From: Eubacteriales bacterium
Lineage (GTDB): Bacteria; Bacillota; Clostridia; Oscillospirales; CAG-272
Assembly: GCA_045593965.1 (NCBI GenBank)
Contig: JAZNXP010000124.1
Span: 1-53,002, forward strand
Length of the DNA: 53,002 nucleotides
Reading direction: 5' to 3'
Positions 1-53,002 of this stretch are shown one piece after another (positions within the stretch are counted from its first letter, which is position 1; the number at the start of each line of letters is the position of its first letter). Under the pieces are notes generated by a model. The model did no database searches. It was not told the DNA's origin and worked only from the letters and a program-made list of their open reading frames with translations. Both the position numbers and the translations under genes were made by a program.

Positions 1-400
1 AAACAGACAACCACCCGCTATGTGGGTGGGGAACAAAGGTTATACCCTTGTTTGTCTTAAAAACGGATAGGATTACAAGGCTTCCCCTTGAGGGGAAGCT
101 GTCACCGCAAGGTGACTGATGAGGTGTAGCCGTTGAAAACGGCGTTATTCTTACTCGTTCTATTACAAAACGGATGCTCCGCATCCTACACCTCATCCGC
201 CTCGTTCCTCGGCACCTTCCCCTCAAGGGGAAGGCTTTCAGTTTGCAAATGGCTTTTGTATCACAAAAGCCAGCGGCTTGAGCCGCTGGCCGGTAGTATT
301 GGGCTTTTAGCCCTTGTGCAAACCACCCGTTTGACGGGTGGTTATGATTCTCGGAATTTTTGGGCTTGCGGAACGATATGCCAAGTATCGTTGCTTTTCT
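1..400. repeat. Cluster of >=10 short GC-rich stem-loops (REP-like palindromic units), non-coding
   Basis: Stems read directly: 81-98 (cttcccc/ggggaag), 101-116 (gtcacc-GCAA-ggtgac), 129-143 (gccgtt/aacggc), 172-186 (ggatgc/gcatcc), 215-234 (ccttcccc/ggggaagg), 251-271, 270-289 (ccagcggc/gccgctgg), 321-343 (10-bp stem) and 372-392. A ~12-bp long-range stem (~118-129 with ~186-197) encloses several of them. No credible ORF. I see no tRNA, tmRNA, RNase P or 6S signature. Confidence 0.6.
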
Positions 401-403
401 CTT

Positions 404-934
404 TTATTTTTTAAACTTTTCGTTATATCCCTGAATGGCATCCCAGATGATGCGCTCCGCCATGTCCTTGCCAAAGAGCGACTTGACTGCGGTCTGCTTA
501 TTCTCCAGCTGCTTATAAACCGAGAAAAAGTGCATGATCTCATCGAAAATATGCGGGGGCAATTCATCGATGGTCGTGATGCCGAGATAGGTCGGGTCGG
601 AGAGGGGAACAGCGATGATCTTATCATCCATCTTTCCGCCGTCGATCATGCGCATCACGCCGATCGGATAGACGTCGATCAGCGTCAGAGGATAGATCGG
701 CTCGGCACACAGCACCAATACGTCCAACGGGTCTCCGTCGTCGGCATAGGTGCGCGGAATGAAGCCGTAGTTGGCAGGGTAGTGCGTGGACGTATAAAGA
801 ATACGGTCGAGCTTTAACAGTCCCGTATATTTATCAAGCTCGTATTTGCATTTGCTTCCTTTTGGAATTTCGATCACCGCGGTGAATTGCTGGGGCTTGA
901 TCAGGGTGGGATCCATGTCGTGCCAGATGTTCAT
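404..934 (-). CDS. ppa: Inorganic pyrophosphatase, family I
   Basis: From ORF 404..1063(-). I start it at the internal Met (MNIWHDMD, ATG at 934) because GGAGGT (941-946) lies 6 nt upstream. Carries the DGDPLDVLV pyrophosphatase signature plus KYELDK and YPANYGFIP motifs. Confidence 0.9.
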   Translation of the reverse strand: MNIWHDMDPTLIKPQQFTAVIEIPKGSKCKYELDKYTGLLKLDRILYTSTHYPANYGFIPRTYADDGDPLDVLVLCAEPIYPLTLIDVYPIGVMRMIDGGKMDDKIIAVPLSDPTYLGITTIDELPPHIFDEIMHFFSVYKQLENKQTAVKSLFGKDMAERIIWDAIQGYNEKFKK

Positions 935-1050
935 GAAAAGACCTCCGTTGGTTTGTTTTTTTGTTTTGATTCCGCTACATGATGTATTGGAATTGTAAGT
1001 TGATAGAAATTGACATACCCACTTATGAAAAAATGAACACAGTTGTTCCT

Positions 1051-1302
1051 TCTCTCTCCTCATCCGTCAGCCACGGCTGACACCTTCTCCGCTGGAGAAG
1101 GCTGATTTAAGTGCGGCGAACAAATCAAATTATCATTGTGATTGGATGCGTTATTTGGGAAATGTTGATTGTTGTTTATGACTTGTTTGCTAATATTAAA
1201 GTCTCGTATCTATTAATGTGTTATTATAAAAACATGGGGCTTAATTAGCCTTCTCCAGCGGAGAAGGTGGCATCGCTTGCGATGGCGGATGAGGAGAGAG
1301 AG
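1051..1302. repeat. Inverted pair of composite hairpin modules flanking a ~145-nt AT-rich core (MITE-like or REP-pair element)
   Basis: The left arm 1051-1103 is tctctctcctcatccg, then hairpin tcagcc/ggctga, then hairpin ccttctcc/ggagaagg. The right arm 1247-1302 is hairpin ccttctcc/ggagaagg, then hairpin catcgc/gcgatg, then cggatgaggagagaga. The outer 16 nt (1051-1066 vs 1286-1301) are perfect reverse complements. The inner hairpin differs in sequence but keeps its shape. The cctcatccg motif also occurs at ~191-199. Confidence 0.55.
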
Positions 1303-1355
1303 GGAACTCTTTTGTTCTACTGTCCTTGGAGGGTATATTCGGGTCGCGTTGAATA

Positions 1356-2636
1356 TTATTTCACGTAGTCAAACTCAAAGCCGTAGATCGAAACGGTGTG
1401 TCCGTCGCGGCAGCCCTTGGCTTCCAACGCCTCGAATACGCCGCTGTTCTGCAGGACCTTCTGGAAGAAATTGAGGGATTCGTAGTCGCTGAAGTTGACC
1501 TGTCCCATCAAATTCTTGAGCCATTCGCCCTCTACGAAGAAGGTGTTGTTCTCGCGGCGGATGGTGGTCTCCTTGCCGCCGCCCACGTATGCGTCCTCGG
1601 GGGCGTATTCACGCTCGTAGATCTTCATGGGGGGAAGGTCGCGCAGGCGGTCAGCCACAAGGTGGATCATTTCATCCAAGCCCTCGCCCGTCACGGCAGA
1701 AACGTAAAGAAGCGTCCAGCCGTTCTTTTTGACGTAATTTTCAAACGCCTTGACGTCCACAAGCTCGGGGTCCAGCGCGTCGCATTTGTTCGCCAGAATG
1801 ATCTGGGGGCGCTCGGCAAGCTCGGGGCTGTAACGCGCCAGCTCGTAATTGATCTTTTCGATATCCTCAACGGGATCTCTGCCTTCAAAGCAGGAGATAT
1901 CAACAACGTGAAGGAGCAAGCGACAACGGTCGATGTGGCGAAGAAACGCGTGTCCGAGTCCCGCTCCGTCTGCCGCGCCCTCGATCAGCCCGGGGATGTC
2001 CGCGGCAACAAATCCCGATTCTCCGCCCGTGCGTACCACGCCGAGGTTGGGGGAGAGGGTGGTGAAGTGGTAATCCGCGATCTTGGGCTTTGCCGCGCTG
2101 ATACGGGAAAGAATGGAGGACTTGCCCACGCTGGGATAGCCGATCAATCCCACGTCGGCGAGCATTTTCAGCTCCAGAATGACCTCCCGCTCCTGCCCCT
2201 CGGTGCCGTTCTTGGCAAACATGGGAACCTGTCGCGTGGGGGTGGAGAAATGTCGGTTGCCCCAACCGCCTCTGCCGCCCTTGCAGGCGACATAGTCCGC
2301 GCCGTTGTTCTCGGACATATCGTGCAGGATCTTCTGCGTTTCGGCATCTCGGATGAGCGTTCCCGGGGGAACCAAGATCACGAGGTCGTCAGCGGTCGCA
2401 CCGTGACATTTCGCGCCCTTGCCGTCACCGCCTCTGCCTGCGATGAATTTGTGCTTATAACGGAAGGCGAGAAGCGTATTGCAACCCTCGTCCACGCGGA
2501 ATACGACGTTTCCGCCGTGTCCGCCGTCGCCACCGTCGGGACCGCCTGCCGCAACGTATTTTTCGCGGCGGAAGGAGACCGCGCCGTTTCCTCCGTCACC
2601 TGCTTTGATATAAATTCTGACGTTGTCTACAAACAT
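1356..2636 (-). CDS. obg: GTPase Obg/CgtA
   Basis: 426 aa. N-terminal Obg fold (MFVDNVRIYIKAGDGGNGAVSFRREKY, Gly-rich repeats), G domain (GYPSVGKSS, DIPGLIEGA, NKCD) and a C-terminal OCT-like domain. Confidence 0.95.
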   Translation of the reverse strand: MFVDNVRIYIKAGDGGNGAVSFRREKYVAAGGPDGGDGGHGGNVVFRVDEGCNTLLAFRYKHKFIAGRGGDGKGAKCHGATADDLVILVPPGTLIRDAETQKILHDMSENNGADYVACKGGRGGWGNRHFSTPTRQVPMFAKNGTEGQEREVILELKMLADVGLIGYPSVGKSSILSRISAAKPKIADYHFTTLSPNLGVVRTGGESGFVAADIPGLIEGAADGAGLGHAFLRHIDRCRLLLHVVDISCFEGRDPVEDIEKINYELARYSPELAERPQIILANKCDALDPELVDVKAFENYVKKNGWTLLYVSAVTGEGLDEMIHLVADRLRDLPPMKIYEREYAPEDAYVGGGKETTIRRENNTFFVEGEWLKNLMGQVNFSDYESLNFFQKVLQNSGVFEALEAKGCRDGHTVSIYGFEFDYVK

Positions 2637-2660
2637 AAGTATTTCCTTTCCTTGAAGGGT

Positions 2661-3314
2661 TCAATCAAATTCGTGCAAATGCTCTTTGGTATAAGCCAGC
2701 ATTTGCTGTGAGAGATATTCGCTTTTGGACTCCAGATACGCGCGGAATTCCTCCACGTCGCAATCCGCTTGCGCCATGTAATATTGCACGTGACGGTTCA
2801 GATCCTCGTCCGACTGCGTCAGGTAGGTGGCGAAGATATCCGCCAGCTCCTTTCCGCCGTCCAAAAACGCGTCCCATTGCGCACGCTCGGTGCAAACGCT
2901 CATCATGCCCAGAAGCTGATAACAGAACAGGGGCTTGAATACCTCGGGCGCGCCGCCCTCCTCGTCAAACAGGGCGTTGATGTAAAGCTGCTTTCCTTTG
3001 CGGAAGAGTGCCATATAGCGCAGCGTGCGATCCGCGACTTGCGCCGACGTGAGCTGATCGGGGGACATATTCCCCTTGAGCGCACGATCGTAGAGAAAAT
3101 AATTGTGCTTTCTCTTGGCGGCTCGTTTGGAAAGAATGACAAGATAGATCAAAAACGCGCCGAAGAGAAAGGGAATCGCCGCGATGGCGGTCAGGATAAT
3201 TCTTCCCCAAGGGGAGTCCACCCTTGCGTTGGCGAAGGCGATGATCAGAATCGCAATTCCGATCAAGATCGCGGCAACACGCAAAAGATGTCGCTCGGTT
3301 TTTTGTTGATCCAT
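2661..3314 (-). CDS. Hypothetical membrane protein (two predicted TM helices)
   Basis: From ORF 2661..3488(-). I start it at MDQQKTERH (ATG 3314) because an AGGTG RBS lies just upstream. Two hydrophobic helices (AAILIGIAILIIAF, ILTAIAAIPFLFGAFLIYLVIL) are followed by a soluble C-terminal part. No family recognised. Confidence 0.55.
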   Translation of the reverse strand: MDQQKTERHLLRVAAILIGIAILIIAFANARVDSPWGRIILTAIAAIPFLFGAFLIYLVILSKRAAKRKHNYFLYDRALKGNMSPDQLTSAQVADRTLRYMALFRKGKQLYINALFDEEGGAPEVFKPLFCYQLLGMMSVCTERAQWDAFLDGGKELADIFATYLTQSDEDLNRHVQYYMAQADCDVEEFRAYLESKSEYLSQQMLAYTKEHLHEFD

Positions 3315-3486
3315 GAAAGTCACCTCTTTTTTGATTGGATTTGCTTTTGATGCTTTCTTCTTTTGAAAAGCACTTGATTTTTTGCTTGAAACGCGGTATG
3401 ATATATTTGTGGTTTTGATTTTATGATCCTGAATACGTTCAGGAATAACTATGAAATTCCGATTTAAAAATATGGAGATTTGAGTC

Positions 3487-4296
3487 ATGGTCGATCAGTT
3501 CATTTCAAATTCCTTTTTCAAAAAGCTGTTTTCGCTCAATATAGTCCTCAGCGGACTTGCCACCGTTCGTCCCCCTTGGAATTGGGAAACGCCGTCGCCG
3601 CCCTATTCCCGCCTTTACTATATCCTTGACGGAAATATGAGCTTGACAGTGGACGGGAAGCTTTGCACGCTTTCAAAGGGAAACGTGTATCTGATCCCGA
3701 CGGCACATTCCGTCAAGCACGAGGCTTTGGAGCCGAACACGCATCTTTATTTTCATATCAATCTGTTTGATTTCGCCAATCAGGACGTGCTTGCGTTTTG
3801 CGAGACGGGGAAGGGCTTTGCGCGGTCGGAGATCGGAGAGCTTGCTCGGCTTTACAAGAGCGAGAACGCGCTGGATCATTTCCGATTGAAGCAGGAGATC
3901 CTTTCGGACGTGCTTCGGTTTTTGGAATTGAGTGACTATCAGCCCGAGAAAAAGCAGTATTCTCCGCACGTTCAAAAAGCGGTGGAATACATCAAGGCGC
4001 ATCTTTCAGCCGAGCTTTCGGTCCAACGGGTGTGCCAAGAGCTGTTTATCTCCAAAAGCACACTCAACCGATGCTTTCAAAGTGAGCTTGGAAGATCGGT
4101 GGGAGATTACATCGACATGCTGGTTCTGGAGCAGGCAAAAACCCTGCTTTCCACCACCGTCTGTTCGCTCTTTCAGATCAGCGATCGACTCGGCTTTTGC
4201 GATCAGTTTTATTTTTCCAGAAAATTCAAGGCTGCGTTTGGAGAAACGCCGTTTGAATACCGCCAAAAGAACCGTGCGGAGCTGTTGGATCGGTAG
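3487..4296 (+). CDS. AraC-family transcriptional regulator (cupin-like sensor + HTH)
   Basis: 269 aa. The C-terminal AraC double HTH reads ISKSTLNRCFQSELGRSVGDYI ... ISDRLGFCDQFYFSRKFKAAFGETPFEYR. It is divergent from the 2661-3314 gene. Confidence 0.85.
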   Translation: MVDQFISNSFFKKLFSLNIVLSGLATVRPPWNWETPSPPYSRLYYILDGNMSLTVDGKLCTLSKGNVYLIPTAHSVKHEALEPNTHLYFHINLFDFANQDVLAFCETGKGFARSEIGELARLYKSENALDHFRLKQEILSDVLRFLELSDYQPEKKQYSPHVQKAVEYIKAHLSAELSVQRVCQELFISKSTLNRCFQSELGRSVGDYIDMLVLEQAKTLLSTTVCSLFQISDRLGFCDQFYFSRKFKAAFGETPFEYRQKNRAELLDR

Positions 4297-4331
4297 CGTT
4301 CAAGATGCTTCGGACGCTTGGAGCTTGCCGA

Positions 4332-5663
4332 TCAGTCGTTGTCGTCACCCTTCATGCGGATGATGAGCTTGATAGGAGTGCCGTTAAATCCGAAGGTCTC
4401 GCGCAAACAGTTTTCGATGAAGCGTTGATAGGAGAAGTGGAACAGCTCAATGTTGTTACAGAAGATCACGAACGTCGGGGGAGCGACCGAGATCTGCGTC
4501 ATGTAGTAGATCTTGAGCCGTCTGCCCTTGTCGGACGGGGGCTGTACGCGGATCATGGCGTCACCGAGGACGTCGTTGAGCATGCCCGTGGAGATGCGCA
4601 TAAGTGCCTGATTTTGCACGTAGGTGATGCGCTCGAAGAGATCGTTCACGCGCTGTCCCGTTTTTGCGGAAATATAAACGATCGGGGCGTAGGGCATATA
4701 TGCCAGTGCCGTGCGGATCTTGTTGTTGAACTCGTTGAAGGTGGAGTTGTCCTTGATGATCAAATCCCATTTGTTCACAACGATGATCGTTGCCTTGCCC
4801 GCCTCGTGCGCGATGCCCGCGATCTTTTCATCCTGCTCGGTAATGCCCGTGGATGCGTCGATCACAAGCAGGCAGACGTTTGCGCGTTCCACTGCCATAT
4901 GCGCGCGCAGAACGCTGAAATGCTCGATCTTATCGTTGATCTTTGCCTGACGGCGAATGCCTGCGGTATCGATGACCGTGAATTTTTCAAGCTCGTTTTC
5001 CACGTGCGTGTCGACGGCGTCACGCGTGGTTCCCGCGATATCCGAAACGATCAGGCGGTTTTGTCCGATGAGCTTGTTGATCAGAGAGGATTTGCCCGCG
5101 TTGGGCTTTCCGATCACGGCGACACGGATGCTCTCATCCTCTTCCTCCTCGTCCGTCCATTCTCCCAAGGCGTCAAAGCAGGCGTCGAGCAGGTCGCCCG
5201 AGCCGCTTCCGTGCAGACTGGAAACACCGATGGGCTCGCAGTCGAAGCCAAGCTCGTAAAATTCATAAAATTCAAACGGCATTTGTCCGACGCGATCGCA
5301 TTTGTTGATGCAGGGAACGATGGGCTTGCCGCTTTTTTTGAGCATGACGGCAATGTCCTGATCGTCCGCGGTCAAGCCCGTGCGGACGTCGCACATGAAG
5401 ATGATAACGTCGGCGGTATCGATGGCGAGCTTTGCCTGCTCACGCATTTGCGAGAGAATGACGTTATCGGTACGGGGCTCGATTCCGCCCGTGTCGATCA
5501 CGATCAGCTTCTTGCCTCTCCATTCGGTCTCACCGTAGATGCGGTCGCGCGTAACGCCCGGGGTATCCTCGACGATGGAACGGCGTTCGCCGATCAGCTT
5601 ATTAAATAACGTGCTTTTGCCAACGTTGGGGCGTCCCACGATGGCGATCACAGGTTTTGACAT
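4332..5663 (-). CDS. der: Ribosome-associated GTPase Der/EngA
   Basis: 443 aa with two tandem G domains (GRPNVGKSTLFN and GKPNAGKSSLIN) plus a KH-like C-terminus. An AGGAG RBS lies upstream. Confidence 0.95.
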   Translation of the reverse strand: MSKPVIAIVGRPNVGKSTLFNKLIGERRSIVEDTPGVTRDRIYGETEWRGKKLIVIDTGGIEPRTDNVILSQMREQAKLAIDTADVIIFMCDVRTGLTADDQDIAVMLKKSGKPIVPCINKCDRVGQMPFEFYEFYELGFDCEPIGVSSLHGSGSGDLLDACFDALGEWTDEEEEDESIRVAVIGKPNAGKSSLINKLIGQNRLIVSDIAGTTRDAVDTHVENELEKFTVIDTAGIRRQAKINDKIEHFSVLRAHMAVERANVCLLVIDASTGITEQDEKIAGIAHEAGKATIIVVNKWDLIIKDNSTFNEFNNKIRTALAYMPYAPIVYISAKTGQRVNDLFERITYVQNQALMRISTGMLNDVLGDAMIRVQPPSDKGRRLKIYYMTQISVAPPTFVIFCNNIELFHFSYQRFIENCLRETFGFNGTPIKLIIRMKGDDND

Positions 5664-5689
5664 ATCTATATTGAACTCCTTTTCTGATT

Positions 5690-7003
5690 TTATGCAAGCC
5701 CGAGCAACGCGCGCAAAAGCTTTGCGCCGTCGTTTTCGGACGGACGAACGGGAACGCCGAGAGCAATGGAAAGATCATCGGGCGTCAGATCGTCCAAAAA
5801 GACGTCCTCATCCGCGCGAAGCGTCACGGCGGGGAAGAGCAATTCGTCCCCCAAGGGCTTGTCCTTGAGCTGCTCGATCATATCCTTTGCGGTGAGCAAG
5901 CCCGCAACGGTCACGCTCTCGCCGAAGAAATGATTGACAATGCGATAGACGTTGATCCGCAGTCCCTCCACACGCGCTTCCAACGCGCGGCAAAGTCCCG
6001 ACAGATGCTCGTAAGCCGCAACACCCGTTGCGATCGAAACGGTACGCGGAGCGCAAAATTCGGGGAGATATTCATCCAAGTAATCCAACTCGAAATCAAA
6101 CTCCGAGGAAAGCGAGGTCAGCATTCCCACGCCGTTCTCAATTTGCGAATAGTCCTCGTAGTAGTCCTCGCTCGGAAGCGGAAGTCCCGCGCGGACGTAA
6201 AATTCATCGGCGCAATAAAAGACGCGCGTGCCGTATTTTTTCAAGCATTCGTCACCGAAGGCGTTGACCTGCCCGATCACTGCGGCGCATTCCTCGGGGG
6301 TGAACGCCTCCAAGGGGTAAAGTCCGTCCCGATGCTTGGTCAGTCCCACGGGGACGATCGCGCAGGAGCGCAGGGCCGGGAGATAGGACGCAAGATCTTG
6401 CATGGAGCGATCCAGCTCTTCTCCGTCGTTGAGTCCCTTGCAGAGCACGATCTGCGTGCAGAGCGCGATGCCCGCGTCGGCAAGCGTGTGCAGATAAGAC
6501 AGCACCTCGCCGGCGCGTTTGTTTTTCATCATCTTTACGCGCAAGTCGGGATTGGTCGTGTGAACGGACACGTTGATGGGGGAGATGTGCATGGTCAGGA
6601 TGCGCTCGATGTCGGCATCCCCGAGATTCGTCAGCGTGACGTAATTTCCGTGCAGGAAGGAGAGACGGTCGTCGTCGTCCTTGAAGTAAAGCGACTCCCG
6701 CATTCCTTTCGGAAGCTGATCGATGAAGCAGAACACGCACTTGTTGCGGCAGGAATGCTTCCGATCCATCAGGGGCGTTTCAAATTCCAGACCGATGTCG
6801 TCGTATTCTCCCTTGTGCAGACGAACGGAATAGGGTTCCCCCTCGCGCAACAGCGTCAGAGACACGTCCGTGTCGGTCAGATAGAAGCGATAATCAAGAA
6901 CGTCCTTGATCTCGTGCCCGTTGATGGACTGCAATGCATCCTGCGCCTGAATGCCCGCCCTTGCCGCGTGACTTTTGGGTAAGACCTCCGTAATGCGAAC
7001 CAT
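5690..7003 (-). CDS. Radical-SAM protein with N-terminal PDZ domain (DUF512-type)
   Basis: Has the CX3CX2C motif CRNKCVFC and an N-terminal PDZ-like segment (SHAARAGIQAQDALQSINGHEI). I moved the start to MVRITEV (ATG 7003). AGGAGG sits at 7011-7016, and the predicted promoter -10 at 7055-7060 puts the upstream ATG 7051 at or before the transcript start. Confidence 0.75.
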   Translation of the reverse strand: MVRITEVLPKSHAARAGIQAQDALQSINGHEIKDVLDYRFYLTDTDVSLTLLREGEPYSVRLHKGEYDDIGLEFETPLMDRKHSCRNKCVFCFIDQLPKGMRESLYFKDDDDRLSFLHGNYVTLTNLGDADIERILTMHISPINVSVHTTNPDLRVKMMKNKRAGEVLSYLHTLADAGIALCTQIVLCKGLNDGEELDRSMQDLASYLPALRSCAIVPVGLTKHRDGLYPLEAFTPEECAAVIGQVNAFGDECLKKYGTRVFYCADEFYVRAGLPLPSEDYYEDYSQIENGVGMLTSLSSEFDFELDYLDEYLPEFCAPRTVSIATGVAAYEHLSGLCRALEARVEGLRINVYRIVNHFFGESVTVAGLLTAKDMIEQLKDKPLGDELLFPAVTLRADEDVFLDDLTPDDLSIALGVPVRPSENDGAKLLRALLGLA

Positions 7004-7054
7004 ACCGTCGCCTCCTTTCTCAAAAAAGTCCGTAATTTCCCAATTTAACATCTT

Positions 7055-7083
7055 ATTATAGCATAGTTTTTGGAAAAAGTCAA
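7055..7083 (-). promoter_or_regulatory. Sigma-A type promoter for the DUF512-der operon
   Basis: Read on the minus strand: TTGACT (7083-7078), 17-nt spacer ending in TGc, then TATAAT (7060-7055). Confidence 0.6.
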
Positions 7084-7154
7084 TTCATTATGTGAAATCA
7101 ATGGAATATTCTCTCTGCGTTCGGTGCGGAGCGAAAAATGCAATTGCATAACCC

Positions 7155-7196
7155 ATAAAAAGCTCCGCCGTGTATGCACACGGCGGAGCTTTTTAT
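7155..7196 (-). terminator. Intrinsic (bidirectional-looking) terminator after the 7205-9001 lipoprotein gene
   Basis: Perfect 13-bp stem agctccgccgtgt (7161-7173) / acacggcggagct (7178-7190) with loop atgc. It is flanked by an A-run upstream and a T-run downstream. Confidence 0.8.
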
Positions 7197-7204
7197 GGGT
7201 TTGA

Positions 7205-9001
7205 TTATTTGAAAATTTGATCGTAGGGAACGGTCAAGAGCTCGATGGACGGCTTTTGAGAAAAGCTCGTTCCGTAATTGATCACGCAAAACGTTTTTGT
7301 GCCACCGATGTTGCTGACAAACGATTCCGCATAGTAGGCATCTCCTCCCGTACCGCTGCGAGTGTCTAGGACGAGCTTGTTTTTGATGTGAAGCGTGTCG
7401 AAGTCAAATTCAAAAATCGCAAGCTCCTGCTCATTTTTGTTTTCGGTGGGAATGTTTCTTCCCATGAAATAGTACGTTCCGTTTTCCTTGAAGAAGGACG
7501 GGCGTCCCATATAGGAAATGCCTTGATAGGTGTCGGACAGATTGACCGATTTGAGCAATTCTCCGTTTGTGGTCATGCGCATCATATAGGAATAGCCGTC
7601 ATCTCCTCTGGAGAGAAGCACGAACACTCCGTTTTCCAAGAACAAGGCACTTTCGTTAATGCTGACACCAAGGAGTGATGTCAGGCTCGCGACGTGCGCA
7701 AAGCTTCGTCCGTTGTCCTCGGTCTTGATCAGATGCACGCTCCGTCCGTGACCTTGATTTTCAAGCTCGGGGAAGGTCATGGCAAGCATGTAAAGCGTGT
7801 TTCCGTCGATCACGCTATCGAAAACGTAGCCGTATTCGATGCCCGCATCGTCCTTGAGCGAGGTTGCCGCGCATTCGGAAAACTCCCCTCCGCTGATGCG
7901 GAAATGATAGGTGTAAATTCCCAGACGTGTGGAAGTTCCCTTTTGTTGAACGTCAACGTAAAGAACGGTCTCGCCGTTGGGCATGGTTACAAGCTCGGGA
8001 TTTTGGAAGCGTACCTCCTTGGAGGAGTCGACCGTGTGGGTGGCAATGACGCTGTTGTCGGAACGGTTCAGGATCGTGAGATCCAGATCGGAATGATCCG
8101 AGGTGTGCGAATATCCGCGCTTATAGGCGATCCACACCTCATCGCCGATGAGTGCCGTGGTGGGGAAGGCGAGATAATTGAGACTGTCCGTTACCTCGTC
8201 CGAGGAGACCAGCGGACTCTTGGTTACGTGCTTGATATCCGTGCTCGGAATATCGGGATCGGGAGGTGGAAGAAAGGGATCGACCGTGATCTTTGCAATG
8301 TCCATTCCGCCGAGTTCGCCCATCAGCGTGTTCCACGCATAGCAGGCTGCGGTTTTTCCTTGGTTGCGGAAGTGAAACAGTGCGCTATCCTCGCCTCTTC
8401 CGAGGGAGACGGCAAATTGACCTGCTTTCAAATAGGAACGAACGGTGATGTCTATCCATTCATTTACCTGATAGGAGCCAAACTGTGTTTCGGTGCTTCC
8501 ATCAAAGACGCATATCGCTCCCGTGGGACGGGCAACGATCTGGGAGAGCGGTTGATACGGATGATATGCGTCGGGGATCAGATTCAGCGTATAAGTGGAC
8601 AGTGCCGTAAAGCGGACACGGTAAGAAATCGTAAAGACGTCGTCGACCGCTTCAAAATCCAAAAACACGGAGGCACTGCCCTTTTTGGTGTCGTCCCGGA
8701 TAGACAAATAAGGCATGCCGTTCTCTGCTTTTAAGGAGACGTCGGTCGGCTTTCCGATCAGCTTCTTTGCGATGAAATAGGGAATGCCGTTTGAAAGATC
8801 GATCTCGACCTTGGTGGAAACAGGGGGCGTCTGTGTGCTTGGACCGCCCGAGGTCGTTTCCTGCGTGGAGAGCGTTGTTTGCTCGGTCGCTTGCGTGGTG
8901 GCTGCGGTCGTCGCGCTCGGTTGATCGGTGTTATTGCCGCATGCAAAAAGGGAAAACGAAAGACTGCATATCAGCAAAATCGCTAAAAATCTCGTTGTCA
9001 T
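7205..9001 (-). CDS. Lipoprotein, jelly-roll-like N-domain + beta-propeller-like C-domain (putative glycan-active, function unassigned)
   Basis: 598 aa. Signal peptide with lipobox SLFA|C, then a Thr/Gln/Pro-rich tether. The C-terminal half has a strand-rich pattern and one degenerate Asp-box (TEDNGRSF). It lies 29 nt downstream of the GH78 gene. It is not alignable by eye with the 14.2-kb propeller family. Confidence 0.5.
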   Translation of the reverse strand: MTTRFLAILLICSLSFSLFACGNNTDQPSATTAATTQATEQTTLSTQETTSGGPSTQTPPVSTKVEIDLSNGIPYFIAKKLIGKPTDVSLKAENGMPYLSIRDDTKKGSASVFLDFEAVDDVFTISYRVRFTALSTYTLNLIPDAYHPYQPLSQIVARPTGAICVFDGSTETQFGSYQVNEWIDITVRSYLKAGQFAVSLGRGEDSALFHFRNQGKTAACYAWNTLMGELGGMDIAKITVDPFLPPPDPDIPSTDIKHVTKSPLVSSDEVTDSLNYLAFPTTALIGDEVWIAYKRGYSHTSDHSDLDLTILNRSDNSVIATHTVDSSKEVRFQNPELVTMPNGETVLYVDVQQKGTSTRLGIYTYHFRISGGEFSECAATSLKDDAGIEYGYVFDSVIDGNTLYMLAMTFPELENQGHGRSVHLIKTEDNGRSFAHVASLTSLLGVSINESALFLENGVFVLLSRGDDGYSYMMRMTTNGELLKSVNLSDTYQGISYMGRPSFFKENGTYYFMGRNIPTENKNEQELAIFEFDFDTLHIKNKLVLDTRSGTGGDAYYAESFVSNIGGTKTFCVINYGTSFSQKPSIELLTVPYDQIFK

Positions 9002-9030
9002 AGGGCTTCTCCTTTTTTTGATGAAATGAT

Positions 9031-11367
9031 TTATTTGCTTTGAATACCGTAGACTGTTTTTCCAACCTTGAGAGCCTCGGTCACGCTTCCGTTTTCCAAT
9101 GTGTATCCGTCAGGCAGGATCAGCGTGCCGTGACAGCCGTCTGGGACCGTGACGGAGAGGGTGTATCCCATGTCGGTCTGCTTCCACGCGCATTCGAGCT
9201 TGCCGCCCATGTGGTTCTGCCAGCCCTCGGCGTGCGTGAGTGTGCGGATGAAATTGGGGGAGATCTCGATCTCGCTTACGTCCTTTGCGTTCGGATTGAT
9301 CTTGACACCCGTGACGTATTTGAAGAACCAAGAGCTGATGTCGCCAAAGAAATGGTGGTTTTTGGAGTTGGGAACGTCGGTCTCGCGCTGGAACGCCTCA
9401 AAGAGAGCGGTGCAGTTCTCATGCACGATCCAATGACCGTAGGACGGGAAGTCGGGGCGAACGATCATGTTGTACGCCAATTCCGCGTATCCGCGCTTGG
9501 CAAGCACGTGGAAGATGATGCGCGCGCCGAGACAGCCCGTGTCAAGGTGTCCGTCGGCTTCGTTGATGACGTCAAGGAGGACTTGGAAGGCTTTTTCTTG
9601 CTCCTGCTCGTCAAGAAGTCCGAATTCGATCGCCATGCATTGCGCGGTCTGCGTTCTGCTGCGCACGGTCATGGTAGCGGTGTCCAGAAGCTCGGCTCTG
9701 GCGGCGGCGGAAAGCTCGCCAAACAGTCCGTCGGCAAATTGCTTTTGCAACTTCATTCCCACGGCGTCGAACATCGCGCTCGCAAGACGGCAGAGGTTCA
9801 TGGTGACCAAGGTGTCGGTCACCTCAAGAGGCGTCATCGGATTTTTGTATTCAATGGGGAGCCAGTCGCCAAGACCGATGTGGAGCAGTCCTTTTTCATC
9901 CCGACGGGTGGAAATATAGTGCAGATAACGCATCATCGCGGCGGCGTTCTCGCGGATGATGTCGGTATCTCCTCTTTGCAGCCAAGTATAATAGGGCAGA
10001 TAGAACAGGACGGAATCCCACGCGGGACCGTTGCCCCAATCAAAGCCGTAGTAGCCCGAGGTGGGAACTACGCCCGGGAGCGCACCATCGATGCGTTGCG
10101 CCTTGCGAATGTGATCCAGCCAGACGTGGAAGCTGTTTTCGGGTGTCAGATTGAACAGCATCTGCTCCGCGGAGAGCGCGGCATCCGCCGTCCAGCCGTT
10201 CTTTTCGCGGTGGGGACAGTCGGTGGGAAAGTAATAGAAATTGGAAATATCGGCGTTGCAGGTTGCCCTCTGGAGCTTGTTTGCGATCTCGTCCGAGCAG
10301 GAAAAATCGCCGTTCTTTTGCAGATTGGAGCTCATGACCTCGTACGTCAACAGCTCCTTGGTTGCCTGCTCCTTGGTGATACCCGAAACGAGACAGTAAC
10401 GGAAGCCCTGATAAGTAAAGGTGGGAGCGTATTCCTCAACACCCTCGCCCTTGAGGGTATAGACCACGCGATGCTCGTAATTCGTGGGCTGGAATTTCAT
10501 ATTGCGGTCATCCATGTCTCCGTCGGCGTTGAGCAATTCACCGTGCAGGATGGAGATGACCTGTCCCTTTTCTCCCTTGATACGCAAACGGATGTTGCCC
10601 GCGAGGTTTTCCCCGAAATCGTAAAGATACCCTATGCGATATTCTTCGGGGAGCGGAATGGGAGAACCGAATTCCTCTTGCATTGGCTCGGGGAAAAAGC
10701 CTTCTTCAAAAATCACGCGCTTGTTCGGTGTGATCGAGATGGGGGCGAGCCTTTTTTGAATCACGATCGGCTCGGCGGTGCAGAGCTTGCATTCGCCTCT
10801 CGGTGCTTCCGCTTTGATGGCGTTTTTCCATGACGTGTCATCGAAATCGGGCAAATTCCAGCCGTCGATCTCAAAATTCGCATCGTAAAACTCACCCATG
10901 CGCAGATCGTCAAAGCGGATGGGGGAAGGGTGTACCTTGAACGTCTCGTCCGCTTGGATGCAAGCTGTTTCACCGTCCGCATAGGTCAATTCCAAAGCCA
11001 GTGCCACCTTGGGAGCGGAGAGGTAGCGCGCGTTTTTCATATACCAGATTGAGCCGCCCATGCAGTTGAGCATACCGTTTCCGAGCAAGATGCCGATGAC
11101 GTTCTTGCCGTCCGTCAGAAGCTCGGTCAGATCGTATTCATCATAGAAAAGAATTTGGTCGGGGTTGGAGACGTAAGGTGCGATCAAGCCCTTGGTGATG
11201 CGCTTGCCGTTGATAAACAGCTCGTAAAAGCCCAAGCCGCAGATCGTGATCTTTGCATGCGCGAGCGGCTTTTGCAGGGAAAAGCTCTTGCGGATATACG
11301 GCGCGGGGACGTGGTCAAAAACTGTGCAATGGTTCTTGGTCGCACAAATAAAATTCGTGGAAAACAT
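9031..11367 (-). CDS. Alpha-L-rhamnosidase (GH78)
   Basis: 778 aa. The N-terminal block APYIRKSF...GLGFYELFINGKRI, the central GDWLP and the C-terminal FGDISSWFFKYVTGVKINP are typical of bacterial GH78 rhamnosidases. No signal peptide. An AGGAGG RBS is present. Confidence 0.85.
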   Translation of the reverse strand: MFSTNFICATKNHCTVFDHVPAPYIRKSFSLQKPLAHAKITICGLGFYELFINGKRITKGLIAPYVSNPDQILFYDEYDLTELLTDGKNVIGILLGNGMLNCMGGSIWYMKNARYLSAPKVALALELTYADGETACIQADETFKVHPSPIRFDDLRMGEFYDANFEIDGWNLPDFDDTSWKNAIKAEAPRGECKLCTAEPIVIQKRLAPISITPNKRVIFEEGFFPEPMQEEFGSPIPLPEEYRIGYLYDFGENLAGNIRLRIKGEKGQVISILHGELLNADGDMDDRNMKFQPTNYEHRVVYTLKGEGVEEYAPTFTYQGFRYCLVSGITKEQATKELLTYEVMSSNLQKNGDFSCSDEIANKLQRATCNADISNFYYFPTDCPHREKNGWTADAALSAEQMLFNLTPENSFHVWLDHIRKAQRIDGALPGVVPTSGYYGFDWGNGPAWDSVLFYLPYYTWLQRGDTDIIRENAAAMMRYLHYISTRRDEKGLLHIGLGDWLPIEYKNPMTPLEVTDTLVTMNLCRLASAMFDAVGMKLQKQFADGLFGELSAAARAELLDTATMTVRSRTQTAQCMAIEFGLLDEQEQEKAFQVLLDVINEADGHLDTGCLGARIIFHVLAKRGYAELAYNMIVRPDFPSYGHWIVHENCTALFEAFQRETDVPNSKNHHFFGDISSWFFKYVTGVKINPNAKDVSEIEISPNFIRTLTHAEGWQNHMGGKLECAWKQTDMGYTLSVTVPDGCHGTLILPDGYTLENGSVTEALKVGKTVYGIQSK

Positions 11368-11468
11368 CGGGCTCCTCCTTTTTTATATGGTGGATTTTTT
11401 GAAGTACGTAACAGGACTCTTTTAATTGCATTATAACATACGCAAAGCGTGTTCGCAAGGGGGATTTT

Positions 11469-12218
11469 TTACTTTTTGGGAGACGGTTTTGCACTCATGG
11501 ATACGCGTTTTGGGGAGATCCCGTAAGCGCGTCGGAACATGGTGGAAAACTGCGCCGAGTCCGAAAAGCCGCAAAGATACGCGATCTCGGTGCAGTTTTT
11601 TGAGGAGCTTTCCAGCATCAGCTTCGCTTGCTCCAATCTTTTGGAGATCAGATAGCTCTGCGGAGACGTTCCGTAGGCATCCTTGAAGCGATGTCGAAAG
11701 TAATCGTAGCCGTAACCGCAGCTTTTGGCAAGATCGGGAAAGCTGACGTCGGTATGATAGTTTTCATCCAAAAAACGCTTTGCGAGCGCAAGCTCGTTTT
11801 GCGGAATGCGCTTTTGCTTCTCACGCCGTCGCAAAAGCAGCACCAGCTCGTCCGTCAGCAGGGATATCATCTCCGTGCTGTCCGCAAGATGCAGACGCGC
11901 CTCTCGCAAAAGACGCTCGACTGTTTGTCTGATCAAGGGCTCTTCATCCTCGTAAAAGACGCATCCGTCGTCCAATTCAAGCGTTGTATCAAAGCCAATA
12001 CAACTAAGATTTGCGTCCTGAAGATGCCGCTCGTCGTGGAGCGTGTTCGGTGGAATCAGGGCGAATGTGTTTTTGGAGAACGCGTATTGCTTTTCTCCAA
12101 TCACGGTCTCGCCATTGCCGTTTTCATACCACACAAGCTCCCAACAGCTGTGTGAATGAGACGCAATATATTGATTTTTCTTCTTCTCGGAGGAAAAGAG
12201 AAAGACGATCGCGGACAT
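11469..12218 (-). CDS. AraC-family transcriptional regulator
   Basis: 249 aa. Cupin-like N-terminus and an AraC HTH C-terminus (FPDLAKSCGYGYDYFRHRFKDAYGTSPQSY ... IAYLCGFSDSAQFSTMFRRAYGISP). It is the first gene of the minus-strand rhamnosidase operon. Confidence 0.85.
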   Translation of the reverse strand: MSAIVFLFSSEKKKNQYIASHSHSCWELVWYENGNGETVIGEKQYAFSKNTFALIPPNTLHDERHLQDANLSCIGFDTTLELDDGCVFYEDEEPLIRQTVERLLREARLHLADSTEMISLLTDELVLLLRRREKQKRIPQNELALAKRFLDENYHTDVSFPDLAKSCGYGYDYFRHRFKDAYGTSPQSYLISKRLEQAKLMLESSSKNCTEIAYLCGFSDSAQFSTMFRRAYGISPKRVSMSAKPSPKK

Positions 12219-12376
12219 ACGTTCTCCTTTTTGCGCGGTTCTTTATGAACGGTTTTCTTCAGTATAACATACTTTTTCCGAAAAAACCACAAAATACAAA
12301 AAATAATTTCATTTTATAAAAGATTTTTTTGCAGCGTCGGAGTATAGTAAGAAAAAAACGAAAGGACTTTTTTATT

Positions 12377-13282
12377 ATGAATTCATATCTGCTGCCCACC
12401 GTCCCCACAGGTCGCGTTGACGTGGTGCTGGACACCGATGCGTATAATGAGATCGACGATCAGTATGCCATTGCGTATCTGCTCCGCTCGGAGGAAAAGC
12501 TGAACTGCGTTGCCATGTATGCGGCTCCCTTCTCCAATAGCCAAACGCGTGTGAGTGAGGGTATGGAAAAAAGCTACGACGAGCTGCTCAAGATCCTGCG
12601 GCTTTGCGGTAGAGAGGAGATGATTCCCGTTTGCTGTAAGGGCTCGGACAACTACCTTGAGAATGAAAGCACCCCCGTGATCTCGGATGCGGCACGGGAT
12701 CTTGTGGCACGCGCGAACGCGCATTCGACGGAGGATCCGCTGTACGTGGTTGCGATCGGCGCGATCACGAACGTTGCCTCCGCGCTTCTGATCGATCCTG
12801 CGATCGCGGATAAGATCGTGGTGGTCTGGCTCGGCGGTCACGCGCTCCATTGGAAGGACACGAAGGAATTCAATATGTTTCAGGACGTTGCGGCGGCGCG
12901 CGTGGTATTCTCCAAAGCCACGCGTCTGGTCCAGCTTCCGTGCATGGGCGTGGTGTCCTCGTTCACCGTCAGTCAGCCCGAGCTGGAAGCATATCTGATC
13001 GGCGTCAATCCGCTGTGCGATTATCTTGCAAAAAACACCGTACGGTATGAAAAACAATGGAATGAAGGACGCCCTTGGGCAAAGCAGATCTGGGACGTAA
13101 CTGCGGTCGCGTGGTTGCTCAATGAAGGGGATCGCTTCATGGAAGCGATCCCGATGCCCGTTCACATGCCCGAATACGATCATCGCTACGGACTTCCCGC
13201 GGGAAATCAATGGATGCTCTACGTCCGTCACATCAACCGTACGCTTCTGCTGGAGGATCTGCTCAATAAGCTGCGAAAATAA
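12377..13282 (+). CDS. Nucleoside hydrolase (inosine/uridine-preferring family)
   Basis: From ORF 12329..13282. I start it at MNSYLLP (ATG 12377). The N-terminal DXDXXXDD motif VVLDTDAYNEIDDQYAI is the IUNH Ca-binding signature. Confidence 0.8.
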   Translation: MNSYLLPTVPTGRVDVVLDTDAYNEIDDQYAIAYLLRSEEKLNCVAMYAAPFSNSQTRVSEGMEKSYDELLKILRLCGREEMIPVCCKGSDNYLENESTPVISDAARDLVARANAHSTEDPLYVVAIGAITNVASALLIDPAIADKIVVVWLGGHALHWKDTKEFNMFQDVAAARVVFSKATRLVQLPCMGVVSSFTVSQPELEAYLIGVNPLCDYLAKNTVRYEKQWNEGRPWAKQIWDVTAVAWLLNEGDRFMEAIPMPVHMPEYDHRYGLPAGNQWMLYVRHINRTLLLEDLLNKLRK

Positions 13283-13322
13283 GAAAAATCGCGATACGTG
13301 TACGCTTTTTTGCGGTTTTCTA

Positions 13323-13351
13323 TAGACAAATCGAAAAAAATATGATACAAT
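13323..13351 (+). promoter_or_regulatory. Putative sigma-A promoter of mgsA
   Basis: TAGACA (13323-13328), 17-nt spacer ending in TGa, then TACAAT (13346-13351). Confidence 0.45.
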
Positions 13352-13403
13352 ACGAGCAGAAAACCATACGCAACGCTTCTCTCAAGAGAACGAAGGAGGA
13401 ACC

Positions 13404-13787
13404 ATGAAAATTGCATTGATCGCACATGATAAAAAGAAGGACGCGATGATCTCGCTCGCCATCAAATATAAAGACGTGCTCGCGCAGCACGAGCTTTGCG
13501 CCACGGGTACGACGGGTACGCTCGTCATGGGAGAAACAGGGCTGAAGATCACGCGTATGAAGAGCGGCCCTCTCGGAGGAGATCAGCAGATCGGCTCCAT
13601 GATCGCCGAGGGGAAGCTCGATCTGGTCCTGTTCTTGCGTGATCCGCTGACGGCACAGCCGCACGAGCCCGACGTTTCGGCACTTCTGCGCCTTTGCGAC
13701 GTGCAGAACATTCCGCTCGCGACAAACGTCAAGAGCGCCGAGATCATGCTTGATTGCCTTTCCAACGGCGGTTTTGCAACCGTATAA
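13404..13787 (+). CDS. mgsA: Methylglyoxal synthase
   Basis: 127 aa. [20 protein letters not shown] and [10 protein letters not shown] motifs. A GGAGGA RBS is present. Confidence 0.93.
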
Positions 13788-13810
13788 AATTTGAATCGGT
13801 ACGCTTGAGA

Positions 13811-13844
13811 AGCGGGGAACCTTCGGGATTCCCTGCTTTTTTTG
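13811..13844 (+). terminator. Intrinsic terminator after mgsA
   Basis: Stem gcggggaa (13812-13819) / ttccctgc (13829-13836, one G-U pair), 9-nt loop, then T7 (13837-13843). Confidence 0.7.
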
Positions 13845-14115
13845 CTTCTCTCTCGGAAAAAAGATAAAAATTTACAATTTCGACACGCATCCACCACAGT
13901 TTTGCAAGCAAGTAAAATTTTTTGTGATTTTTCACATTTTTAAGCGGCGAATTTCGTTCTTTTGTCCAAAACGCGTTTTTGACGATTGCTTAAAGAACTG
14001 CTCTTTTGAGAAATTTTCAAAACGGTATGCGTTATTTCGCCTGTTTTTGAATTTTGAAACGAATGTGAGATTGTATATAGAGACTCATTTTATAAAAAAG
14101 TGTCCGAATACTTGA

Positions 14116-14144
14116 TTGCCAATTTACAGATATTCAAGTAAAAT
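14116..14144 (+). promoter_or_regulatory. Putative sigma-A promoter at the head of the propeller island
   Basis: TTGCCA (14116-14121), 17-nt spacer, TAAAAT (14139-14144), about 100 nt upstream of the first lipoprotein gene. It sits inside a 457-nt AT-rich intergenic region. Confidence 0.4.
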
Positions 14145-14244
14145 ATTATATATTATAGTATATCTTTTCAAGCAATGAAAAAAAGACGGCAATGTCGGGC
14201 GGTTAAATGACAATGATGACCGTCAAAACAAGAAAGGAATTTGT

Positions 14245-15609
14245 ATGGGAAAAAACATCGCAAAAATGGCAATCTGCTTGCTTTTGTCCCTGACCTGCAT
14301 TCTCAGCGCGTGTGACAAGGGCTCGTCCGAGGATGAGCTGTTCGGCACGACCGCCGAGAAGAAAACGCAGGTGACCACGCAAGCGACCACCGAGGAGCCA
14401 AAGGCTGAGGTTCCCCATCTGGTTCCCGAGATCTTAGAAGAAAACACCAATCTGGTCATCGGACGCTTGAGCGAGCCCGTTGTCCGTCAGATCACGGATA
14501 AGATCAGCATCGATCTTCAGTATCAGGGCTGGCCCACGATCTGCGCGGGAGACGGCAACACCGTTTACGCGGCATCCTCCGTCCGCATCGGACACATCGA
14601 CCCGTTCGGCTGCATCGGCTTCTATAAGAGCGAGGACGGCGGACAGACCTGGTCGACCGTCAAGATCATTGCCGATACGCCCATCGATGACCGCGACGCG
14701 GGCATTGTTTATCTCGGTGGCGGCAAGATCCTGGTCAGCTGGTTTACGCACAACATTTCGAACTATATGCAGGGCGGACAGTATTACAATGACTGGAATA
14801 AGAAGGTCACGGATGAGCAGCGCGTTGCGGCGTTGAAGAAATTCGCCGAGCTGGATTATGCCGATCAGCAAGCGGCTTCCTACGTTATGCTCTCCAAGGA
14901 CTACGGTGAGACGTGGGATGAGCCCGTGAAGGTTCCTGTTTCCGCGCCTCACGGTCCTACCTTGATGCAGGACGGCAGAACCCTGCTTTATTTCGGAGAC
15001 CCCCACAACCCCAAGGGAATGGGCATTACCGATATGAAGCAGCACCACTACTATGCATACACCAGCCGCGATTACGGTAAGACATGGAACCGTTTTGCAG
15101 AGCTGAAGATTCCTTACACGAGCACGCAGACGTTTGACGAGCCGTATATGCTTCAGTTGCAGGACGGTACCTTCATTGCGGGTATCCGCGGTCACGTCAA
15201 CGAAGACAAAGAAGAGAACGGAAACGCCGCTTTGCGCGTCTTTATCTCGCATTCGGAGAACGGAAAGGTATGGGATGAATTCAAGGAGCTGGAAGGGACG
15301 GTCGGAACTCCTCCGCATTTCTTCCAGACAAAGGAAGGCGTTCTGATCCTTGCGTATTCTCACCGTCTTGAGCCGTGCGGCGCGCGCGGACGCATCAGCT
15401 ACGACAACGGATATACGTGGAGCGATGAATTCATCATTTCCGTTGTTGACGGCAGAAAGAGCGATGACCTCGGATATGCGTCAACTACGCAGCTGCCCGA
15501 CGGAACGCTTCTGACGGCTTACTACCAAAACTATTACTCGGGTGATAAGTATCGTTCTCTCCTCTATACCCGTTGGAGATTGGTAGATCCGAATGAAGCA
15601 ACGAAATAA
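14245..15609 (+). CDS. Lipoprotein L1: Thr-rich tether + sialidase-like (BNR/Asp-box) beta-propeller
   Basis: 454 aa. Lipobox ILSA|C. Four clear Asp-boxes: SEDGGQTW, SKDYGETW, SRDYGKTW and SYDNGYTW. Invariant family blocks are QYQGWP, SVRIGHIDP, DTPIDDRDAG, APHGP, DEPY..IR and GTPPHF. Confidence 0.8.
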   Translation: MGKNIAKMAICLLLSLTCILSACDKGSSEDELFGTTAEKKTQVTTQATTEEPKAEVPHLVPEILEENTNLVIGRLSEPVVRQITDKISIDLQYQGWPTICAGDGNTVYAASSVRIGHIDPFGCIGFYKSEDGGQTWSTVKIIADTPIDDRDAGIVYLGGGKILVSWFTHNISNYMQGGQYYNDWNKKVTDEQRVAALKKFAELDYADQQAASYVMLSKDYGETWDEPVKVPVSAPHGPTLMQDGRTLLYFGDPHNPKGMGITDMKQHHYYAYTSRDYGKTWNRFAELKIPYTSTQTFDEPYMLQLQDGTFIAGIRGHVNEDKEENGNAALRVFISHSENGKVWDEFKELEGTVGTPPHFFQTKEGVLILAYSHRLEPCGARGRISYDNGYTWSDEFIISVVDGRKSDDLGYASTTQLPDGTLLTAYYQNYYSGDKYRSLLYTRWRLVDPNEATK

Positions 15610-16975
15610 TCGGAAAACACGGTTTTTCGCGGTTCTGCTGACGTGCCTTTTGCTGTCGGCTTCCATTCTTCTCGGTGCTTGTAACGAGGGGGCGGGGGAT
15701 GACCCGCTGTTTTCCACGGAAGCGACCGCAAGAAGAACGAATGCGACACGGGCGACCTTGGCAACGGAGGCGGTTGACGATACTCCTATTCCGCACCTGA
15801 TTCCCGAAATTTTGGAAGAGAATACCAACCAAGTGATCGGGCGATTGAACACGCCCGTTGTACGGCAGATCAACAGTAAGATCGATATCAAACTTCAATA
15901 TCAGGGCTGGCCGACGGTCTGCGCGGGGGATGGAGATACGCTTTACGCAGTCTCCTCCGTCCGCCTGACGCATATCGATCCGTTCGGTTGCATCGGCTTT
16001 TACAAAAGCGAGGACGGCGGTAAGACATGGTCTGACGTCGAGATCATCGTGGATACTCCCATTGACGACCGTGACGCGGGGATCGTATATCTTGGAAATA
16101 ACCGCGTGCTCGTCAGCTGGTTCACACATGACGCTTCGAATTACATCGAGGGCGGCGAATGGTATGAGTCCTGGGCAAATCATAAGGACGTATCGAAGTC
16201 TCAACGCGATGCGGTTTTGAAAAAGCTTGCCAATCTTCCCGCCGCGGAAAAGCAGGCAGGATCGTACGTCATGCTTTCTCCCGACGGCGGAAAAACGTGG
16301 GAAATGCCCGTGCAGGTTCCCATTTCCGCACCGCACGGACCTACGCTGATGCGTGACGGAAAGACCTTGATCTATTTCGGAGATCCGCACAACCCGTCCG
16401 CCTGCGGAGAGGTCGGGCTGAACAGCAATCGGTATTACGTCTATATCAGCCCCGATTTTGGAAGGACTTGGGTGCAGAGGGCATCTCTCGGGCTTCCGAC
16501 AGTCAGTGGCTTTCGGTATGACGAGCCTCATATCCTGCAGCTGCGGGACGGCTCCTATATCGCCGCGATCCGAGGGCAAAAAATGAACGGAAGCAGCGAT
16601 TCCCTGTGTTGCTTCATCTCGCATTCGTCCGACGGGCGAAAGTGGAGCAATTTTGAAGCCTTGAAGGGAACGGTCGGCACACCTCCGCATTTCTTCCAGA
16701 CCAAGGAAGGAATTCTTGTGATCTCATATTCGTACCGTCTCGATCCGTGCGGTGCGCGCGGACGTATCAGCTACGACAACGGATATACGTGGAGCGATGA
16801 GATCATATTTTCACGGTCGGATACGCCATGGGACGGCGATCTCGGCTATGCCTCCACAACGCAGCTTTCCGACGGTACCATGATTACCGCTTACTATCAG
16901 AAAAAAGAAGAGGATACATATTGTTCGTTTCTCTTTACCCGATGGAGATTGGTAGAGGAGAACGAGGCAACGTAA
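15593..16975 (+). CDS. Lipoprotein L2, paralog of L1
   Basis: 460 aa. Lipobox LLGA|C. The start overlaps the L1 stop by 17 nt. In the 80-aa block from (I)xLQYQGWP to SWFTH, 65 of 80 residues are identical to L1 by my manual count. Confidence 0.8.
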   Translation: MKQRNNRKTRFFAVLLTCLLLSASILLGACNEGAGDDPLFSTEATARRTNATRATLATEAVDDTPIPHLIPEILEENTNQVIGRLNTPVVRQINSKIDIKLQYQGWPTVCAGDGDTLYAVSSVRLTHIDPFGCIGFYKSEDGGKTWSDVEIIVDTPIDDRDAGIVYLGNNRVLVSWFTHDASNYIEGGEWYESWANHKDVSKSQRDAVLKKLANLPAAEKQAGSYVMLSPDGGKTWEMPVQVPISAPHGPTLMRDGKTLIYFGDPHNPSACGEVGLNSNRYYVYISPDFGRTWVQRASLGLPTVSGFRYDEPHILQLRDGSYIAAIRGQKMNGSSDSLCCFISHSSDGRKWSNFEALKGTVGTPPHFFQTKEGILVISYSYRLDPCGARGRISYDNGYTWSDEIIFSRSDTPWDGDLGYASTTQLSDGTMITAYYQKKEEDTYCSFLFTRWRLVEENEAT

Positions 16976-16985
16976 AACAAAGGCA

Positions 16986-18446
16986 ATGAACCGTAACAAA
17001 AAGAAAATTTTAACCCTGCTGATCTGCATGATGCTTACCGTATCGGTATTTCTCGGCGCATGCGACAGCAACAAGCAAGGAAACAACGAGACCACCAAGG
17101 CAACGACCGAAGCGACTACGGGAGAAACCACCGAAGCAACAACAGAGACCACCGAAGTCACCACCGAAGCCACGACCGAGGCTACGACCGAGGCAACGAC
17201 GGCGGCGACCACGGCTCCACCCGAGCCCGTGGATCCATCGGAGCTTGTCAACACCCTGTTGGTGAACAGGCTGGAGATCAATCAGGCGGTCGGACATCTG
17301 AACACCCCCGTGGTACGGGAGATCGCCAACGGTGTGACGATCGATCTGCAGTATCAGGGCTGGCCGACGGTCTGCGCGGGAGACGGTAACACGCTTTATG
17401 CGGTTTCCTCCGTTCGCTTGACGCACATCGACCCCTTTGGATGCATGGGATTTTACGAAAGCCATGACGCGGGAAAAACGTGGTCCGAGGTGCGGATCAT
17501 TGTGGATACTCCCTTGGATGACCGCGATGCGGGCATCGTTTATCTCGGCGACGGAAAGATCCTTGTGAGCTGGTTCGTACATGCCGTGGACAATTACATT
17601 GAAAAAGGCGGTTGGTATTCCAACTGGTGCAACATGGTCAGCGAGGAGCAAAGGGTGACTGCTTTGGAAAAGCTGAACGGACTTTCCAAGGAAGAGAAGC
17701 GTTCCTGCTCCTACGTGATGCTTTCCAACGACTACGGCAAGACGTGGGATGAACCCACGAAGGTCCCCGTTTCCGCTCCGCACGGTCCCACGCTGATGCA
17801 GGACGGAAAGACCTTGATCTATTTCGGAGATCCGCACAATCCTTCTCAATGCGGAGAGACGCTGGAAAGCGGATATTTCTACTTCTACACCAGTACCGAT
17901 TACGGAAAAACATGGACGCGGTTTTCCCGCATCCAGACTCCGCTTTCGGTCGGAATGTATTTTGACGAGCCGCACGTGCTTCAATTGCAGGACGGTTCCT
18001 TCATCGCGGCGATCCGCGCGCAGGAGGTGGATGGAGGCGGAGATACTCTGCGGTGCTATATTTCCCGTTCCGAGAACGGACGCTCCTGGACACCTCTGAC
18101 CGCGCTTGACAAAACTGTGGGAACCCCTCCGCATCTGTTCCAATCCAAGGAAGGTGTTCTGATCCTTTCCTACGGTGACCGTGTCAACCCCTGCGGTGTG
18201 ATGATCCGCTTTAGTCTTGACGGCGGCGTAACGTGGTCTAAAAAAGAGGTTCAGCTCTGCGTTTCCGTCACTCCCTCCAACGGAGACCTCGGATATGCAT
18301 CCACCGTTCAGCTGGCGGACGGAAGCTTTATCACGACCTATTATCAGAAATACGATCAAAACGATACCTACTGTTCGCTGCTGTACACGCATTGGAGCTT
18401 CAGCGGACTGGATCGGATCGAAGAACTGTTATCCCAAGCTCAATAA
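16986..18446 (+). CDS. Lipoprotein L3, paralog of L1
   Basis: 486 aa. Lipobox FLGA|C. Long (TTEA)n tether. Same motif set as L1 (SHDAGKTW, SNDYGKTW, STDYGKTW, SLDGGVTW). Lies 10 nt after L2. Confidence 0.8.
   Translation: MNRNKKKILTLLICMMLTVSVFLGACDSNKQGNNETTKATTEATTGETTEATTETTEVTTEATTEATTEATTAATTAPPEPVDPSELVNTLLVNRLEINQAVGHLNTPVVREIANGVTIDLQYQGWPTVCAGDGNTLYAVSSVRLTHIDPFGCMGFYESHDAGKTWSEVRIIVDTPLDDRDAGIVYLGDGKILVSWFVHAVDNYIEKGGWYSNWCNMVSEEQRVTALEKLNGLSKEEKRSCSYVMLSNDYGKTWDEPTKVPVSAPHGPTLMQDGKTLIYFGDPHNPSQCGETLESGYFYFYTSTDYGKTWTRFSRIQTPLSVGMYFDEPHVLQLQDGSFIAAIRAQEVDGGGDTLRCYISRSENGRSWTPLTALDKTVGTPPHLFQSKEGVLILSYGDRVNPCGVMIRFSLDGGVTWSKKEVQLCVSVTPSNGDLGYASTVQLADGSFITTYYQKYDQNDTYCSLLYTHWSFSGLDRIEELLSQAQ
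17091..17216 (+). repeat. Imperfect 12-nt tandem repeat encoding the (T-T-E/K-A)n tether of L3
   Basis: Encodes TTKATTEATTGETTEATTETTEVTTEATTEATTEATTAATTA, from repeated accaccgaagc/acgaccgaggc units. Confidence 0.7.
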
Positions 18447-18474
18447 CAAGAATTTTTGAAAGGAATTTTTAACC

Positions 18475-19836
18475 ATGAAACGTAAGCAATTTGCGGCAAT
18501 GCTTTGCCTTCTGCTGGCATTTGTGTTCGTGCTTTCCGCTTGCGACAGCGGCTCGTCCGAGGAGGAGCTGTTTGGATCGACGGCGGCAAAAACGACCAAA
18601 GCAACGACGGCAACCACAGCTCCTCCCGTTGAGGATGACCCCATTCCCACCAACTTAACTGCCGAAATTCTGGAGTCCAATCTTCCGATCGGACATTTGA
18701 CTCCCGATAAGGCGATCACCGTTCCGATCGACGATAAGGAAAGCATCACGCTGAATTATCAGGGCTGGCCCACGATCTGCAAGGGTGAGGGCGATACGCT
18801 TTATGCCGTTTCCTCTCTCCGCATCGCACACGTCGACCCCTTCGGCGCGATCTGCTTCTATGAAAGTCACGACGGCGGTGTGACCTGGTCGGATCCCCGC
18901 ATCATCATCGATACCCCTCTGGATGACCGTGACGCGGGCGTTGTTTACCTCGGAAATAACAGATTGCTCGTTTCCTGGTTCACGCATGATACCCCCGGTT
19001 ATTTTGAAAACACCGACCCAACGTGGACGAAGTGGCACAACATGGTTTCCTCCGATCAGAAAAAGGCGTTGACAAACAAATGGAATCAGCTGGATGCAAC
19101 GCAGAGGATCGGTCAATCCTATACCGCGATCTCCACGGACGGAGGACTTACCTGGTCCGAGCCCTCTGCCGTTCCCGTAACGGCACCTCACGGTCCCACG
19201 CTCGGAAACGACGGCAGAACCCTGATGTATATCGGCGCGTTGAAAAATCCGAAATCCTGCGGCTTTGAGGATATGAAGGCTTATAACCTTTACGTGATCA
19301 AAAGCACGGACTTCGGAAAGAGCTGGAAGGTCGAGGCAGAGCTTCCTTTCCCTTATAAATCCACCAACGGAAGCGGAGAAAAATTCATTTTCGGTGAGCC
19401 TTACATTCTGCAGCTCCGTGACGGCAGCTACATTGCGGCTGCGCGCGGACAGTGGGGATATGACAATGACGCGATGCGCGTATATCTCGCGTACTCCGAT
19501 GACGGACGCAACTGGACGGATTTCAAAGAGGTGGAAGGTCTTGTCGGTGCTCCCGCGCATTTCTGCCAGACCAAATCGGGTGTTCTGATCATGTCCTATT
19601 CCTACCGCGTTTCTCCTGCAGGCTCTCGCGCACGCTTGAGCTATGACGGCGGAAAAACGTGGTCGGAGGAGATCACGCTTTGCGTTTCCGCTACGCCGAA
19701 CAACGGTGACCTTGGATATCCCTCCACGGTCGAGCTGGACGACGGCACTCTGATCACCGCGTACTATCAGCGCGTAGGGTCCGATTCGAACGCATCCTTC
19801 CTGTTCACACGCTGGAAGCTGGTGGAAGCCGAATGA
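18475..19836 (+). CDS. Lipoprotein L4, paralog of L1
   Basis: 453 aa. Lipobox VLSA|C. Blocks NYQGWPTICKGEGDTLYAVSSLRIAHVDP, SHDGGVTW, STDGGLTW, STDFGKSW and SYDGGKTW. Confidence 0.8.
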   Translation: MKRKQFAAMLCLLLAFVFVLSACDSGSSEEELFGSTAAKTTKATTATTAPPVEDDPIPTNLTAEILESNLPIGHLTPDKAITVPIDDKESITLNYQGWPTICKGEGDTLYAVSSLRIAHVDPFGAICFYESHDGGVTWSDPRIIIDTPLDDRDAGVVYLGNNRLLVSWFTHDTPGYFENTDPTWTKWHNMVSSDQKKALTNKWNQLDATQRIGQSYTAISTDGGLTWSEPSAVPVTAPHGPTLGNDGRTLMYIGALKNPKSCGFEDMKAYNLYVIKSTDFGKSWKVEAELPFPYKSTNGSGEKFIFGEPYILQLRDGSYIAAARGQWGYDNDAMRVYLAYSDDGRNWTDFKEVEGLVGAPAHFCQTKSGVLIMSYSYRVSPAGSRARLSYDGGKTWSEEITLCVSATPNNGDLGYPSTVELDDGTLITAYYQRVGSDSNASFLFTRWKLVEAE

Positions 19837-19915
19837 TCATATCGCGATAGAAGGGGGACGTTGTTCCTTCCCAACGCCGCGAACGATCTGCTTTTATCTT
19901 ACAAAGGAGATTTTT

Positions 19916-21226
19916 ATGAAACACACTTTGAAATTGATTTTGTTAGGTGTATTGGCACTCTCCATGCTTCTGTGCGCCTGCGATAATTCCTCGGACGAGA
20001 ATTTCTTCGAGAACAGCACCACGGCAAAAAAGACCACTGCGGCAACGCAGGCAACGACGGCACCGAAGCAAGAAGTCGAGATCCCGACCAACCTGACTGC
20101 GGAGATTTTTGAACACAACAAGCCCCTATCCGTTCTGACCGATAACCCTGTGGTAAGACCGATCGGAAACACGGGCGTGGATATCGAATTGACCTATCAG
20201 GCATGGCCCACGGTCTGCAAAGGAGACGGTGACACGCTTTATGCGGCATCCTCTCTGCGCCGCAATCACATCGATCCCTTTGCGGCAACCGGGTTCTACG
20301 TCAGCCATGATAACGGCAAGACATGGAGCGACGTGAAGGTCATCAATGACAGTCCCATCGACGACCGCGATACGGGTATCATTTATCTGGGTGGCGGAAA
20401 GCTGGTGGTTTCTTACTTCACCATTAGTGCAAATGATTTCAAGCCCAACGGTCAGTACGAGACGAAATGGGGTGGCTGCACCGACGAGCAGAAAAAGGCA
20501 AAGCTGAGGGAATGGAGCACCTATACCGAAGCAGAGCTTGCAGCCTTCCACGGAAGCTTCCTGCTGCTCTCCAACGATTACGGCGAGACTTGGGAAAAGG
20601 TAAAGGCACCCGTTTCCTGTCCGCACGGACCTTCGTTGATGAACGATGGCAGAACCCTGATCTATCCAGGTGTTTCCAGTACCAAGCTGTTCTTCTATAT
20701 CAGCCGTGATTTCGGCAAGAACTGGTCGCTGTATGCCGAAGTGAATATGCCCAAGCTCGATCCCGGATGCGGCTATTGGGAGCCTCACGTGATCCAGCTT
20801 TCCGACGGATCGTTCGTCGCGGGTATCCGAACGGGTGGCGATAACCGTGAGTTGGGCATTCTGATCACAACCTCGGATGATGGCAAAAACTGGACACGTC
20901 CGGAAGAGGTAGAGGGAATTGTCGGCGCACCTCCGCATTTCCTGGAATTGGATAACGGTGTGATCGTTTTGACCTTCTCTGACCGTGTCGGTCCCGACAT
21001 TGGCGCACGCGCTCGGTTGAGCTATGACAGAGGCAAGACGTGGACCGAGACCGATATCGACCTCAGCTTCCACACCAGCTCCAGAAATTCCGACCAAAGC
21101 TATCCTTCCACGGTTCAGCTGGATGACGGAAGCCTGATCACGATCTACTATCAGGCATACGCGAACGATCCAAACGCTTCCGTGCTTTATACCAGATGGC
21201 GTCTGAACGAGGTCGAGGGAGAATAA
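19916..21226 (+). CDS. Lipoprotein L5, paralog of L1
   Basis: 436 aa. Lipobox LLCA|C. Blocks TYQAWPTVCKGDGDTLYAASSLRRNHIDP, SHDNGKTW, SNDYGETW, SRDFGKNW and SYDRGKTW. AAGGAG RBS. Confidence 0.8.
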   Translation: MKHTLKLILLGVLALSMLLCACDNSSDENFFENSTTAKKTTAATQATTAPKQEVEIPTNLTAEIFEHNKPLSVLTDNPVVRPIGNTGVDIELTYQAWPTVCKGDGDTLYAASSLRRNHIDPFAATGFYVSHDNGKTWSDVKVINDSPIDDRDTGIIYLGGGKLVVSYFTISANDFKPNGQYETKWGGCTDEQKKAKLREWSTYTEAELAAFHGSFLLLSNDYGETWEKVKAPVSCPHGPSLMNDGRTLIYPGVSSTKLFFYISRDFGKNWSLYAEVNMPKLDPGCGYWEPHVIQLSDGSFVAGIRTGGDNRELGILITTSDDGKNWTRPEEVEGIVGAPPHFLELDNGVIVLTFSDRVGPDIGARARLSYDRGKTWTETDIDLSFHTSSRNSDQSYPSTVQLDDGSLITIYYQAYANDPNASVLYTRWRLNEVEGE

Positions 21227-21270
21227 CTTTTCTTCCTTTTATAAAGAGCTTCTTACAGCAATCAAAAACA

Positions 21271-21327
21271 CCCTCCGCCGTAAGCGCGACGGAGGGGAAG
21301 AAGCCCGATGCTTCCGCACGAGGAAGC
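21271..21327. repeat. Two REP-like GC hairpins in the L5-L6 spacer
   Basis: First hairpin ccctccgccg...cgacggaggg (21271-21296, one mismatch). Second hairpin gcttcc-gcacga-ggaagc (21310-21327). Same flavour as the hairpins at 1-400. Confidence 0.5.
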
Positions 21328-21381
21328 GGGGGTATGAAAAAAAGATGCTATGGAAACTTGAAAAAGCAAGGAGCTTCAATT

Positions 21382-22589
21382 ATGAAAAAATTGATTCCTG
21401 AATTTTACGTCAAAAACGAGGCGTTGGCACACCTTGTCGGGGAAAAGGCGATTCCCGTAAAGGTGGATGAGGACAACACGGTCTATCTCGATTATCAAGG
21501 CTGGCCTTCAATTTGCAAAGGTGAAGGAGATACGCTTTACGCGGCATCGTCTCTTCGCATCGCCCACGTCGATCCCTTTTCCGTGACCGCGTTCTTCAAG
21601 AGCGAGGACGGCGGAAAGACATGGAGTGAACCTAAGATCATCAACGATACTCCCACCGATGACAGGGACACGGGTATTCTTTACATGGGCAACGGCAGAT
21701 TGCTCGTGACCTTCTTCACCATTCCCCAAGGGATTTCAAAGAGGGCGGCAGCTATCAAAGAGCGTGGGGAGGCTGCTCTGAGGAGCTCAAGGCTGCAAAG
21801 CTGAAGTCCTGGGAAGCACTCACACCCGAGCAGGAGGCGGAGATCGACGGTGCGTTCATTCTTCTTTCCGAGGATTACGGCGAGACGTGGACGAAGCCCA
21901 TCCGCGTGCCGCTCACCGCGCCGCACGGTCCTTCCTTGATGCAGGACGGCAAGACGCTCCTGTTTCTCGGAAAAGCATCGTATCCCGAAAAGTATCCCGG
22001 CTTTGAGAAGATCGGATTTGGCTATCATTCCGCATTCAGCCACGATTGGGGTAGGACGTGGGAATACGGCGGAACGGTTCCGCTTCCCGAGCTCGATCAA
22101 GGCTGGGGTTATTGGGAGCCATACGCGATCCAGCTCAAAAACGGAGAATTTCTCGGTGCGATCCGCACGGGCTGTATCGACAACAGCGTGATCAAGGATA
22201 ATTCCAACCGTACGCTGGGCGTTATGATCACGCACTCCAAGGACGGCAAGGAGTGGACGATGGGAGAGAAGATCCCGAACGTCTGCGGCGCACCGCCACA
22301 CCTTCTCGAATTGCCGAACGGAGCGATCCTGCTGGTGTATTCTCACCGCCTGCCGCACTGCGGAGCGAGAGGCCGCATCAGCTACGATGGCGGATACACC
22401 TGGAGCGATGAGGAGATCATCATCAGCGAAAGCACCGATCCCAACAATTACGATCTTGGTTATCCTTCCACTGCGATGCTGGATGACGGCACACTGATCA
22501 CCACTTATTATCAGGCATACAAAAACGACAAGCATCCCTCCACGCTCTACACCAGATGGCGTTTGAACGAAACCGATGGGGATATCTGA
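21382..22589 (+). pseudogene. L6: propeller paralog lacking signal peptide and tether, interrupted by a 1-nt frameshift
   Basis: Starts MKKLIPEFYVKNEAL (AAGGAG RBS at 21368-21373), at the strand that follows the tether in the other paralogs. The first frame reads ...LLVTFFTI and then runs into nonsense and a stop at 21804. From 21723 the other frame reads SPRDFKEGGSYQRAWGGCSEELKAAKL, which aligns with L5 ISANDFKPNGQYETKWGGCTDEQKKAKL, and stays open to 22589. One missing base at ~21723/21724 (att|cccc) explains it. A sequencing error cannot be excluded. Confidence 0.55.
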
Positions 22590-22630
22590 AAATTTCCTTT
22601 TCCCCTTCCAAATCAGAAAGGAGAAAATCT

Positions 22631-24088
22631 ATGAAATTCAAAAACGTACTGACCGCAATGCTTTGCTTCCTTCTTATATGCTCCTGTCTGCTGACGTCCT
22701 GTGATCAGCAGAACGATGAAAACAAACCGAGCCAAACGACGGGGCAAACGACCGAAGCCACCACCAATCAAACAAATGAAACGACAGGAGTGACAACCGA
22801 CATGAACAACGAGACCACACAGCAAACCACGGCAGGCGGAGCGACTCCGATCCAGCCCCCCACCAATTTATACGAAAAGATCTACGTTGCGGGCAAGCCC
22901 GTATCCCGATTGCTCGATGAGCCTGTCACCGTGGAGATCGCCAACGGCGTGACGGTCGATCTGGATTATCTTGGATGGCCCAGCATCTGCGTGGATGAAA
23001 ACGACGTGATCTACGTTGCGGCGTCCTTGCGTCTGCAGCACGTTGACCCGTTGGGCGCGACCGCATTCTTCAAGAGCGAGGACGGTGGCGAGACATGGAG
23101 CAAGCCGCGCATCATCTTCGACGGCCCTTTGGATGACCGCGATGCGGGACTAATCTATCTGGGCAACGGAAAAATGCTGGTATCCTGGTTTACGCATTAC
23201 AGACACGAATATCTTGAGGGCGGCGGATACAGCAACTGGTTGAACTTCAAGGAGCTGACCCAAGAGCAAAAGGACGCGATCAAGGTGAGAATGGCAAGCG
23301 CGGAAGGGTATGAGGCGGAGAGAAGCTCCTACGTCATGCTTTCCGATGATTACGGTGAAACCTGGGGCGAGCCCATCCGTGTTCCCGTATCCACCCCCCA
23401 CGGACCTTCCTTGATGAACAACGGAGATCTGATCTACCTCGGACGTGAATGGAATTCCGCATCCTGCGGCATCCCGTTGGCGACCGTCAGCGCGACCTCG
23501 CATTACAATCCGCTTTACGCGTTCGTCAGCTCGGACGGTGGGCAGACGTGGCAATACAGATCTCACATCGCGGTTCCCAAGATCGACGGCAAGTTCTGCG
23601 AGCCGCACACGATCCAGCTTTCCAACGGACGCATCCTTTGCTCAATCCGCGTGCAGGGAAATGCAAGTGATGAAGTACCGTACGGCTTTACCGTTTACAC
23701 CTGTTATTCCGACGATAACGGAAAGACATGGACACTGCCTACGTTGATCGAGGATCTTTGCGGATCTCCTCCTCATCTGCTTGAAATGGATAACGGCGTG
23801 CTTCTGATGGTGTACGCTTGCAGATATCAGGGAAGGCAGTTCGGTCAAAAGGCAAGATTGAGCTTTGACGGCGGAGAAACGTGGTCGGACCGTGAGATCC
23901 TTCTGGATACCGCGATGGATAGCGACATCGGTTATCCCGCAACGGTACAGCTTTCGGGCGGAACGCTGATCACGATCTACTACCAGAAGTACGGATACGA
24001 TTCCAAGTGCTCGATCCTCTATACCAAGTGGAAGCTGTTCACGCCCGAGGAAATGCGAGAGCTTGAACAGCGGAAGAACAACGGCTGA
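22631..24088 (+). CDS. Lipoprotein L7, divergent paralog intermediate between lipoprotein type and giant-protein type
   Basis: From ORF 22556..24088. I start it at MKFKNVLTAM (ATG 22631, AAAGGAG RBS). Lipobox LLTS|C. The block DYLGWPSICVDENDVIYVAASLRLQHVDP shares CVDEN with the G-type domains. Confidence 0.8.
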   Translation: MKFKNVLTAMLCFLLICSCLLTSCDQQNDENKPSQTTGQTTEATTNQTNETTGVTTDMNNETTQQTTAGGATPIQPPTNLYEKIYVAGKPVSRLLDEPVTVEIANGVTVDLDYLGWPSICVDENDVIYVAASLRLQHVDPLGATAFFKSEDGGETWSKPRIIFDGPLDDRDAGLIYLGNGKMLVSWFTHYRHEYLEGGGYSNWLNFKELTQEQKDAIKVRMASAEGYEAERSSYVMLSDDYGETWGEPIRVPVSTPHGPSLMNNGDLIYLGREWNSASCGIPLATVSATSHYNPLYAFVSSDGGQTWQYRSHIAVPKIDGKFCEPHTIQLSNGRILCSIRVQGNASDEVPYGFTVYTCYSDDNGKTWTLPTLIEDLCGSPPHLLEMDNGVLLMVYACRYQGRQFGQKARLSFDGGETWSDREILLDTAMDSDIGYPATVQLSGGTLITIYYQKYGYDSKCSILYTKWKLFTPEEMRELEQRKNNG

Positions 24089-24159
24089 AGCAAGACATCC
24101 TGTGAGATAATTATGTAAGTAATTATAAATATAAACAAAATAAAGAAAGGATTTTTACC

Positions 24160-25656
24160 ATGAAAAAAGTAGTCACACTTCTGCTGTGCTTGCTGATGAT
24201 CGTTCCGCTTGTGCTTTGCGCTTGCAACAACAGTGGCGACGACGAAGGCGAGACCACGCAGGCGACAACGCTTCCCAGTGCCGAAGAGCAGGAAAAGGAC
24301 GCGACCATTGAAAACTGGTTGCCGATCCAGAGCTACGGCGTTGACGGCGGCAAGCGTCAGGTCAATATGCTGACGTGCAAGGACTATAACCGCAAGTATT
24401 ATTTCTTCCGCACCGATGACGGAAACGGCGATACGCTGGCGGCATCCTCTTACAGAAGATTTTGTAAGATGGAAGAGACCTACGACGTCGTGATGCAGAC
24501 GATCGAGCCTACCGATGGCGACATTCTGCATACGCTGTCCTCCTCCTTGATGGGACAGGGCGGTGAATACGACCTCGTATATCCCCATCCGACCTCCGAA
24601 ATGCAGGCAATTCTGGAGAACGGCTTCTACGAAAACCTTTATAACTATGAAAATATTCACTTGGAGCAGCCTTGGTGGAGTCAGAACCAGGTCAACTCCT
24701 ATACCATCGACGATAAGCTTTACATCGCCGTTTCGGATTTTTCTCTGAGCGGACAGGGCTTCATCGGTCTGATCTTCAACCGTGAGATCTATAACGATCT
24801 TCAGATTGAAGAGGATCTTTACGATCTGGTCGAAAATAACGCGTGGACGATCGCTAAGATGCGTGAGATCGTCATGAAGTACGGAACCGATTCCAACGGT
24901 GACGATAAGTACGACGAAAACGACCACTACGGATTTATCTATCAGCCCCAGCATACCAAGAATTTCTATTGGTCCTTCGGCGGAAAAATCGTTGAGAAGG
25001 ACGGCAACAACGATTATTATCTCGCAATTGATAATGATACTACCAACACCATGGCAACGGCGCTTTACAATCTTGCATACAACAGCGAGAACAAGGTGTT
25101 CGTTTCCAATCCGTGCGTATACGATACCTTCGCGGACTCCAACGGTTGGGCGATGTTCAAGAGCAGACAGGGCTTGTTTATGACCTATGACCTTGGCGGT
25201 CTGTATTCGCATCTGAACGAGATCCAATTCAAGATCGGCTATCTGCCCTACCCGAAGCTGACCGATGAGCAGACCGAGTATCCCGTTGTTTGCGCGGCAG
25301 GCTTCTTCGCAATCCCGAAGAAGGCACCCGACGCGGTAATGAGCAGCGTGCTTCTTGAGGCTTGCTCGATCTATAGCTATTCCAACTACCGTCCCACTTT
25401 CTTCAACACCATCCTTCTGGGTAGAATGTCCGAGCAGGCTGAGGACTACGCAATGCTTGAATTCCTCCACGAGAACAAGGTGTTTGACATGGGCTTTACC
25501 TTCCCCGCAGGCGGTTCCGATAACCTTCTGTATTGGGCGGTTGTCGGTGACGGCGAGCCCGGTGCTCTCGCATCCTTTATTCAGGCACGTTGGAGAGATA
25601 TGGACGATACTCTCGATTACATTGAAAACATCCGAAACGGTAAATTTGAAGGATAA
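24160..25656 (+). CDS. Extracellular solute-binding lipoprotein (ABC-type, family-1-like), no cognate permease in window
   Basis: 498 aa. Lipobox LVLCA|C followed by an acidic tether. The size and Trp/Tyr-rich two-lobe pattern (QPWWSQNQ, FYWSFGGKIV, GWAMFKSRQGLF) are typical of the ~500-aa sugar-binding lipoproteins of Firmicutes. Confidence 0.6.
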   Translation: MKKVVTLLLCLLMIVPLVLCACNNSGDDEGETTQATTLPSAEEQEKDATIENWLPIQSYGVDGGKRQVNMLTCKDYNRKYYFFRTDDGNGDTLAASSYRRFCKMEETYDVVMQTIEPTDGDILHTLSSSLMGQGGEYDLVYPHPTSEMQAILENGFYENLYNYENIHLEQPWWSQNQVNSYTIDDKLYIAVSDFSLSGQGFIGLIFNREIYNDLQIEEDLYDLVENNAWTIAKMREIVMKYGTDSNGDDKYDENDHYGFIYQPQHTKNFYWSFGGKIVEKDGNNDYYLAIDNDTTNTMATALYNLAYNSENKVFVSNPCVYDTFADSNGWAMFKSRQGLFMTYDLGGLYSHLNEIQFKIGYLPYPKLTDEQTEYPVVCAAGFFAIPKKAPDAVMSSVLLEACSIYSYSNYRPTFFNTILLGRMSEQAEDYAMLEFLHENKVFDMGFTFPAGGSDNLLYWAVVGDGEPGALASFIQARWRDMDDTLDYIENIRNGKFEG

Positions 25657-25676
25657 ACGCTCCCAAAATGGAACAG

Positions 25677-25696
25677 ACTCCGTCACGTGACGGAAT
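25677..25696. promoter_or_regulatory. Palindrome with CACGTG core upstream of G1 (candidate operator)
   Basis: ccgtcacgtgacgg (25680-25693) is a perfect 14-nt palindrome, extendable to 20 nt with one mismatch. Its centre is ~38 nt upstream of the G1 ATG. Confidence 0.3.
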
Positions 25697-25724
25697 CTGC
25701 TTCGAAGCAATTACAGGAGGATAT

Positions 25725-28700
25725 ATGAAATATCAATATCAACGCATCGTATCCCTCTTTCTTGCCTTACTGACGGTATTCACGGCGGTGTCGGTGCCTG
25801 TTTTCGCGGAGGATGCAACCGCAAACGCTTCCACGCAAGAGGCACTCGAATCGATCTACGATTCCGTTGGATATTCACAAGAGCTGGCAGAGGGACGCCG
25901 CATCGATCTGACGAACATTCCGACGCTGAACGGAGTCACAAATCCCACAGCGAGGGCGTATAAGATCGATAGCCTTGCGGCATATCAGAATTTTGTAACA
26001 CTTGTCAATAACGGAAACACCTTCTCGGGCAAGACCGTGTATCTGGCGTGCAATCTGGATCTTTCCTCGATTGCAAATCAAGCACCCATTGGATTTAACA
26101 AGGGTGCGGAGACAACGGCGAACACCTTTACGTCCACCGCGTCCGCGAAATTTTCGGGAACGCTGAACGGTCAGGGCTATGCCATCACGGGCATTTCCAT
26201 CACCAAGACGCTCGTTGACACCTGCTATTCCGCGTTCATCGGCTGGGCAGTCAACACAACCGTGACCGACCTTGTTCTCTCGGGAACGGTCGTGCATGAA
26301 AAAGGAACCTATTCGGGTTTGAACAACTTTGTCGGCACGGGCGGTCTGATCGCATGCGCGGAAGGTACGAATACGGTCGATAACGTATATTGCGACATCG
26401 ACGTCAAGGGCTTGCGCCAGACTGCGGGCTTCATCGCACGCGGCGGCGCGACGGTTACGAATTCGACCAATGCGGGCGACGTCATCGGCTCGGATTGCGC
26501 AGGCGGCTTCTTCGGCTTCGCAAGCGGAACTCTTTCGGCAACCAACTGTCTCAATACGGGACGTATGCAGGCAGGAAAGGTTGCGGGTATTCTGCCGCGC
26601 GGACGTACAACAACAACCATCGCAAATTGCGTGAACGCAGGTACGATGGTCGCTACGAACGGTGGTTATGCAGGTGGTATCGTCGGTGTGACGGATCACG
26701 CAAACGCAAAGGTCACCGTTTCGGGCTGTACCAACAGCGGACGTATCGTTTCCGACGGTCAAGCGAACGATTTCGGTACGCAGAATGAAGGTACGCTGAC
26801 GGTGGCAAGCGATAACAAATCGGTTCCTTACATTGGTTATAACGCAGAAGCATTCCTTGCGGTGGATCTGACCTCTGTTCCGAACATCACCGAATGGACC
26901 TCTTCCTCCACCGCGACGACGTATCAGATCACAAACGCGGCGGGACTGGTAAAGCTTTCCGAGATCGTCAGAGCAGGGAACAGCCTGAGCGGCAAGAAGG
27001 TCTATCTGGCAAACGATATCAACATGGCAGACGTAACGCTTCTGCCGATCGGTAAGTATGTCAATAGCGCGACGATGGAAAATCCCGCCAAAACTCCTTT
27101 CTCGGGGATCTTTGACGGACAGGGACACGCGATCAAAAATTTGAGCATGACCTTCTCCGAGGAGACCGAGGTCGGCTTTGGATTGTTCGGATTGCTCTCT
27201 TCGGCAACCGTTCGCAATCTGATCATTGATCAGAGCTGTACCTTTGAGGATACGATCAACAGCGGATATACGGGCATGGCTGCCATCGCGGGCTATTCGG
27301 AAGGCGCAACAACGATCACAAACGTGGCAACCTATGCGACCCTGACCTCCAAGGCACACGCGGCAGGTATGGTCGGACGCGGCGGTGTGGCAAGCATTAC
27401 GTACTGCGAAAACCGCGGAACGATCACCACCAACAACTGCGCAGGCGGTATGACAGCGTTCCGTGTTGGCGGCGCGATCAAAAATTGCGTGAACTACGGA
27501 ACGATCAATTCAAGTGCTGCGGGCGGTTTGATCGGACGTGTTTCGCATGCTGTGACGTATCAGGATCTTGTGAACTACGGCACGGTGCTTGCCAGCGGTT
27601 GGGCAGGCGGTATCGTGGGACGTACCATGGATAACGCTCTGACGCTGAACCGTTGCATCAACTACGGTTCCGTGAACGGTCACAACAGCGACGTGCTTGT
27701 GGATGGAATGTATACCGTTTGGACGGCAGAAGGCTGCAAGGGCAACGTCACGATGATCGAGTGCAGCAACCTCTATCGGGTCGGTTACAATGCGGCGAGA
27801 GTTGCCGACGTTCCGCTTCCCGTTTATGACATCAAGCATTACGATAGCATGGCAAAGCAGACGGCATACGTCGTCAGAGATGCCGAGGGCATGATCAAGC
27901 TTGCCGAGATCGTCAATGCGGGCAATACGCTCGCGGGTGTGACGGTCTATCTGACAAACGACGTCAACCTGTTTGGCAAAACGATGCTTCCCATCGGTAC
28001 GTCCACTCCCTTCAGCGGTACGTTCGACGGCAGAGGCTATGCGATTCGCGGACTGACGATGAAGATTGATTGCTCGGTAGAGGGCAATCCCAATCTGATC
28101 GGTCTGTTCGGATACGTCAGCCACGGCACCGTCAAAAATCTGACCGTGGATGCGACCTGCTCCTTTGTGCAGACGGGTGAGGATTCCACCTATTCGGGCT
28201 CGGCTTCCGCAATCGTTGCAAAGGCTAACGTCGTAACGGTTGAAAACGTCAAGAACCAAGCCAACGTCACGGGCATTCTGCACACGGGCGGCATTGGCGG
28301 ACGCGGCTCGATCTCCGCATCCTACTGTGTCAACACAGGTACGATCAAGGGTGCGAACAGCGCGGGCGGTATTTTCGCATACGCGACCAATGACGTTCTC
28401 GATTGCGTGAACTACGGAGACGTCTCTGCGGATAACGCAACCAACGGCGGTAAAGCAGGCGGTATTACGGGACGTCAGGAAAACGAAAACGTAAGATATA
28501 TCAACGCGTATAACCACGGTGTTGTCACCTCCGACTATATGGCAGGCGGTATCATGGGTGCCGTCAGAGTCGGTTGTTATATGCTCAACTGTGTCAACTA
28601 CGGCGTGGCGGCTCCTCTGCCGGGACACGACGTGATCACATCCAATCGCTACAACGTGGAAAAGGGCTATGCTCCCCAGTTCTCGGGCATGACCGTTTCG

Positions 28701-31595
28701 GATCAGACCAACATCGGATATTCCGCAGAGATCGCCGAAGCGGAAAAGGTCGACCTGGAAGCACTTCTGGCGTGCGGACTTGCAAAGAATATTGAAAATT
28801 ACAATCACGGAAAGGACAATGCGACGGTCAACTATCTGATCATCGACAGTCCCTCCGACATGCGCCGCTTTGCGCAGATCATCAACACGACTACGCGCGG
28901 AAACATCAACGGCGTGCAAAAGACCTTCTACCTCGCATGTGACATCGACATGAGCGGCTATTCCTTCACGGGCGACCGCACCGTGGCAGATGCGAATACC
29001 ATTGCCCCCATCGGTTGGGATAAGATCACCAAGGATAGCGTTCTGACCGATACTACGGCGACCGTAACGGGGCTGTATATGTGCTTTGCGGGCATTTTTG
29101 ACGGTCAGGGACATACCATCAGCGGCTTGAAGATGGGTACCGACGATGCGCAGAATTCCTATCTCGGTCTCTTCGGTTATTTGGATGGCGCGACCGTCAA
29201 GAACGTGATCATGGATGCGGATTGCAGCATCTATACGTCCGTGAGCACCAATAACTTCAAGGCAGGCATTCTCGCGGGTGGCGCATCCGCTTCCACGGTG
29301 CGCAACGTATGGACGCAGGGATTTGTGAGCGGACAGGGAATACAGATCGCAGGTATGATCGGCAGACCCTCCAACGTATCCTTCCTGAACTGTACCAATT
29401 CCGCAAACGTCAACGGCGTTGGCAACTCGGGCGGCTTTGGCGGCTTCACCTCCACGATGAAGCTTTACAGCTGCCGCAATACGGGTAATATCAGCGGAGA
29501 CTCTTACGCAGGCGGATTTTCGGCACGTGACCGTGGCACGGGAATGTATTTCCAGTGCGTCAACACGGGCAACGTGAAGTCAGCGACCTGGGCAGGCGCG
29601 ATCGCGGGCTATAAGGATGAGGAAATGACGACCCTTTACGCAAGCTGCCTCAATTACGGCTTGGTCGCAGTCAACGGTACGCAAACGGGCAAGCTCTTCG
29701 GCGGTACGCTCGATAGCACCTGTATCTTCCGTGAATTGACAAAGACTTCCTATAATAGTAAGGCGGATAATTACCACGTGGCTCAGATGCTGGATGCAAA
29801 ATATCAGATCAAGAGCAACGGCAACGGAACCTTCGATCTGCGTCTGGTTGCATCGGTTGACGGTCTTTCTTATCTCTCCGCAGGCTTTATTTTGAATGTT
29901 GAAGGTATGGGAAGCGCGACGCTGACGACCAACAAGGTCTATACCTCGATCCTCGCAACCGACGGAGAAGAGACGATCACCTATCAGCCCGCAGAGAAAT
30001 TTGCGGACACCTCGAAGTATTTCATTACTTACACCATCAAAAATCTTTCGAATGACTATCTGGCAAAGCTCGGAACCGATGCCTTCCGCATCAAGGGCTT
30101 CCTGATGACGAACGATTCCTCGCTCCTCGGATATAAGAAGATCGATCCCATTTCGATCGCCAATACCTACACGGCAAAGGTGACCACGGCGATCGGAACG
30201 ATCCACAATTTCTCCACCGCAAAGAGCTATACGCTTCCCGGCTCGAACGTCACGGTCAAGCTGCAGTATCAGGCATGGCCTTCGGTCTGCGTGGACGAAA
30301 ACGGCGTGATCTACGCGTTCATCTCGGGACGTCTTGAGCACACCGACCCGTTCGGACACCATCTGATGTACAAGAGCTACGACGGCGGCGCATCCTGGGA
30401 AGGACCGATCACGATCAACGATACTCCCATGGATGACCGTGACATCGGTATTACGTATCTGGGCGGCGGACGAATGCTCGCAACCTATTTCCGCATCGAC
30501 GCGGCAAGCTACATGACCAAGGATGATACGCTTGTCACCGCTGACGGTGTTACCATCACGGGTATGGGAACCTACACGGGATGGCAGAGCAACACGGGTC
30601 TTGGATCCACTGCTGCGGCAAGAGCTGCCACCTATGAAGCGATCAAGGCATATTGGGCGACCATGACTGCCGCAGAGCTGACGAGCGGAACGTGGAGCAT
30701 GGTCTCCACCGACTACGGTGTTTCTTGGAGCGAGCCTCTTTTGGTCCCGCTGACCACACCTCACGGTGCGATCCAGCTCTCCACGGGAGACATTCTGTAC
30801 GTTGGACGAAACGGCTCCAAGATTGTGGCGTATATGAGCTATGACGGCGGCTATAGCTGGAGCTTCAATTCCACCGTTTACGACAACTCCTCCAAGACGG
30901 GCGAATACTACGGTCAGACCTTCTGCGAGCCTCACGTAATTGAGATGAAGAACGGCAGATGGCTTGCGGCGATCCGTATTCAGGTCGAAGATATCACAAT
31001 TGACGGCGTGAAGTATACCGGAAGCGGATATCAGGCTGACGGAACACCGATCTGGAAAACCGTTATAGGCAGTGTTACCACCACATATAAGATGCAGACC
31101 GCAGCTGACGGAACCAAGAGCATGGTGGAGTATAACTATACGGGATCGCTGACCACGTACCGCATCTTTACGCAGTATTCGGATGACGAGGGCGAGACGT
31201 GGAGCAAGCCGGCACTCGTAACGGCGAAGAGCTTGGTAAGCGGTTCGATCGCGACCGATAACAACGCCGTTTACGGCACACCTCCTCATCTGGTTCAGAT
31301 GGAGGACGGCACCGTGATCATGGTTTACGCGACCAGAAACGGTAACATCGGTGAGCGCGCTCTGGTCAGCTACGACGGCGGCGTGACGTGGGGCGATGAG
31401 ATCAAGCTTTGCGATCGACCGAAGGATAAGAACTGGTCCTGGAGCTCTATGTCTTATACAGGCTACCTGGGATCGGATATCGGATATCCCGCGTCGGTTT
31501 ACCTTGGAAACGGTCAGTTTATTACCGTTTACTATCAGGCGGCAGAAGGCGATTCCTACTCCTCCTTCCTTTTCACCAAGTGGTCGTTGACGTAA
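25725..31595 (+). CDS. Giant secreted protein G1: 4 GLUG/beta-helix-like modules + beta-sandwich-like spacer + sialidase-like propeller (G subtype)
   Basis: 1956 aa from MKYQYQRIV (AGGAGG at 25715-25720). Sec signal ...PVFA|ED. Modules begin at ~25866, 26832, 27780 and 28713. Each carries [VI]GY..., AY.I, VN.GN.[FL].GK.VYL..D[IL][DN][ML], PIG, F.G.FDG.G..I..L, GLFG and ATV.NL, then NxGx[IV]...AGG[IL]xG coils. The propeller spans ~30170-31592 (LQYQAWPSVCVDENGVIYAF, SYDGGASW, STDYGVSW, SYDGGYSW, SDDEGETW, SYDGGVTW). No LPXTG, SLH or TM anchor. Confidence 0.8.
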   Translation: MKYQYQRIVSLFLALLTVFTAVSVPVFAEDATANASTQEALESIYDSVGYSQELAEGRRIDLTNIPTLNGVTNPTARAYKIDSLAAYQNFVTLVNNGNTFSGKTVYLACNLDLSSIANQAPIGFNKGAETTANTFTSTASAKFSGTLNGQGYAITGISITKTLVDTCYSAFIGWAVNTTVTDLVLSGTVVHEKGTYSGLNNFVGTGGLIACAEGTNTVDNVYCDIDVKGLRQTAGFIARGGATVTNSTNAGDVIGSDCAGGFFGFASGTLSATNCLNTGRMQAGKVAGILPRGRTTTTIANCVNAGTMVATNGGYAGGIVGVTDHANAKVTVSGCTNSGRIVSDGQANDFGTQNEGTLTVASDNKSVPYIGYNAEAFLAVDLTSVPNITEWTSSSTATTYQITNAAGLVKLSEIVRAGNSLSGKKVYLANDINMADVTLLPIGKYVNSATMENPAKTPFSGIFDGQGHAIKNLSMTFSEETEVGFGLFGLLSSATVRNLIIDQSCTFEDTINSGYTGMAAIAGYSEGATTITNVATYATLTSKAHAAGMVGRGGVASITYCENRGTITTNNCAGGMTAFRVGGAIKNCVNYGTINSSAAGGLIGRVSHAVTYQDLVNYGTVLASGWAGGIVGRTMDNALTLNRCINYGSVNGHNSDVLVDGMYTVWTAEGCKGNVTMIECSNLYRVGYNAARVADVPLPVYDIKHYDSMAKQTAYVVRDAEGMIKLAEIVNAGNTLAGVTVYLTNDVNLFGKTMLPIGTSTPFSGTFDGRGYAIRGLTMKIDCSVEGNPNLIGLFGYVSHGTVKNLTVDATCSFVQTGEDSTYSGSASAIVAKANVVTVENVKNQANVTGILHTGGIGGRGSISASYCVNTGTIKGANSAGGIFAYATNDVLDCVNYGDVSADNATNGGKAGGITGRQENENVRYINAYNHGVVTSDYMAGGIMGAVRVGCYMLNCVNYGVAAPLPGHDVITSNRYNVEKGYAPQFSGMTVSDQTNIGYSAEIAEAEKVDLEALLACGLAKNIENYNHGKDNATVNYLIIDSPSDMRRFAQIINTTTRGNINGVQKTFYLACDIDMSGYSFTGDRTVADANTIAPIGWDKITKDSVLTDTTATVTGLYMCFAGIFDGQGHTISGLKMGTDDAQNSYLGLFGYLDGATVKNVIMDADCSIYTSVSTNNFKAGILAGGASASTVRNVWTQGFVSGQGIQIAGMIGRPSNVSFLNCTNSANVNGVGNSGGFGGFTSTMKLYSCRNTGNISGDSYAGGFSARDRGTGMYFQCVNTGNVKSATWAGAIAGYKDEEMTTLYASCLNYGLVAVNGTQTGKLFGGTLDSTCIFRELTKTSYNSKADNYHVAQMLDAKYQIKSNGNGTFDLRLVASVDGLSYLSAGFILNVEGMGSATLTTNKVYTSILATDGEETITYQPAEKFADTSKYFITYTIKNLSNDYLAKLGTDAFRIKGFLMTNDSSLLGYKKIDPISIANTYTAKVTTAIGTIHNFSTAKSYTLPGSNVTVKLQYQAWPSVCVDENGVIYAFISGRLEHTDPFGHHLMYKSYDGGASWEGPITINDTPMDDRDIGITYLGGGRMLATYFRIDAASYMTKDDTLVTADGVTITGMGTYTGWQSNTGLGSTAAARAATYEAIKAYWATMTAAELTSGTWSMVSTDYGVSWSEPLLVPLTTPHGAIQLSTGDILYVGRNGSKIVAYMSYDGGYSWSFNSTVYDNSSKTGEYYGQTFCEPHVIEMKNGRWLAAIRIQVEDITIDGVKYTGSGYQADGTPIWKTVIGSVTTTYKMQTAADGTKSMVEYNYTGSLTTYRIFTQYSDDEGETWSKPALVTAKSLVSGSIATDNNAVYGTPPHLVQMEDGTVIMVYATRNGNIGERALVSYDGGVTWGDEIKLCDRPKDKNWSWSSMSYTGYLGSDIGYPASVYLGNGQFITVYYQAAEGDSYSSFLFTKWSLT

Positions 31596-31616
31596 ACGAC
31601 ACGCCAAAACAACAAT

Positions 31617-31653
31617 CTTCCAAGGGACGGGATCCTTTCCGCCGTCCCTTGGA
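31617..31653 (+). promoter_or_regulatory. Intercistronic hairpin without U-tract (G1-G2 spacer)
   Basis: Perfect 13-bp stem ttccaagggacgg / ccgtcccttggaa with an 11-nt loop, followed by accgaaaaa. There is no T-run. Confidence 0.55.
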
Positions 31654-31679
31654 AACCGAAAAATAGGAAAGGCAAACTA

Positions 31680-34600
31680 ATGAACATGAATTTGAAAAAA
31701 ATAGTTCTTGTATTGCTGTCTCTGACCATGATCCTGACGAGCGTTCTCGTTCCCGTGGCTGCAACCGAGCAGACGGGGGATGCGGGCATGACCGTAACGG
31801 CGGGATACTCACAGACGCTGGCGGAAGAACGTCGTGTGGATCTGACGAATATTCCCACCGTCAACGGTGTGACGAATCCGACGGCGAAGGAATATAAGAT
31901 CGATAGCCTTGCGGCATATCAGAATTTTGTAACGCTTGTCAACAACGGCAACACCTTCTCGGGCAAGACCGTATATCTGGCGTGCAACCTGGATCTTTCT
32001 GACGTTGCAGATCAGATGCCGATCGGATACCGCAAGGGTGTTGAAGCAACGCAAAATCAGTTTACGGATACATCTTATGCAAAGTTTTCGGGCGTTTTGA
32101 ACGGTCAGGGCTATGCCATCACGGGTATCTCTATTACCAAGACGCTCGTTGACACCTGCTATTCCGCGTTCATCGGCTGGGCAGTCAACACAACCGTGAC
32201 CGACCTTGTTCTCTCGGGAACGGTCGTGCATGAAAAAGGAACCTATTCGGGTTTGAACAACTTTGTCGGCACGGGTGGTCTGATCGCATGCGCGGAAGGT
32301 ACGAATACGGTCGATAACGTGTATTGCGACATCGACGTCAAGGGCTTGCGCCAGACTGCGGGCTTTGTTGGACGCGGCGGCGCGACGGTTACGAATTCGA
32401 CCAATGCGGGCGACGTCAACGGCTCGGATTGCGCGGGCGGCTTCTATGGATATACAGGCGGCACGTTCCGCGTGGAGAACTGTCTCAATACGGGACATAT
32501 TGAAGCAAACAAAGCAGGCGGCATCGTTAGCCGCGCACGTTCGACCATCACGATCGACGGTTGCGTGAACACGGGCTCTGTTCTCTCAAAGTCAAAAAGT
32601 GGCTACGCGGGCGGTATTTTCTCCGCAACGGAGGGAACGGGTGCCAATATTACGGTCACGAACTGTGTCAACTACGGCTTCATCAGCGACCTGATCGGTA
32701 CCGCAAACGGCTTGGGTACGCAGGCAGGCGGAGCTTTGACGATGGATGAAACGAACCAAAGCGTTCCTTACGTGGGATACTGCGCGGACGGCTTCTTAAA
32801 AGCCGATCTGACGGCTGTTCCCAACATCAGCAAGTGGACGGCGGACTCGACTGAAACGGCGTATCAGATCAATGACGCGGCGGGAATGGTAACGCTTGCG
32901 ACGCTTGTCAAGGCAGGGAACACCTTCCAGGGCATCACGATCTATCTTGCTTGCGACGTGGATATGTCGACCGCGGAGGATATGATCCCGATCGGTTACT
33001 ATGCGGCGAGTGCCGCAGGCAAGCAGTCCGCTCCCTTCAAGGGTGTTTTTGACGGAAAGGGACACGCGATCAAAAATCTGGACATGGTCTTTACAAGCTC
33101 CGCACTTTCGGGCTTGGGTCTGTTCGGATATGTAAGCGGTGCAACCATTCAAAACCTCGTGATCGACAGAAGCTGCTCCTTCACGGAAACCGTCGGTGAC
33201 GCATATGCGGGCTTGGGTGCATTGCTCGGCGTTTCCGGGGGAGCGACGATCTTCAACGTCGCCAATTACGCAAGCGTTTCCTCCCTGCAGCATGCGGCGG
33301 GCTTGGTCGGACGCGACGGCTCTGTCACCATGAAGCATTGCTCCAATTACGGTACCATTCTTTCCTACAGCAACGATGCGGGAGGCCTGACGGGATTCCG
33401 CGTCGGCGGTACGGTCTCTTATTGCGCAAACTACGGCACCGTCGTCGGTCCCACTGCGGGCGGCTTGCTTTCCCGTGTGAACGCGTCGGGAGTAACGTAT
33501 CGGTATCTTGTCAATTACGGAAACGTCTACGGAGAAACCTATGTGGGCGGTATCATCGGACGGACCGAATCGGGACTTGAAACGCTGGAAAATTGCTCGA
33601 ACTACGGATATGTCGGCGGAATTGTTTCCGCAACCTCCAAGGTCGACGGTCTTTATACCGTTTATGAAGGCGTGACCGACAGTGTCACCCTGACAAACAG
33701 TAAGGATCAATACGCATTGGGCGTTGAGCCGATCACCACCGAGCATCTGAAGGACGTCCCCTTCGATATGAAGGATTATGATCTGATCGCTTCGCAAGAT
33801 GCATACGTTATCAGCGATGCGGACGGTTGGATGAAGCTGATCGAGGTCGTCAACGCGGGGAATGCGTTGGAAGGCGTTCGGATCTACTTGAATAACGATC
33901 TCAATCTTATGGGATATGCGGTTTCTCCCATCGGAACTCCCGATGCCCCCTTCCGCGGTGATCTTGACGGAAGAGGACATACTGTTCGCGGAGTACGCAT
34001 GACGGTCGACAGCTCTGTTGACGGCAATCCCGCATACGTCGGTCTTTTCGGCTTCGCACGGTTCTCGACCATCAAAAATCTGACGCTGGACGCAACCTGC
34101 TCCTTTGTGCAGACGGCGGCTAACAAGGATTCTCGCGGCGCGATCGCGGCGATCCTTGGCGGCGGTGACTCCTGCGTGATCGAAAACGTCAAGAACCAAG
34201 CCAACGTCACGGGTGCTTTGCACGCCGGCGGTATCGGCGGTCGCGGCTCTGTAAGCGCGATCAACTGTGTCAATACGGGTACGATCAAGGGCGCGAACAG
34301 CGCGGGCGGTATTTTTGCGTACAACGCGAGCCACGTCATCGATTGCATCAACTACGGTGACGTATCCGCTACGACCGTAAACGGCTCGGGTAAGGCGGGC
34401 GGTCTTGCGGGACATCAGGAAACCGAAAACACGCTGTATGCCAATTCGAAAAACCACGGAACGGTTACTGCCGATTATATGGCAGGCGGCGTGATCGGTG
34501 CGATCAGAGAAAACTGCTATATTATCAATTGTACCAACTACGGTCTGGCGGCACCGATCGCAGAATGTGACGCGCTTTCTTCCAACCGTTATCTCATTGA

Positions 34601-37352
34601 AAACGGTTATCTTCCCACGCTCAAGGGTGGCGGAGTTGCGGATCTGACGAGCATCGGCTATTCCGCGGCGATCGCGGAAGCGGAGAAGGTCAATCTCAAT
34701 GCACTCCTCGCTTGCGGCATCGCAAAAAATATTGAAGATTACAACCACACGACCGACAACGGAGTGATCAATTATCTGATCATTGACAGCGCGTCCGATC
34801 TGCAGCTTTTGGCGAAGATTACGAACGGCACGACCCGTTGCGGCGGAAAGACCTTCTACCTCGCGTGCGACATTGACATGAGCGCATATACGTTCACGGA
34901 TGACCGTACAATGGCGCAGGCAAACACCATCACTCCCATCGGTTGGGACAAAGCTCTCAAGGACGGTGTTCTGACCGACACCACCGTTGCCGCAAATCAA
35001 GTCTCGATGTGTTTCGCAGGTGTGTTCGACGGTCAGGGACATACCATCAGCGGCTTGAAGATGGGAACGGACGATTATCAGAATTCCTTCCTCGGTCTCT
35101 TCGGATTTCTCAAGGGCGCAACGGTGAAAAATCTGATCCTCGGATCGGATTGCAGCTTCTATAGCACCAATGACACCAACAATTTCAAGGCGGGCGTTCT
35201 GGCGGGCGGTGCATCCGCTTCCACGGTGCGCAACGTCTGGACGCAGGGCTTTGTGAGCGGAAAGATCGTGCAGGCAGGCGGCATGATCGGACGTCCCGAT
35301 ACGGTCACCTTCATTTCCTGTACCAACTCCGCAAACGTCAACGCGCTCGGCAATGCGGGCGGCTTTGGCGGCTTTACGGCAGGAATGCGGCTTTATAACT
35401 GCCGCAACACGGGTAACATCGACGGAACCTCTTATGCGGCGGGCTTCTCCGCAAGAGATCGTAAGGCAGGCATCTACGTTCAGTGTGTCAACCTCGGAAA
35501 CGTGACGGCGACGGGCTATGCAGGCGCGATCGCGGGCTATAAGGATGAGGAAATGACGACCCTTTACGCAAGCTGCCTCAATTACGGCTTGGTCGCAGTC
35601 AACGGCACGCAGACGGGCAAGCTCTTCGGCGGTGTCAAGAATGCAAGCTGCATCTTCCGAGAGCTGACCAAGACCAACTATAATTCCAAAGCCGATCAAT
35701 ATCACATCGCGCAGATGCTGGATGCGAAGTATCAGATCAAGGATAACGGCAACGGCACGTTTAACATTCGTCTGGTCGCATCGGTCGATGGCCTTTCCTA
35801 CCGTTGTGCAGGCTTCATCCTGACCGTGGCGGGCATGGGAAGCGCGACGCTGACCACCAATAAGGTTTATACCTCGATCCTCGGAACCGAGGGGGAAGAG
35901 ACGATCACCTATCAGCCCGCGGAAAAATTTGCGGACACGTCGAAGTATTTCATTACGTATACGGTCAAGAACCTTTCCAATGCGTATCTGGAAAAGCTTG
36001 GAACGGATGATTTTGTGATCAAGGCATTCCTGATCTCCAACGACGAAACACTGCTTGGATATAAGAAGGTCGATCCGATCGTCGTTTCCAATAAGCTGAC
36101 CGCAAAGGTCACGACATCCATCGGCACGGTGAAGAATTTCAAAACACCGCAGGTCTATGCGATCGGCAATACGGGTGTTACGGTCAACCTGCAGTATCAG
36201 GCGTGGCCGACCGTTACCGTTGACGAAAACGGTACGCTTTACGCAACCGTTTCGGGACGCTTGCGTCACGTTGACCCCTTCGGTCACACGTTGCTGTATA
36301 AGAGCACGGATAACGGTGTGACGTGGACGCCGATGGGCAACAACGGCATTATCAACGATACTCCCGTGGATGACCGTGATACGGGTATGACGTATCTTGG
36401 CGGCGGACGCATGATCATCACGTATTTCCGCGCCTCTGCCGCACAGCTGCTCAGAGTCGGACAGTCCTTTACCACGGCAGACGGTGTCGTCATCAACGGT
36501 ACCCAAAATGCGGAAACGAATTTGGGTAACTACAATACCTATACAAAGTGGCAGGACCAGGTCAGCCAAGCGCAGTATGACGCGGTCATCTCGTATTGGA
36601 AAACGCAGAATTATTCGGATCTTGGCGGCGGTAGCTGGGTCATCATCTCCAATGACTACGGAGAAACCTGGAGCGATCCGATCTCCTGTCCCACAAGCAC
36701 GCCGCACGGCGCGATCAAGCTTTCCACGGGTGAGCTTCTGTACGTCGGACGCAATGATACGCAGATCCGCGCATACGTCAGCTACGACGGCGGATACAGC
36801 TGGAATTACAATTCCACCGTATTTGACAAGGCGAACAACACCGACGAGCGTTTTGCAAGCTTTGGTGAGCCTCACGTTCTGGAGCTTTCCAACGGCAGAT
36901 GGCTCGTGGCGATCCGCGTGGAGCCCGCCTCCGGTTATATGAGCGGAAACCGTATCATCACCACGTATTCGGACGATGAAGGCAAAACGTGGAGCACTCC
37001 GCAGGTCGTGACCTCCACAAGCTCGCTGACAACGATCAGCGGCGAGATCTGCGGTGTTCCTCCTCATCTGATCCAGCTGGATAACGGAGCGATCGTCATG
37101 ACCTACGCAAGCCGCCAGAGCAATGCGCTTCGCGGCACGTACGCAGTCATCAGCTATGACGGCGGTATCACGTGGGATCAGCCCTTCGAGCTTTGCAGAT
37201 GGCTCGACGGAGCAAGCTCCACCGCACAGTCGGACAACGGTTATCCCGCAACGGTCGTTCTCAAGGACGGCACGCTGCTGACGGTTTATTACCAGTCTCA
37301 GAATAACGATTCGTACGCGTCCTTGCTTTATACCAAGTGGACGTTGAGTTGA
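31680..37352 (+). CDS. Giant secreted protein G2, paralog of G1
   Basis: 1890 aa. Signal ...VPVAA|TE. Same architecture as G1, with four modules and a spacer. The propeller spans ~36095-37349. Several nucleotide tracts are almost identical to G1 (see findings). Confidence 0.8.
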   Translation: MNMNLKKIVLVLLSLTMILTSVLVPVAATEQTGDAGMTVTAGYSQTLAEERRVDLTNIPTVNGVTNPTAKEYKIDSLAAYQNFVTLVNNGNTFSGKTVYLACNLDLSDVADQMPIGYRKGVEATQNQFTDTSYAKFSGVLNGQGYAITGISITKTLVDTCYSAFIGWAVNTTVTDLVLSGTVVHEKGTYSGLNNFVGTGGLIACAEGTNTVDNVYCDIDVKGLRQTAGFVGRGGATVTNSTNAGDVNGSDCAGGFYGYTGGTFRVENCLNTGHIEANKAGGIVSRARSTITIDGCVNTGSVLSKSKSGYAGGIFSATEGTGANITVTNCVNYGFISDLIGTANGLGTQAGGALTMDETNQSVPYVGYCADGFLKADLTAVPNISKWTADSTETAYQINDAAGMVTLATLVKAGNTFQGITIYLACDVDMSTAEDMIPIGYYAASAAGKQSAPFKGVFDGKGHAIKNLDMVFTSSALSGLGLFGYVSGATIQNLVIDRSCSFTETVGDAYAGLGALLGVSGGATIFNVANYASVSSLQHAAGLVGRDGSVTMKHCSNYGTILSYSNDAGGLTGFRVGGTVSYCANYGTVVGPTAGGLLSRVNASGVTYRYLVNYGNVYGETYVGGIIGRTESGLETLENCSNYGYVGGIVSATSKVDGLYTVYEGVTDSVTLTNSKDQYALGVEPITTEHLKDVPFDMKDYDLIASQDAYVISDADGWMKLIEVVNAGNALEGVRIYLNNDLNLMGYAVSPIGTPDAPFRGDLDGRGHTVRGVRMTVDSSVDGNPAYVGLFGFARFSTIKNLTLDATCSFVQTAANKDSRGAIAAILGGGDSCVIENVKNQANVTGALHAGGIGGRGSVSAINCVNTGTIKGANSAGGIFAYNASHVIDCINYGDVSATTVNGSGKAGGLAGHQETENTLYANSKNHGTVTADYMAGGVIGAIRENCYIINCTNYGLAAPIAECDALSSNRYLIENGYLPTLKGGGVADLTSIGYSAAIAEAEKVNLNALLACGIAKNIEDYNHTTDNGVINYLIIDSASDLQLLAKITNGTTRCGGKTFYLACDIDMSAYTFTDDRTMAQANTITPIGWDKALKDGVLTDTTVAANQVSMCFAGVFDGQGHTISGLKMGTDDYQNSFLGLFGFLKGATVKNLILGSDCSFYSTNDTNNFKAGVLAGGASASTVRNVWTQGFVSGKIVQAGGMIGRPDTVTFISCTNSANVNALGNAGGFGGFTAGMRLYNCRNTGNIDGTSYAAGFSARDRKAGIYVQCVNLGNVTATGYAGAIAGYKDEEMTTLYASCLNYGLVAVNGTQTGKLFGGVKNASCIFRELTKTNYNSKADQYHIAQMLDAKYQIKDNGNGTFNIRLVASVDGLSYRCAGFILTVAGMGSATLTTNKVYTSILGTEGEETITYQPAEKFADTSKYFITYTVKNLSNAYLEKLGTDDFVIKAFLISNDETLLGYKKVDPIVVSNKLTAKVTTSIGTVKNFKTPQVYAIGNTGVTVNLQYQAWPTVTVDENGTLYATVSGRLRHVDPFGHTLLYKSTDNGVTWTPMGNNGIINDTPVDDRDTGMTYLGGGRMIITYFRASAAQLLRVGQSFTTADGVVINGTQNAETNLGNYNTYTKWQDQVSQAQYDAVISYWKTQNYSDLGGGSWVIISNDYGETWSDPISCPTSTPHGAIKLSTGELLYVGRNDTQIRAYVSYDGGYSWNYNSTVFDKANNTDERFASFGEPHVLELSNGRWLVAIRVEPASGYMSGNRIITTYSDDEGKTWSTPQVVTSTSSLTTISGEICGVPPHLIQLDNGAIVMTYASRQSNALRGTYAVISYDGGITWDQPFELCRWLDGASSTAQSDNGYPATVVLKDGTLLTVYYQSQNNDSYASLLYTKWTLS

Positions 37353-37377
37353 TCTCCCACATTTGAATTTCAATTTG

Positions 37378-37408
37378 CCCCAAGGGACGTTTCAAAGGTC
37401 CCTTGGGG
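37378..37408 (+). promoter_or_regulatory. Intercistronic hairpin without U-tract (G2-G3 spacer)
   Basis: Perfect 11-bp stem ccccaagggac / gtcccttgggg with a 9-nt loop. It shares the caagggac core with the G1-G2 hairpin. No T-run. Confidence 0.55.
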
Positions 37409-37437
37409 ATAGCCAACAAAGAAAGTTAACTGAATTT

Positions 37438-40400
37438 ATGAATATGAAAAAATTTCTTCTGATCGTGCTCTCTCTTGCCATGATCCTCACGGGTGTATTG
37501 GTTCCCGTGTCCGCAGGGGAAAGCGCGCAAAGCAACAATTCCGCGGCAACGGTAACCCCCACTGTCGGATATTCTCAAGCTGCGGCAGATGCGGCGCGGA
37601 TCGATCTTTCCTCGATCCCGTCCTTGAAGGGAGTTTCTTCTCCCAGTCAGAACGCCTATCAGATCGACAGTCTTGAGGCGTATGAAAATTTTGTATCCCT
37701 TGTCAACAGTAAGAACGATTTCAAGGGAAAAACAGTTTATCTTGCGTGCGATCTGGATCTTTCGCTGTTGACAGATCTTCAGACTCCCATCGGATTCCGT
37801 TCGGGGATCGAGGATCCTGCAAACACGTTCAACGAGACCGCACGCGCACAGTTCTGCGGCACCTTTGACGGTCAGGGCTATGAGATCTCGGGAGTTGCTG
37901 TCTATGCAACTATCATAGATTCCTGTTATTCCGCCCTGTTCGGTTGGGTAAACGGCGGAACGATCCAACATTTGAAAACAGAGGGATTTGTCAACCATGA
38001 TAAGGAGACGTATCCCGGTGATCATATCAACTTCGTCGGAACGGGCGGACTGATCGGATGCGCGGACGGCGCAACGGTCGTGAATAACGTCTATTGCAAC
38101 ATCGGCGTGGTCGGTTGCCTCCAATCGGCAGGCATTGTCGGTCGCGGCAGTGCAACCGTTACGAACTGCACCAACGCGGGCGATGTCTACGGTTCGACCT
38201 GCGCGGGCGGCATTGGCGGCTTCGTTTCGGGAATGACCGTGATCAACAGTCTGAATATCGGACATATCGTTTCCCCCTCGATCGCGGGCGGTATTCTTGC
38301 CCGTACGAGAGGCGTTTGCAACGTCAACGGATCGGTCAACGACGGTTGCGTTGAAAACTCGAATAACGACATCGCGGGCGGTATTATCGGACGTGCGGAA
38401 AACGAAAGCGGCGTTACCAATCTCGTCGGTTGCATCAATTACGGTCAGATCAAAACCGCGGACAACAAAAGCAACGCGTTCGGACATACCGACGGCAAGG
38501 CTAAATTGAACGTGGATGCATCCTGCGAGAGCAGAACGCGCGCAGGATACAGCACCGACCGCATCTGGCAGATGGATCTGATTCAGGTCACCGACCTCGC
38601 TTCGGTTTCCACCGTGACCAAAACGGCATATCGCATCACGAACGCGCAGGGCTTGATCCGCCTTTCCGAGCTTGTCAAGGCAGGGAACACCTTCAGCGGT
38701 GTGAAGATCTATCTGGATGCGGATATCGATATGAAGGATCAGGTCTGGGAGCCGATCGGCTACATCATGAGCTCGTCGAGCGGAACGACCAAAAAGCCCT
38801 TCTCGGGCGTCTTTGACGGTCAGGGACATACAATCTCCAACCTTGTTGCGGTACAGAATACGGACGTACGTTCGGGACTTGGACTGTTTGGCTTTGCGCA
38901 ATCCGCGACCATTCAGAATGTGATCCTTGATGCCACCTGCTCCTTTACCTTGAACGTGTCGAACGGATATAACGGCGCGGCGGCGGTGCTTGCGTATTCG
39001 GGTAGTTCCGTAACCGTGACGAATGTGATGACGTTTGCGACCGTCATCGGTAAAACGCACTCTGCGGGTATCGTTGCGCGCGGAGACGCAAATGCGTATT
39101 TCTGCACGAACTACGGATATATTTCCGGTGATAACTGCGCGGGCGGTATTTCCGCCTTCCGTACGTATGATGTGCGCGACTGTGTCAACTACGGTACGAT
39201 CCACAGCACCAGCATCGCAGGCGGTGTTGCGGCACGTATTTACGGTAACAGAACCTACCGAAATCTCATCAACCACGGAACCGTTATCGGTAAGAGCTAT
39301 GCCGGCGGCGTGATCGGACGCACCAACGGCGGTGCTCCCGTTCTTGAAAATTGCGCCAACTACGGCATGGTATCGGGACTTTATTCCAACGGTCTTTATA
39401 ACGTGACCGCCGGTGTGAATGCGGACGTGACCGTGACGAATTGCACGGATCGGGTCACTGTCGGATATTCCGCTTCCAACGTCACTCCCATCTATAACAT
39501 TGGAAAATCGATTTCCAAGTTTGCTTCAAGTCCCAATGAGTTTTCTTACTTCATTTCCACACCGCAGGAGCTCGTGACGCTTTCCGAGCTGGTGCAGGAA
39601 GGGCATACGTTCAAGGGTGTCACGATCTACCTGATGAACGATCTGAACATGAGAGGCGTGACGCTTTTGCCCATCGGCTACGGTGATCACGCGTTTGCGG
39701 GCATGTTTGACGGACGCGGATGTTCCATCTCCAATCTGAAAATGAACGTCAACAGCTCCGCATCGAACGCTCCCGAGTCTGCGGCACTCTTCGGCTTGAC
39801 GTCGAGCGCGCAGATCAAAAACCTCATTCTGGACGACACCTGCTTCATCATGCACGCAAATACCGTCGCCGCACAGCACGGCGCGGCGGCAAGTATTCTT
39901 GCAAAGAGTGAAGCCTTGACCTATGTATGTAACGTACGGAACTGCGCGGACGTCAGCGGTGCGACGTATACGGGCGGCATCGCGGGCAGAGGAGAGGTTG
40001 CTCTGATGAACTGCAGCAACCGTGGAGACGTTGTCGGCGGCAGCTTCGGCGGCGGTCTTGCGGCGAACGTCAACGGCAATATCAGCGCGTCCGAGAACTA
40101 CGGCTCTGTTCGCGCAAACGTTGCGGGCGGTGCTGTCGGCTTCCTGAATGCAGAGGACACCTTCTATACCTTCTCTTATAACTACGGCACCGTGATGGGA
40201 GCGGATTACGCAGGCGGTCTGGTCGGCGTGCTTCGCAAGAATTGTCAGATCCAAAATTGCGCAAACTATGGCGCGGTTGGATCCATGGCAAGTGCCGATG
40301 CGGTTACGGCATCCGTTTATAACGTCGAAAGCGGCTATACGGCAAACGTGACGCTGTCTCAAGGCGCGGATCGGGCTGTGATCGGATTTTCCTCGGAGCT

Positions 40401-42954
40401 GACGGACGGCGCGACCGATCCGAGTGCGCTTCTCTCCAAGGGCTTGGCAAAGAACATCGAGGATTATCAGCACACGCTCGATGCAGGTAAGATCACACAT
40501 CTGATCATTGACAGCGCATCGGATATGGCACTGTTTTCCAAGCTGATCAACACGACGACGAGCGGAGAGGGCATGACCTTCTGTCTGGCAGCAAACGTGG
40601 ATATGAATATCTATTGCTCTGAAGGTGATCATACATCCACAGCTCTCAATGATTTTGCTCCGATCGGCAGTGGAGATGTGTCTGCGGAAAAATATTTTGC
40701 CGGAATCTTTGACGGTATGGGACACACGATCAGCAATCTTCATCTGTCCGCAGGCGGCAACAGCGAGGTGATGATCGGTTTGTTCGGTAAGCTTTCGGGT
40801 GCGACCGTGAAAAATCTGATCATTGACGAAAGCTGCTCCTTCGGCGAAAACGGAAACGCGAACACCGCGGTTGCTTCTCTTGCACCCGTGATCGAGCATT
40901 CGACCGTACAGAACGTATGGACACGCGCATCCGTAGCTTCTGCGGGCAGTTATATCGGCGGCATGGCTTGCATTGCCAAGAATTCCGTTTTTGTGAACTG
41001 CACCGCCGATGCCACCGTTGTCGCGAACAGTGCTTACGCAGGCGGCTTCGTTGGTGAAGGCACGAACGTTTGTTATTATAACTGCCGCAATCTTTCCGTG
41101 ATCGAGGGCGTGACGTCCGTCGGCGCGGGCTTTACGGCAAACGACAAGGGCGACTGCATCTATTCGAATTGCACCAACCTCGGAAGCGCAAAGAACGCAT
41201 CCGTTCTGGGCGCGCTTGCGGGCGCAAAGACGGAGCAGACGACCAGTAAATACGTCGGTTGCTTCAACTACGGCTTCCTTGACGCGGATTCGCTCGTCGG
41301 AAGAGTGGATGCGGGCAGCTTTGAGCCGATGAAAAACACAAAGACTGCCGAGGACGTGGATAACTATCACTTCAACCATCTGCTTGGTGTGAAGAGCCAG
41401 ACTCGCGATAACGGCGACGGTACGTTCGATCTTCGCCTGATCGCGACGGTGGATTCGCTCAACTATCAGAGAGCGGGCTTCCGTCTGATTTACAACAACT
41501 CGATCGCGGGCTATTCGATCGACATTGACGTGCCCGTTTATACGGTATATACCTCGATTCTCGAAAACGGCAAGACCGTAAGCCCCACCGACGGATTTGC
41601 GGACACCTCCCGTTATTTCATCCTGCATACGGTGGAAAACATTCCCGACGCGTGCAAGGAGGAGCTGACGTCCAAGCTTTCGGTATTCGCAAAGGCATAT
41701 CTTGCCACCAAGGGCGGGGGATACATTGATTACTGTCCCATCGAGCCCATCGTGGTTCCCGAAAAGCTGACTCCCACGATCGAGACGAACGTCGGCATCA
41801 TCAACCGCTTTGACGTTCCGAACGTCTATGAGATCGGTAACACGGGTGTGACCGTGAATTTGCAGTATCACGCATGGCCCTCCGTGACCGTGGATGAAAA
41901 CGGTGTGCTTTACGCGTTTGCGTCCGCCCGTCTGGAGCATGTGGATCCGTTCGGACACACCTTGATGTATAAGAGCTTTGACGGCGGCAAGACGTGGTCG
42001 AAGCCGTATCTCATCACCGATACGCCCATGGATGACCGTGACGTCGGCGTTACCTACATGGGCAACGGTAAGATGCTCATTACCTATTTCCGCATCGCCT
42101 GCGCGAGCCTGATGAAGACCGACCAGTCCTTTACCACGGCAGACGGCAAGGTGATCAAGGGCAACGGCACTTATACGACGTGGCAAAAGCACAAGAACGT
42201 TGAGCAGAAGCACATCGACGCGGTTCTGGCATATTGGAGCACGCTCCATTCCTCCGAGATCTCCGCGCAAAGCTGGTGCCGCATCAGTGAGGATTACGGC
42301 GCAACGTGGACCGAACCGATCACCACGCCACTCTCCACACCTCACGGACCAATCCTGCTCCGCAACGGCAACCTGCTTTACGTCGGACGCGCAAGCGTTA
42401 CGGGTGTTGGCGGTGACGGTATTTACGCATTCATCAGCACGGACGGTGGATATACATGGAATTTCAAGGCGAAAATTTATGAAAAAATCGATGCGACCTT
42501 CTGTGAGCCCCACGTTGTGGAGCTTTCCAACGGCAGATGGCTGGTTGCCATTCGCGTGCAGGACGGTGGCTTTGAGAACGAATACCGCATCTACACCTGC
42601 TATTCGGATGACAAGGGTGAGACGTGGACGCAGCCCAAGCTCGTGACCGACAAGAACGGCAAGGAGCTTTACGGAACGCCTCCGCAACTTATCCAATTGG
42701 ATAACGGCGCGGTCGTGATGACCTACGCAAGCCGCAGACAGGCGGATAGCGGTGAATACGCGATCATCAGCTATGACGGCGGCATGACGTGGGACGAGGA
42801 GATCTGTCTCTGCCTGCGCAAGGGCGGCACGAGCGATATCGGATATCCCATGACGGTACACCTTGGAAACGGTGAGCTTGTTACGGTCTACTATCAGGCT
42901 TATGAGACAGACAGCTATTGCTCGTTCCTCTATACCAAGTGGTCGCTGAAATAA
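37438..42954 (+). CDS. Giant secreted protein G3, more divergent paralog of G1/G2
   Basis: From ORF 37363..42954. I start it at MNMKKFLLIV (ATG 37438), giving 1838 aa. Signal ...PVSA|GE. Four GLUG-like modules, a spacer, and a propeller at ~41761-42951 (LQYHAWPSVTVDENGVLYAF, SFDGGKTW, SEDYGATW, STDGGYTW, SDDKGETW, SYDGGMTW). Confidence 0.8.
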   Translation: MNMKKFLLIVLSLAMILTGVLVPVSAGESAQSNNSAATVTPTVGYSQAAADAARIDLSSIPSLKGVSSPSQNAYQIDSLEAYENFVSLVNSKNDFKGKTVYLACDLDLSLLTDLQTPIGFRSGIEDPANTFNETARAQFCGTFDGQGYEISGVAVYATIIDSCYSALFGWVNGGTIQHLKTEGFVNHDKETYPGDHINFVGTGGLIGCADGATVVNNVYCNIGVVGCLQSAGIVGRGSATVTNCTNAGDVYGSTCAGGIGGFVSGMTVINSLNIGHIVSPSIAGGILARTRGVCNVNGSVNDGCVENSNNDIAGGIIGRAENESGVTNLVGCINYGQIKTADNKSNAFGHTDGKAKLNVDASCESRTRAGYSTDRIWQMDLIQVTDLASVSTVTKTAYRITNAQGLIRLSELVKAGNTFSGVKIYLDADIDMKDQVWEPIGYIMSSSSGTTKKPFSGVFDGQGHTISNLVAVQNTDVRSGLGLFGFAQSATIQNVILDATCSFTLNVSNGYNGAAAVLAYSGSSVTVTNVMTFATVIGKTHSAGIVARGDANAYFCTNYGYISGDNCAGGISAFRTYDVRDCVNYGTIHSTSIAGGVAARIYGNRTYRNLINHGTVIGKSYAGGVIGRTNGGAPVLENCANYGMVSGLYSNGLYNVTAGVNADVTVTNCTDRVTVGYSASNVTPIYNIGKSISKFASSPNEFSYFISTPQELVTLSELVQEGHTFKGVTIYLMNDLNMRGVTLLPIGYGDHAFAGMFDGRGCSISNLKMNVNSSASNAPESAALFGLTSSAQIKNLILDDTCFIMHANTVAAQHGAAASILAKSEALTYVCNVRNCADVSGATYTGGIAGRGEVALMNCSNRGDVVGGSFGGGLAANVNGNISASENYGSVRANVAGGAVGFLNAEDTFYTFSYNYGTVMGADYAGGLVGVLRKNCQIQNCANYGAVGSMASADAVTASVYNVESGYTANVTLSQGADRAVIGFSSELTDGATDPSALLSKGLAKNIEDYQHTLDAGKITHLIIDSASDMALFSKLINTTTSGEGMTFCLAANVDMNIYCSEGDHTSTALNDFAPIGSGDVSAEKYFAGIFDGMGHTISNLHLSAGGNSEVMIGLFGKLSGATVKNLIIDESCSFGENGNANTAVASLAPVIEHSTVQNVWTRASVASAGSYIGGMACIAKNSVFVNCTADATVVANSAYAGGFVGEGTNVCYYNCRNLSVIEGVTSVGAGFTANDKGDCIYSNCTNLGSAKNASVLGALAGAKTEQTTSKYVGCFNYGFLDADSLVGRVDAGSFEPMKNTKTAEDVDNYHFNHLLGVKSQTRDNGDGTFDLRLIATVDSLNYQRAGFRLIYNNSIAGYSIDIDVPVYTVYTSILENGKTVSPTDGFADTSRYFILHTVENIPDACKEELTSKLSVFAKAYLATKGGGYIDYCPIEPIVVPEKLTPTIETNVGIINRFDVPNVYEIGNTGVTVNLQYHAWPSVTVDENGVLYAFASARLEHVDPFGHTLMYKSFDGGKTWSKPYLITDTPMDDRDVGVTYMGNGKMLITYFRIACASLMKTDQSFTTADGKVIKGNGTYTTWQKHKNVEQKHIDAVLAYWSTLHSSEISAQSWCRISEDYGATWTEPITTPLSTPHGPILLRNGNLLYVGRASVTGVGGDGIYAFISTDGGYTWNFKAKIYEKIDATFCEPHVVELSNGRWLVAIRVQDGGFENEYRIYTCYSDDKGETWTQPKLVTDKNGKELYGTPPQLIQLDNGAVVMTYASRRQADSGEYAIISYDGGMTWDEEICLCLRKGGTSDIGYPMTVHLGNGELVTVYYQAYETDSYCSFLYTKWSLK

Positions 42955-42966
42955 AGATTTTCCATT

Positions 42967-43001
42967 GTCGGCGGAAGGGGACAGTCTCCCTTTCCACCGA
43001 C
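42967..43001 (+). promoter_or_regulatory. Intercistronic imperfect hairpin (G3-S1 spacer)
   Basis: gtcggcggaagggga / tccctttccaccgac forms a 15-bp stem with one mismatch and one G-U pair, loop cagtc. No T-run. Confidence 0.4.
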
Positions 43002-43081
43002 CGATGATCGAAAAGAATTTGAAAAGACGCGCGGACGTCTTTGAAAATATAAAACACGCATAGTAGAAGGAGACAAAAACT

Positions 43082-44515
43082 ATGGCTTGTGAAAGAAAGA
43101 AGCTGACGGCAGAGATCGTCAAGGACATCGGCATCATTCACCGTTACGATGAGCCGAGAAAATACGAGATCGGTAAGACGGGTGTGACGGTCGATCTGCA
43201 ATACCAGGCATGGCCCTCTGTCATCGCGGACGAGAACGGCGTGCTTTATGCCTTCACCTCGGGCAGACTCTGGCATATCGATCCCTTTGGACACACGCTC
43301 ATGTATAAGAGCTATGATAACGGCATGACGTGGTCGGAGCCGATCATCGCGAATGATACGCCCATGGATGACCGCGACGTCGGAGCAGTCTATCTCGGCA
43401 ACGGCAAGATGCTGATCACCTATTTCCGCATTGCCGCGCAAGACCTGATGGCGGACGAGCAGACCGTGACGACTGCGGACGGTGTGGTGCTCAAGGGCAC
43501 ATGTCCCTCCACCAAGGATGCGGACGGAAATTACACCTTTGATTATATTCGTTGGCAGAACAGAAAATATACGACTCCCGAGCAGGTCGCGGCAGTGTTT
43601 GACTATTGGTCCACCATGACCGAGGCAGAGCTTGAGGGCGGCTGCTGGTCATTGCTTTCCGAGGACTACGGAAAGACCTGGTCGGCTCCTCGCCGCACAC
43701 CCGTATCCTCTCCGCACGGACCTCTTCTGCGCAAGGACGGTTCCTTGCTCTACGTCGGACGCGGCGGCTACGAGGGCGACGGTATTTATGCCGTTGTTTC
43801 CAAGGATTTGGGCGAGACGTGGGAATACCTTGCGACCATTCACAAAAACGGCACGTTGCTTTACTGTGAGCCTCACGCCGTTGAGCTGGAGAACGGCAGA
43901 CTGATCGTTGGCATCCGTGTGCAGGGCTTGTCGCACAACATCGGCGGCAATACCTATATCGGCGTGGGATTTTCCCACGACGGAGAACAGATCTACGGAA
44001 GTCAGGGAACGGTGTTCACCATTGGCGATGACCTCGTACCCGTCCACTATGACGGTGAAGGGCAGTGGCAAAGAAACCGTACGTATTACCGCATTTATCA
44101 GAGCATTTCCGATGACGGCGGAAAGACGTGGACCACGCCCGAAATGATCAAGGTCGAGGACCCCACGGGCAATCTCGAATTGACGCACGGTTATCCTTAC
44201 GGCACACCCCCTCACCTTCTTCTTCTGAAGAGCGGAGAGATCGTTCTGACCTATTCCACGCGTGAATATGACATCGGTCAGAGAGCGATCGTCAGCTACG
44301 ATAACGGAGATACGTGGGATCGGGAGATCATTCTTTGCAATAAGCCCTACGATCCCGCTCCCGACGGAAACGGCGGACGTCATTATTATCACGCGGACAT
44401 CGGCTATCCCGCAACGGTGGCGACAGCGGACGGCGGACTGCTTTCGGTCTATTATCAGGCATATACGGGCGACCGCTTCTGCTCGTTCCTCTATACCAAG
44501 TGGTTCTTGAAATAA
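43082..44515 (+). CDS. S1: leaderless stand-alone G-subtype sialidase-like propeller
   Basis: 477 aa. Starts MACERKKLTAEIVKDIGIIHRYD with no hydrophobic signal. GAAGGAGA RBS. Blocks LQYQAWPSVIADENGVLYAF, SYDNGMTW, SEDYGKTW, SKDLGETW, SDDGGKTW and SYDNGDTW. Confidence 0.8.
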   Translation: MACERKKLTAEIVKDIGIIHRYDEPRKYEIGKTGVTVDLQYQAWPSVIADENGVLYAFTSGRLWHIDPFGHTLMYKSYDNGMTWSEPIIANDTPMDDRDVGAVYLGNGKMLITYFRIAAQDLMADEQTVTTADGVVLKGTCPSTKDADGNYTFDYIRWQNRKYTTPEQVAAVFDYWSTMTEAELEGGCWSLLSEDYGKTWSAPRRTPVSSPHGPLLRKDGSLLYVGRGGYEGDGIYAVVSKDLGETWEYLATIHKNGTLLYCEPHAVELENGRLIVGIRVQGLSHNIGGNTYIGVGFSHDGEQIYGSQGTVFTIGDDLVPVHYDGEGQWQRNRTYYRIYQSISDDGGKTWTTPEMIKVEDPTGNLELTHGYPYGTPPHLLLLKSGEIVLTYSTREYDIGQRAIVSYDNGDTWDREIILCNKPYDPAPDGNGGRHYYHADIGYPATVATADGGLLSVYYQAYTGDRFCSFLYTKWFLK

Positions 44516-44587
44516 AAGGATCTTTGAAGAAAGTGTGAGCTTTCTTCTGAAAAAAATAAACACATAAGCTGAAAAGGAGACAATATT

Positions 44588-46018
44588 ATGGCTTGTGAGA
44601 GAAAAAAACTGACGGCGGAGATCATTAAGGATATCGGTATCATTCACCGCTTCGATCCTCCGCACAAGTATGAGATCGGAAACACGGGCGTGACCATTGA
44701 CCTGCGCTATCAGGCATGGCCCTCCGCGATGGTCGATGAGAACGGCGTCATCTATGCTTTTATCTCGGGCAGACAGAAGCACATCGACCCGTTCGGTCAG
44801 ACGTTGCTCTATAAGAGCTATGACAACGGTGACACCTGGAGCGATCCCATCATCGTCAACGACACTCCCATGGACGACCGTGACGTTGGTGTTGCATACC
44901 TTGGAAACGGTAAGATCCTGATCACCTATTTCCGCATTTCCGCATGGGGACTCATCGGCAAGGATCAGTCCTTTGTGAACGTTGAGGGCAAGGAGATCAG
45001 AGGTGGTCGTCCCGATACCAAAAACGAACAGGGCTATCACACGGACGGATACGCGAGCTGGCAAAATCCTGCGTTCTCCTCTCCCGAGCAGGTGCAGGCA
45101 GTCTTTGATTATTGGAAGACCATGACCTATGAGGAGCTGGACGGCGGCACGTGGTGCCTCACCTCCGAGGACTACGGCGAGACGTGGTCCAAGCCCATGC
45201 CCACGCCTTGCTCCACGCCTCACGGACCGATCGTTCGCAAGGACGGCTCCTTGCTCTACGTCGGACGCGGCAGAGTTGCGGGCGTTGGCGGTGACGGCAT
45301 TTACGCATTCACCTCCACCGATTTCGGAAAAAGCTGGCAGTTCCTTTCCAAGATCCACGAGAACACCTGCCTGACCTATTGCGAGCCTCACGTCGTTGAG
45401 CTGGATAGCGGCAGACTGGTCGTCGGCATCCGCGTGCAGATCCAGGATCAGACCATCGACGGTAAGCTTTATCAGGTCATCGGCTTTGATCCCACAGGCG
45501 TACCGCTTTGGGTCAACAAGGATGACGGAAGAAAATATTTCCACATCACCGAAAGCCGCGTTCCCGTTGAGGTTGAGGATCGCGCGCCGCACACCACCTA
45601 CCGCCTCTACACCTGCTTCTCGGATGATGGCGGACTGACCTGGTCTCAGCCCACGGTCGTCAGCGCAACCGACCCCGAGGGATTGGAGTCTGTTTCGGGA
45701 CAGCCCTACGGTACGCCTCCTCACCTGCTCAAGCTGGACGGCGGCGAGATCGTGATGACGTACGCGACCAGAAACTTCGATATTGGTCAGAGAGCGATCA
45801 TCAGCTACGATGACGGCAAGACTTGGGACAAGGAGATCATCCTTTGCAACAAGCCCTATGACACCGAGCCCGGCTCCCCCTATAACTATAAGCAAGGAGA
45901 CATCGGATATCCCGCAACGGTCAAGCTTGCGGACGGCAATCTGCTCACGGTTTACTATCAGGCGTATACCGATGACCGCTATTGCTCCTTCCTCTATACC
46001 AAGTGGTCTCTGAAATAA
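44588..46018 (+). CDS. S2: leaderless stand-alone G-subtype propeller, tandem duplicate of S1
   Basis: 476 aa. Starts MACERKKLTAEIIKDIGIIHRFD. About 45 nt of upstream leader, including the RBS, resemble the S1 leader. Same motif set as S1. Confidence 0.8.
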   Translation: MACERKKLTAEIIKDIGIIHRFDPPHKYEIGNTGVTIDLRYQAWPSAMVDENGVIYAFISGRQKHIDPFGQTLLYKSYDNGDTWSDPIIVNDTPMDDRDVGVAYLGNGKILITYFRISAWGLIGKDQSFVNVEGKEIRGGRPDTKNEQGYHTDGYASWQNPAFSSPEQVQAVFDYWKTMTYEELDGGTWCLTSEDYGETWSKPMPTPCSTPHGPIVRKDGSLLYVGRGRVAGVGGDGIYAFTSTDFGKSWQFLSKIHENTCLTYCEPHVVELDSGRLVVGIRVQIQDQTIDGKLYQVIGFDPTGVPLWVNKDDGRKYFHITESRVPVEVEDRAPHTTYRLYTCFSDDGGLTWSQPTVVSATDPEGLESVSGQPYGTPPHLLKLDGGEIVMTYATRNFDIGQRAIISYDDGKTWDKEIILCNKPYDTEPGSPYNYKQGDIGYPATVKLADGNLLTVYYQAYTDDRYCSFLYTKWSLK

Positions 46019-46030
46019 GTTGCATTTTGC

Positions 46031-46064
46031 AAACGCCCCGCTTTTCTAAGCGGGGCGTTTTTGC
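46031..46064 (+). terminator. Strong intrinsic terminator; first clear one since 13.8 kb
   Basis: Stem acgccccgctt (46033-46043) / aagcggggcgt (46048-46058), loop ttct, then TTTTT. Confidence 0.85.
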
Positions 46065-46209
46065 GTGCGTTCCGAAACAAGCCACGGTGAAAGCGGTTCT
46101 TTTTCTCTGCGGTCGAAGAAAGGAAGAACACCTTCCGCAACAGGCGAAAAATGCGGTCGTTTTGTTGTATTCTCTAAAATTTTGATGTTGTTTTTGTTCA
46201 AAATATTCA

Positions 46210-46238
46210 TTGACAACACAGAAAAAATGTGCTATACT
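46210..46238 (+). promoter_or_regulatory. Near-consensus sigma-A promoter of the A1 gene
   Basis: TTGACA (46210-46215), 17-nt spacer ending in TGc, then TATACT (46233-46238). Confidence 0.7.
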
Positions 46239-46323
46239 GATAAAAACCAAAAAACAAATGCAACAAAGAAATAATCGCAGGGATGTGTTCCTTGCGTTTA
46301 TAAATACAAAAAGGAGAAGAAAC

Positions 46324-48834
46324 ATGAAAAAAACAGTTAGAAGCTTTTGCTTGCTGTTGGCGGCTTTGATGATCCTCACGACCGTGATCGTGACCGTTTC
46401 CGCAGAGCCCGAGGCAGCACCTGCAGACAACGGAATCATCGGCTACAGTGATTCTCTTGTCGAAAAGGTTGACTTAGCAGACATTGCCGACCTTACCACG
46501 TACGACGCAGCAAACGTTGCTGCAGCGTACAAGATCAAAGACGTTGCGGGCTACCTCAAGCTGGTAGAGATCGTCAACGCAGAGACCGCAGGCGGTAAAG
46601 TCCTCAAGGGCGTTACCATTTACCTGGAAAACGACATTGACATTTCCGAGGTTGAAGGTCAGTCTCCCATCGGTTATCTGAAGGGTTATTACGACGGTGC
46701 GAAGCATATTGAAGCGAGCGCGATCTTCGCGGCAAACCTCGACGGTCAGGGACACACCATCAGCGGTATCAACGTTCACAAGAAGATCGGTGACAATGAC
46801 CAGTTGGTTGCTTTCATCGGTTATGCAGCTGATGCTACCATCAAGAACATTAAGCTCGTTGGTACCACCCAGCAGGATGTCGGTACGTTGCCTGAAGGTT
46901 ACAAAACCGATATCGCAGGCTGCGGCGCGGTTACCGCTCAGTCCGCCAACGTAACGTTCTATAACGTTTACAACCAGATCTCCATCGTTAGCGCAAACCG
47001 TCAGGCAGGCGTATTTGCTGCAAGAGACGGCGGTCCCGTTGTGATCAAAAACTGCACCAACGTTGCAAGCTGCAAGGGTAATGATACCATTGGATTTACT
47101 GGCTTCAGAGTAAGATCTGAAATCTCCAACTGCTTCAACGCAGGAAAATTGCAGGGTCAGAAGGCAGGTGCCTTCATCGGACGTGGAACGGACAACTCCT
47201 CCGTTACCAACTGCGTCAACGTTGGTGCGATCACCAGTACCTCGACCAATCCTTCATCTTCTTATGCGGGCTTGGTAAACGTTGATACCGCCAATGCTAC
47301 CATCAAGGTTTCGAACTGCATGAACTACGGTGTTCTGACCGCTGTCACGACCGCTCTGACCAACCAGATCAACGGTACCATCGAGGCAACCGATTGCTAT
47401 GATCTCGTTGGCAAGCTCTACATCCCCGTTGTTGCTCCCGATGCAAATGCTGTTGGTTATTCCAGCGCAAGAGTTGACGCTGTTGACGTTCTTGCTCTGA
47501 CCGACATTACCACCGTTGCGGATGCTCTTACCGAGACCGCTTATAAGATCACCTCTGTTGAGGGCTTCAAGAAGCTGGATGAACTGGTATGCGCAGGTGT
47601 TAGCTTCTCCGGCGTTACCGTTTACCTTGCAAACGACGTTAACTTCGAAGGCGTTACTGACTTCTCTCCCATCGGTTGGGGCGGTCAGACCGCTGTTAAA
47701 AACAACCAGGCTCCCGCAGTCGCGTTCAACGGTACGTTCGATGGCCTTGGCAACATGGTTTCCAACGTAACTGCTGTACGCAGCGAGTCCCAGATGCTGG
47801 ATCCCAGCGATACTGCTAACTATGGTGGTATCTCCTTCTTCGGTATTCTGAACGGCGCAACCATCAAGAACTTCATCATTGATGCTTCCTGCTCCTTCAC
47901 CTATACCGCAGATCCTCACGACCACGGTTGCGCAGCTGCATTCGCATTTGCAGCACACAACACCACGATCGATAACTGCCTGAACCTTGCTTCTGTTACC
48001 AGCAGCTCTCGCTTCAGCGCAGGCTTTGTCGGACGTGTTCTCGGTTCTCTCACCATTACCAACTCCACCAACGCAGGTAAGGTTACCGGTTGCCAGAGCG
48101 TAGCAGGCTTTGCAGGCTACATTGCAGCGACCACCACCGTTACCAACTGCCGTAACATTGGCGAAATCATCTGCGCTAAGGGTTACGATGCAAACAACGC
48201 TCTCGTTGGTTCCGACCACTCCGCTGCAGGTATCGTTGCTTGGGCACGCGCACAGGTAACCATCGACGGTTGTACCAACAACGGCAACATCTCCGGTGTT
48301 GACAACGTTGCAGGTATCATCGGCGAAGTCGGTGACTCCCAGTATCAGAGCGTAAGTGTAGAAGTTAAAAACTCCTTCAACTACGGCAATCTGAGCATGG
48401 ATGATCCCAAGACCGAAAATAATAACGTTCCCGTAATGGCAACCGTAGGCGAGGTTTGGGCTGAAGTTGCTACTTCGAACTTCACCAACGAAAACTGCTT
48501 CGATCTCCGTGGCGTATATGATCTCTCCATCGGTTTGGAAGCTCTGGTGCCCGATTACAATATAATCGTTGCTCCTCCCGCATCCTCCGAGATCCCCGGT
48601 TCTTCCGAGACTCCCGGTTCTTCCGAGACTCCCGGTTCCTCCGAGACTCCTGCGACCACCACGGCAAAGACCACTGCTGCTACCACAAAGGCTACCACCA
48701 CCGCAGCTACCACGGGCGCTGACGCTCCTGCTGCTGACGATGAGGGTTGCGGTTCGACCGTGATCGGCGGCATCGCTGTGATCATGCTCGTATCCGGTGC
48801 AGCTGTTACGCTCTTCAAGAAGAAGGAAGACTGA
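46324..48834 (+). CDS. A1: secreted GLUG/beta-helix-like protein (2 modules) with Thr/Pro-rich stalk and C-terminal GCG-TM-KKKED tail
   Basis: From ORF 46210..48834. I start it at MKKTVRSFCLL (ATG 46324, AAAGGAGAAG RBS), giving 836 aa. Signal ...TVSA|EP. Modules begin IGYSDSLVEKVDL and VGYSSARVDAVDV. No propeller. The tail reads DDEGCGSTVIGGIAVIMLVSGAAVTLFKKKED. Confidence 0.75.
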   Translation: MKKTVRSFCLLLAALMILTTVIVTVSAEPEAAPADNGIIGYSDSLVEKVDLADIADLTTYDAANVAAAYKIKDVAGYLKLVEIVNAETAGGKVLKGVTIYLENDIDISEVEGQSPIGYLKGYYDGAKHIEASAIFAANLDGQGHTISGINVHKKIGDNDQLVAFIGYAADATIKNIKLVGTTQQDVGTLPEGYKTDIAGCGAVTAQSANVTFYNVYNQISIVSANRQAGVFAARDGGPVVIKNCTNVASCKGNDTIGFTGFRVRSEISNCFNAGKLQGQKAGAFIGRGTDNSSVTNCVNVGAITSTSTNPSSSYAGLVNVDTANATIKVSNCMNYGVLTAVTTALTNQINGTIEATDCYDLVGKLYIPVVAPDANAVGYSSARVDAVDVLALTDITTVADALTETAYKITSVEGFKKLDELVCAGVSFSGVTVYLANDVNFEGVTDFSPIGWGGQTAVKNNQAPAVAFNGTFDGLGNMVSNVTAVRSESQMLDPSDTANYGGISFFGILNGATIKNFIIDASCSFTYTADPHDHGCAAAFAFAAHNTTIDNCLNLASVTSSSRFSAGFVGRVLGSLTITNSTNAGKVTGCQSVAGFAGYIAATTTVTNCRNIGEIICAKGYDANNALVGSDHSAAGIVAWARAQVTIDGCTNNGNISGVDNVAGIIGEVGDSQYQSVSVEVKNSFNYGNLSMDDPKTENNNVPVMATVGEVWAEVATSNFTNENCFDLRGVYDLSIGLEALVPDYNIIVAPPASSEIPGSSETPGSSETPGSSETPATTTAKTTAATTKATTTAATTGADAPAADDEGCGSTVIGGIAVIMLVSGAAVTLFKKKED
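48583..48654 (+). repeat. 4 x 18-nt tandem repeat encoding (SSE[IT]PG)n in the A1 stalk
   Basis: tcctccgagatccccggt, tcttccgagactcccggt, tcttccgagactcccggt, tcctccgagactcctgcg. Confidence 0.85.
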
Positions 48835-48880
48835 TTCTTTAAAAGCAAACAAAGATCTCAACCGTAACGGTTGAATGATC

Positions 48881-48918
48881 CGCGGGGCACTGCGCTAACG
48901 TGCGGTGTCCCGCATATT
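48881..48918 (+). terminator. Possible weak terminator after A1
   Basis: Stem gcggggcac (48881-48889) / gtgtcccgc (48904-48912, one G-U pair) followed by atattta. The U-tract is poor. A small hairpin caaccg-taa-cggttg (48858-48872) precedes it. Confidence 0.4.
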
Positions 48919-49054
48919 TACAAAACAAATCAACTACATTTTGTAATGTTCTATACGAAATAAATCTGTTTTTTTCATGTAGCAAATGAAACGATAAGCT
49001 TGCCGAAGGGCATTTCGATAAAGTATTCCATTTTTCAAGAACAAGGAGAACAAT

Positions 49055-52000
49055 ATGAAAAAGAACGTAAAGATACTGTCACTTGTGATGGCGTTTCTGA
49101 TGATCCTCTCCGCATCGGTCATGACCGTCTTTGCAGATCTTTCTGTGCAAGAAAGTCCTGACATCGGATATCAGCAATGGCATGTGGAAAAAGTCGATCT
49201 GACCGATGTCCCCAATATTTTGGATTTTCCCGTAGCGGGGGCAACTGCGTATCAGATCACGAACGACGCGGGACTGGTGTTTCTTTCTGCGACCGTCAAT
49301 GAAGGCTTTGCCTTCGAGGGAATGAAGATCTATCTCGGTCAGGATATTGATATGGAAGATGTTACCATGGCACCCATCGGTATCCGTGAGTTCCGTTTGG
49401 ATGAAAGCGGGAATGCGATCGTACTGTATCAGGATCGCGCTTTTGCAGGTATTTTTGACGGACAGGGACACACCGTTCGGAATTTGGTGATGGACTATGA
49501 CGTGGAAGAGATCCAATCGGTCGGACTGTTCGGCAATCTTGCGGGAACGGTCAAAAATCTGAAGCTGGATTCCTCTTGCAGCATCACGTGGACGAATGAA
49601 TTTCAATCTCCCTATCGGGATTACGTTTCCGCGGGTGTTATTTCGGCGTTTTCGAATAACGCGCGGTTTTGGAATATCTATTCCGAGGCGACGCTGTTTT
49701 CCGCGGGACACGGAGCGTTGACTGCGGGACGCGGAACGGTCGATGCGGCGTATTATTGCACCAACCGCGGCGACATTACGGGCAACAATACGGCAGGCGG
49801 CGTTACGGGCTTTGACGTTGGTGGCGAGATCTTCTTCTGCGACAACTACGGCACAGTCACCGCCGATAAAGCGGCAGGCATCGTCGGACGCACCCGCAAG
49901 ACGCACGAGATCCGTTACTGTGTCAATTACGGCGAGGTGAGGGGAAGATCCTATGCGGCGGGCATCGTTTGCCTGGAGCGCAACTCGAACGTAAATCTGT
50001 ATAGTTGCATCAACTACGGTGAGATCTTGGCAAGCTCTGCCTTGATGACGTCGGGCGTGGCTTACGATTCGGGAGAGGCAAATATTATATACTCCTGCGA
50101 TTCCAATTGTAAGGATCTTTCGGGCGGCGCGGACGCAACGCTTGAGATCGTCGGCTATTCAAAGGATCACGTAGCTCCCGTTGATCTGACGGGCATCCCC
50201 GCATTGGAGCAGCTTGAGGGACTTCCCAAGGCAAGCGCTTACACAATCTCCTCGGTTGAGGGCTTTGCGGTCATGGATCAGCTCATTTCGAACAATATCG
50301 ATCCATTTAACGGCGTGACCGTTTATCTGACGCAGGACGTTGATTTCCAAGGCGTGGAGTTCTCTCCGATCGGCTGGAGCGGACAGCGTTCGACCGCGGT
50401 CAACACCGTTCCCGCAACTGCGTTCACGGGCATCTTTGACGGTCTTGGACATAAGGTCAGCAACGTCAAGGCGACGATGTCTGAATCGAACGGAACCGAC
50501 AGCACCAATTACGGCGGCGTTTCCTTCTTTGGCATTCTCAAGGGCGCGACGGTCCGCAATTTTGAGATCGATCCCACCTGTTCCTTTACCTATACGGCAG
50601 ATCCGCACGACCACGGCTGCGTGGCGGGCTTTGCCTTCGCGGCACACAATACGGTATTTGAAAACTGCATGAACGGCGCAATACTGCGCAACACCTCTCG
50701 CTTCTCGGGCGGTATCGTTGCGCGCGCACACGGCTCGCTGACGGTCAAGAATTGTACCAATACGGGTATCGTCGACGGTCGTCAGAGTGTTGCGGGCATC
50801 GTTGCCTATAACGGCGCGGCACTGACGGTGAGCAACTGTCGCAACACGGGAGAGGTGATCGGCAAGGTACACCGCACAACAAACGGCATCGTCGGCTCGG
50901 ATCATGCCGCGGCAGGCATCGTTGCGTGGTCAAGAGCCAACGTTTCGATCAAAAATTGCATCAATAACGCAGACGTTTACGGCTCGGATAACGTCGCGGG
51001 CATCATCGGTCAGATCGGTGACGGCATGAATTATTCCTTCACGGCGATCCTGACGAACAATGCCAATTACGGCCTGATCGGCTTTTACGAAATGCGAGAT
51101 ATCTACGCGATCGTTGCGCCGGAGGGAGAAATCTACGCGTTTTGTTATGTCTCCGATCTTCAGCTTTTGAACAATATTGATCTTCGCGGCGGAAATGATC
51201 CGACGTTGGGTGGAGCAACGACCCCCACCGTCACGCAAACAACAAAGCCGACGCCACCGTCGACAACACCCACCACTCCCACAGAACCGATCATACCGCC
51301 GTCTATGCGCGATGACGTTGGATATTCCGCCGACGTGATCAAGGGAGTTGATCTGGAAGGTATTACTGATCTTGCCACGGTTTCGACGGATGCGAGCGTT
51401 TTGCGAGAATCCACTTATAAGATCACCTCCGTTGAGGGCTTTGAGGTGCTGGACGCGCTGATCTCCAAGGGCGTAAGCTTCGGTTGGGTTACGGTCTATC
51501 TTGCAAATGACGTTGATTTTATCGACGTGGATGACTTTTCTCCCATCGGCTGGGCAGGGCAGACGCAGACGGCGGTGAACGTCGCTCCCAAGGTCGCCTT
51601 CAACGGCACGTTTGACGGCTTGGGACATAAGGTCAGCAACGTCATCGGCATCGCTGTGGAGTCGCATTCTCTTAACGGCGATGACACCGTCAATTATGGC
51701 GGCGTTTCCTTCTTCGGTGTCCTCAACGGCGCAAGGGTCAGGAATTTTGTGATCGATGATAGCTGTGTGTTCATGTACTTGGCAGATCCCAACGACCACG
51801 GATGCGCGGCAGGCTTTGCGTTCGCGGCGCATAACAACACGGTGTTTGAAAACTGCATGAATATGTCAACGGTCATCAATACGTCCCGTTTTTCGGGTGG
51901 GTTCGTTGCGCGGGCGTATGACGAGGTGTATTTTTTAAATTGCACCAATACGGGCATCATCGGCGCATGCCAGAACGCGGCGGGCATCGTTGCGTACTGT

Positions 52001-52834
52001 TCGGCGGAGCTGATCATGACGAATTGCCGAAACGCGGGATACGTTGAGTGCTATAAGGGTTACGGCGAATATGACGGCGGTTTGCTGGTCGGCTCGGATC
52101 ATTCCGCGGCAGGCATGGTCGGATGGTTGAGAAACGGCGGCGTGATCATGAATTGCATCAACAACGGTGAGATCTGCGGCGTGGATAACGTCGCGGGCAT
52201 TGTCGGACAGCTTGGAAACGCTTGCGGAAGCGAGATCGACGTCTATATGGAAAAGAATATCAACTACGGCTGGATCGTGTTGAGTGAGGATAGCAAGACC
52301 GAGAACGGAAACATTCCCCGCATTGCCAAGAACGGCTGCATCTGGGCGGAAAACAACGTCACGGGTTCTCTCATTGAGCAACTCAACGAGGACCTTCGCG
52401 GAGAAGAGGATCCCACGTGGGACGTTCAGATTCCTCCCGTGATCGATCCCGATAACAGCGACACGTCCACCGATCCCACACAATCCGACAACACGGAGCC
52501 GACCACCAATCCCGATGACACCGATCCGTCCACGAACACGGATCCGTCCACGAACACGGATCCCACCGTCGGAACGGATGCTTCTACCGATCCCGATGCA
52601 TCCACGGACGGTCCGACGGTAAGCGAGAGCTTGGTCACCACCGAGACGACTGCCGAGATCACGGAGCAGACCACCACGCAAGCTCCCGTCACATCGGGAA
52701 CGACGTCGGCGACTACCACGGGTGCGTCCAACGCAACCACAAACGGATGCGGCGGTACGGTTCTTGGCGGCATGGCTGTGATCCTGCTCGTATCGGGCGC
52801 GGCTGTGACGGTATTGAAAAAGAAAGAGGACTGA
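49055..52834 (+). CDS. A2: secreted GLUG/beta-helix-like protein (3 modules) with Thr/Pro/Asp-rich linkers and the same GCG-TM-KKKED tail
   Basis: 1259 aa. Signal ...TVFA|DL. Modules begin IGYQQWHVEKVDL, VGYSKDHVAPVDL and VGYSADVIKGVDL. The internal linker is TTPTVTQTTKPTPPSTTPTTPTEP. The tail reads NGCGGTVLGGMAVILLVSGAAVTVLKKKED. Modules 2 and 3 resemble A1 module 2 (FTYTADPHDHGC[AV]A[AG]FAFAAHN). Confidence 0.75.
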   Translation: MKKNVKILSLVMAFLMILSASVMTVFADLSVQESPDIGYQQWHVEKVDLTDVPNILDFPVAGATAYQITNDAGLVFLSATVNEGFAFEGMKIYLGQDIDMEDVTMAPIGIREFRLDESGNAIVLYQDRAFAGIFDGQGHTVRNLVMDYDVEEIQSVGLFGNLAGTVKNLKLDSSCSITWTNEFQSPYRDYVSAGVISAFSNNARFWNIYSEATLFSAGHGALTAGRGTVDAAYYCTNRGDITGNNTAGGVTGFDVGGEIFFCDNYGTVTADKAAGIVGRTRKTHEIRYCVNYGEVRGRSYAAGIVCLERNSNVNLYSCINYGEILASSALMTSGVAYDSGEANIIYSCDSNCKDLSGGADATLEIVGYSKDHVAPVDLTGIPALEQLEGLPKASAYTISSVEGFAVMDQLISNNIDPFNGVTVYLTQDVDFQGVEFSPIGWSGQRSTAVNTVPATAFTGIFDGLGHKVSNVKATMSESNGTDSTNYGGVSFFGILKGATVRNFEIDPTCSFTYTADPHDHGCVAGFAFAAHNTVFENCMNGAILRNTSRFSGGIVARAHGSLTVKNCTNTGIVDGRQSVAGIVAYNGAALTVSNCRNTGEVIGKVHRTTNGIVGSDHAAAGIVAWSRANVSIKNCINNADVYGSDNVAGIIGQIGDGMNYSFTAILTNNANYGLIGFYEMRDIYAIVAPEGEIYAFCYVSDLQLLNNIDLRGGNDPTLGGATTPTVTQTTKPTPPSTTPTTPTEPIIPPSMRDDVGYSADVIKGVDLEGITDLATVSTDASVLRESTYKITSVEGFEVLDALISKGVSFGWVTVYLANDVDFIDVDDFSPIGWAGQTQTAVNVAPKVAFNGTFDGLGHKVSNVIGIAVESHSLNGDDTVNYGGVSFFGVLNGARVRNFVIDDSCVFMYLADPNDHGCAAGFAFAAHNNTVFENCMNMSTVINTSRFSGGFVARAYDEVYFLNCTNTGIIGACQNAAGIVAYCSAELIMTNCRNAGYVECYKGYGEYDGGLLVGSDHSAAGMVGWLRNGGVIMNCINNGEICGVDNVAGIVGQLGNACGSEIDVYMEKNINYGWIVLSEDSKTENGNIPRIAKNGCIWAENNVTGSLIEQLNEDLRGEEDPTWDVQIPPVIDPDNSDTSTDPTQSDNTEPTTNPDDTDPSTNTDPSTNTDPTVGTDASTDPDASTDGPTVSESLVTTETTAEITEQTTTQAPVTSGTTSATTTGASNATTNGCGGTVLGGMAVILLVSGAAVTVLKKKED
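52523..52576 (+). repeat. 18-nt tandem repeat (2 perfect + 1 degenerate unit) encoding DPSTNT in the A2 stalk
   Basis: gatccgtccacgaacacg occurs twice (52523-52558), followed by gatcccaccgtcggaacg. Confidence 0.8.
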
Positions 52835-52854
52835 CGTTCTCTTCTGACATCTGA

Positions 52855-52888
52855 AAAAAGGCATCGCGCTATGCGCGATGCCTTTTGA
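52855..52888 (+). terminator. Intrinsic terminator after A2 (end of island)
   Basis: Stem ggcatcgcgc (52860-52869) / gcgcgatgcc (52873-52882), loop tat, an A-run before and TTTT after. Confidence 0.85.
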
Positions 52889-52939
52889 AATTTGAGGAAG
52901 CATCGCTTGCGAAAAAGCAAAAAACTCCACCGTACTTTC

Positions 52940-52968
52940 TTGACAAATCAGGCGTGCTGTGATATACT
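52940..52968 (+). promoter_or_regulatory. Near-consensus sigma-A promoter for a gene beyond the window end
   Basis: TTGACA (52940-52945), 17-nt spacer ending in TGa, then TATACT (52963-52968). Confidence 0.6.
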
Positions 52969-53002
52969 ATCTAAAACCCAATCCTTACGGAAAACGAAAG
53001 GA

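Follow-up and report, generated by a model that had tools for sequence, protein, structure and literature searches.

Enzymes of the GH33 group, among them the sialidases NanA and NanB of S. pneumoniae and those of P. acnes and M. viridifaciens, together with KDNases and a pseudaminidase, are built on a six-bladed propeller with Asp-boxes, and both features are found again in the propellers described here. The closest relative of these propellers is nevertheless an uncharacterized structure, Dfer_1899 of Dyadobacter fermentans (5HX0), and not any characterized GH33 enzyme. It is the only solved structure in their clade, a single-domain protein of a Bacteroidota soil or plant bacterium that came from structural genomics, and since Dfer_1899 is itself without known function, no function can be transferred from it. 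A further parallel is offered by BT1013 of Bacteroides thetaiotaomicron, in which a GH78 rhamnosidase and a Kdo hydrolase are joined in one protein that acts on chain C of rhamnogalacturonan II, or RG-II (PMC13501991). The locus compared with these systems is a block of 15 consecutive co-oriented genes, 14245-52834 (~39 kb, plus strand), in a window of 53,002 nucleotides, the whole stretch of DNA that was analyzed, from an uncultured Clostridia bacterium of the gut. It is a probable sugar-cleaving apparatus whose target may differ from ordinary sialic acid.

The features of the block are collected in Table 1. An earlier note on this DNA had described an uninterrupted run of 15 plus-strand genes, a composition like that of the flanks, and a lack of nan genes, sortase and ABC permease; the run is confirmed, GC is equal in block and flanks, and none of those functions turned up in the window genes that were submitted to a Pfam scan. 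More broadly, the window holds no transporter and no catabolic pathway. The two strong terminators that it placed after g14 and g16 are present, but weaker hairpins also occur, at 21271-21296 and at about 48881-48915. The promoter-like site ahead of g1 sits 3' of the terminator of mgsA (13404-13787) and of an AT-rich spacer of ~400 nt. A GH78 alpha-L-rhamnosidase gene (9031-11367, minus strand), accompanied by AraC regulators, lies ~3 kb upstream of the block.

Table 1. Genes and signals of the propeller block, in window coordinates.
Feature	Position	Strand	Basis or remark
Promoter-like site TTGCCA-17-TAAAAT	14116..14144	+	5' of first gene g1
g1 lipoprotein: lipobox LSAC, Thr-rich linker, propeller	14245..15609	+	Pfam BNR_2 E 1e-13, alignment
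g2 lipoprotein propeller	15593..16975	+	64% identity to g1
g3 lipoprotein propeller, long TTEATT-type linker	16986..18446	+	Pfam, alignment
g4 lipoprotein propeller	18475..19836	+	Pfam, alignment
g5 lipoprotein propeller	19916..21226	+	76% identity to L001 orthologue
g6/7 leaderless propeller, 1-nt deletion near 21719	21382..22589	+	alignment
g8 lipoprotein propeller, likely start MKFKN...	22631..24088	+	Pfam, alignment
g9 498-aa lipoprotein, divergent carbohydrate solute-binding-protein-like	24160..25656	+	homologues, profile, synteny
g10 signal peptide, 4 beta-helix modules, ~130-aa linker region, C-terminal propeller; 1956 aa	25725..31595	+	
g11 architecture as g10; 1890 aa	31680..37352	+	
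g12 architecture as g10; 1838 aa	37438..42954	+	
g13 leaderless 477-aa propeller with extra inserts; sequence used for model	43082..44515	+	
g14 leaderless 476-aa propeller	44588..46018	+	91% identity to L017 orthologue
Intrinsic terminator hairpin, then T run	46036..46058	+	
Strong promoter-like site TTGACA-17-TATACT, TG upstream	46210..46238	+	5' of g15
g15 signal peptide, 2 beta-helix modules, Ser/Thr/Pro linker, C-terminal transmembrane anchor (...KKKED)	46324..48834	+	
g16 signal peptide, 3 beta-helix modules, Thr/Pro/Asp linkers, C-terminal transmembrane anchor	49055..52834	+	
Intrinsic terminator hairpin	52860..52890	+	3' of g16

One propeller domain of ~360-470 aa recurs 12 times in the block (tblastn, E 1e-26 to 0), with Pfam BNR_2 above its gathering score in 12/12 copies and BNR/Asp-box matches in every copy. 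This agrees with the count of 12 made earlier, and in the alignment all the motif blocks listed at that time are found in each of the 12, in unchanged order. Localization signals are readable directly in the protein sequences. They divide the copies into six lipoproteins, three fusions and three leaderless proteins, in place of the seven, three and two proposed before, because the copy at g6/7 is leaderless and carries a 1-nt frameshift; with the frameshift repaired, its product and an intact 402-aa orthologue from GCA_054278435.1 share 90.5% identity. The giant proteins do reach 1838-1956 aa when they are read from their likely starts.

The suggestion that these domains adopt a sialidase-type fold is supported. 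An AF2 model of g13 (pLDDT 92.9) has the six-bladed catalytic beta-propeller of GH33, and a Foldseek search with it returned 5HX0 as the top match (E 3e-19, target TM-score 0.76), followed by GH33 sialidases (E 1e-13 to 1e-11, with a probability of 1.0 to many GH33 structures), KDNases and a pseudaminidase. The Asp-box repeats, S-x-D-x-G-x-T-W, are recognized both by Pfam and in the alignment. The family profile matches 5HX0 at E 1e-31 and any sialidase at 1e-15 or weaker, and identity to the GH33 sialidases is 13-18% in alignments. The significant profile match, the common signature motifs and the top Foldseek match together place the propellers in a Dfer_1899/5HX0-like BNR_2 clade; the motifs E-x15-R, G-x-P-x-H, Y-x-x-R, D-L-G-Y-P and Y-Y are common to both, and Dfer_1899 likewise departs from RIP, with FP / R...H-V-D-P in its place.

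The active site is partly that of GH33 and partly rebuilt. Conservation was scored over 146 sequences, comprising 145 diverse family members and g13, at most about 50% identical to one another. In keeping with part of the residue order invoked in the earlier note, the Glu-x15-Arg motif, the third Arg and the GY motif of the nucleophile can be matched without a shift to NanB and to the sialidase of P. acnes: E263 and R279 align with NanB E541 and R557, R394 aligns with an Arg of the P. acnes enzyme, and G-Y442-P aligns with its G-Y-T motif (7LBU). By sequence alignment the Tyr nucleophile and its Glu partner are thus retained (Y442 in 142/146, E263 in 143/146), and so are the second and third arginines of the triad, R279 (143/146) and R394 (141/146). 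The first arginine is not. The propeller Q[GA]WP aligns with NanA YRIP, and the RIP position is Arg in 0/146 sequences, being Gly in 92 and Ala in 47; the residue previously taken for the first triad Arg aligns instead with NanA R366. The acid/base Asp, which GH33 enzymes carry on a loop some 25 residues beyond the RIP Arg, is absent from its canonical site, where P68 aligns with NanA D372 and the adjoining residue 67 is Cys in 93/146; D96, D97 or D99 is a possible alternative acid. On our interpretation of a weak local alignment, VYYQ corresponds to NanA ILYE, so that the Glu stabilizing the first Arg is mostly replaced by Gln (Gln in 95/146, Glu in 7/146). Other residues are fixed instead, namely R62, H65, D96-D-R98-D99, P-H212-G, P-P-H378 and Y-Y458-Q; conservation is 141-144 of the 146 at each of R62, H65, D96, R98, D99, H212, E263, R279, R394, Y442 and Y458. 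The catalytic set of GH33 is therefore incomplete, and with RIP Arg, partner Glu and acid/base Asp gone, sialidase activity is not to be assumed.

In g10-g12 the propeller is fused to a chain of about 1,450 aa made of four GLUG-type beta-helix modules. The modules of the window fall below the Pfam GLUG (PF07581) cut-off of 20.5 bits, with best values of E 0.14 (13.1 bits) and 0.36 (11.8 bits), and they are assigned to this group because their homologues carry PF07581 (12 of 22) and the fold is common to them. A modeled module (pLDDT 94.1) is a right-handed beta-helix that best matches BACOVA_03286 (3N6Z) and then the N-terminal domains of streptococcal and Gemella IgA1 metalloproteases (TM-score 0.5-0.6), which differ in that the module is here repeated 2-4 times in a row and joined to a propeller and not to a protease. 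The GLUG part of the proposed "GLUG stalk proteins" thus stands as a fold, although not at the Pfam threshold for the modules themselves. A display of enzymes on stalks at a distance from the cell is not supported: g10-g12 have a cleavable-type signal peptide only, with no detectable anchor, and "stalk" is therefore unproven. The stalk-only proteins g15 and g16 are anchored as had been claimed, through a C-terminal transmembrane segment.

The remaining member of the block, g9, gave no match in a Pfam scan, but 6/29 of its homologues have precomputed PF13416 or PF01547 matches (SBP_bac_8/SBP_bac_1), and its family profile finds the sugar-binding protein AraN in the PDB (E 4e-4). Described before as an orphan binding lipoprotein, it does resemble a divergent sugar-binding protein but is no orphan, for members of its family lie beside propellers or beta-helix proteins at six other loci (our L001, L007-L010 and L012). 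No permease or ATPase gene adjoins the g9 family in the window or at any syntenic locus that was examined; at L012 the place is taken by an MFS gene, in a unit that runs AraC, binding-protein-like, propeller, propeller, MFS.

The propeller family is a large one, taking in 1,148 clusters (50% identity) at E <= 1e-30, and consists mostly of leaderless proteins of about 360 aa, in heterogeneous neighborhoods. Some members are fused to GH20, GH36 or GH88 domains or, by a weak, sub-threshold match, to a GHL10-like region; adjoining genes include GH43, GH2 and GH78. A NanA-like aldolase/lyase lies upstream of a 363-aa member in L009, the only such case in about nine neighborhoods examined. The locus type has parallels: GCA_054278435.1 has the same gene order, GCA_017502365.1 carries 12 or more propellers in tandem, and similar arrays occur in other Clostridia MAGs, several from ruminant guts, those named as ruminant hindgut being roe deer caecum and colon. 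The proposal of in-situ expansion holds in part, because g1-g4 resemble one another more than any of them resembles an orthologue. The array shows old paralogues with one-to-one orthologues alongside recent local duplications with gene-conversion tracts, and g10/g11 form a mosaic in which module 1 is 77-100% identical and the propeller 45-57%.

The reading that we favor, at a probability of roughly 0.55, is that of a glycosidase locus that is typical of an uncultured Clostridia lineage, distributes its products over several locations, draws on a separate GH33-related clade and probably acts on an acidic sugar. It builds on the observed gene order, domain content, folds, residue conservation and synteny. 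With the Tyr/Glu pair and two arginines kept and other residues fixed, the propellers are most likely retaining exo-glycosidases for such a sugar, predicted to be ulosonic-type or otherwise carboxylated and perhaps different from paralogue to paralogue; given the loss of one triad arginine, a non-carboxylated substrate could equally be involved. Six of the putative enzymes would be tethered to the membrane as lipoproteins with Thr-rich linkers, three would be secreted at the end of four-module GLUG-type rods, and three would be cytoplasmic and act on fragments whose import we infer. The conserved partners g9 and the beta-helix-only g15 and g16 may serve to capture glycan and to keep the secreted rods at the surface, a retention of g10-g12 that we purely infer.

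That the propellers are ordinary exo-alpha-sialidases, stripping Neu5Ac and Neu5Gc caps from host mucin and glycoproteins through paralogues for different linkages and O-acetylated variants, is doubtful. The sialidase fold with four catalytic residues in register speaks for it, and so do the NCBI name of the relatives, "exo-alpha-sialidase", the lyase in L009, the animal-hindgut origin of related MAG loci and the fusions to GH20 and GH36, enzymes that often act after sialidases on host glycans. The name is an automatic annotation, however, the lyase is a single instance, and no nan genes are present in the window or in the syntenic contig of GCA_054278435.1. The RIP arginine is missing in all 146 sequences, Gln and Pro occupy the Arg1-partner and acid/base positions, and the profile fits the uncharacterized 5HX0 far better than any sialidase.

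Distinctly improbable is a specificity, in parallel with BT1013, for acidic sugars of plants or microbes, ulosonic ones among them, such as the Kdo or Dha of RG-II or the sugars of bacterial capsule and LPS. The upstream GH78 gene with its AraC regulators, the pairing of just such an enzyme with a Kdo hydrolase in BT1013, the GH43 and melibiase-like genes found in L007 and L009 alongside those for binding-protein-like and beta-helix proteins, and the herbivore-gut origin of related loci would all suit it, yet at least 12 paralogues seem excessive for a rare plant sugar, and the GH78 gene is on the opposite strand, outside the conserved block. An adhesin array of non-catalytic glycan-binding propellers is very improbable indeed. 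Loss of catalytic residues can accompany a change from enzyme to lectin, and canonical ones are lost here, in a locus whose GLUG-type modules resemble surface proteins and the IgA1-protease N-terminal domain; against this, about a dozen polar or charged pocket-type residues are kept in 141-144/146, the GH20, GH36 and GH88 fusions point to enzymes, and adhesion is unlikely for a family of which most members are leaderless and of about 360 aa.

The favored glycosidase reading could be extended to combine a new GH specificity, a new Gram-positive display system and g9 as a glycan-capture partner, a combination that we regard as a long shot. The propellers would then possibly form a new CAZy family or GH33 subfamily, binding a non-Neu5Ac sugar in a pocket rebuilt around R62, H65, DDRD, PHG and PPH in place of the RIP arginine; g15 and g16 would hold g10-g12 at the cell surface by rod-to-rod contacts, and g9 would capture glycan and not serve as a transporter subunit. 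Thousands of such proteins are labeled "exo-alpha-sialidase" in databases, and counts of gut sialidases and mucin degradation are built on these labels. If the substrate differs across at least 1,148 clusters at 50% identity, Clostridia sialidase counts are inflated, and a sizeable enzyme family with a solved structure would become a well-defined target, for which expression could easily start with the leaderless, well-modeled g13. The locus is likewise a test case for the display of large enzymes in wall-bearing Firmicutes without sortase or cohesin systems and for the evolution of tandem paralogue arrays.

Set beside the known systems, the locus resembles Gram-positive polysaccharide-utilization loci and Sus-like systems in its co-oriented surface glycosidases, its sugar-binding lipoprotein, its nearby AraC regulators and a staging of enzymes across extracellular, membrane and cytoplasmic sites. 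It differs from them in lacking an ABC permease, or any other transporter, within the block, in deploying one catalytic family 12 times where they mix GH families, and in using beta-helix rod proteins in place of CBM, cohesin or SLH display. From the GH33 sialidases the propellers are set apart by Gly or Ala for the RIP Arg, Gln for its partner Glu and Pro for the acid/base Asp, by additional invariant His, Asp and Arg, and by the lack of a CBM40, and from Dfer_1899 by the lipoprotein forms, beta-helix fusions and tandem array that it does not have. With BT1013, compared here by description only, the locus shares a GH78 enzyme near a sialidase-superfamily enzyme (PMC13501991), the two being here unfused and encoded on opposite strands.

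It is clear that the cluster is laid out much as the earlier note had read it: gene calling in the window, a complete MAG contig of 53,002 bp, places every substantial gene of 14245-52834 on the + strand, the GC content of the cluster is that of its flanks, and a tblastn search with the leaderless propeller g13 as query returns 12 sites encoding the one repeated domain. Pfam BNR_2 is matched by 12/12 copies above the gathering score (E 3e-8 to 1e-22), and a 12-way alignment contains all the motif blocks that had been listed, in the order given. The total of 12 stands and the division into seven lipoproteins, three fusions and two leaderless copies does not; the actual split is six lipoproteins (g1-g5 and g8), three giant fusions (g10, g11 and g12, whose 1956, 1890 and 1838 aa from the likely starts agree with the sizes first stated) and three leaderless proteins, the additional one being g6/7 (21382-22589). 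This copy carries a 1-nt deletion near 21719 (within 21712-21725), apparently CCC to CC, and since an intact 402-aa orthologue, 90.5% identical to the repaired g6/7, is found in GCA_054278435.1, the frameshift is explained either by very recent pseudogenisation or by a mistake in the assembly.

Two strong terminators had been placed in the cluster and both are present, each a hairpin with a T run (46036-46058 and 52860-52890), to which weaker hairpins in the g5-g6 spacer and at ~48881-48915 have to be added. The T run of the hairpin in the g5-g6 spacer lies on the minus strand only, where there is no gene to terminate, and the hairpin may serve in the processing or stabilisation of RNA inside a long transcript. 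The two TTGACA-17-TATACT promoter-like sites are near-identical, and the regulon may continue with another unit past the contig end. Upstream of the cluster, the nucleoside-hydrolase-like protein matches IU_nuc_hydro at E 8e-23, far under the NCBIfam equivalog cut-offs. The 598-aa lipoprotein was not counted as a thirteenth propeller (BNR_2 E 0.008; only 6% probability in hhalign against the propeller profile) and could be either a highly diverged propeller or something unrelated.

Coordinates of transcription signals, linkers and neighbouring genes in the window
Feature	Position	Remarks
Two AraC-family regulators and divergent nucleoside-hydrolase-like protein	3487-4296; 11469-12218 (-); 12329-13282	flank GH78, upstream of cluster
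598-aa lipoprotein	7205-9001	- strand; lipobox LFAC, Thr-rich linker, directly downstream of GH78 gene
GH78 rhamnosidase	9031-11367	- strand
Strong promoter-like site	14116	
Low-complexity linker, g3	17060-17230	approximate
Hairpin, 10 bp, GC-rich	21271-21296	g5-g6 spacer
Low-complexity linker, g8	22700-22880	approximate
Strong promoter-like site, TTGACA-17-TATACT	46210-46238	upstream TG
Low-complexity linker, g15	48590-48760	approximate
Low-complexity linker, g16	52330-52740	approximate
Strong promoter-like site, TTGACA-17-TATACT	52940-52968	upstream TG; after g16 terminator, 35 nt from contig end

The sialidase-type fold that had been proposed for the propellers is matched in structure prediction, though the first-ranked structure is 5HX0, that of the uncharacterised protein Dfer_1899 of Dyadobacter fermentans (E 3e-19, target TM-score 0.76), when an AlphaFold2 model of g13 built from 78 homologues (mean pLDDT 92.9) is compared with the PDB by Foldseek. 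Next come GH33 sialidases, KDNases and a Pseudomonas pseudaminidase, with 12-15% identity and E values of 1e-13 to 1e-11. The profile of the propeller family matches 5HX0 at E 1e-31, any sialidase at 1e-15 or weaker and a GH93 arabinanase at 1e-9; g13 as a single sequence finds PDB matches at Asp-box level only and exceeds no cut-off in the NCBIfam scan. The family is large, with 1,148 clusters (50% identity) matching at E <= 1e-30, and most of its members are leaderless proteins of ~360 aa named 'exo-alpha-sialidase' by NCBI. A literature search on 5HX0 and Dfer_1899 found no relevant description, and in searches on new sialidase-like families and on GLUG surface proteins neither the clade nor the locus type is described.

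GH33 is defined by an arginine triad, a tyrosine nucleophile with its glutamate and an acid/base residue (PMC10017367 and general family knowledge), and of its defining features four are present in the clade and three are missing. By alignment, E263 and R279 (g13 numbering) are in register with E541 and R557 of the Streptococcus pneumoniae sialidase NanB; in the P. acnes sialidase, the in-register counterparts of R394 and G-Y442-P are the Arg and the nucleophile motif G-Y-T. The 'Y-R-I-P' of NanA, however, lies opposite 'Q-[GA]-W-P' in the propellers, so the RIP arginine is missing, and the first Arg of the propeller motifs does not align with the triad arginine as had been supposed, R62 and H65 aligning with NanA R366 and H369. 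The NanA acid/base D372 falls opposite P68, and 'I-L-Y-E' of NanA corresponds to 'V-Y-Y-Q' as read from a weak local alignment, so that the Glu holding the first arginine would be Gln. In a census of 146 sequences (g13 and 145 representatives of the family, mutually no more than ~50% identical) the RIP position is Gly in 92/146, Ala in 47/146 and Arg in 0/146, and residue 459 is Gln in 95/146 and Glu in only 7/146; R62, H65, D96, R98, D99, H212, E263, R279, R394, Y442 and Y458 are each retained in 141-144 of the 146. The clade thus appears to be a GH33 relative with a rebuilt pocket rather than a demonstrable sialidase, and the two kept arginines and the Tyr/Glu pair would favour a carboxylated sugar and a retaining mechanism.

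The rods of the giant proteins are built from a module of ~310-350 aa present in 17 copies, four in each of g10-g12, two in g15 and three in g16, and in 16/17 of these F-x-G-x-[FL]-[DN]-G-x-G is followed by N-x-G...AGG coils. A model made from the 17 copies (pLDDT 94.1) shows a small helical cap followed by a right-handed beta-helix, with its best PDB match in 3N6Z, a 'putative IgA1 protease' of B. ovatus (E 3e-6, TM-score 0.56-0.62), and further matches in the N-terminal domains of streptococcal and Gemella IgA1 proteases. Pfam GLUG is carried by 12 of 22 database homologues of one module, and the window's own modules remain below the GLUG cut-off; predicted fold and remote homology, and not a direct Pfam match, thus support calling them 'GLUG-type beta-helix'. 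The C-termini of g15 and g16, with a Ser/Thr/Pro-rich linker, a single hydrophobic segment and KKKED, indicate a putative membrane anchor. Giants g10-g12 show a cleavable-type signal peptide only and no anchor for the proposed display of enzymes far from the cell on stalks. In g10 and g12, Pfam finds nothing significant in the region that links modules to propeller. In g3, g8, g15 and g16 the anchors are set apart from the folded domains by long linkers of Thr/Glu/Ala, Thr/Pro or Ser/Thr/Pro, for example with TTEATT repeats, which are possible O-glycosylation sites or wall-spanning spacers.

The lipoprotein g9 has a lipobox and itself matches nothing in Pfam; SBP_bac_1 or SBP_bac_8 matches are precomputed for 6 of 29 homologues, and searched as a family profile it matches AraN, an arabino-oligosaccharide-binding protein, at E 4e-4. 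In an evolutionary sense it is not the orphan it had been called. A genome scan for relatives, using an alignment of closer sequences, places the family immediately upstream of genes for beta-helix-module proteins, in some cases along with GH43, in MAGs from the caecum and colon of roe deer and in another Clostridia MAG. In locus L012 the family belongs to a unit of the order AraC / SBP-like / propeller / propeller / MFS. No ABC permease lies beside the g9 family in any locus examined.

The gene order of the window recurs in GCA_054278435.1, where at least seven lipoprotein propellers, an SBP-like gene and giant beta-helix-propeller proteins are joined by three leaderless propellers of 476-477 aa and three beta-helix-only proteins, then unrelated housekeeping genes. 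GCA_017502365.1 (L015 1-17398, JAFVVD010000002.1) has at least 12 tandem propeller genes on one strand within 17 kb, several without a precomputed Pfam match, yet matching g13 at E 1e-48 to 1e-74. Orthologue identities are 91% for g14, 90.5% for g6/7, 76% for g5, 72% for g8 and 62% for the g10 C-terminal domain, whereas g1-g4 are 48-64% identical among themselves and 44-46% to any gene of the GCA_054278435.1 relative. With clear orthologues for some copies and g1-g4 mutually closest, the array is a mixture of old, maintained paralogues and recent local duplications, and the in-situ expansion suggested earlier is supported in part, by g1-g4. Module 1 is 77-100% identical between g10 and g11, with a 140-nt exact DNA match (26202-26341 = 32136-32275) in genes elsewhere ~71-75% identical, module 4 plus linker is 67-88% and the propellers are 45-57% identical; this mosaic suggests divergence of the heads alongside gene conversion or recombination in the rod parts.

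Taken together, these data describe what is probably a conserved, lineage-typical glycan-processing locus, composed of a distinct GH33-related propeller at three predicted cellular sites, GLUG-type beta-helix rods and an SBP-like lipoprotein. The readings of the propellers as sialidases, of g10-g12 as stalks and of g9 as an uptake receptor are unproven. Such a locus would be of interest for enzyme discovery and for correcting the 'sialidase' annotation in gut Clostridia. The substrate clues are mixed. Among P0256, P0278, P0281 and P0300, family propellers are fused to GH20 (beta-hexosaminidase), GH36 (melibiase) and GH88 (unsaturated glucuronyl hydrolase), and also to a region whose GHL10 match is weak and below threshold. 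The GH20, GH36 and GH88 fusions point together with an aldolase of locus L009 to host-type glycans or ulosonic acids. L009 (5776-9571; MAG E0_LS__bin154, CALXUY010000007.1) contains a divergent AraC, then the aldolase immediately upstream of a 363-aa propeller, and a g9-like lipoprotein; the best NCBIfam match of the aldolase is N-acetylneuraminate lyase (217 bits against a cut-off of 281), and this is the only neighbourhood seen with an ulosonic-acid-type catabolic gene, those of the ~360-aa relatives P0101, P0111 and P0041 being uninformative for pathway. The window's GH78 and the GH43 and melibiase-like genes present in L007 and L009 point to plant glycans. For these, a precedent is BT1013 (PMC13501991), a fusion of GH78 with a Kdo hydrolase whose target is RG-II chain C, whereas in the window a separate GH78 lies near the propellers.

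Follow-up and report, generated by a model that had tools for sequence, protein, structure and literature searches.

The GH33 exo-sialidases, such as NanH of S. typhimurium (3sil/2sil), NanB of S. pneumoniae and NanH of R. gnavus, are built on a six-bladed Asp-box propeller, and sialidases also occur in lipid- or surface-anchored and in multidomain giant versions. Their general acid/base is an Asp on the blade-1 B–C loop, and in NanB, NanI, and NanA the B–C loop of blade 2 carries an inserted I-domain. The classical sialidase features also include the binding of O4 by an Arg/Asp pair (PMC4510645). Non-classical sites have precedents among ulosonic-acid glycosidases: the GH143 Dha-hydrolase (BT1020), whose substrate is a plant-wall sugar, keeps a Tyr–Glu pair, and the GH156 sialidase holds the carboxylate by two Arg and an Asn (PMC6811678). 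The best structural match of the proteins described below is PDB 5hx0, Dfer_1899 of Dyadobacter fermentans, for which no paper was found in the literature.

In the 53,002-nt stretch of DNA analysed here (the window), the ORF listing and sequence comparison revealed seven homologous genes, L1–L7, lying head-to-tail on the + strand between 14245 and 24088. The spacings listed in the sequence-only reading (−17, 10, 28, 79, 155, and 41 nt) proved exact. Its proposal that L1–L4 are translationally coupled is plausible only for L1 (14245–15609) and L2 (15593–16975), which overlap by 17 nt, since each of the other genes is preceded by a ribosome-binding site of its own. The remaining genes are L3 (16986–18446), L4 (18475–19836), L5 (19916–21226), L6 (21382–22589), and L7 (22631–24088). 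At the DNA level, the array appears as repeat families of seven copies with a period of 1300–1475 nt and 60–86% identity. L1 is preceded by an AT-rich gap of 457 nt with a candidate sigma-70-like promoter on the + strand (TTGCCA-17-TAAAAT, 14116–14144), recognized by its match to the consensus only; an MGS terminator hairpin also lies upstream of L1, at ~13810–13845, and a GC-rich 10-bp hairpin (21271–21296) is found within the 155-nt gap between L5 and L6.

Although the array had been described as seven tethered lipoproteins, only six copies fit this description. Lipidation was predicted by pattern match only, from a basic n-region, a hydrophobic core, and the lipobox [LVI][ASTVI][GAS]C, which reads LSAC in L1 (Cys23) and L4, LGAC in L2 and L3, LCAC in L5, and LTSC in L7. 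In these six proteins, the signal is followed by a tether of 31–58 aa consisting of 44–71% Thr/Ala/Glu: 31 aa in L1, 55 aa in L7, and 58 aa of TTEA repeats in L3, where the coding DNA is a 12-nt tandem repeat (17091–17200). The conserved entry strand ascribed to each intact copy is not general either, since the entry segment of L3 does not fit the motif. The lipoprotein signal pattern was not found in L6 or in the downstream paralogs S8 and S9; the lipobox and tether proposed for each intact copy are present in L1–L5 and L7. The L6 protein starts with MKKLIPEF, preceded by a good Shine–Dalgarno sequence. One nucleotide is missing from a TTT run near 21722, perhaps through a sequencing error, and this 1-nt deletion splits the gene into ORFs 21196–21804 and 21906–22589. 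Its ortholog R10 in a related genome (L001) is an intact 402-aa protein without signal peptide and is 90% identical to L6 (dN/dS 0.06, dN 0.05). Because the signal peptide is absent and R10 is intact and so similar, L6 is classed as a conserved, predicted cytoplasmic paralog.

The array belongs to a locus of 13 propellers that occur as lipoproteins, in giant surface proteins, and as cytoplasmic proteins. L7 is followed on the + strand by a 498-aa lipoprotein (24160–25656), a divergent relative of ABC-type solute-binding proteins whose position is conserved in two related genomes; it has no Pfam match itself, while its homologs (42–46% identity) carry PF13416/PF01547. Then come three giant secreted proteins (25668–42954, + strand), G1 (25668–31595), G2 (31680–37352), and G3 (37363–42954), each ending in a C-terminal propeller of the same family, and the signal-less propeller paralogs S8 (43082–44515) and S9 (44588–46018), likewise on the + strand and 63% identical to each other. 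Thus, one propeller family spans lipoprotein, giant surface-protein, and cytoplasmic classes in a co-oriented block of 39 kb. The 13th propeller of the window, very divergent but of sialidase fold, is joined to a CBM-like β-sandwich in unk598, a 598-aa lipoprotein encoded on the − strand (7205–9001) downstream of a GH78 rhamnosidase gene. Neither ABC permease nor sugar-catabolic genes were found in the 53,002 nt. The neighbourhood of single-copy relatives gives no hint of function: it includes AraC regulators and DHDPS-family genes, and the latter look like lysine-pathway neighbours, because they adjoin DapB in at least three of the six loci.

All copies are matched by the Pfam families BNR_2 and BNR. 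The intact array propellers, the giants, and S8/S9 scored 49–78 bits with BNR_2 (PF13088, gathering cut-off 31.4); the C-terminal L6 fragment reached 34.0 bits, and the N-terminal 140-aa fragment gave no BNR_2 match. The AF2 model of L1 (pLDDT 95.3, pTM 0.94) has six four-stranded blades, and each copy has four canonical Asp boxes (S-x-D-x-G-x-T-W) and one degenerate, located in the C–D loops (strand 3–4 hairpins), as in the GH33 fold. Foldseek listed 5hx0 first for this model, followed by GH33 sialidases, KDNases, and a pseudaminidase, at TM values of about 0.6–0.7; the GH33 structures were matched with a probability of 1.0 at a TM of about 0.6, and the family profile hit GH33 chains with E values of 1e-14 to 1e-9. 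The match to 5hx0 (TM 0.69–0.75) was also the best PDB match by sequence (profile E 1e-35), and the two share the C-terminal motifs E, R, G-x-P-x-H, R, and D-L-G-Y-P, but they are only 18% identical and their N-terminal halves align poorly. BT1020 was absent from the top 50 matches of the L1 model and appeared only for the unk598 model, at rank 39, as a partial match over 178 columns; GH143 is five-bladed and GH156 a TIM barrel, unlike the six-bladed array family. Considering these matches, the family is assigned to the sialidase (Asp-box six-bladed propeller) superfamily as an uncharacterised branch.

The likeness to GH33 extends into the putative active site. In the alignment with the S. typhimurium sialidase, Y-Q-[G/A]-W-P of the family falls on Y-F-R37-I-P and R60 on R56, and in the NanB alignment E245 and R261 are in register with a segment that presumably holds Glu541 and Arg557 of NanB. 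Apparently shared with GH33 are a conserved Glu where blade 4 starts and a conserved Tyr where blade 6 starts, the arginines at the second and third triad positions, the Arg/Asp pair matching the O4-binding pair, and the insertion in the blade-2 B–C loop. Y357 (D-x-G-Y), at the start of blade 6, is invariant; this Tyr and the third Arg were mapped by motif, spacing, and invariance, and the full-length NanH alignment slipped by one blade. Among 266 family members, conservation exceeds 98% at each of R60, H63, D94, R96, D97, H182, E245, R261, R320, D354, and Y357. The sequence-only reading had called the active-site-like blocks invariant, which is borne out by all 12 domains of the window except for His304, which is Gln in G3, and in the L1 model these residues all lie at A-strand starts or B-strand ends, that is, on one face of the propeller. 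Several features nevertheless set the family apart. Position 41, the site of the RIP arginine, is Gly in 197 of the 266 members, Ala in 58, and Arg in none, and neither these members nor the window copies have a full triad with the (F/Y)RIP arginine; two other invariant Arg, R261 and R320, are present. The Glu that clamps this arginine is replaced by Gln. In the acid/base loop, which reads His-x-Cys/Asp, H63 is invariant and position 65 is Asp in the window clade and Cys in 169 of the 266 members. Three additional His and a DDRD block, which could be the source of the acid, are further conserved features unlike those of sialidases, and sequence identity to GH33 is only 12–18%. The two arginines and the Arg/Asp pair resemble a sialidase pocket; because one defining sialidase residue is missing, we only infer catalysis and substrate from this likeness.

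The claim of a sequence gradient with neighbours most alike was upheld: identity was negatively correlated with distance in position both among L1–L7 (Spearman rho −0.52; 58 of 5040 orderings as extreme) and among all 12 domains (rho −0.69; 1 of 5000 orderings). Pairwise identity is 64% for L1–L2, 60% for L2–L3, 56% for L1–L3, about 50% for L4, 51% for L5–L6, and about 42% for L7. The group motifs were also found as reported, QYQGWPT[IV]CAGDG in L1–L3, CKG[ED]GDTLYA.SSLR in L4–L6, and (C)VDEN in L7, the giants, and S8/S9. The tree, ((((L1,L2),L3),L4),(L5,L6)),L7, mirrors the gene order as expected from the stepwise tandem duplication that had been proposed, with L7 grouping with the type of the giants and S8/S9. 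Most copies pair with their own closest counterpart in L001 (L2 with R1, L3 with R2, L4 with R4, L5 with R8, L6 with R10, and L7 with R11 and R12) with bootstrap values of 92–100, beside lineage-specific extra copies. Copy number varies as well: the syntenic site holds 1, 7, or 12 copies (1 in GCA_052829965.1 and 12 in GCA_054278435.1), other MAGs contain separate expansions of at least 12–13 copies, and in another genome the signal-less copies C1–C5 are also expanded in tandem. Strict orthology of the lipoprotein pairs is doubtful, because their dS (1.2–1.8) is roughly double the value in flanking genes (0.6–0.96). In L001, R5 and R6 form a chimeric pair whose signals and tethers are nearly the same. 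Tandem duplication followed by long-term retention is well supported by these comparisons. With neighbours most alike, variable copy number, lineage-specific gains, and one chimeric pair, the array resembles birth-and-death multigene families of secreted glycosidases, but unlike such tandem expansions it is unusually deep and combines three localization classes.

The differences between the paralogs concentrate in loops of the active-site face. On the predicted structure, mean pairwise identity is 0.27 in the B–C loops of this top face versus 0.54–0.61 in bottom loops and strands. Indels, too, are with few exceptions confined to the top loops, the most prominent difference being a helical insert of ~42 aa in the blade-2 B–C loop. 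In propellers generally, it is the loops that tend to vary most. Top-loop dN is about twice the core dN. Gene-wide dN/dS (0.14–0.23) is far from the value near 1 that would have pointed to drift, but does not demonstrate positive selection either.

These data were weighed against several other explanations. That the array is an assembly artefact or a decaying pseudogene array, as the frameshift in L6 and the probable origin of the contig from a short-read MAG might suggest, is extremely improbable. Assembly artefact was excluded because the copies are too diverged for mis-assembled repeats (their nucleotide identity reaches at most about 77%, over stretches of a few hundred bases) and independent assemblies show a syntenic locus with the same architecture; decay is opposed by the dN/dS of six intact copies (0.14–0.23) and by the even lower value of L6, which has a single homopolymer indel. 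Amplification for dosage, in which redundant copies doing the same job are kept only for more enzyme output, would agree with the identity of the putative catalytic residues in every copy and with the fact that all copies share a strand and a single promoter-like site upstream. Dosage arrays are, however, normally young and near-identical, whereas these copies are only 40–64% identical with saturated dS, each paralog type is kept separately across species, and loops and indels differ strongly around the pocket, which makes this explanation very unlikely. Hardly more probable are canonical GH33 exo-sialidases releasing Neu5Ac from host mucin or milk sialoglycans, as implied by the automatic annotations of family members ("exo-alpha-sialidase", "Neuraminidase"). 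The fold with its Asp boxes, the conserved Glu, Tyr, and two Arg, the O4-like Arg/Asp pair, and the animal-gut source speak for this function, but the RIP arginine is replaced by Gly or Ala in 255 of 266 members and its clamp by Gln, most members have Cys at the Asp position of the acid/base loop, no nan catabolic genes were found near the array, and the typical relative is a signal-less protein of 360–380 aa, occurring also in soil and Chloroflexi/Planctomycete-like contexts. Canonical Neu5Ac sialidase activity is doubtful.

An arms race over surface variation deserves somewhat more weight, though we consider it unlikely. Here, exposed copies would diverge under targeting by phages, host antibodies, or competitors and form a reservoir of variants with the same enzymatic function. 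Between the related genomes, the exposed copies are indeed only 55–73% identical (dN 0.21–0.35), compared with 90% for L6 and 84–93% for flanking genes, and the exposed unk598 is likewise only 64–66% identical; the variation lies on one outward face, and the raised dS of exposed copies together with the chimeric R5/R6 suggests exchange of alleles or segments. On the other hand, even the top loops have an omega of about 0.2, the window contains neither near-identical segments nor recent conversion tracts, the distinct paralog types predate the species split, which fits fixed functional classes, and exposure cannot drive the tandem expansion of the signal-less C1–C5. A less conventional possibility, which we regard as conceivable but still not probable, is a distinct glycoside-hydrolase family or another catalytic type on the sialidase fold. 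Having lost the RIP arginine and the Glu clamp, such a family would have gained the invariant constellation of His/His/His, Cys-or-Asp, and DDRD, which might bind a metal or recognize a non-sialic sugar. In a few lineages of gut Clostridia, it would have grown into batteries of 12–13 copies, placed on the membrane surface, in giant wall proteins, and in the cytoplasm, that process a chemically heterogeneous glycan.

The explanation we favour, and consider probable, is a birth-and-death tandem expansion, in an uncultured Clostridia bacterium of Oscillospirales type from the herbivore or human gut, of sialidase-fold glycosidases with a remodelled pocket that would act as a set of isoenzymes. The array enzymes would be retaining exo-glycosidases using a Tyr/Glu nucleophile pair as in sialidases, with the two arginines and the Arg/Asp pair holding the sugar. 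Because the pocket is remodelled (RIP arginine to Gly/Ala, clamp Glu to Gln, three extra His, the DDRD block, and the Cys/Asp position), this sugar is probably not plain Neu5Ac but perhaps a different one of ulosonic-acid type or a related sugar. The paralogs would share their chemistry and differ in the loops at the pocket rim, above all in the blade-2 insert, and could thus handle differently linked or decorated glycans; specificity divergence among L1–L7 is consistent with the data. Outside the cell, the surface copies would trim polymers into products for capture by the solute-binding-like lipoprotein, while inside the cell the signal-less copies would complete the breakdown. The array itself is a clear case of gene-family expansion, real and old.

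The seven paralogous propeller genes lie head-to-tail on the + strand (14245–24088), and the spacings that the sequence-only reading had assigned to them (−17, 10, 28, 79, 155 and 41 nt) matched the ORF coordinates exactly, as its quoted peptide signatures matched the ORF translations. That reading had counted seven tethered lipoproteins, which held for L1 (14245–15609, lipobox LSAC), L2 (15593–16975, LGAC), L3 (16986–18446, LGAC), L4 (18475–19836, LSAC), L5 (19916–21226, LCAC) and L7 (22631–24088, LTSC). The N-termini of these six contain a basic n-region, a hydrophobic core and the lipobox, followed by a tether of 31–58 aa in which Thr, Ala and Glu account for 44–71% of the residues. The count failed at L6 (21382–22589), which begins with MKKLIPEF behind a good AAGGAG site and has neither signal peptide nor tether. 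L6 is split into two ORFs by one T missing from a TTT run near 21722, as compared with its ortholog R10 in the related locus of GCA_054278435.1. R10 is intact (402 aa), likewise signal-less and 90% identical to L6 (dN 0.054, dS 0.88, dN/dS 0.06). Thus, L6 is to be regarded as a cytoplasmic paralog under strong constraint rather than as a lipoprotein in decay, and its indel either arose very recently or reflects a sequencing error in the homopolymer. Judged from the ORFs, the array appears to comprise six lipoproteins and one cytoplasmic form. In the L3 tether, a 12-nt tandem repeat (17091–17200) encodes TTEA units, and the TTEATTEA tether also occurs in R2, the closest counterpart of L3 in GCA_054278435.1, and in copy C9 of a separate array.

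A terminator-like hairpin was found 3′ of the flanking MGS gene, and the AT-rich gap upstream of L1 contains a promoter-like site (14116–14144). No convincing + strand terminator was detected between L1 and L5. The 155-nt L5–L6 gap carries a GC-rich hairpin (21271–21296; 10 pairs, eight of them G-C) with a T-run on the minus strand only. Ribosome-binding sites are clear for L1 and L4–L7 and weaker or poorly spaced for L2 and L3; translational coupling is suggested only for L1/L2, by their overlap. The Rfam scan of the whole window gave no match, nor did the NCBIfam and PADLOC scans.

Related propellers follow downstream, at the C-termini of the giant secreted proteins G1 (25668–31595), G2 (31680–37352) and G3 (37363–42954) and in the signal-less genes S8 (43082–44515) and S9 (44588–46018). 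Pfam BNR_2 scored above threshold, together with BNR/Asp-box repeats, in the intact L copies, the G1–G3 C-termini, S8 and S9. For the L1 propeller, an AF2 model based on 62 aligned sequences showed six blades of four strands each (pLDDT 95.3, pTM 0.94). Its top Foldseek match in the PDB was 5hx0 (Dfer_1899; TM 0.69–0.75), followed by GH33 sialidases, fungal KDNases and the P. aeruginosa pseudaminidase at TM ~0.6 and 12–18% identity. In PDB sequence searches, a single protein as the query matched only 5hx0, and the family profile retrieved chains of GH33 enzymes (E 1e-14 to 1e-9). The search with the G1 N-terminal region gave no match. The proteins encoded at 46210–48834 and 49055–52834 (874 and 1259 aa) gave no match in the Pfam scan. 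Both are composed of the repeat modules (FxGxFDGxGHxI, AGGIxG-type) that also make up the giants' N-terminal regions, and both end with a linker rich in Thr and Pro and the C-terminal membrane anchor GCGxTVxGGxAVIxLVSGAAVTxxKKKED. The minus strand also encodes a lipoprotein of 598 aa (7205–9001) whose tether is rich in Thr, downstream of an AraC regulator (11469–12218) and a GH78 rhamnosidase. Its AF2 model (pLDDT 80) matched two-domain sialidases (NanB, NanC and that of P. gingivalis) and 5hx0, and only six homologs were found, two of which are fusions with GDSL/SGNH esterase and "Sialidase-like CBM" domains. According to this model, the protein is a thirteenth, very divergent sialidase-fold protein of the window.

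The profile of blades 1–2 could be set in register with the S. typhimurium sialidase, placing Y-Q-[G/A]-W-P on Y-F-R37-I-P and R60 on R56 (family numbering). In the alignment of NanB with the family profile, E245 and R261 fell on one NanB segment, which we take to be that of Glu541/Arg557. Full-length alignment to the S. typhimurium NanH of phage Fels-1 by hhalign, hmmalign or a C-terminal sub-profile gave a one-blade slip or no result, and the register was taken only from the N-terminal sub-profile and the NanB segment. R320 lies just past the B strand of blade 5 and Y357 (in D-x-G-Y) just before the A strand of blade 6, both at sialidase-like spacing from R261. At position 41, 266 diverse members have Gly (197) or Ala (58) and in no case Arg, and alignment by hand placed Gln where sialidases have the Glu clamping the RIP arginine. 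At least 97% of these members share each of Trp42, R60, H63, D94, R96, D97, H182, E245, R261, R320, D354 and Y357, and 95% share H304; position 65 is Cys in 169 and Asp in 89. The active-site-like blocks had been described as invariant, and the signature residues were indeed present in every one of the window's 12 propeller domains, with Gln at 304 in G3 as the sole exception. In the AF2 strand map they all lie at A-strand starts or B-strand ends, that is, on one propeller face. Classical retaining sialidases depend on a triad of arginines, on Tyr paired with Glu, on Asp as the acid/base and on an Arg/Asp pair at O4 (PMC4510645, PMC6811678). The propeller family appears to retain most of the required residues but not the full arginine triad; therefore, it belongs to the sialidase superfamily without being canonical GH33. 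In GH156 the carboxylate is held by two Arg and an Asn, and GH143, a Dha hydrolase, has kept the Tyr–Glu pair (PMC6811678); with these precedents, a two-arginine ulosonic-acid site is conceivable in the propeller family. The additional His/His/His and Cys-or-Asp pattern could equally point to metal binding or to another sugar. The key point, missed by the sequence-only reading, is that this is a "sialidase" family devoid of a defining sialidase residue and marked by an invariant signature of its own.

The sites that differ among the copies were placed by AF2 strand and loop topology, not in 3D. The active-site face was defined by the D–A and B–C loops, from the catalytic positions in the alignments, the Asp-box C–D hairpins being on the other face (PMC4510645). 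Mean pairwise identity among L1–L7 was 0.27 in the B–C loops, where 60% of the sites were below 0.2, versus 0.54–0.61 in the strands and bottom loops, and nearly all insertion columns fell in top-face loops. The largest variable element is a helical insert of ~42 aa in the B–C loop of blade 2 (about residues 115–156 of the propeller); it is extended in S8/S9 and the giants and presumably occupies the same topological place as the inserted domain of NanB/NanI/NanA. In ortholog-like pairs, dN was about twofold higher in the top loops than in the core, with omega still ~0.2. The scattered variation with dN/dS near 1 that would have indicated drift was thus not observed, the omega values give no sign of positive selection either, and specificity divergence is a plausible reading of these alignments.

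The array locus varies between genomes. GCA_054278435.1 has the same backbone (GH78, AraC, IUNH, MGS; 84–93% aa identity) followed by 12 tandem copies, which include additional L4-type and L5-type ones, the SBP-like lipoprotein gene and a giant. GCA_052829965.1 has a ppa-obg-der-rSAM-MGS backbone (79–93% identity) and a single lipoprotein propeller (8583–9950 of its locus, 55% identical to L1), then the SBP-like gene and giants; the GH78-AraC-IUNH segment is absent at that site. Consequently, one, seven or 12 copies occupy one syntenic site, a variation in copy number of the kind proposed for checking in related genomes. In two other MAGs, GCA_017502365.1 and RGIG5479, the family has expanded largely separately to at least 12–13 copies, among them a run of five signal-less copies and one of five lipoproteins.

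Within the window, L1–L2 are 64%, L2–L3 60%, L1–L3 56% and L5–L6 51% identical, L4 is ~50% identical to L1–L3 and L7 ~42% to all. Neighbours are the most alike, as had been claimed: the rank correlation of distance with identity was −0.52 (58 of 5040 gene orders as extreme) and reached −0.69 over the 12 propeller domains (1 of 5000). Neighbour-joining with 200 bootstraps gave ((((L1,L2),L3),L4),(L5,L6)); in two trees L7 joined the propellers of the giants and S8/S9, and in the third it branched just outside the L1–L6 clade. Since the tree follows gene order and identity falls with distance, the proposed stepwise tandem duplication is sound. The copies pair with those of GCA_054278435.1 as (L2,R1), (L3,R2), (L4,R4), (L5,R8), (L6,R10) and (L7,(R11,R12)), with bootstraps of 98, 100, 92, 100, 100 and 100, respectively. 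In codon alignments the lipoprotein pairs were 60–73% identical (dN 0.21–0.35, dN/dS 0.14–0.23), versus dN 0.05–0.10 for the flanking genes. Their dS (pairwise NG86, near saturation) was 1.2–1.8, roughly double the value in the flanking genes and L6 (0.6–0.96), which suggests that paralogy has gone unrecognised or that diverged alleles were exchanged at the array locus; therefore, these lipoprotein "orthologs" may be the nearest birth-and-death survivors or exchanged alleles. Two adjacent genes of GCA_054278435.1 (12768–14102 and 14159–15499 of its locus) have almost identical first 48 residues, comprising signal peptide and tether, and propellers of different clades (L4-type and L5-type). This recombinant or chimeric pair indicates that recombination occurs within such arrays.

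In the full scan (50% identity representatives), the family numbered 1370 clusters at a cutoff of E <= 1e-30 and 10437 when this was relaxed to E <= 1e-10. Most top matches are 350–380 aa long and align from about residue 2–15, thus most of them have no signal peptide. A scan of the GTDB species set with a 12-sequence alignment detected the family in uncultured Clostridia from the gut of sheep, deer, buffalo, horse and human (Hadza), including Oscillospiraceae, Faecousia, Avispirillum and "Ruminococcus", with one copy per locus in nearly all matches. No characterised member came up in literature searches that covered the family, PF13088, 5hx0/Dfer_1899 and sialidase folds without the triad. 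The Pfam scan of genes around 28 single-copy relatives and additional loci revealed no conserved catabolic partner; AraC regulators were frequent there, and the DHDPS matches were at least partly lysine-pathway genes. At another locus of GCA_052829965.1 (5602–11218), a signal-less member closes a co-oriented run encoding a xylose-isomerase-like TIM barrel, a 436-aa protein, a DegT-type sugar aminotransferase and a Mem_trans transporter, with an AraC gene upstream; this single instance is a possible catabolic context for the family.

We consider it reasonably likely that the locus encodes a set of retaining exo-glycosidases of the sialidase type with a remodelled pocket, in which all copies would share one chemistry and differ in the loops around the pocket. 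L1–L5 and L7 would be deployed on tethers at the membrane surface, G1–G3 would carry their propellers on giant wall-spanning proteins, and L6, S8 and S9 would act in the cytoplasm. The gene for a divergent solute-binding-like lipoprotein (24160–25656) lies between L7 and G1. Homologs of this protein have SBP Pfam domains, and the PDB sequence search with it gave no match. In another Clostridia MAG, five tandem paralogs of this lipoprotein family (508–558 aa; 2996–11548 of the locus) adjoin dTDP-rhamnose biosynthesis genes.

Variation driven by exposure, with one function kept by all copies, is an unlikely explanation; the divergence of surface-exposed pairs, the constraint on cytoplasmic L6 and the concentration of differences on one outward face speak for it, and the omega of ~0.2 even in the top loops and the lack of near-identical tracts in the window against it. 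That the copies are canonical Neu5Ac sialidases is very unlikely: the source names of family members ("exo-alpha-sialidase", "Neuraminidase") are automatic, and the fold matches to GH33 stand next to the missing RIP arginine. Pure dosage is highly improbable beside B–C loops this dissimilar. Artefact or decay has an almost negligible probability; the L6 frameshift can be counted for it, and against it the DNA repeats of the array, which form seven-copy families with a period of 1300–1475 nt and 60–86% identity in conserved blocks, among which no near-identical tracts were found.

If the remodelled pocket of these putative exo-glycosidases serves a new substrate, a considerable part of carbohydrate metabolism in the gut and the environment would have been overlooked with this family, which comprises at least 1370 clusters (50% identity, E <= 1e-30), all automatically annotated as "sialidase", and would inflate the sialidase counts of metagenomes. 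The array offers a ready panel for mapping specificity, with six surface, three giant-protein and three cytoplasmic variants whose putative catalytic residues are identical, and the syntenic site with one, seven or 12 copies is a clean example of birth-and-death evolution.

Follow-up and report, generated by a model that had tools for sequence, protein, structure and literature searches.

Three adjacent giant fusion proteins with predicted beta-helix modules and a sialidase-like propeller in a Clostridia gene cluster

Within the window analyzed here, a stretch of 53,002 nucleotides from a Eubacteriales bacterium of the Clostridia, three consecutive genes on the plus strand encode proteins of about 200 kDa each: G1 (25725..31595, 1956 aa) and G2 (31680..37352, 1890 aa), both defined by open reading frame and translation, and G3 (37444..42954). 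They share a single order of parts: a Sec signal peptide, four homologous modules, a beta-sandwich of about 130-150 aa, and a C-terminal six-bladed Asp-box propeller. A sequence-only reading of this DNA had described three adjacent giant secreted fusion proteins of one domain order, and the plus-strand reading frames lie where it placed them. The proteins are paralogues that are collinear from end to end, with identities of 59% (G1/G2), 45% (G2/G3), and 42% (G1/G3).

In G1, hydropathy places the signal peptide at aa 1-28 (25725-25808), and this is followed by modules at 25860-26825, 26826-27773, 27774-28706, and 28707-29714, the sandwich at ~29715-30164, and the propeller at ~30165-31592. G2 has its signal peptide at aa 1-28 (31680-31763), modules at 31794-32765, 32766-33740, 33741-34646, and 34647-35642, the sandwich at 35643-36089, and the propeller at 36090-37349. 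The corresponding parts of G3 are the signal peptide at 37444-37515, modules at 37558-38535, 38536-39453, 39454-40374, and 40375-41310, the sandwich at ~41362-41760, and the propeller at ~41761-42951. The start of G1 is most likely the ATG at 25725, which is preceded by an AGGAGG ribosome-binding site, and G2 starts at 31680. For G3 a TTG at 37363 was considered and rejected; the start is the ATG at 37438 or 37444, giving 1838 or 1836 aa, respectively, and the protein is identical in sequence to the database protein P0005. A scan for promoters and terminators between the G genes gave nothing over shuffled expectation, and the tandem genes are probably co-transcribed. Antisense reading frames of 1525 and 1203 aa within the G genes were dismissed as stop-poor reverse frames with low-complexity translations.

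The N-terminal signal peptide is the sole hydrophobic segment in each giant, in agreement with the Sec signals proposed earlier. The proposal that the proteins have no recognizable anchor also stands: they contain no LPXTG-like motif, no C-terminal hydrophobic segment, and no wall-binding Pfam match, and the Pfam scan of G1-G3 found no SLH, choline-binding, or dockerin domain. NCBIfam models matched neither the giants nor B10, one of the related propellers described below.

The giants lie within a 38-kb cluster that has further copies of their propeller: six are lipoproteins, two are predicted cytoplasmic enzymes, and one is broken by a frameshift. The cluster also encodes a predicted divergent solute-binding lipoprotein and two membrane-anchored GLUG proteins. 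Five of the lipoproteins form an array on the plus strand (14245..21226; B1 14245-15609, B2 15593-16975, B3 16986-18446, B4 18475-19836, B5 19916-21226), each with a lipobox, a Thr-rich linker, and a propeller that matches the BNR_2 model at E values from 1e-13 to 2.5e-16 and is 32-39% identical to that of G2. B6 (21196..22589, plus strand) is a cytoplasmic-type propeller gene with a single frameshift near 21750. The sixth lipoprotein propeller, B7 (22556..24088, plus strand, likely start near 22628), has a lipobox, a BNR_2 match of E 5e-19, and 37% identity to the G2 propeller. Directly upstream of G1 lies U8 (24160..25656, plus strand), a 498 aa lipoprotein with the lipobox LVLCAC. U8 itself had no match in Pfam, NCBIfam, or PDB; its relatives carry PF13416/PF01547, and from these domains it is classed as a divergent family-1 solute-binding protein. 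Downstream of the giants on the same strand are B9 (43082-44515, 477 aa) and B10 (44588-46018, 476 aa), propellers without a signal peptide that are the nearest paralogues of the G propellers (43-44% identity; BNR_2 E 1e-21 and 2e-19).

The two GLUG proteins close this run, also on the plus strand. A1 (46321..48834) has a signal peptide, two GLUG-type modules, a Thr/Pro-rich linker, a transmembrane helix, and a terminal KKKED; A2 (49055..52834) has a signal peptide, three such modules, a Thr/Pro/Asp-rich linker, and the same helix and KKKED. Their modules align with those of the G proteins, which bears out the earlier view that A1 and A2 combine the same module type with a membrane tail. A divergent unit on the minus strand (7205..12218) lies upstream and encodes an AraC regulator (11469-12218), a GH78 alpha-L-rhamnosidase (9031-11367), and a 598 aa lipoprotein with faint BNR_2 similarity (7205-9001). 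The window contains no ABC permease or ATPase genes, and an Rfam scan of it found no RNA family.

The conserved core of the cluster recurs in other loci, labelled here L001 to L006. For example, U8 is kept beside propellers in L001 and L003-L006, and AraC genes also flank L003, L004, and L006. The relatives come from Clostridia/Oscillospiraceae metagenome-assembled genomes of roe deer colon and sheep rumen, and from two NCBI assemblies of this kind.

As had been proposed, each giant carries four modules: heads of the pattern F-x-G-x-[FL]-[DN]-G-x-G-[HYC] occur exactly four times in each of G1, G2, and G3, and the modules (302-336 aa) can be aligned to one another and to those of A1/A2, with module-against-module BLAST values of E = 1e-10 to 1e-80 that are far beyond chance. 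The [VI]GYS opening ascribed to every module is present in 11 of the 12 G modules but not in module 3 of G2, and the Asn/Gly coil period is visible in the module consensus as N-x-x-N-x-G-x-V ... A-G-G-I-x-G, repeating about every 25-30 aa. Structure prediction supports the suggestion of right-handed beta-helices. An AlphaFold model of two modules (G2 aa 363-989) has a pLDDT of 89.3, and in Foldseek its best match is 3N6Z (E 6.6e-6, TM 0.62), with the IgA1 proteases 7UVL, 7UVK, and 6XJA at probability 1.0 and, lower down, PL6, AlgE, and pectate-lyase structures, which are generic right-handed parallel beta-helices. Sequence profiles agree: a 17-module profile matches 3N6Z at E 2.5e-8 and the NTD2 region of IgA1 proteases (7UVL/7UVK) at E ~2-5e-7, the 7UVK match (E ~5e-7) covering residues 1088-1290, which fall within the NTD2 beta-helix (PMC9637739). 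A phmmer search of the PDB with the N-terminal 1392 aa of G1 returned chance matches only. Database relatives of the modules are annotated PF07581 and PF05342, single modules score 12.8-17.2 bits against GLUG PF07581 (E 0.007-0.18; gathering score 20.5), and by these sequence comparisons we assign the modules as divergent GLUG members. A literature search on the GLUG domain gave nothing useful on its function. GLUG modules also occur fused to many other enzymes.

Two known systems place these modules in context. BACOVA_03286 of Bacteroides ovatus (3N6Z), a ‘putative IgA1 protease’, is the best match to a single module in both structure and sequence, and the match spans the helical cap, the F-x-x-x-FDG-x-x-H head, and the AGGI-x-G coils; unlike the G proteins, it is a stand-alone domain of 339-363 aa that is not fused to an enzyme. 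The M26 IgA1 metalloproteases of S. pneumoniae and G. haemolysans (6XJA, 7UVK) resemble the giants more closely in build, being giant Gram-positive exoproteins with a homologous GLUG-type beta-helix, NTD2, N-terminal to the catalytic domain. They have one beta-helix in place of four and are LPXTG-anchored whereas the G proteins are unanchored. There NTD2 is packed onto the protease, whose active site it gates (PMC9637739). Their catalytic domain is an HExxH peptidase (Peptidase_M26_C), and no peptidase family was among the Pfam matches of G1-G3.

The same comparisons bear on whether the modules could themselves be polysaccharide lyases or hydrolases, making the giants multi-enzyme chains. Foldseek does return PL6 alginate lyases, AlgE epimerases, GH55, GH110, pectate lyases, and tailspike depolymerases, but at TM scores of 0.12-0.29 that reflect the generic fold only. 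Across the 17 modules the invariant columns consist of Gly, Asn, Phe, Pro, Ile, and Leu, with no acidic/basic catalytic set, and neither the Asp nor the His of the FDGxGH head is constant; judged from this alignment, the invariant residues are a structural ladder. As the true homologues, 3N6Z and IgA1 protease NTD2, are also non-catalytic domains, catalytic modules appear extremely unlikely. The rigid stalk of more than 1200 aa that had been envisaged is one possible arrangement of the modules. Each predicted module is separately capped and the modelled junction between modules is of low confidence (pLDDT 51 at residues 321-330, pTM 0.69); beads on a string are at least as likely.

What had been called a spacer is, in the predicted structure, a folded beta-sandwich that the sequence-only reading missed; its motif, YQIK-NGNGTF-LRLVASVDGLSY-AGF, is present in G1, G2, and G3 as described. 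The propeller that follows carries the QYQAWP...VDENG...RL-H-DPFGH motifs in all three giants and is indeed a distinct subtype. BNR_2 and BNR models match G1-G3 in Pfam, with BNR_2 (PF13088) giving 50.8 bits (E 1.9e-13) for G1, 53.6 (2.7e-14) for G2, and 67.3 (1.9e-18) for G3, all above the gathering threshold of 31.4 bits. An AlphaFold model of G2 aa 1321-1890 (pLDDT 85.4) comprises the sandwich and the propeller with five Asp-boxes. Its first Foldseek match is 5HX0 (E 2.6e-18, TM 0.75), followed by GH33 sialidases and KDNases; many GH33 structures reach probability 1.0, and sialidases carrying a carbohydrate-binding module (CBM) align across ~640 columns. A profile of the propeller family likewise matches 5HX0 at E 2.7e-34 and GH33 enzymes at 1e-15 to 1e-8.

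The CBM-carrying enzymes, P. gingivalis PG_0352 (8FEB), B. thetaiotaomicron BTSA (4BBW), and BDI_2946 (4FJ6), resemble the C-terminal part of the G proteins in having a beta-sandwich and then a six-bladed Asp-box propeller, and the G sandwich takes the position of the N-terminal CBM in Bacteroidetes GH33 enzymes. On the model, Tyr, Glu, and two Arg residues also appear to share the same blade register. Nevertheless, identity is only 12-17%, the G propeller lacks the first triad arginine along with the Glu that partners it, and the Bacteroidota enzymes are lipoproteins or periplasmic proteins with no beta-helix array.

The predicted active site of G2 spans 36204..37295 on the plus strand, from the codon of W1509 to that of Q1872. 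Site residues were assigned from columns invariant among 65 family members and in 10 giants, the register of NanA/NanH, and strand positions in the model. A1508-W1509-P1510 replace the R-I-P of GH33, and the remaining predicted residues are R1527, H1530, D1532, D1564-D1565-R1566-D1567, H1676, E1730, R1746, R1812, Y1855, Y1871, and Q1872. In the register of NanA and NanH, the position of the FRIP arginine is Ala/Gly188, followed by invariant Trp189-Pro190, in 65/65 members. The Glu that stabilizes this first arginine (S. typhimurium E361) is replaced by Y551-Q552, a register taken from the motif and from where the strand lies in the model, with the Tyr invariant and the Gln present in 61/65. 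E410 (EPH), R426, R492, and Y535 (DxGYP), numbered on the G2 C-terminal fragment, are invariant in 65/65 and in the model appear to share strand positions in blades 4, 5, and 6 with GH33 E231, R246, R309, and Y342 (PMC4747158); Y535 would open strand A of blade 6 and E410 that of blade 4, the arrangement seen in GH33. This mapping uses blade counting and motif register. GH33 HMM alignments in this region are blade-shifted, and a forced HMM alignment of S. typhimurium NanH (E231, R246, R309, Y342) to the family profile was also shifted and was uninformative. The NanH sequence used has 381 aa, the length of chain 1DIL_A, and gave the same aligned coordinates as the 5HX0/GH33 profile search. In GH33 the general acid/base is an Asp of the blade-1 loop. 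The putative acid/base D212 (fragment numbering; near NanA D372) is Asp in G1-G3, and across the family Asp in 37/65 and Cys in 28/65; the invariant DDRD motif could be an alternative source.

In GH33 enzymes a complete arginine triad, including the (F)RIP arginine, binds the sialic acid carboxylate (PMC4747158). As judged from sequence, the G propeller is a member of the sialidase superfamily, but with that arginine and the Glu holding it absent throughout the family it is not a canonical GH33 sialidase. The earlier label of putative exo-glycosidase is reasonable. The propellers might still be ordinary GH33 exo-alpha-sialidases that free Neu5Ac/Neu5Gc from host mucins, with the giants as large sialidases of the NanA/NanI/NanJ kind; public annotation calls the relatives ‘exo-alpha-sialidase’, the fold and profile match many GH33 structures, Asp-boxes are present, and in L006 an A-type gene is followed by a NanA-like aldolase. 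We regard this as unlikely in view of Ala/Gly188 with its invariant Trp in every member, Tyr/Gln in place of the positioning Glu, no match to an NCBIfam sialidase model, and a nearest relative, 5HX0, that is no characterized sialidase. The gene neighbourhood also points elsewhere. No nanA/E/K/T set is found in the window or beside the cytoplasmic relatives, and the neighbours are GH78, GH43, GH51, GH2, and GH38 enzymes. A sialic acid catabolism context was rejected, the only candidate being that aldolase of L006, which scores 206 bits against a cutoff of 281 for the N-acetylneuraminate lyase model; a DHDPS gene in L005 was a true dapA.

S. pneumoniae NanA and C. perfringens NanI/NanJ do share with the giants a secreted or surface propeller and non-catalytic accessory modules. 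Sialidases of this type occur as several paralogues per genome (PMC4747158). In contrast with the G proteins, their accessory modules are CBM40, CBM32, FIVAR, or dockerin-like domains and not GLUG beta-helices, their arginine triad is full, NanA is LPXTG-anchored, and there is no 14-copy expansion as in the window. The closer relative, Dfer_1899 of Dyadobacter fermentans (5HX0), a structural-genomics protein, is the top match to the G propeller in both structure and profile. It has the motifs of blades 4-6 (E...R, ...R, and DLGYP) and is also without the FRIP arginine, having AFP for the AWP of the window family. It differs in being a single-domain Bacteroidota protein of ~400 aa with no beta-helix modules or sandwich, and in having neither the DDRD nor the R-x-x-H motif, both of which are invariant in the Clostridia clade. 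A literature search on 5HX0/Dfer_1899 found no paper and no function on record.

Could the giants instead be adhesins, in which a beta-helix fibre carries the propeller as a lectin-like head for binding? Arrays of beta-helices are frequent in adhesins, and the weak Foldseek matches include Ag43, UpaB, and SRRP. The same propeller, with its invariant set of Tyr, Glu, Arg, His, and Asp, is also a cytoplasmic protein of ~360-480 aa, however, and so does not suit an adhesin head, and these invariant residues appear to be in register with GH33 catalytic positions. A role of this kind is very unlikely.

Other metagenomic proteins, all from uncultured Clostridia, form a series in which the same sandwich and propeller follow 0, 1, 2, 3, or 4 GLUG modules. 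The fusion was earlier called unusual; the build is rare, but it is unusual in degree only, given this series and other GLUG-enzyme fusions. It extends the range of known modular surface enzymes and does not amount to a new kind of system. In L006 the GLUG protein and the propeller are separate adjacent genes; full-length matches to the giants that a genome scan reported in L003 and L006 proved to be separate neighbouring genes and were rejected as fusions.

These arrangements are relevant to the suggestion that G1-G3 are held on the cell surface by non-covalent beta-helix contacts with A1/A2, as a cell-bound enzyme scaffold. A1 and A2 have the same module type and a C-terminal transmembrane anchor, A-type genes accompany propeller genes in L001, L003, and L006, and GLUG and propeller parts that are separate in L006 and fused here make a Rosetta-stone pattern. 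That pattern speaks for shared function, however, and not for docking. L002 has a four-module giant with no A-type gene within 10 kb, secreted relatives with 0-3 modules are likewise unanchored, and literature searches gave no known case of GLUG-GLUG docking. Overall, we consider docking rather unlikely.

The reading that we favour, at a probability of about 0.6 and drawn from sequence, is that G1-G3 are secreted, unanchored, long-reach glycan-processing enzymes of a tiered nutrient-acquisition locus. Localization signals, homologies, folds, the order of domains, conserved residues, and the recurring neighbourhood are results of the analysis; catalysis, the class of substrate, the role of the beta-helices, and the tiered flow are what we infer from them. 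The six-bladed propeller would be the catalytic part, most likely a retaining exo-glycosidase in which a Tyr nucleophile (Y1855 of G2) is activated by a Glu (E1730), and R1746 and R1812 would hold the substrate by an acidic group. The specificity would differ from that of Neu5Ac sialidases, since no member of the family has the FRIP arginine or the Glu that partners it. The four capped beta-helices would be non-catalytic, and most likely serve as an extended arm, as polymer-binding modules, or as both. The signal peptides suggest a flow through three tiers: the secreted giants would act on the polymer in the outer tier, the lipoprotein paralogues B1-B5 and B7 at the membrane surface, and B9 and B10 in the cytoplasm, where they would finish imported oligosaccharides. 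U8 would capture the products, and AraC-type control of the cluster is likely.

A broader and more tentative proposal, which we hold as possible, is that the ‘AWP / DDRD’ (5HX0-like) clade is a new GH family with an arginine dyad for a non-Neu5Ac sugar, and the window a Gram-positive counterpart of a PUL with glycan capture by GLUG proteins. The sugar may be another ulosonic/acidic sugar of plant or microbial glycans. The GLUG proteins, anchored in A1/A2 or fused in G1-G3, would be the surface glycan-capturing parts, and the 14-fold expansion of paralogues would allow many linkages to be handled across three cell compartments. If the clade were active with a new specificity, it would represent a new sialidase-superfamily activity, abundant in uncultured herbivore-gut Clostridia, among propellers that public annotation now names ‘exo-alpha-sialidase’. 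The locus offers a natural experiment, with the same putatively catalytic domain used in secreted giants, in lipoproteins, and in cytoplasmic proteins, and it lends itself well to work on the staging of glycan breakdown by Gram-positive gut bacteria. Similarly, the series with 0-4 GLUG modules could reveal the role of the widespread GLUG beta-helix when it is fused to an enzyme.

Cytoplasmic propellers of ~360-480 aa occur widely across Clostridia, and the cytoplasmic relatives neighbour GH43, GH51, GH2, and GH38 genes and sugar transporters.

We consider it probable (roughly 60%) that G1-G3, three neighbouring giant proteins with GLUG beta-helix modules, a beta-sandwich and a propeller, are secreted modular enzymes of a staged glycan-harvesting locus. 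The observed basis comprises folds, homologies, signals, invariant residues and synteny. All three genes lie on the plus strand: G1 at 25668/25725-31595 (likely start ATG 25725, with AGGAGG before it), G2 at 31680-37352 (likely start ATG 31680), and G3 at 37363/37444-42954 (likely start ATG 37438 or 37444). The proteins are collinear over their full length (identity 59% for G1/G2, 45% for G2/G3, 42% for G1/G3), and each has exactly four F-x-G-x-[FL]-[DN]-G-x-G-[HYC] heads delimiting four mutually alignable modules of 302-336 aa, in agreement with the common domain order proposed in a sequence-only reading. Modules at the same position across giants share 38-75% identity and those at different positions 27-42%, so the four-module array predates the triplication. 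Identity between G1 and G2 is mosaic: residues 108-308 and 1121-1420 (26046-26648 and 29085-29984 in G1) reach 74-86%, compared with about 50-60% elsewhere. Third-position identity in conserved codons is raised to 65-84% in these tracts, and the pattern suggests gene conversion. Long antisense open reading frames within G2 (32796-37373, minus strand, 1525 aa) and G3 (39526-43137, minus strand, 1203 aa) were rejected as genes; their translations are of low complexity, rich in R, A, D, and V, and arise from stop-poor reverse frames of Gly/Asn/Thr-rich genes.

Hydrophobic sequence is confined in each giant to an N-terminal Sec signal, which ends in VFA, VAA or VSA. G1-G3 contain no LPXTG-like motif, and a Pfam scan gave no SLH, choline-binding or dockerin match, so that hydropathy, motif and Pfam checks agree with the earlier view of secretion with no recognisable anchor. 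That view also held that A1 (46321-48834) and A2 (49055-52834), at the downstream end of the paralogue run, combine the same module type with a membrane tail. This is borne out: giant modules align with one another and with the two modules of A1 and the three of A2 (module-versus-module BLAST E = 1e-10 to 1e-80), and in both A proteins a Thr/Pro-rich linker leads to a TM helix and a final KKKED. Docking of the giants on A1/A2 would be compatible with the glycan-harvesting model, and we regard it as rather unlikely.

Searches of Pfam and NCBIfam found nothing significant in the first ~1320 residues of the giants, with GLUG scores of single modules only sub-threshold. The more remote database relatives, giant proteins of Firmicutes, contain PF07581 (GLUG) and PF05342 (Peptidase_M26_N). 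An AlphaFold model of G2 modules 2 and 3 (mean pLDDT 89.3) contains two short-strand solenoids, with an alpha-helix ahead of each. Its best Foldseek match is 3N6Z (BACOVA_03286, ‘putative IgA1 protease’; E 6.6e-6, TM 0.62); the IgA1 metalloproteases 7UVL, 7UVK, 6XJA, and 6XJB match with probability 1.0, and lower matches are generic right-handed parallel beta-helices (PL6, AlgE, pectate lyases, tailspikes). A profile of all 17 modules in the window matches 3N6Z (E 2.5e-8) and residues 1088-1290 of the G. haemolysans IgA1 protease (E about 5e-7), which fall inside the NTD2 beta-helix ‘gating’ domain (PMC9637739). Structure prediction and profile homology thus uphold the right-handed beta-helices expected, and the G modules belong, as divergent members, to the GLUG/NTD2 domain family. 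The further proposal of a rigid stalk of >1200 aa survives only in its fold: the confident module model is joined by a low-confidence junction (pLDDT 51 at residues 321-330; pTM 0.69), which supports beta-helices but not a single rigid 1200-residue rod.

That the beta-helices are themselves catalytic is highly improbable, since the module columns without variation are Gly, Asn, Phe, Pro, Ile, and Leu, a structural Asn/Gly ladder rather than a catalytic set. IgA1 metalloproteases likewise place a GLUG beta-helix N-terminal to the enzyme; however, M26 peptidases have an HExxH domain and the giants do not, so the giants are not M26 peptidases. Giant exoproteins reuse the GLUG-type module widely. 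In other bacteria it is joined to SASA esterase, heparinase II/III, beta-lactamase-fold, and Exo_endo_phos domains, and also to SLH or dockerin anchors (P0092, P0013, P0080, P0023).

The C-terminal region of G2 (aa 1321-1890), modelled with 65 aligned sequences (pLDDT 85.4), opens with a beta-sandwich of eight strands; the propeller behind it has six blades and a short helical insert. The best Foldseek match is 5HX0 (Dfer_1899; E 2.6e-18, TM 0.75), followed by GH33 sialidases, NEU1, and KDNases, with Bacteroidetes sialidases that have an N-terminal CBM covering sandwich and propeller together over ~640 columns. With the propeller family profile, E is 2.7e-34 for 5HX0, between 1e-15 and 1e-8 for GH33 enzymes, and 2e-8 for 3A71, a GH93 enzyme. 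The G1-G3 propellers are members of Pfam BNR_2.

By definition, GH33 enzymes combine a Glu-activated Tyr nucleophile with an acid/base Asp, three arginines for the carboxylate, and Asp-boxes (PMC4747158). Fourteen positions are invariant in 65 propeller family members: W189, P190, S205, R207, H210, D244, R246, D247, H356, E410, R426, R492, Y535, and Y551 (numbered in the C-terminal fragment; add 1320 for G2). The blade 1 register was set by alignment to NanA, from a PDB search, and to what we take to be the S. typhimurium NanH sequence, which reproduces the coordinates of the PDB-search alignment. The RIP arginine of NanA/NanH aligns on Ala/Gly188, R207 aligns on the conserved second arginine of blade 1, and the acid/base Asp aligns beside D212 (Asp in 37/65 members, Cys in 28/65). 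For blades 4-6, where HMM alignments were blade-shifted, we infer the register from Asp-box counting and strand positions in the model. E410 and R426 would then match GH33 E231 and R246 (E-x15-R in both families, just before the fourth Asp-box), R492 would match R309 in blade 5, and Y535 would match Y342 in blade 6, with the strand end of GH33 E361 at Y551-Q552.

Despite the kinship to GH33, it is unlikely that the propellers are classical sialidases: the first arginine and its positioning Glu are missing clade-wide, and this coupled loss argues against such specificity. The arginine triad was checked and is not complete, which places the G propellers outside GH33 as defined. The conserved Tyr, Glu, and two arginines argue for putative catalysis of a related kind, and giants acting as adhesins with a lectin head are a very unlikely reading. 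In the glycan-harvesting model, the propeller would be the catalytic unit of a secreted protein and would most likely act as a retaining exo-glycosidase, using a Tyr/Glu nucleophile together with two arginines; the sandwich would be a CBM-like helper, and the four beta-helices would give reach, polymer binding, or both. The giants would thereby resemble multimodular Gram-positive sialidases in their way of working. Together with lipoprotein paralogues, cytoplasmic paralogues, and the binding protein U8, the giants would make up the staged locus. Catalysis, substrate, module role, and flow between compartments are the parts that we infer. A more novel possibility, which we suggest only tentatively, is that an arginine-dyad site marks a new family of hydrolases and that these work within a PUL-like system of Gram-positive type.

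The paralogue run begins directly after mgsA (13404-13787). In the lipoproteins B1-B5 and B7, a lipobox and a Thr-rich linker precede the propeller type also found in the giants. In B6 (21196-22589, plus strand), a signal-less propeller gene, the reading frame shifts once, from frame 0 to frame 2 near 21750; the gene is a pseudogene unless the shift stems from misassembly of the MAG. Downstream of G1-G3, B9 and B10 are propellers that lack a signal peptide and, at 43-44%, stand closer to the G propellers than any other paralogue. Between the G genes, terminator-like sites do not exceed chance. Directly upstream of G1, U8 (24160-25656, plus strand) encodes a 498 aa lipoprotein that itself matches nothing in Pfam, NCBIfam or PDB. 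Among its 29 relatives, some contain SBP_bac_1 or SBP_bac_8, which makes U8 a divergent, putative sugar-binding lipoprotein. U8 homologues adjoin propeller genes in five other loci, and no ABC permease or ATPase genes lie near U8. An upstream unit on the opposite strand encodes an AraC regulator, a GH78 rhamnosidase, and an adjoining 598 aa lipoprotein (7205-9001, minus strand; lipobox LFAC, Thr-rich linker) with only faint BNR_2 similarity, which may be a very divergent propeller. Between this unit and the propeller cluster sits an inosine-uridine nucleoside hydrolase-like gene (12329-13282, plus strand; PF01156 E 7.6e-23, far below all NCBIfam equivalog cutoffs).

Only nine full-architecture relatives were found among 5.8 billion proteins, two of them G1 and G3 themselves. 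Two in NCBI MAG assemblies lie in similar clusters. The first (L001) contains a three-module giant (5071-9906, plus strand, 1612 aa) directly upstream of a four-module giant, showing that module number differs between neighbouring paralogues, along with four cytoplasmic propellers, a U8 homologue, and two A-type proteins; the second (L002) has one giant among seven propellers. In a scan of species-representative genomes, every relative belonged to a MAG of uncultured Clostridia or Oscillospiraceae, from sources such as roe deer colon and sheep rumen. An exhaustive search of 1.84 billion representatives gave 214 matches below 1e-30. Domain mapping revealed a series of signal peptide, GLUG modules, sandwich, and propeller, with zero (P0236, P0254), one (P0224, P0227), two (P0222, P0230), three (P0221) or four modules (P0002, P0005). 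Further proteins have three or four modules and the sandwich without the propeller, and a C-terminal TM helix is absent from all of these. The fusion, previously called unusual, is indeed a rare combination, of which no description was found as far as could be established, yet the four-module giants are the longest members of a graded series, and their parts are of known kinds.

Two further loci, L003 and L006, share a core of AraC, a lipoprotein propeller, U8, and a GLUG protein, whose end carries a TM tail in L006 and is cut off by the contig end in L003. Here propeller and GLUG modules are separate adjacent genes, a Rosetta-stone argument for shared function. In L006 the A-type GLUG gene is directly followed by a NanA-like, DHDPS-family aldolase gene (9147-10073, plus strand; best models N-acetylneuraminate lyase, sub-threshold at 206 bits versus a cutoff of 281) and then by a Raffinose_syn (GH36-like) gene. 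Cytoplasmic relatives of ~360 aa adjoin AP_endonuc_2, URO-D-like, GH43, GH51, GH2, and GH38 genes and sugar transporters; nan operons are not their neighbourhood. URO-D-like genes near propeller relatives occur in L004 (2496-7552), together with a RACo corrinoid activator, and in L010 (249-1346, 9203-10255); both types are parts of corrinoid methyltransferase systems.

Follow-up and report, generated by a model that had tools for sequence, protein, structure and literature searches.

S1 and S2, adjacent genes in the 53,002-nt stretch of DNA analyzed here (the window), encode leaderless, stand-alone propellers that most likely reside in the cytoplasm, judging by the missing export signal. They are old paralogues under purifying selection and belong to a BNR_2 family that is amplified in this locus, where other members are lipoproteins (L1 to L5 and L7) or form the C-terminal heads of giant proteins (G1 to G3). 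The S clade is old, monophyletic, and always leaderless, and in several genomes its genes immediately follow that of a giant. With moderate confidence, we interpret S1 and S2 as cytoplasmic isoenzymes (glycosidases) that finish imported fragments, in an arrangement like that of C. perfringens NanH beside its exported paralogues. Among the three options originally put forward (cytoplasmic finishing of imported fragments, non-Sec or piggyback export, and donor cassettes for recombination), the first is the best supported: orthologues likewise lack a leader, as does the majority of the wider family, and in one relative the propeller is attached to the cytoplasmic end of a PnuC-type transporter.

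Table 1. Features of the S1/S2 region and related genes, as positions in the window
Feature	Positions	Strand	Description
L6	21382..22589	+	third leaderless propeller, MKKLIPEFY..., own AAGGAG; single frameshift near 21726
X	24160..25656	+	lipoprotein, divergent family-1 solute-binding protein travelling with this locus type
G3	37438..42954	+	Sec-exported giant; probable start MNMKKF..., inside the listed ORF from 37363
GC-rich hairpin, no U-tract	42963..43006	+	between the G3 stop and S1; fold -41.2 kcal/mol, z = -4.47
AAGGAG RBS of S1	43067..43072	+	9 nt 5' of the ATG, read from sequence
S1	43082..44515	+	leaderless stand-alone six-bladed BNR_2 (sialidase-fold) propeller, 477 aa; intact ORF
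AAGGAG RBS of S2	44574..44579	+	8 nt 5' of the ATG, read from sequence
S2	44588..46018	+	S1 paralogue, 63% aa identity, leaderless, 476 aa; intact ORF
Canonical intrinsic terminator	46032..46062	+	directly 3' of S2; GC-rich stem of ~11-12 bp, then UUUUU

Both genes are probably translated from their own ribosome-binding sites. The good RBSs ascribed to them are present as AAGGAG motifs 9 and 8 nt before the respective ATG, and the S1 arrangement recurs in three orthologous loci (L015, L016, and L102). Nucleotide homology between S1 and S2 sets in 15 nt 5' of the ATG. Three-frame translation placed in-frame stop codons 5 to 6 codons 5' of the ATG in both genes, which makes an N-terminal extension impossible, and 12 to 17 codons upstream in the same three orthologous loci. 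A wrongly called start hiding an upstream in-frame signal sequence, which the original prediction had named as a finding that would refute it, is ruled out by these stops. The hairpin between G3 and S1 has a comparable counterpart at the equivalent place in L015 and L016; at this position in L102, the fold was not above that of its shuffles. The element is possibly an attenuator or a stabilizer of an mRNA 3' end. The terminator behind S2 indicates that the transcription unit ends there.

The claim that S1 and S2 lack a signal peptide was borne out. Within the first 70 residues, the maximum 12-residue Kyte-Doolittle hydropathy was 1.32 for S1 and 1.34 for S2, compared with 2.6 to 3.3 in every exported paralogue (L1 to L5, L7, X, G1 to G3, Y1, and Y2), and neither N-terminus contains a twin arginine. 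No hydrophobic region precedes the A-C pair at residues 2 and 3, and hence there is no lipobox context. S1 and S2 consist of the catalytic domain only and share the window with exported multidomain paralogues, namely, the lipoproteins and the Sec-exported giants. Sec exports chains in the unfolded state. Export by a non-Sec route or piggybacked on another protein found no support: the leaders of the giants are of the ordinary Sec type and contain no twin arginines, and neither a gene nor a motif related to secretion was found. Release of the proteins through lysis is possible.

Both proteins begin at a domain boundary, as had been proposed. Their N-termini are identical (MACERKKLTAEI), and from residue 8 onward (KLTAEI...) they align with the entry strands of G2 (KLTAKVTTSIGTVKNF), G3 (KLTPTIETNVGIINRF), and L4 (NLTAEILESNLPIGHL); the paralogue sequence upstream of this boundary is linker or stalk in the alignment. 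In the AlphaFold model, residues 1 to 9 form a coil and residues 10 to 20 form the first strand. Common ancestry of the S lineage and the propellers of the giants explains why S1 and S2 begin there. In one scenario, duplication of the propeller part of a giant would have created a gene with a new start; in the other, fusion would have joined an S-like gene to a stalk.

The MACERKK start had been described as invariant. It is indeed found in both copies, but orthologues start with MANERKK, MACEKRK, MEKK, MENKK, MAIKK, or MAINK, and only K7 is invariant within the first 14 residues of 10 S-type sequences. MACERKK is lineage specific and no conserved signal; it is simply a short flexible tail ahead of the first beta-strand. 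Cys3 was rejected as a lipidation or other functional site, since this position is C, N, I, or absent across orthologues and has no conserved role. The run of 12 identical residues is unexceptional in the S1-S2 comparison, where RKDGSLLYVGRG is equally long and NDTPMDDRDVG spans 11 residues. Recent gene conversion was likewise discarded as its cause: in the first 30 codons, pS was 0.62 (gene-wide synonymous value, 0.63) and pN was 0.10, so the N-terminal identity results from selection. An ancient conversion between S1 and S2 is possible, because P0002 of the S1 lineage and P0006 of the S2 lineage start differently. Two ideas about the origin of "MAC" are suggestive but speculative. It may be a lipobox relic, given that all lipoprotein paralogues carry [AS]-C-[DN], or it may derive from the 3' end of a propeller gene further upstream, read out of frame. 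The 3' ends of L5 and L6b read ...AGATGGCGT(C/T)TGAACGA..., which encodes M-A-S/F-E-R out of frame and is identical to ATGGCTTGTGAAAGAAA at 14/17 positions by manual count. S nests with the Sec-type giants and not with the lipoproteins.

S1 and S2 match Pfam family BNR_2 (PF13088) with 77.9 and 70.3 bits, respectively, at a cutoff of 31.4. The AlphaFold2 model of S1 (pLDDT of 94.1, pTM of 0.92) has a six-bladed sialidase fold, and a Foldseek search with it returned 5hx0 first and GH33 sialidases next, with a probability of 1.00 to 5hx0, NanA, NEU1, NanI, KDNases, and pseudaminidase. The Asp-box repeat reads S-x-D-x-G-x-T-W. S1 contains five of these (SYDNGMTW, SEDYGKTW, SKDLGETW, SDDGGKTW, and SYDNGDTW; matches to PF02012), and the GH33 exo-sialidases, KDNases, and pseudaminidase (NanA, NanI, NEU1, AfKDNase, and PA2794) share both the six blades and the Asp-boxes. 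Retention of the catalytic-like blocks, also part of the original prediction, was confirmed by the presence in S1 and S2 of 25/25 residues that are invariant across 117 family members.

GH33 catalysis relies on a nucleophile Tyr with a partner Glu, an arginine triad that includes the Arg of the RIP motif, and an acid/base Asp. By sequence and profile alignment only, Y442 (blade 6), E263 and R279 (blade 4), and R394 (blade 5) correspond to the GH33 nucleophile Tyr, Glu, Arg2, and Arg3. The invariant Y442 lies within DIGYP and aligns with the GYS tyrosine of 4bbw, and the invariant E263 lies within CEPH and aligns with the sialidase Glu. In contrast to GH33, no RIP motif was found in S1 or S2, so that two of the three arginines of the triad are matched; the position expected for it by strand order, not by alignment, reads A/G-W-P, and Y-Q-A-W-P is the sequence of the first inner strand. 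Over the first ~127 profile positions, there is no alignment to any PDB sialidase, and neither the RIP arginine nor the acid/base Asp can be placed on GH33. D96, which is invariant, and D97 and D99, which are nearly so, may be candidates for the acid/base Asp, which in GH33 sits on the blade-1/2 loop. The invariant arginines R62 and R98, as well as His65/His212, have no GH33 counterpart, and R62 or R98 might substitute for the RIP arginine. An NCBIfam search with S1, X, Y1, and Y2 gave no usable match.

The best structural match, 5hx0 (Dfer_1899 of Dyadobacter fermentans, a structural-genomics entry of unknown function; Foldseek E = 3.6e-19, target-normalized TM of 0.76), was also the best profile match (E = 5e-31). 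It has the E...R, PxH, R...R, and DLGYP blocks in common with S1 and S2 but is only 18% identical, cannot be aligned over the N-terminal third, and is without the S-type insertions. A full-text search on the 5hx0 code or the Dfer_1899 locus tag found no relevant paper.

None of the eight S-type proteins from other assemblies has a leader, and all begin at the same strand. In three other genomes, orthologues with 57 to 68% identity follow a giant after ~90 nt; the order of giant followed by S is kept in L015, L016, and L102. In L015 and L016, lipoprotein propellers precede the giant; in L102, the order is L6-type, L7-type, X-type, giant, and S. For S2, the orthologue P0005 is 95% identical, and P0003 and P0004 are 84% identical. 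The closest paralogue of S1 and S2 in the window is the C-terminal propeller of G3, with 56 to 58% amino acid identity. In the tree, the S-type proteins are monophyletic and sister to the G3 propeller, and the clade nests among exported propellers without clustering with the giant of its own genome. Between S1 and S2, dS was ~1.36 and dN was ~0.29, giving a dN/dS of ~0.22. Protein-pattern scans of the GTDB representative set for S orthologues yielded no useful match. Obg, through which the taxon was placed, is up to 90% identical to proteins of Eubacteriales, Oscillospiraceae, and Clostridia metagenome-assembled genomes, mostly from ruminant cecum, colon, and rectum.

Leaderless proteins also prevail in the wider BNR_2 family, where they make up ~94 of the best 120 relatives (about three quarters) and are roughly 360 aa long. 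These minimal relatives are 34 to 37% identical to the S type. Among them are "exo-alpha-sialidase" proteins of uncultured Clostridia (e.g., P0014, P0031, and P0101), which have all invariant residues in common with S1 and S2 and are often AraC linked but have neither the N-terminal entry strand nor the two S-type insertions; except for P0031, their genes do not adjoin giants. Several relatives are associated with transport. P0119 is a fusion of a PnuC-type transporter and a propeller, the latter being C-terminal behind a K/R-rich linker that follows the last membrane helix; the end of a PnuC-like gene overlaps with the gene for P0021; and P0025 is flanked by an SBP and an MFS transporter. Adjacency to PnuC was rejected as a general rule, as the PnuC-like family is absent from the 25 most widespread neighbor families in 79 loci of minimal relatives. 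Since the S type is closer to the propellers of the giants (56 to 58%) than to the minimal forms (~36%), the evidence from the PnuC fusion concerns a different subclade. The commonest neighbors in these loci are AraC regulators (16/79), which are also present in the window, and a GFO/IDH oxidoreductase was recognized by sequence look in 7/79. A literature search on PF13088 subfamilies found nothing relevant; a ribose utilization preprint merely lists a BNR domain in a figure legend.

If S1 and S2 are cytoplasmic finishing enzymes, the exported paralogues would cut a glycan outside the cell, and the fragments would then be taken up, perhaps aided by the solute-binding lipoprotein X. S1, S2, and L6 would strip the remaining terminal residue in the cytoplasm. 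This residue would probably be a 2-keto-3-deoxy (ulosonic or sialic-type) acid. A hint at the substrate comes from neighbors of the minimal relatives, a DHDPS/NanA-like lyase in 5/79 loci and an HpcH aldolase in 2/79 (together only ~9%). The window had been credited with two leaderless propellers, S1 and S2; both stand, but there is a third, L6, broken by one frameshift and 84 to 85% identical in two frames (tblastn) to the intact 402-aa orthologue P0106. The SBP noted in the locus was identified as X, a divergent solute-binding lipoprotein. X itself has no Pfam match, and the assignment comes from its homologue P0128 (46% identical), which matches SBP_bac_1 and SBP_bac_8. In L102 and L105, an X-type gene precedes the giant at the equivalent position. 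Neither the window nor the genes adjoining X in these two loci include an ABC permease or another transporter, and the import route is therefore missing from these loci.

The closest known parallel is NanH of C. perfringens, a small cytoplasmic GH33 sialidase without a signal peptide that occurs beside the secreted NanI and NanJ (PMC5127137). Like NanH, S1 and S2 are leaderless and propeller only and coexist with larger exported multidomain isoenzymes in a Gram-positive anaerobe. The six-bladed fold is shared, and the NanH structure 8um0 was among the Foldseek and HMMER matches. However, sequence kinship is remote (phmmer E = 4e-6 over ~60 residues; 12 to 15% identity in structural alignments), and S1 and S2 differ in that they have no recognizable RIP motif, possess an additional strand at the N-terminus as well as two large insertions, and share one locus with about a dozen paralogues. 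NanH is cytoplasmic in growing cells. It is freed by lysis of sporulating mother cells and then acts extracellularly (PMC8092135).

This last behavior raises an alternative that we regard as unlikely, namely, that S1 and S2 accumulate in the cytoplasm but act outside the cell, where they would arrive through lysis of the cell or mother cell or by an unrecognized nonclassical route and would supplement the exported paralogues. The fate of NanH (PMC8092135), the greater similarity of the S-type propellers to the extracellular propellers of the giants than to other forms, and the lack of an import system encoded nearby are consistent with it. However, nothing related to secretion was found, the wider family is linked to importers (PnuC fusion, MFS, and SBP), and the S genes have stayed leaderless over a long period of divergence beside genes that already supply exported enzyme. 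It is very improbable that S1 and S2 are instead nonenzymatic sugar-binding or sensor proteins of the cytoplasm, for example, feeding AraC-type regulators. The frequency of AraC neighbors and the undetectable RIP arginine would fit such a role, but no DNA-binding or signaling domain is attached, and all invariant residues are kept, including the Tyr/Glu pair and the two GH33-aligned arginines.

Still less credible is a split of the giants into separate genes, in which S1 and S2 are detached heads that are exported by an unknown route and docked on the stalk proteins Y1 and Y2. Both stalk proteins share homology (27 to 35% identity) with the N-terminal repeat modules of the giants, carry no propeller, and follow in the order S1, S2, Y1, Y2. 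In L015 and L016, however, Y-like sequence occurs only within the giant itself, so that the conserved partner of S is the giant rather than a Y gene; moreover, a terminator lies between S2 and Y1, Y1 has a promoter-like site of its own, and a folded propeller has no evident export route. Silent donor cassettes of the pilS or vls type are truncated or promoterless, have no translation start of their own, share near-identical tracts with the expression locus, and are free of purifying selection at the protein level. That S1 and S2 are such cassettes, feeding propeller sequence into the giants by gene conversion, had been suggested; in its favor are their paralogy with the propellers of the giants directly upstream and a blade-4 insertion common to S1, S2, and G1. 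Yet both are full-length ORFs with their own AAGGAG and ATG, they evolve at the low dN/dS given above with all invariant residues kept, their clade is monophyletic across genomes, and the insertion is present in all S orthologues. No long near-identical tract was found; top S-to-giant nucleotide identities were 75 to 81% (74.6% over 402 nt and 81% over 74 nt). As no tract exceeds this range, the donor-cassette idea, the least probable of all, is rejected.

The interpretation of S1 and S2 as cytoplasmic finishing enzymes allows a bolder extension, which we consider unlikely. S, which nests among exported propellers next to G3, would be the head of a surface enzyme secondarily returned to the cytoplasm and held in a fixed giant-hairpin-S module in several hindgut Clostridia, so that the same head works on both sides of the membrane and the hairpin sets the outside-to-inside ratio. 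The substrate would be a nonsialic ulosonic acid or other glycoside, and the family would be a new glycoside hydrolase family. A bolder variant still, with S exported by an unknown route and docking on the propeller-less stalks, has no support.

Overall, the locus reads as a large glycan-degrading gene cluster of an uncultured Oscillospiraceae-like bacterium of the herbivore hindgut and not as an antigenic-variation cassette system. It combines exported (lipoproteins and giants) and probably intracellular (S1, S2, and L6) members of one uncharacterized sialidase-fold family. A leaderless enzyme beside exported isoenzymes is a pattern already known from NanH, and the C. perfringens literature asks why a bacterium retains a cytoplasmic sialidase (PMC8092135). 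The conserved giant-S pair and the transporter-fused relatives provide a second, independent system in which to ask this question. As soluble, single-domain, and confidently modeled proteins, S1 and S2 would be the easiest family members to express for finding the substrate of the array.

The genes S1 and S2, two neighbouring stand-alone propellers of the sialidase fold, both match Pfam BNR_2 well over threshold and share the N-terminus MACERKKLTAEI. The original prediction described them as leaderless proteins with good ribosome-binding sites that begin at the domain boundary, and this is how they appear here. AAGGAG lies 8 to 9 nt upstream of each ATG, and the most hydrophobic 12-residue segment within residues 1 to 70 scores 1.3, versus 2.6 to 3.3 in the leader-bearing paralogues. 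In-frame stops 5 to 6 codons upstream of both ATGs make a hidden leader impossible, which excludes a miscalled start with an upstream signal sequence. In the all-propeller alignment, residue 8 onward aligns with the strand that comes after the lipoproteins' T/A/E-rich tether and the giants' stalk, and an AlphaFold2 model of S1 (pLDDT 94.1, pTM 0.92) shows residues 1 to 9 as coil and residues 10 to 20 as strand one. The observation is real and rightly described, and its explanation is ordinary.

Positions of the features discussed, in the window unless a homologous locus (L-number) is named
Feature	Position	Strand	Details
S1	43082-44515	+	ORF, 477 aa
S2	44588-46018	+	ORF, 476 aa, adjacent to S1
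S1 and S2 gene starts	43082-43098; 44588-44604	+	ATGGCTTGTGAAAGAAA
L5 and L6b 3' ends	21196-21226; 22556-22589		...AGATGGCGT[C/T]TGAACGA...
L6	21382-22589	+	begins MKKLIPEFY, own AAGGAG
X	24160-25656	+
X counterparts	L102 2315-3778; L105 10001-11518
G3-S1 gap hairpin	42963-43006		GC-rich, no U-tract, z = -4.5
Other giant-S gap hairpins	L015 ~9931-9961; L016 ~9935-9962; L102 ~9914-9950
Y1	46210-48834	+	listed ORF
Promoter-like site	46210-46238		11/12 matches
Probable Y1 start	~46324		MKKTVRSF
Y2	49055-52834	+
Lipoprotein	7205-9001	-	598 aa
GH78 rhamnosidase	9031-11367	-
AraC regulator	11469-12218	-
Nucleoside hydrolase homologue	12329-13282	+	inosine-uridine type
Small ORF	13404-13787		methylglyoxal-synthase-like
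Putative GTPase	4332-5663	-	two G domains
Spurious ORF	4305-5609	+	overlaps GTPase ORF
Interval cited with P0119	L109 6306-8083
Loci with HpcH/HpaI aldolase or DHDPS/NanA-type lyase	L017 9114-9905; L115, L120; L113, L118, L133, L144, L185

The proposal that S1 and S2 are donor cassettes for recombination into the stalked genes is contradicted on each defining point. The two proteins are 63% identical (dS, ~1.36; dN, ~0.29; dN/dS, ~0.22), a divergence that marks them as old paralogues, and each has orthologues elsewhere that are closer to it than its neighbour is (S1, 68% to P0002; S2, 84% to P0003 and P0004 and 68% to P0006). S1, S2, and all further paralogues in the window keep each of the 25 residues that do not vary among 117 family members, and the catalytic-like blocks are retained as predicted. 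A neighbour-joining tree without bootstrap support unites the S-type proteins, which come from at least four genomes, in a single clade within that of the giants, with the G3 propeller as its sister. The S-type proteins cluster apart from their own genome's giant; three comparison giants extend past the propeller, and their 470-residue slices may cover it incompletely. At the nucleotide level, the closest stretches in other paralogues reach 74.6% identity to S1 or S2 over 402 nt, or 81% over 74 nt.

The shared MACERKK start, previously regarded as invariant and curious, proved to be a lineage-specific tail. Eight full-length S-type proteins from other assemblies (57 to 99% identical) are all leaderless and begin at the same strand, and S-type N-termini read MACERKK, MACEKRK, MANERKK, MEKK, MENKK, MAIKK, or MAINK. 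Lysine 7 is the sole invariant residue among the first 14 positions; Cys3 therefore plays no conserved role. Within S1 and S2, a second identical run of 12 residues occurs, along with several of 8 to 11. Four of the first 12 codons differ synonymously. Over the first 30 codons, pS is 0.62 (0.63 gene-wide) and pN is 0.10; recent conversion is therefore ruled out, and the identity is due to constraint on the protein or, at most, to conversion long ago. In L5 and L6b, the 3' ends encode M-A-S/F-E-R out of frame and equal the S start at 14 of 17 bases by manual count; the resemblance may be coincidental or a vestige of the origin of that start.

The structure nearest to the S1 model was 5hx0 (Dfer_1899, function unknown), followed by GH33 sialidases, KDNases, and a pseudaminidase, all at 12 to 18% identity; the family profile matched 5hx0 at E = 5e-31 and sialidases at 1e-15 to 1e-9. 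The GH33 catalytic Glu and two arginines align with E263, R279, and R394, and the nucleophile tyrosine aligns with Y442 (DIGYP). No sialidase aligns with the N-terminal third, the strand expected to carry the RIP site reads YQAWP, and the invariant R62, H65, D96, R98, and H212 have no assigned counterpart. S1 and S2 are therefore members of the sialidase superfamily (BNR_2), while membership in GH33 proper is not established, and the RIP motif, a defining feature of that family, is lacking.

Leaders are carried in the window by six lipobox lipoproteins (L1 to L5 and L7), lipoprotein X, the giants G1 to G3 (1863 to 1975 aa, Sec leaders, C-terminal propeller), and their propeller-less relatives Y1 and Y2. 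The latter two are Sec-exported, with modules 27 to 35% identical to the giants' N-terminal repeats and a weak GLUG-motif match; Y1 terminates with a Ser/Thr/Pro-rich linker plus a hydrophobic anchor. As a strong promoter-like site lies within the listed Y1 ORF, the real start is probably further downstream. Elsewhere, a lipoprotein next to a GH78 rhamnosidase has a Thr-rich tether and matches BNR_2 only faintly (E = 0.008); it is possibly a further, highly divergent propeller. The interval from the rhamnosidase to the propeller array contains the nucleoside hydrolase homologue, the AraC gene, and the methylglyoxal-synthase-like ORF. The putative GTPase (GRPNVGKSTLFN..., GKPNAGKSSLIN...) looks Der/EngA-like by eye; the ORF opposite it is an artefact, as are numerous other long antisense ORFs of this window (53% GC).

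Related loci share this architecture. In two NCBI MAGs, lipoprotein propellers precede one giant and a leaderless S ~90 nt downstream; a Logan contig (L102) carries a leaderless L6-type gene, an L7-type lipoprotein, an X-type protein, a giant, and S, and a third MAG (L105) has seven propellers, X, and two giants. From the giant stop to the S ribosome-binding site, the window and both NCBI MAGs carry a hairpin (stem, 10 to 13 bp) without a proper U-tract; the L102 fold is weaker and not above its shuffles (z = -1.4). Together with a canonical terminator after S2 and the separate promoter-like site of Y1, this suggests that S1 and S2 are probably transcribed as one unit with the giants, possibly at a level lowered by attenuation. 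The hairpin may set the giant-to-S ratio, either as an attenuator or by stabilising the mRNA end. X itself has no Pfam match; a homologue at 46% identity has hits to both SBP_bac_1 and SBP_bac_8, and a further relative carries the name extracellular solute-binding protein. X is rare (29 matches), divergent, and always directly before the giants in such loci, and no permease genes were found beside it in the window, L102, or L105. It is an orphan solute-binding lipoprotein. The Obg sequence groups the source organism with uncultured Eubacteriales and Oscillospiraceae, mostly of ruminant caecum, colon, and rectum.

L6 is a third leaderless propeller, 84 to 85% identical to P0106 (intact, leaderless, 402 aa); it is broken into two ORFs by one frameshift near 21726, which reflects a sequencing error or else the gene's very recent inactivation. 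A propeller start at the domain-boundary strand thus arose at least twice in the family. Among the 120 best relatives, about 94 lack a hydrophobic leader, and most are ~360 aa and labelled "exo-alpha-sialidase [Clostridia bacterium]"; relatives of this minimal form are encoded in at least 574 stretches of GTDB representative genomes. P0119 (591 aa, Logan) joins a PnuC-type (PF04973) transporter domain through a K/R-rich linker to a C-terminal minimal propeller, which the positive-inside rule and PnuC topology would place on the cytoplasmic side. On another contig, a propeller gene and the end of a PnuC-like gene overlap, and one relative's gene is flanked by an SBP and an MFS transporter. The fusion and overlap link the family to membrane import, but the 25 families found most often as neighbours across 79 genome loci included no PnuC-like one. 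Recurrent neighbours there include AraC regulators (16), DHDPS/NanA-type lyases (5), and HpcH/HpaI aldolases (2), the latter two types adjoining minimal leaderless relatives. As these enzymes cleave 2-keto-3-deoxy acids, they hint, though weakly, at an ulosonic (sialic-type) acid as the sugar released.

The best-supported reading, which we consider rather probable, places S1 and S2 in the cytoplasm as isoenzymes of the exported propellers: the latter would release fragments outside the cell, and these would be imported and finished by S1 and S2. Clostridium perfringens NanH is likewise leaderless, consists of the catalytic domain alone, and is cytoplasmic beside the larger secreted NanI and NanJ (PMC5127137). 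NanH can also get outside through mother-cell lysis (PMC8092135), and S1 and S2 might do the same, the main rival explanation, although we regard it as unlikely. Piggy-back export, suggested earlier, is implausible because the giants carry plain Sec leaders without twin arginines, and a split giant, in which S and Y act together, receives no support from synteny.

S1 and S2 would thus be cytoplasmic counterparts of the exported propellers, a known kind of protein in an uncharacterised subfamily. Attention is better placed on the family and the whole locus, to which S1 and S2 offer the most tractable entry point.
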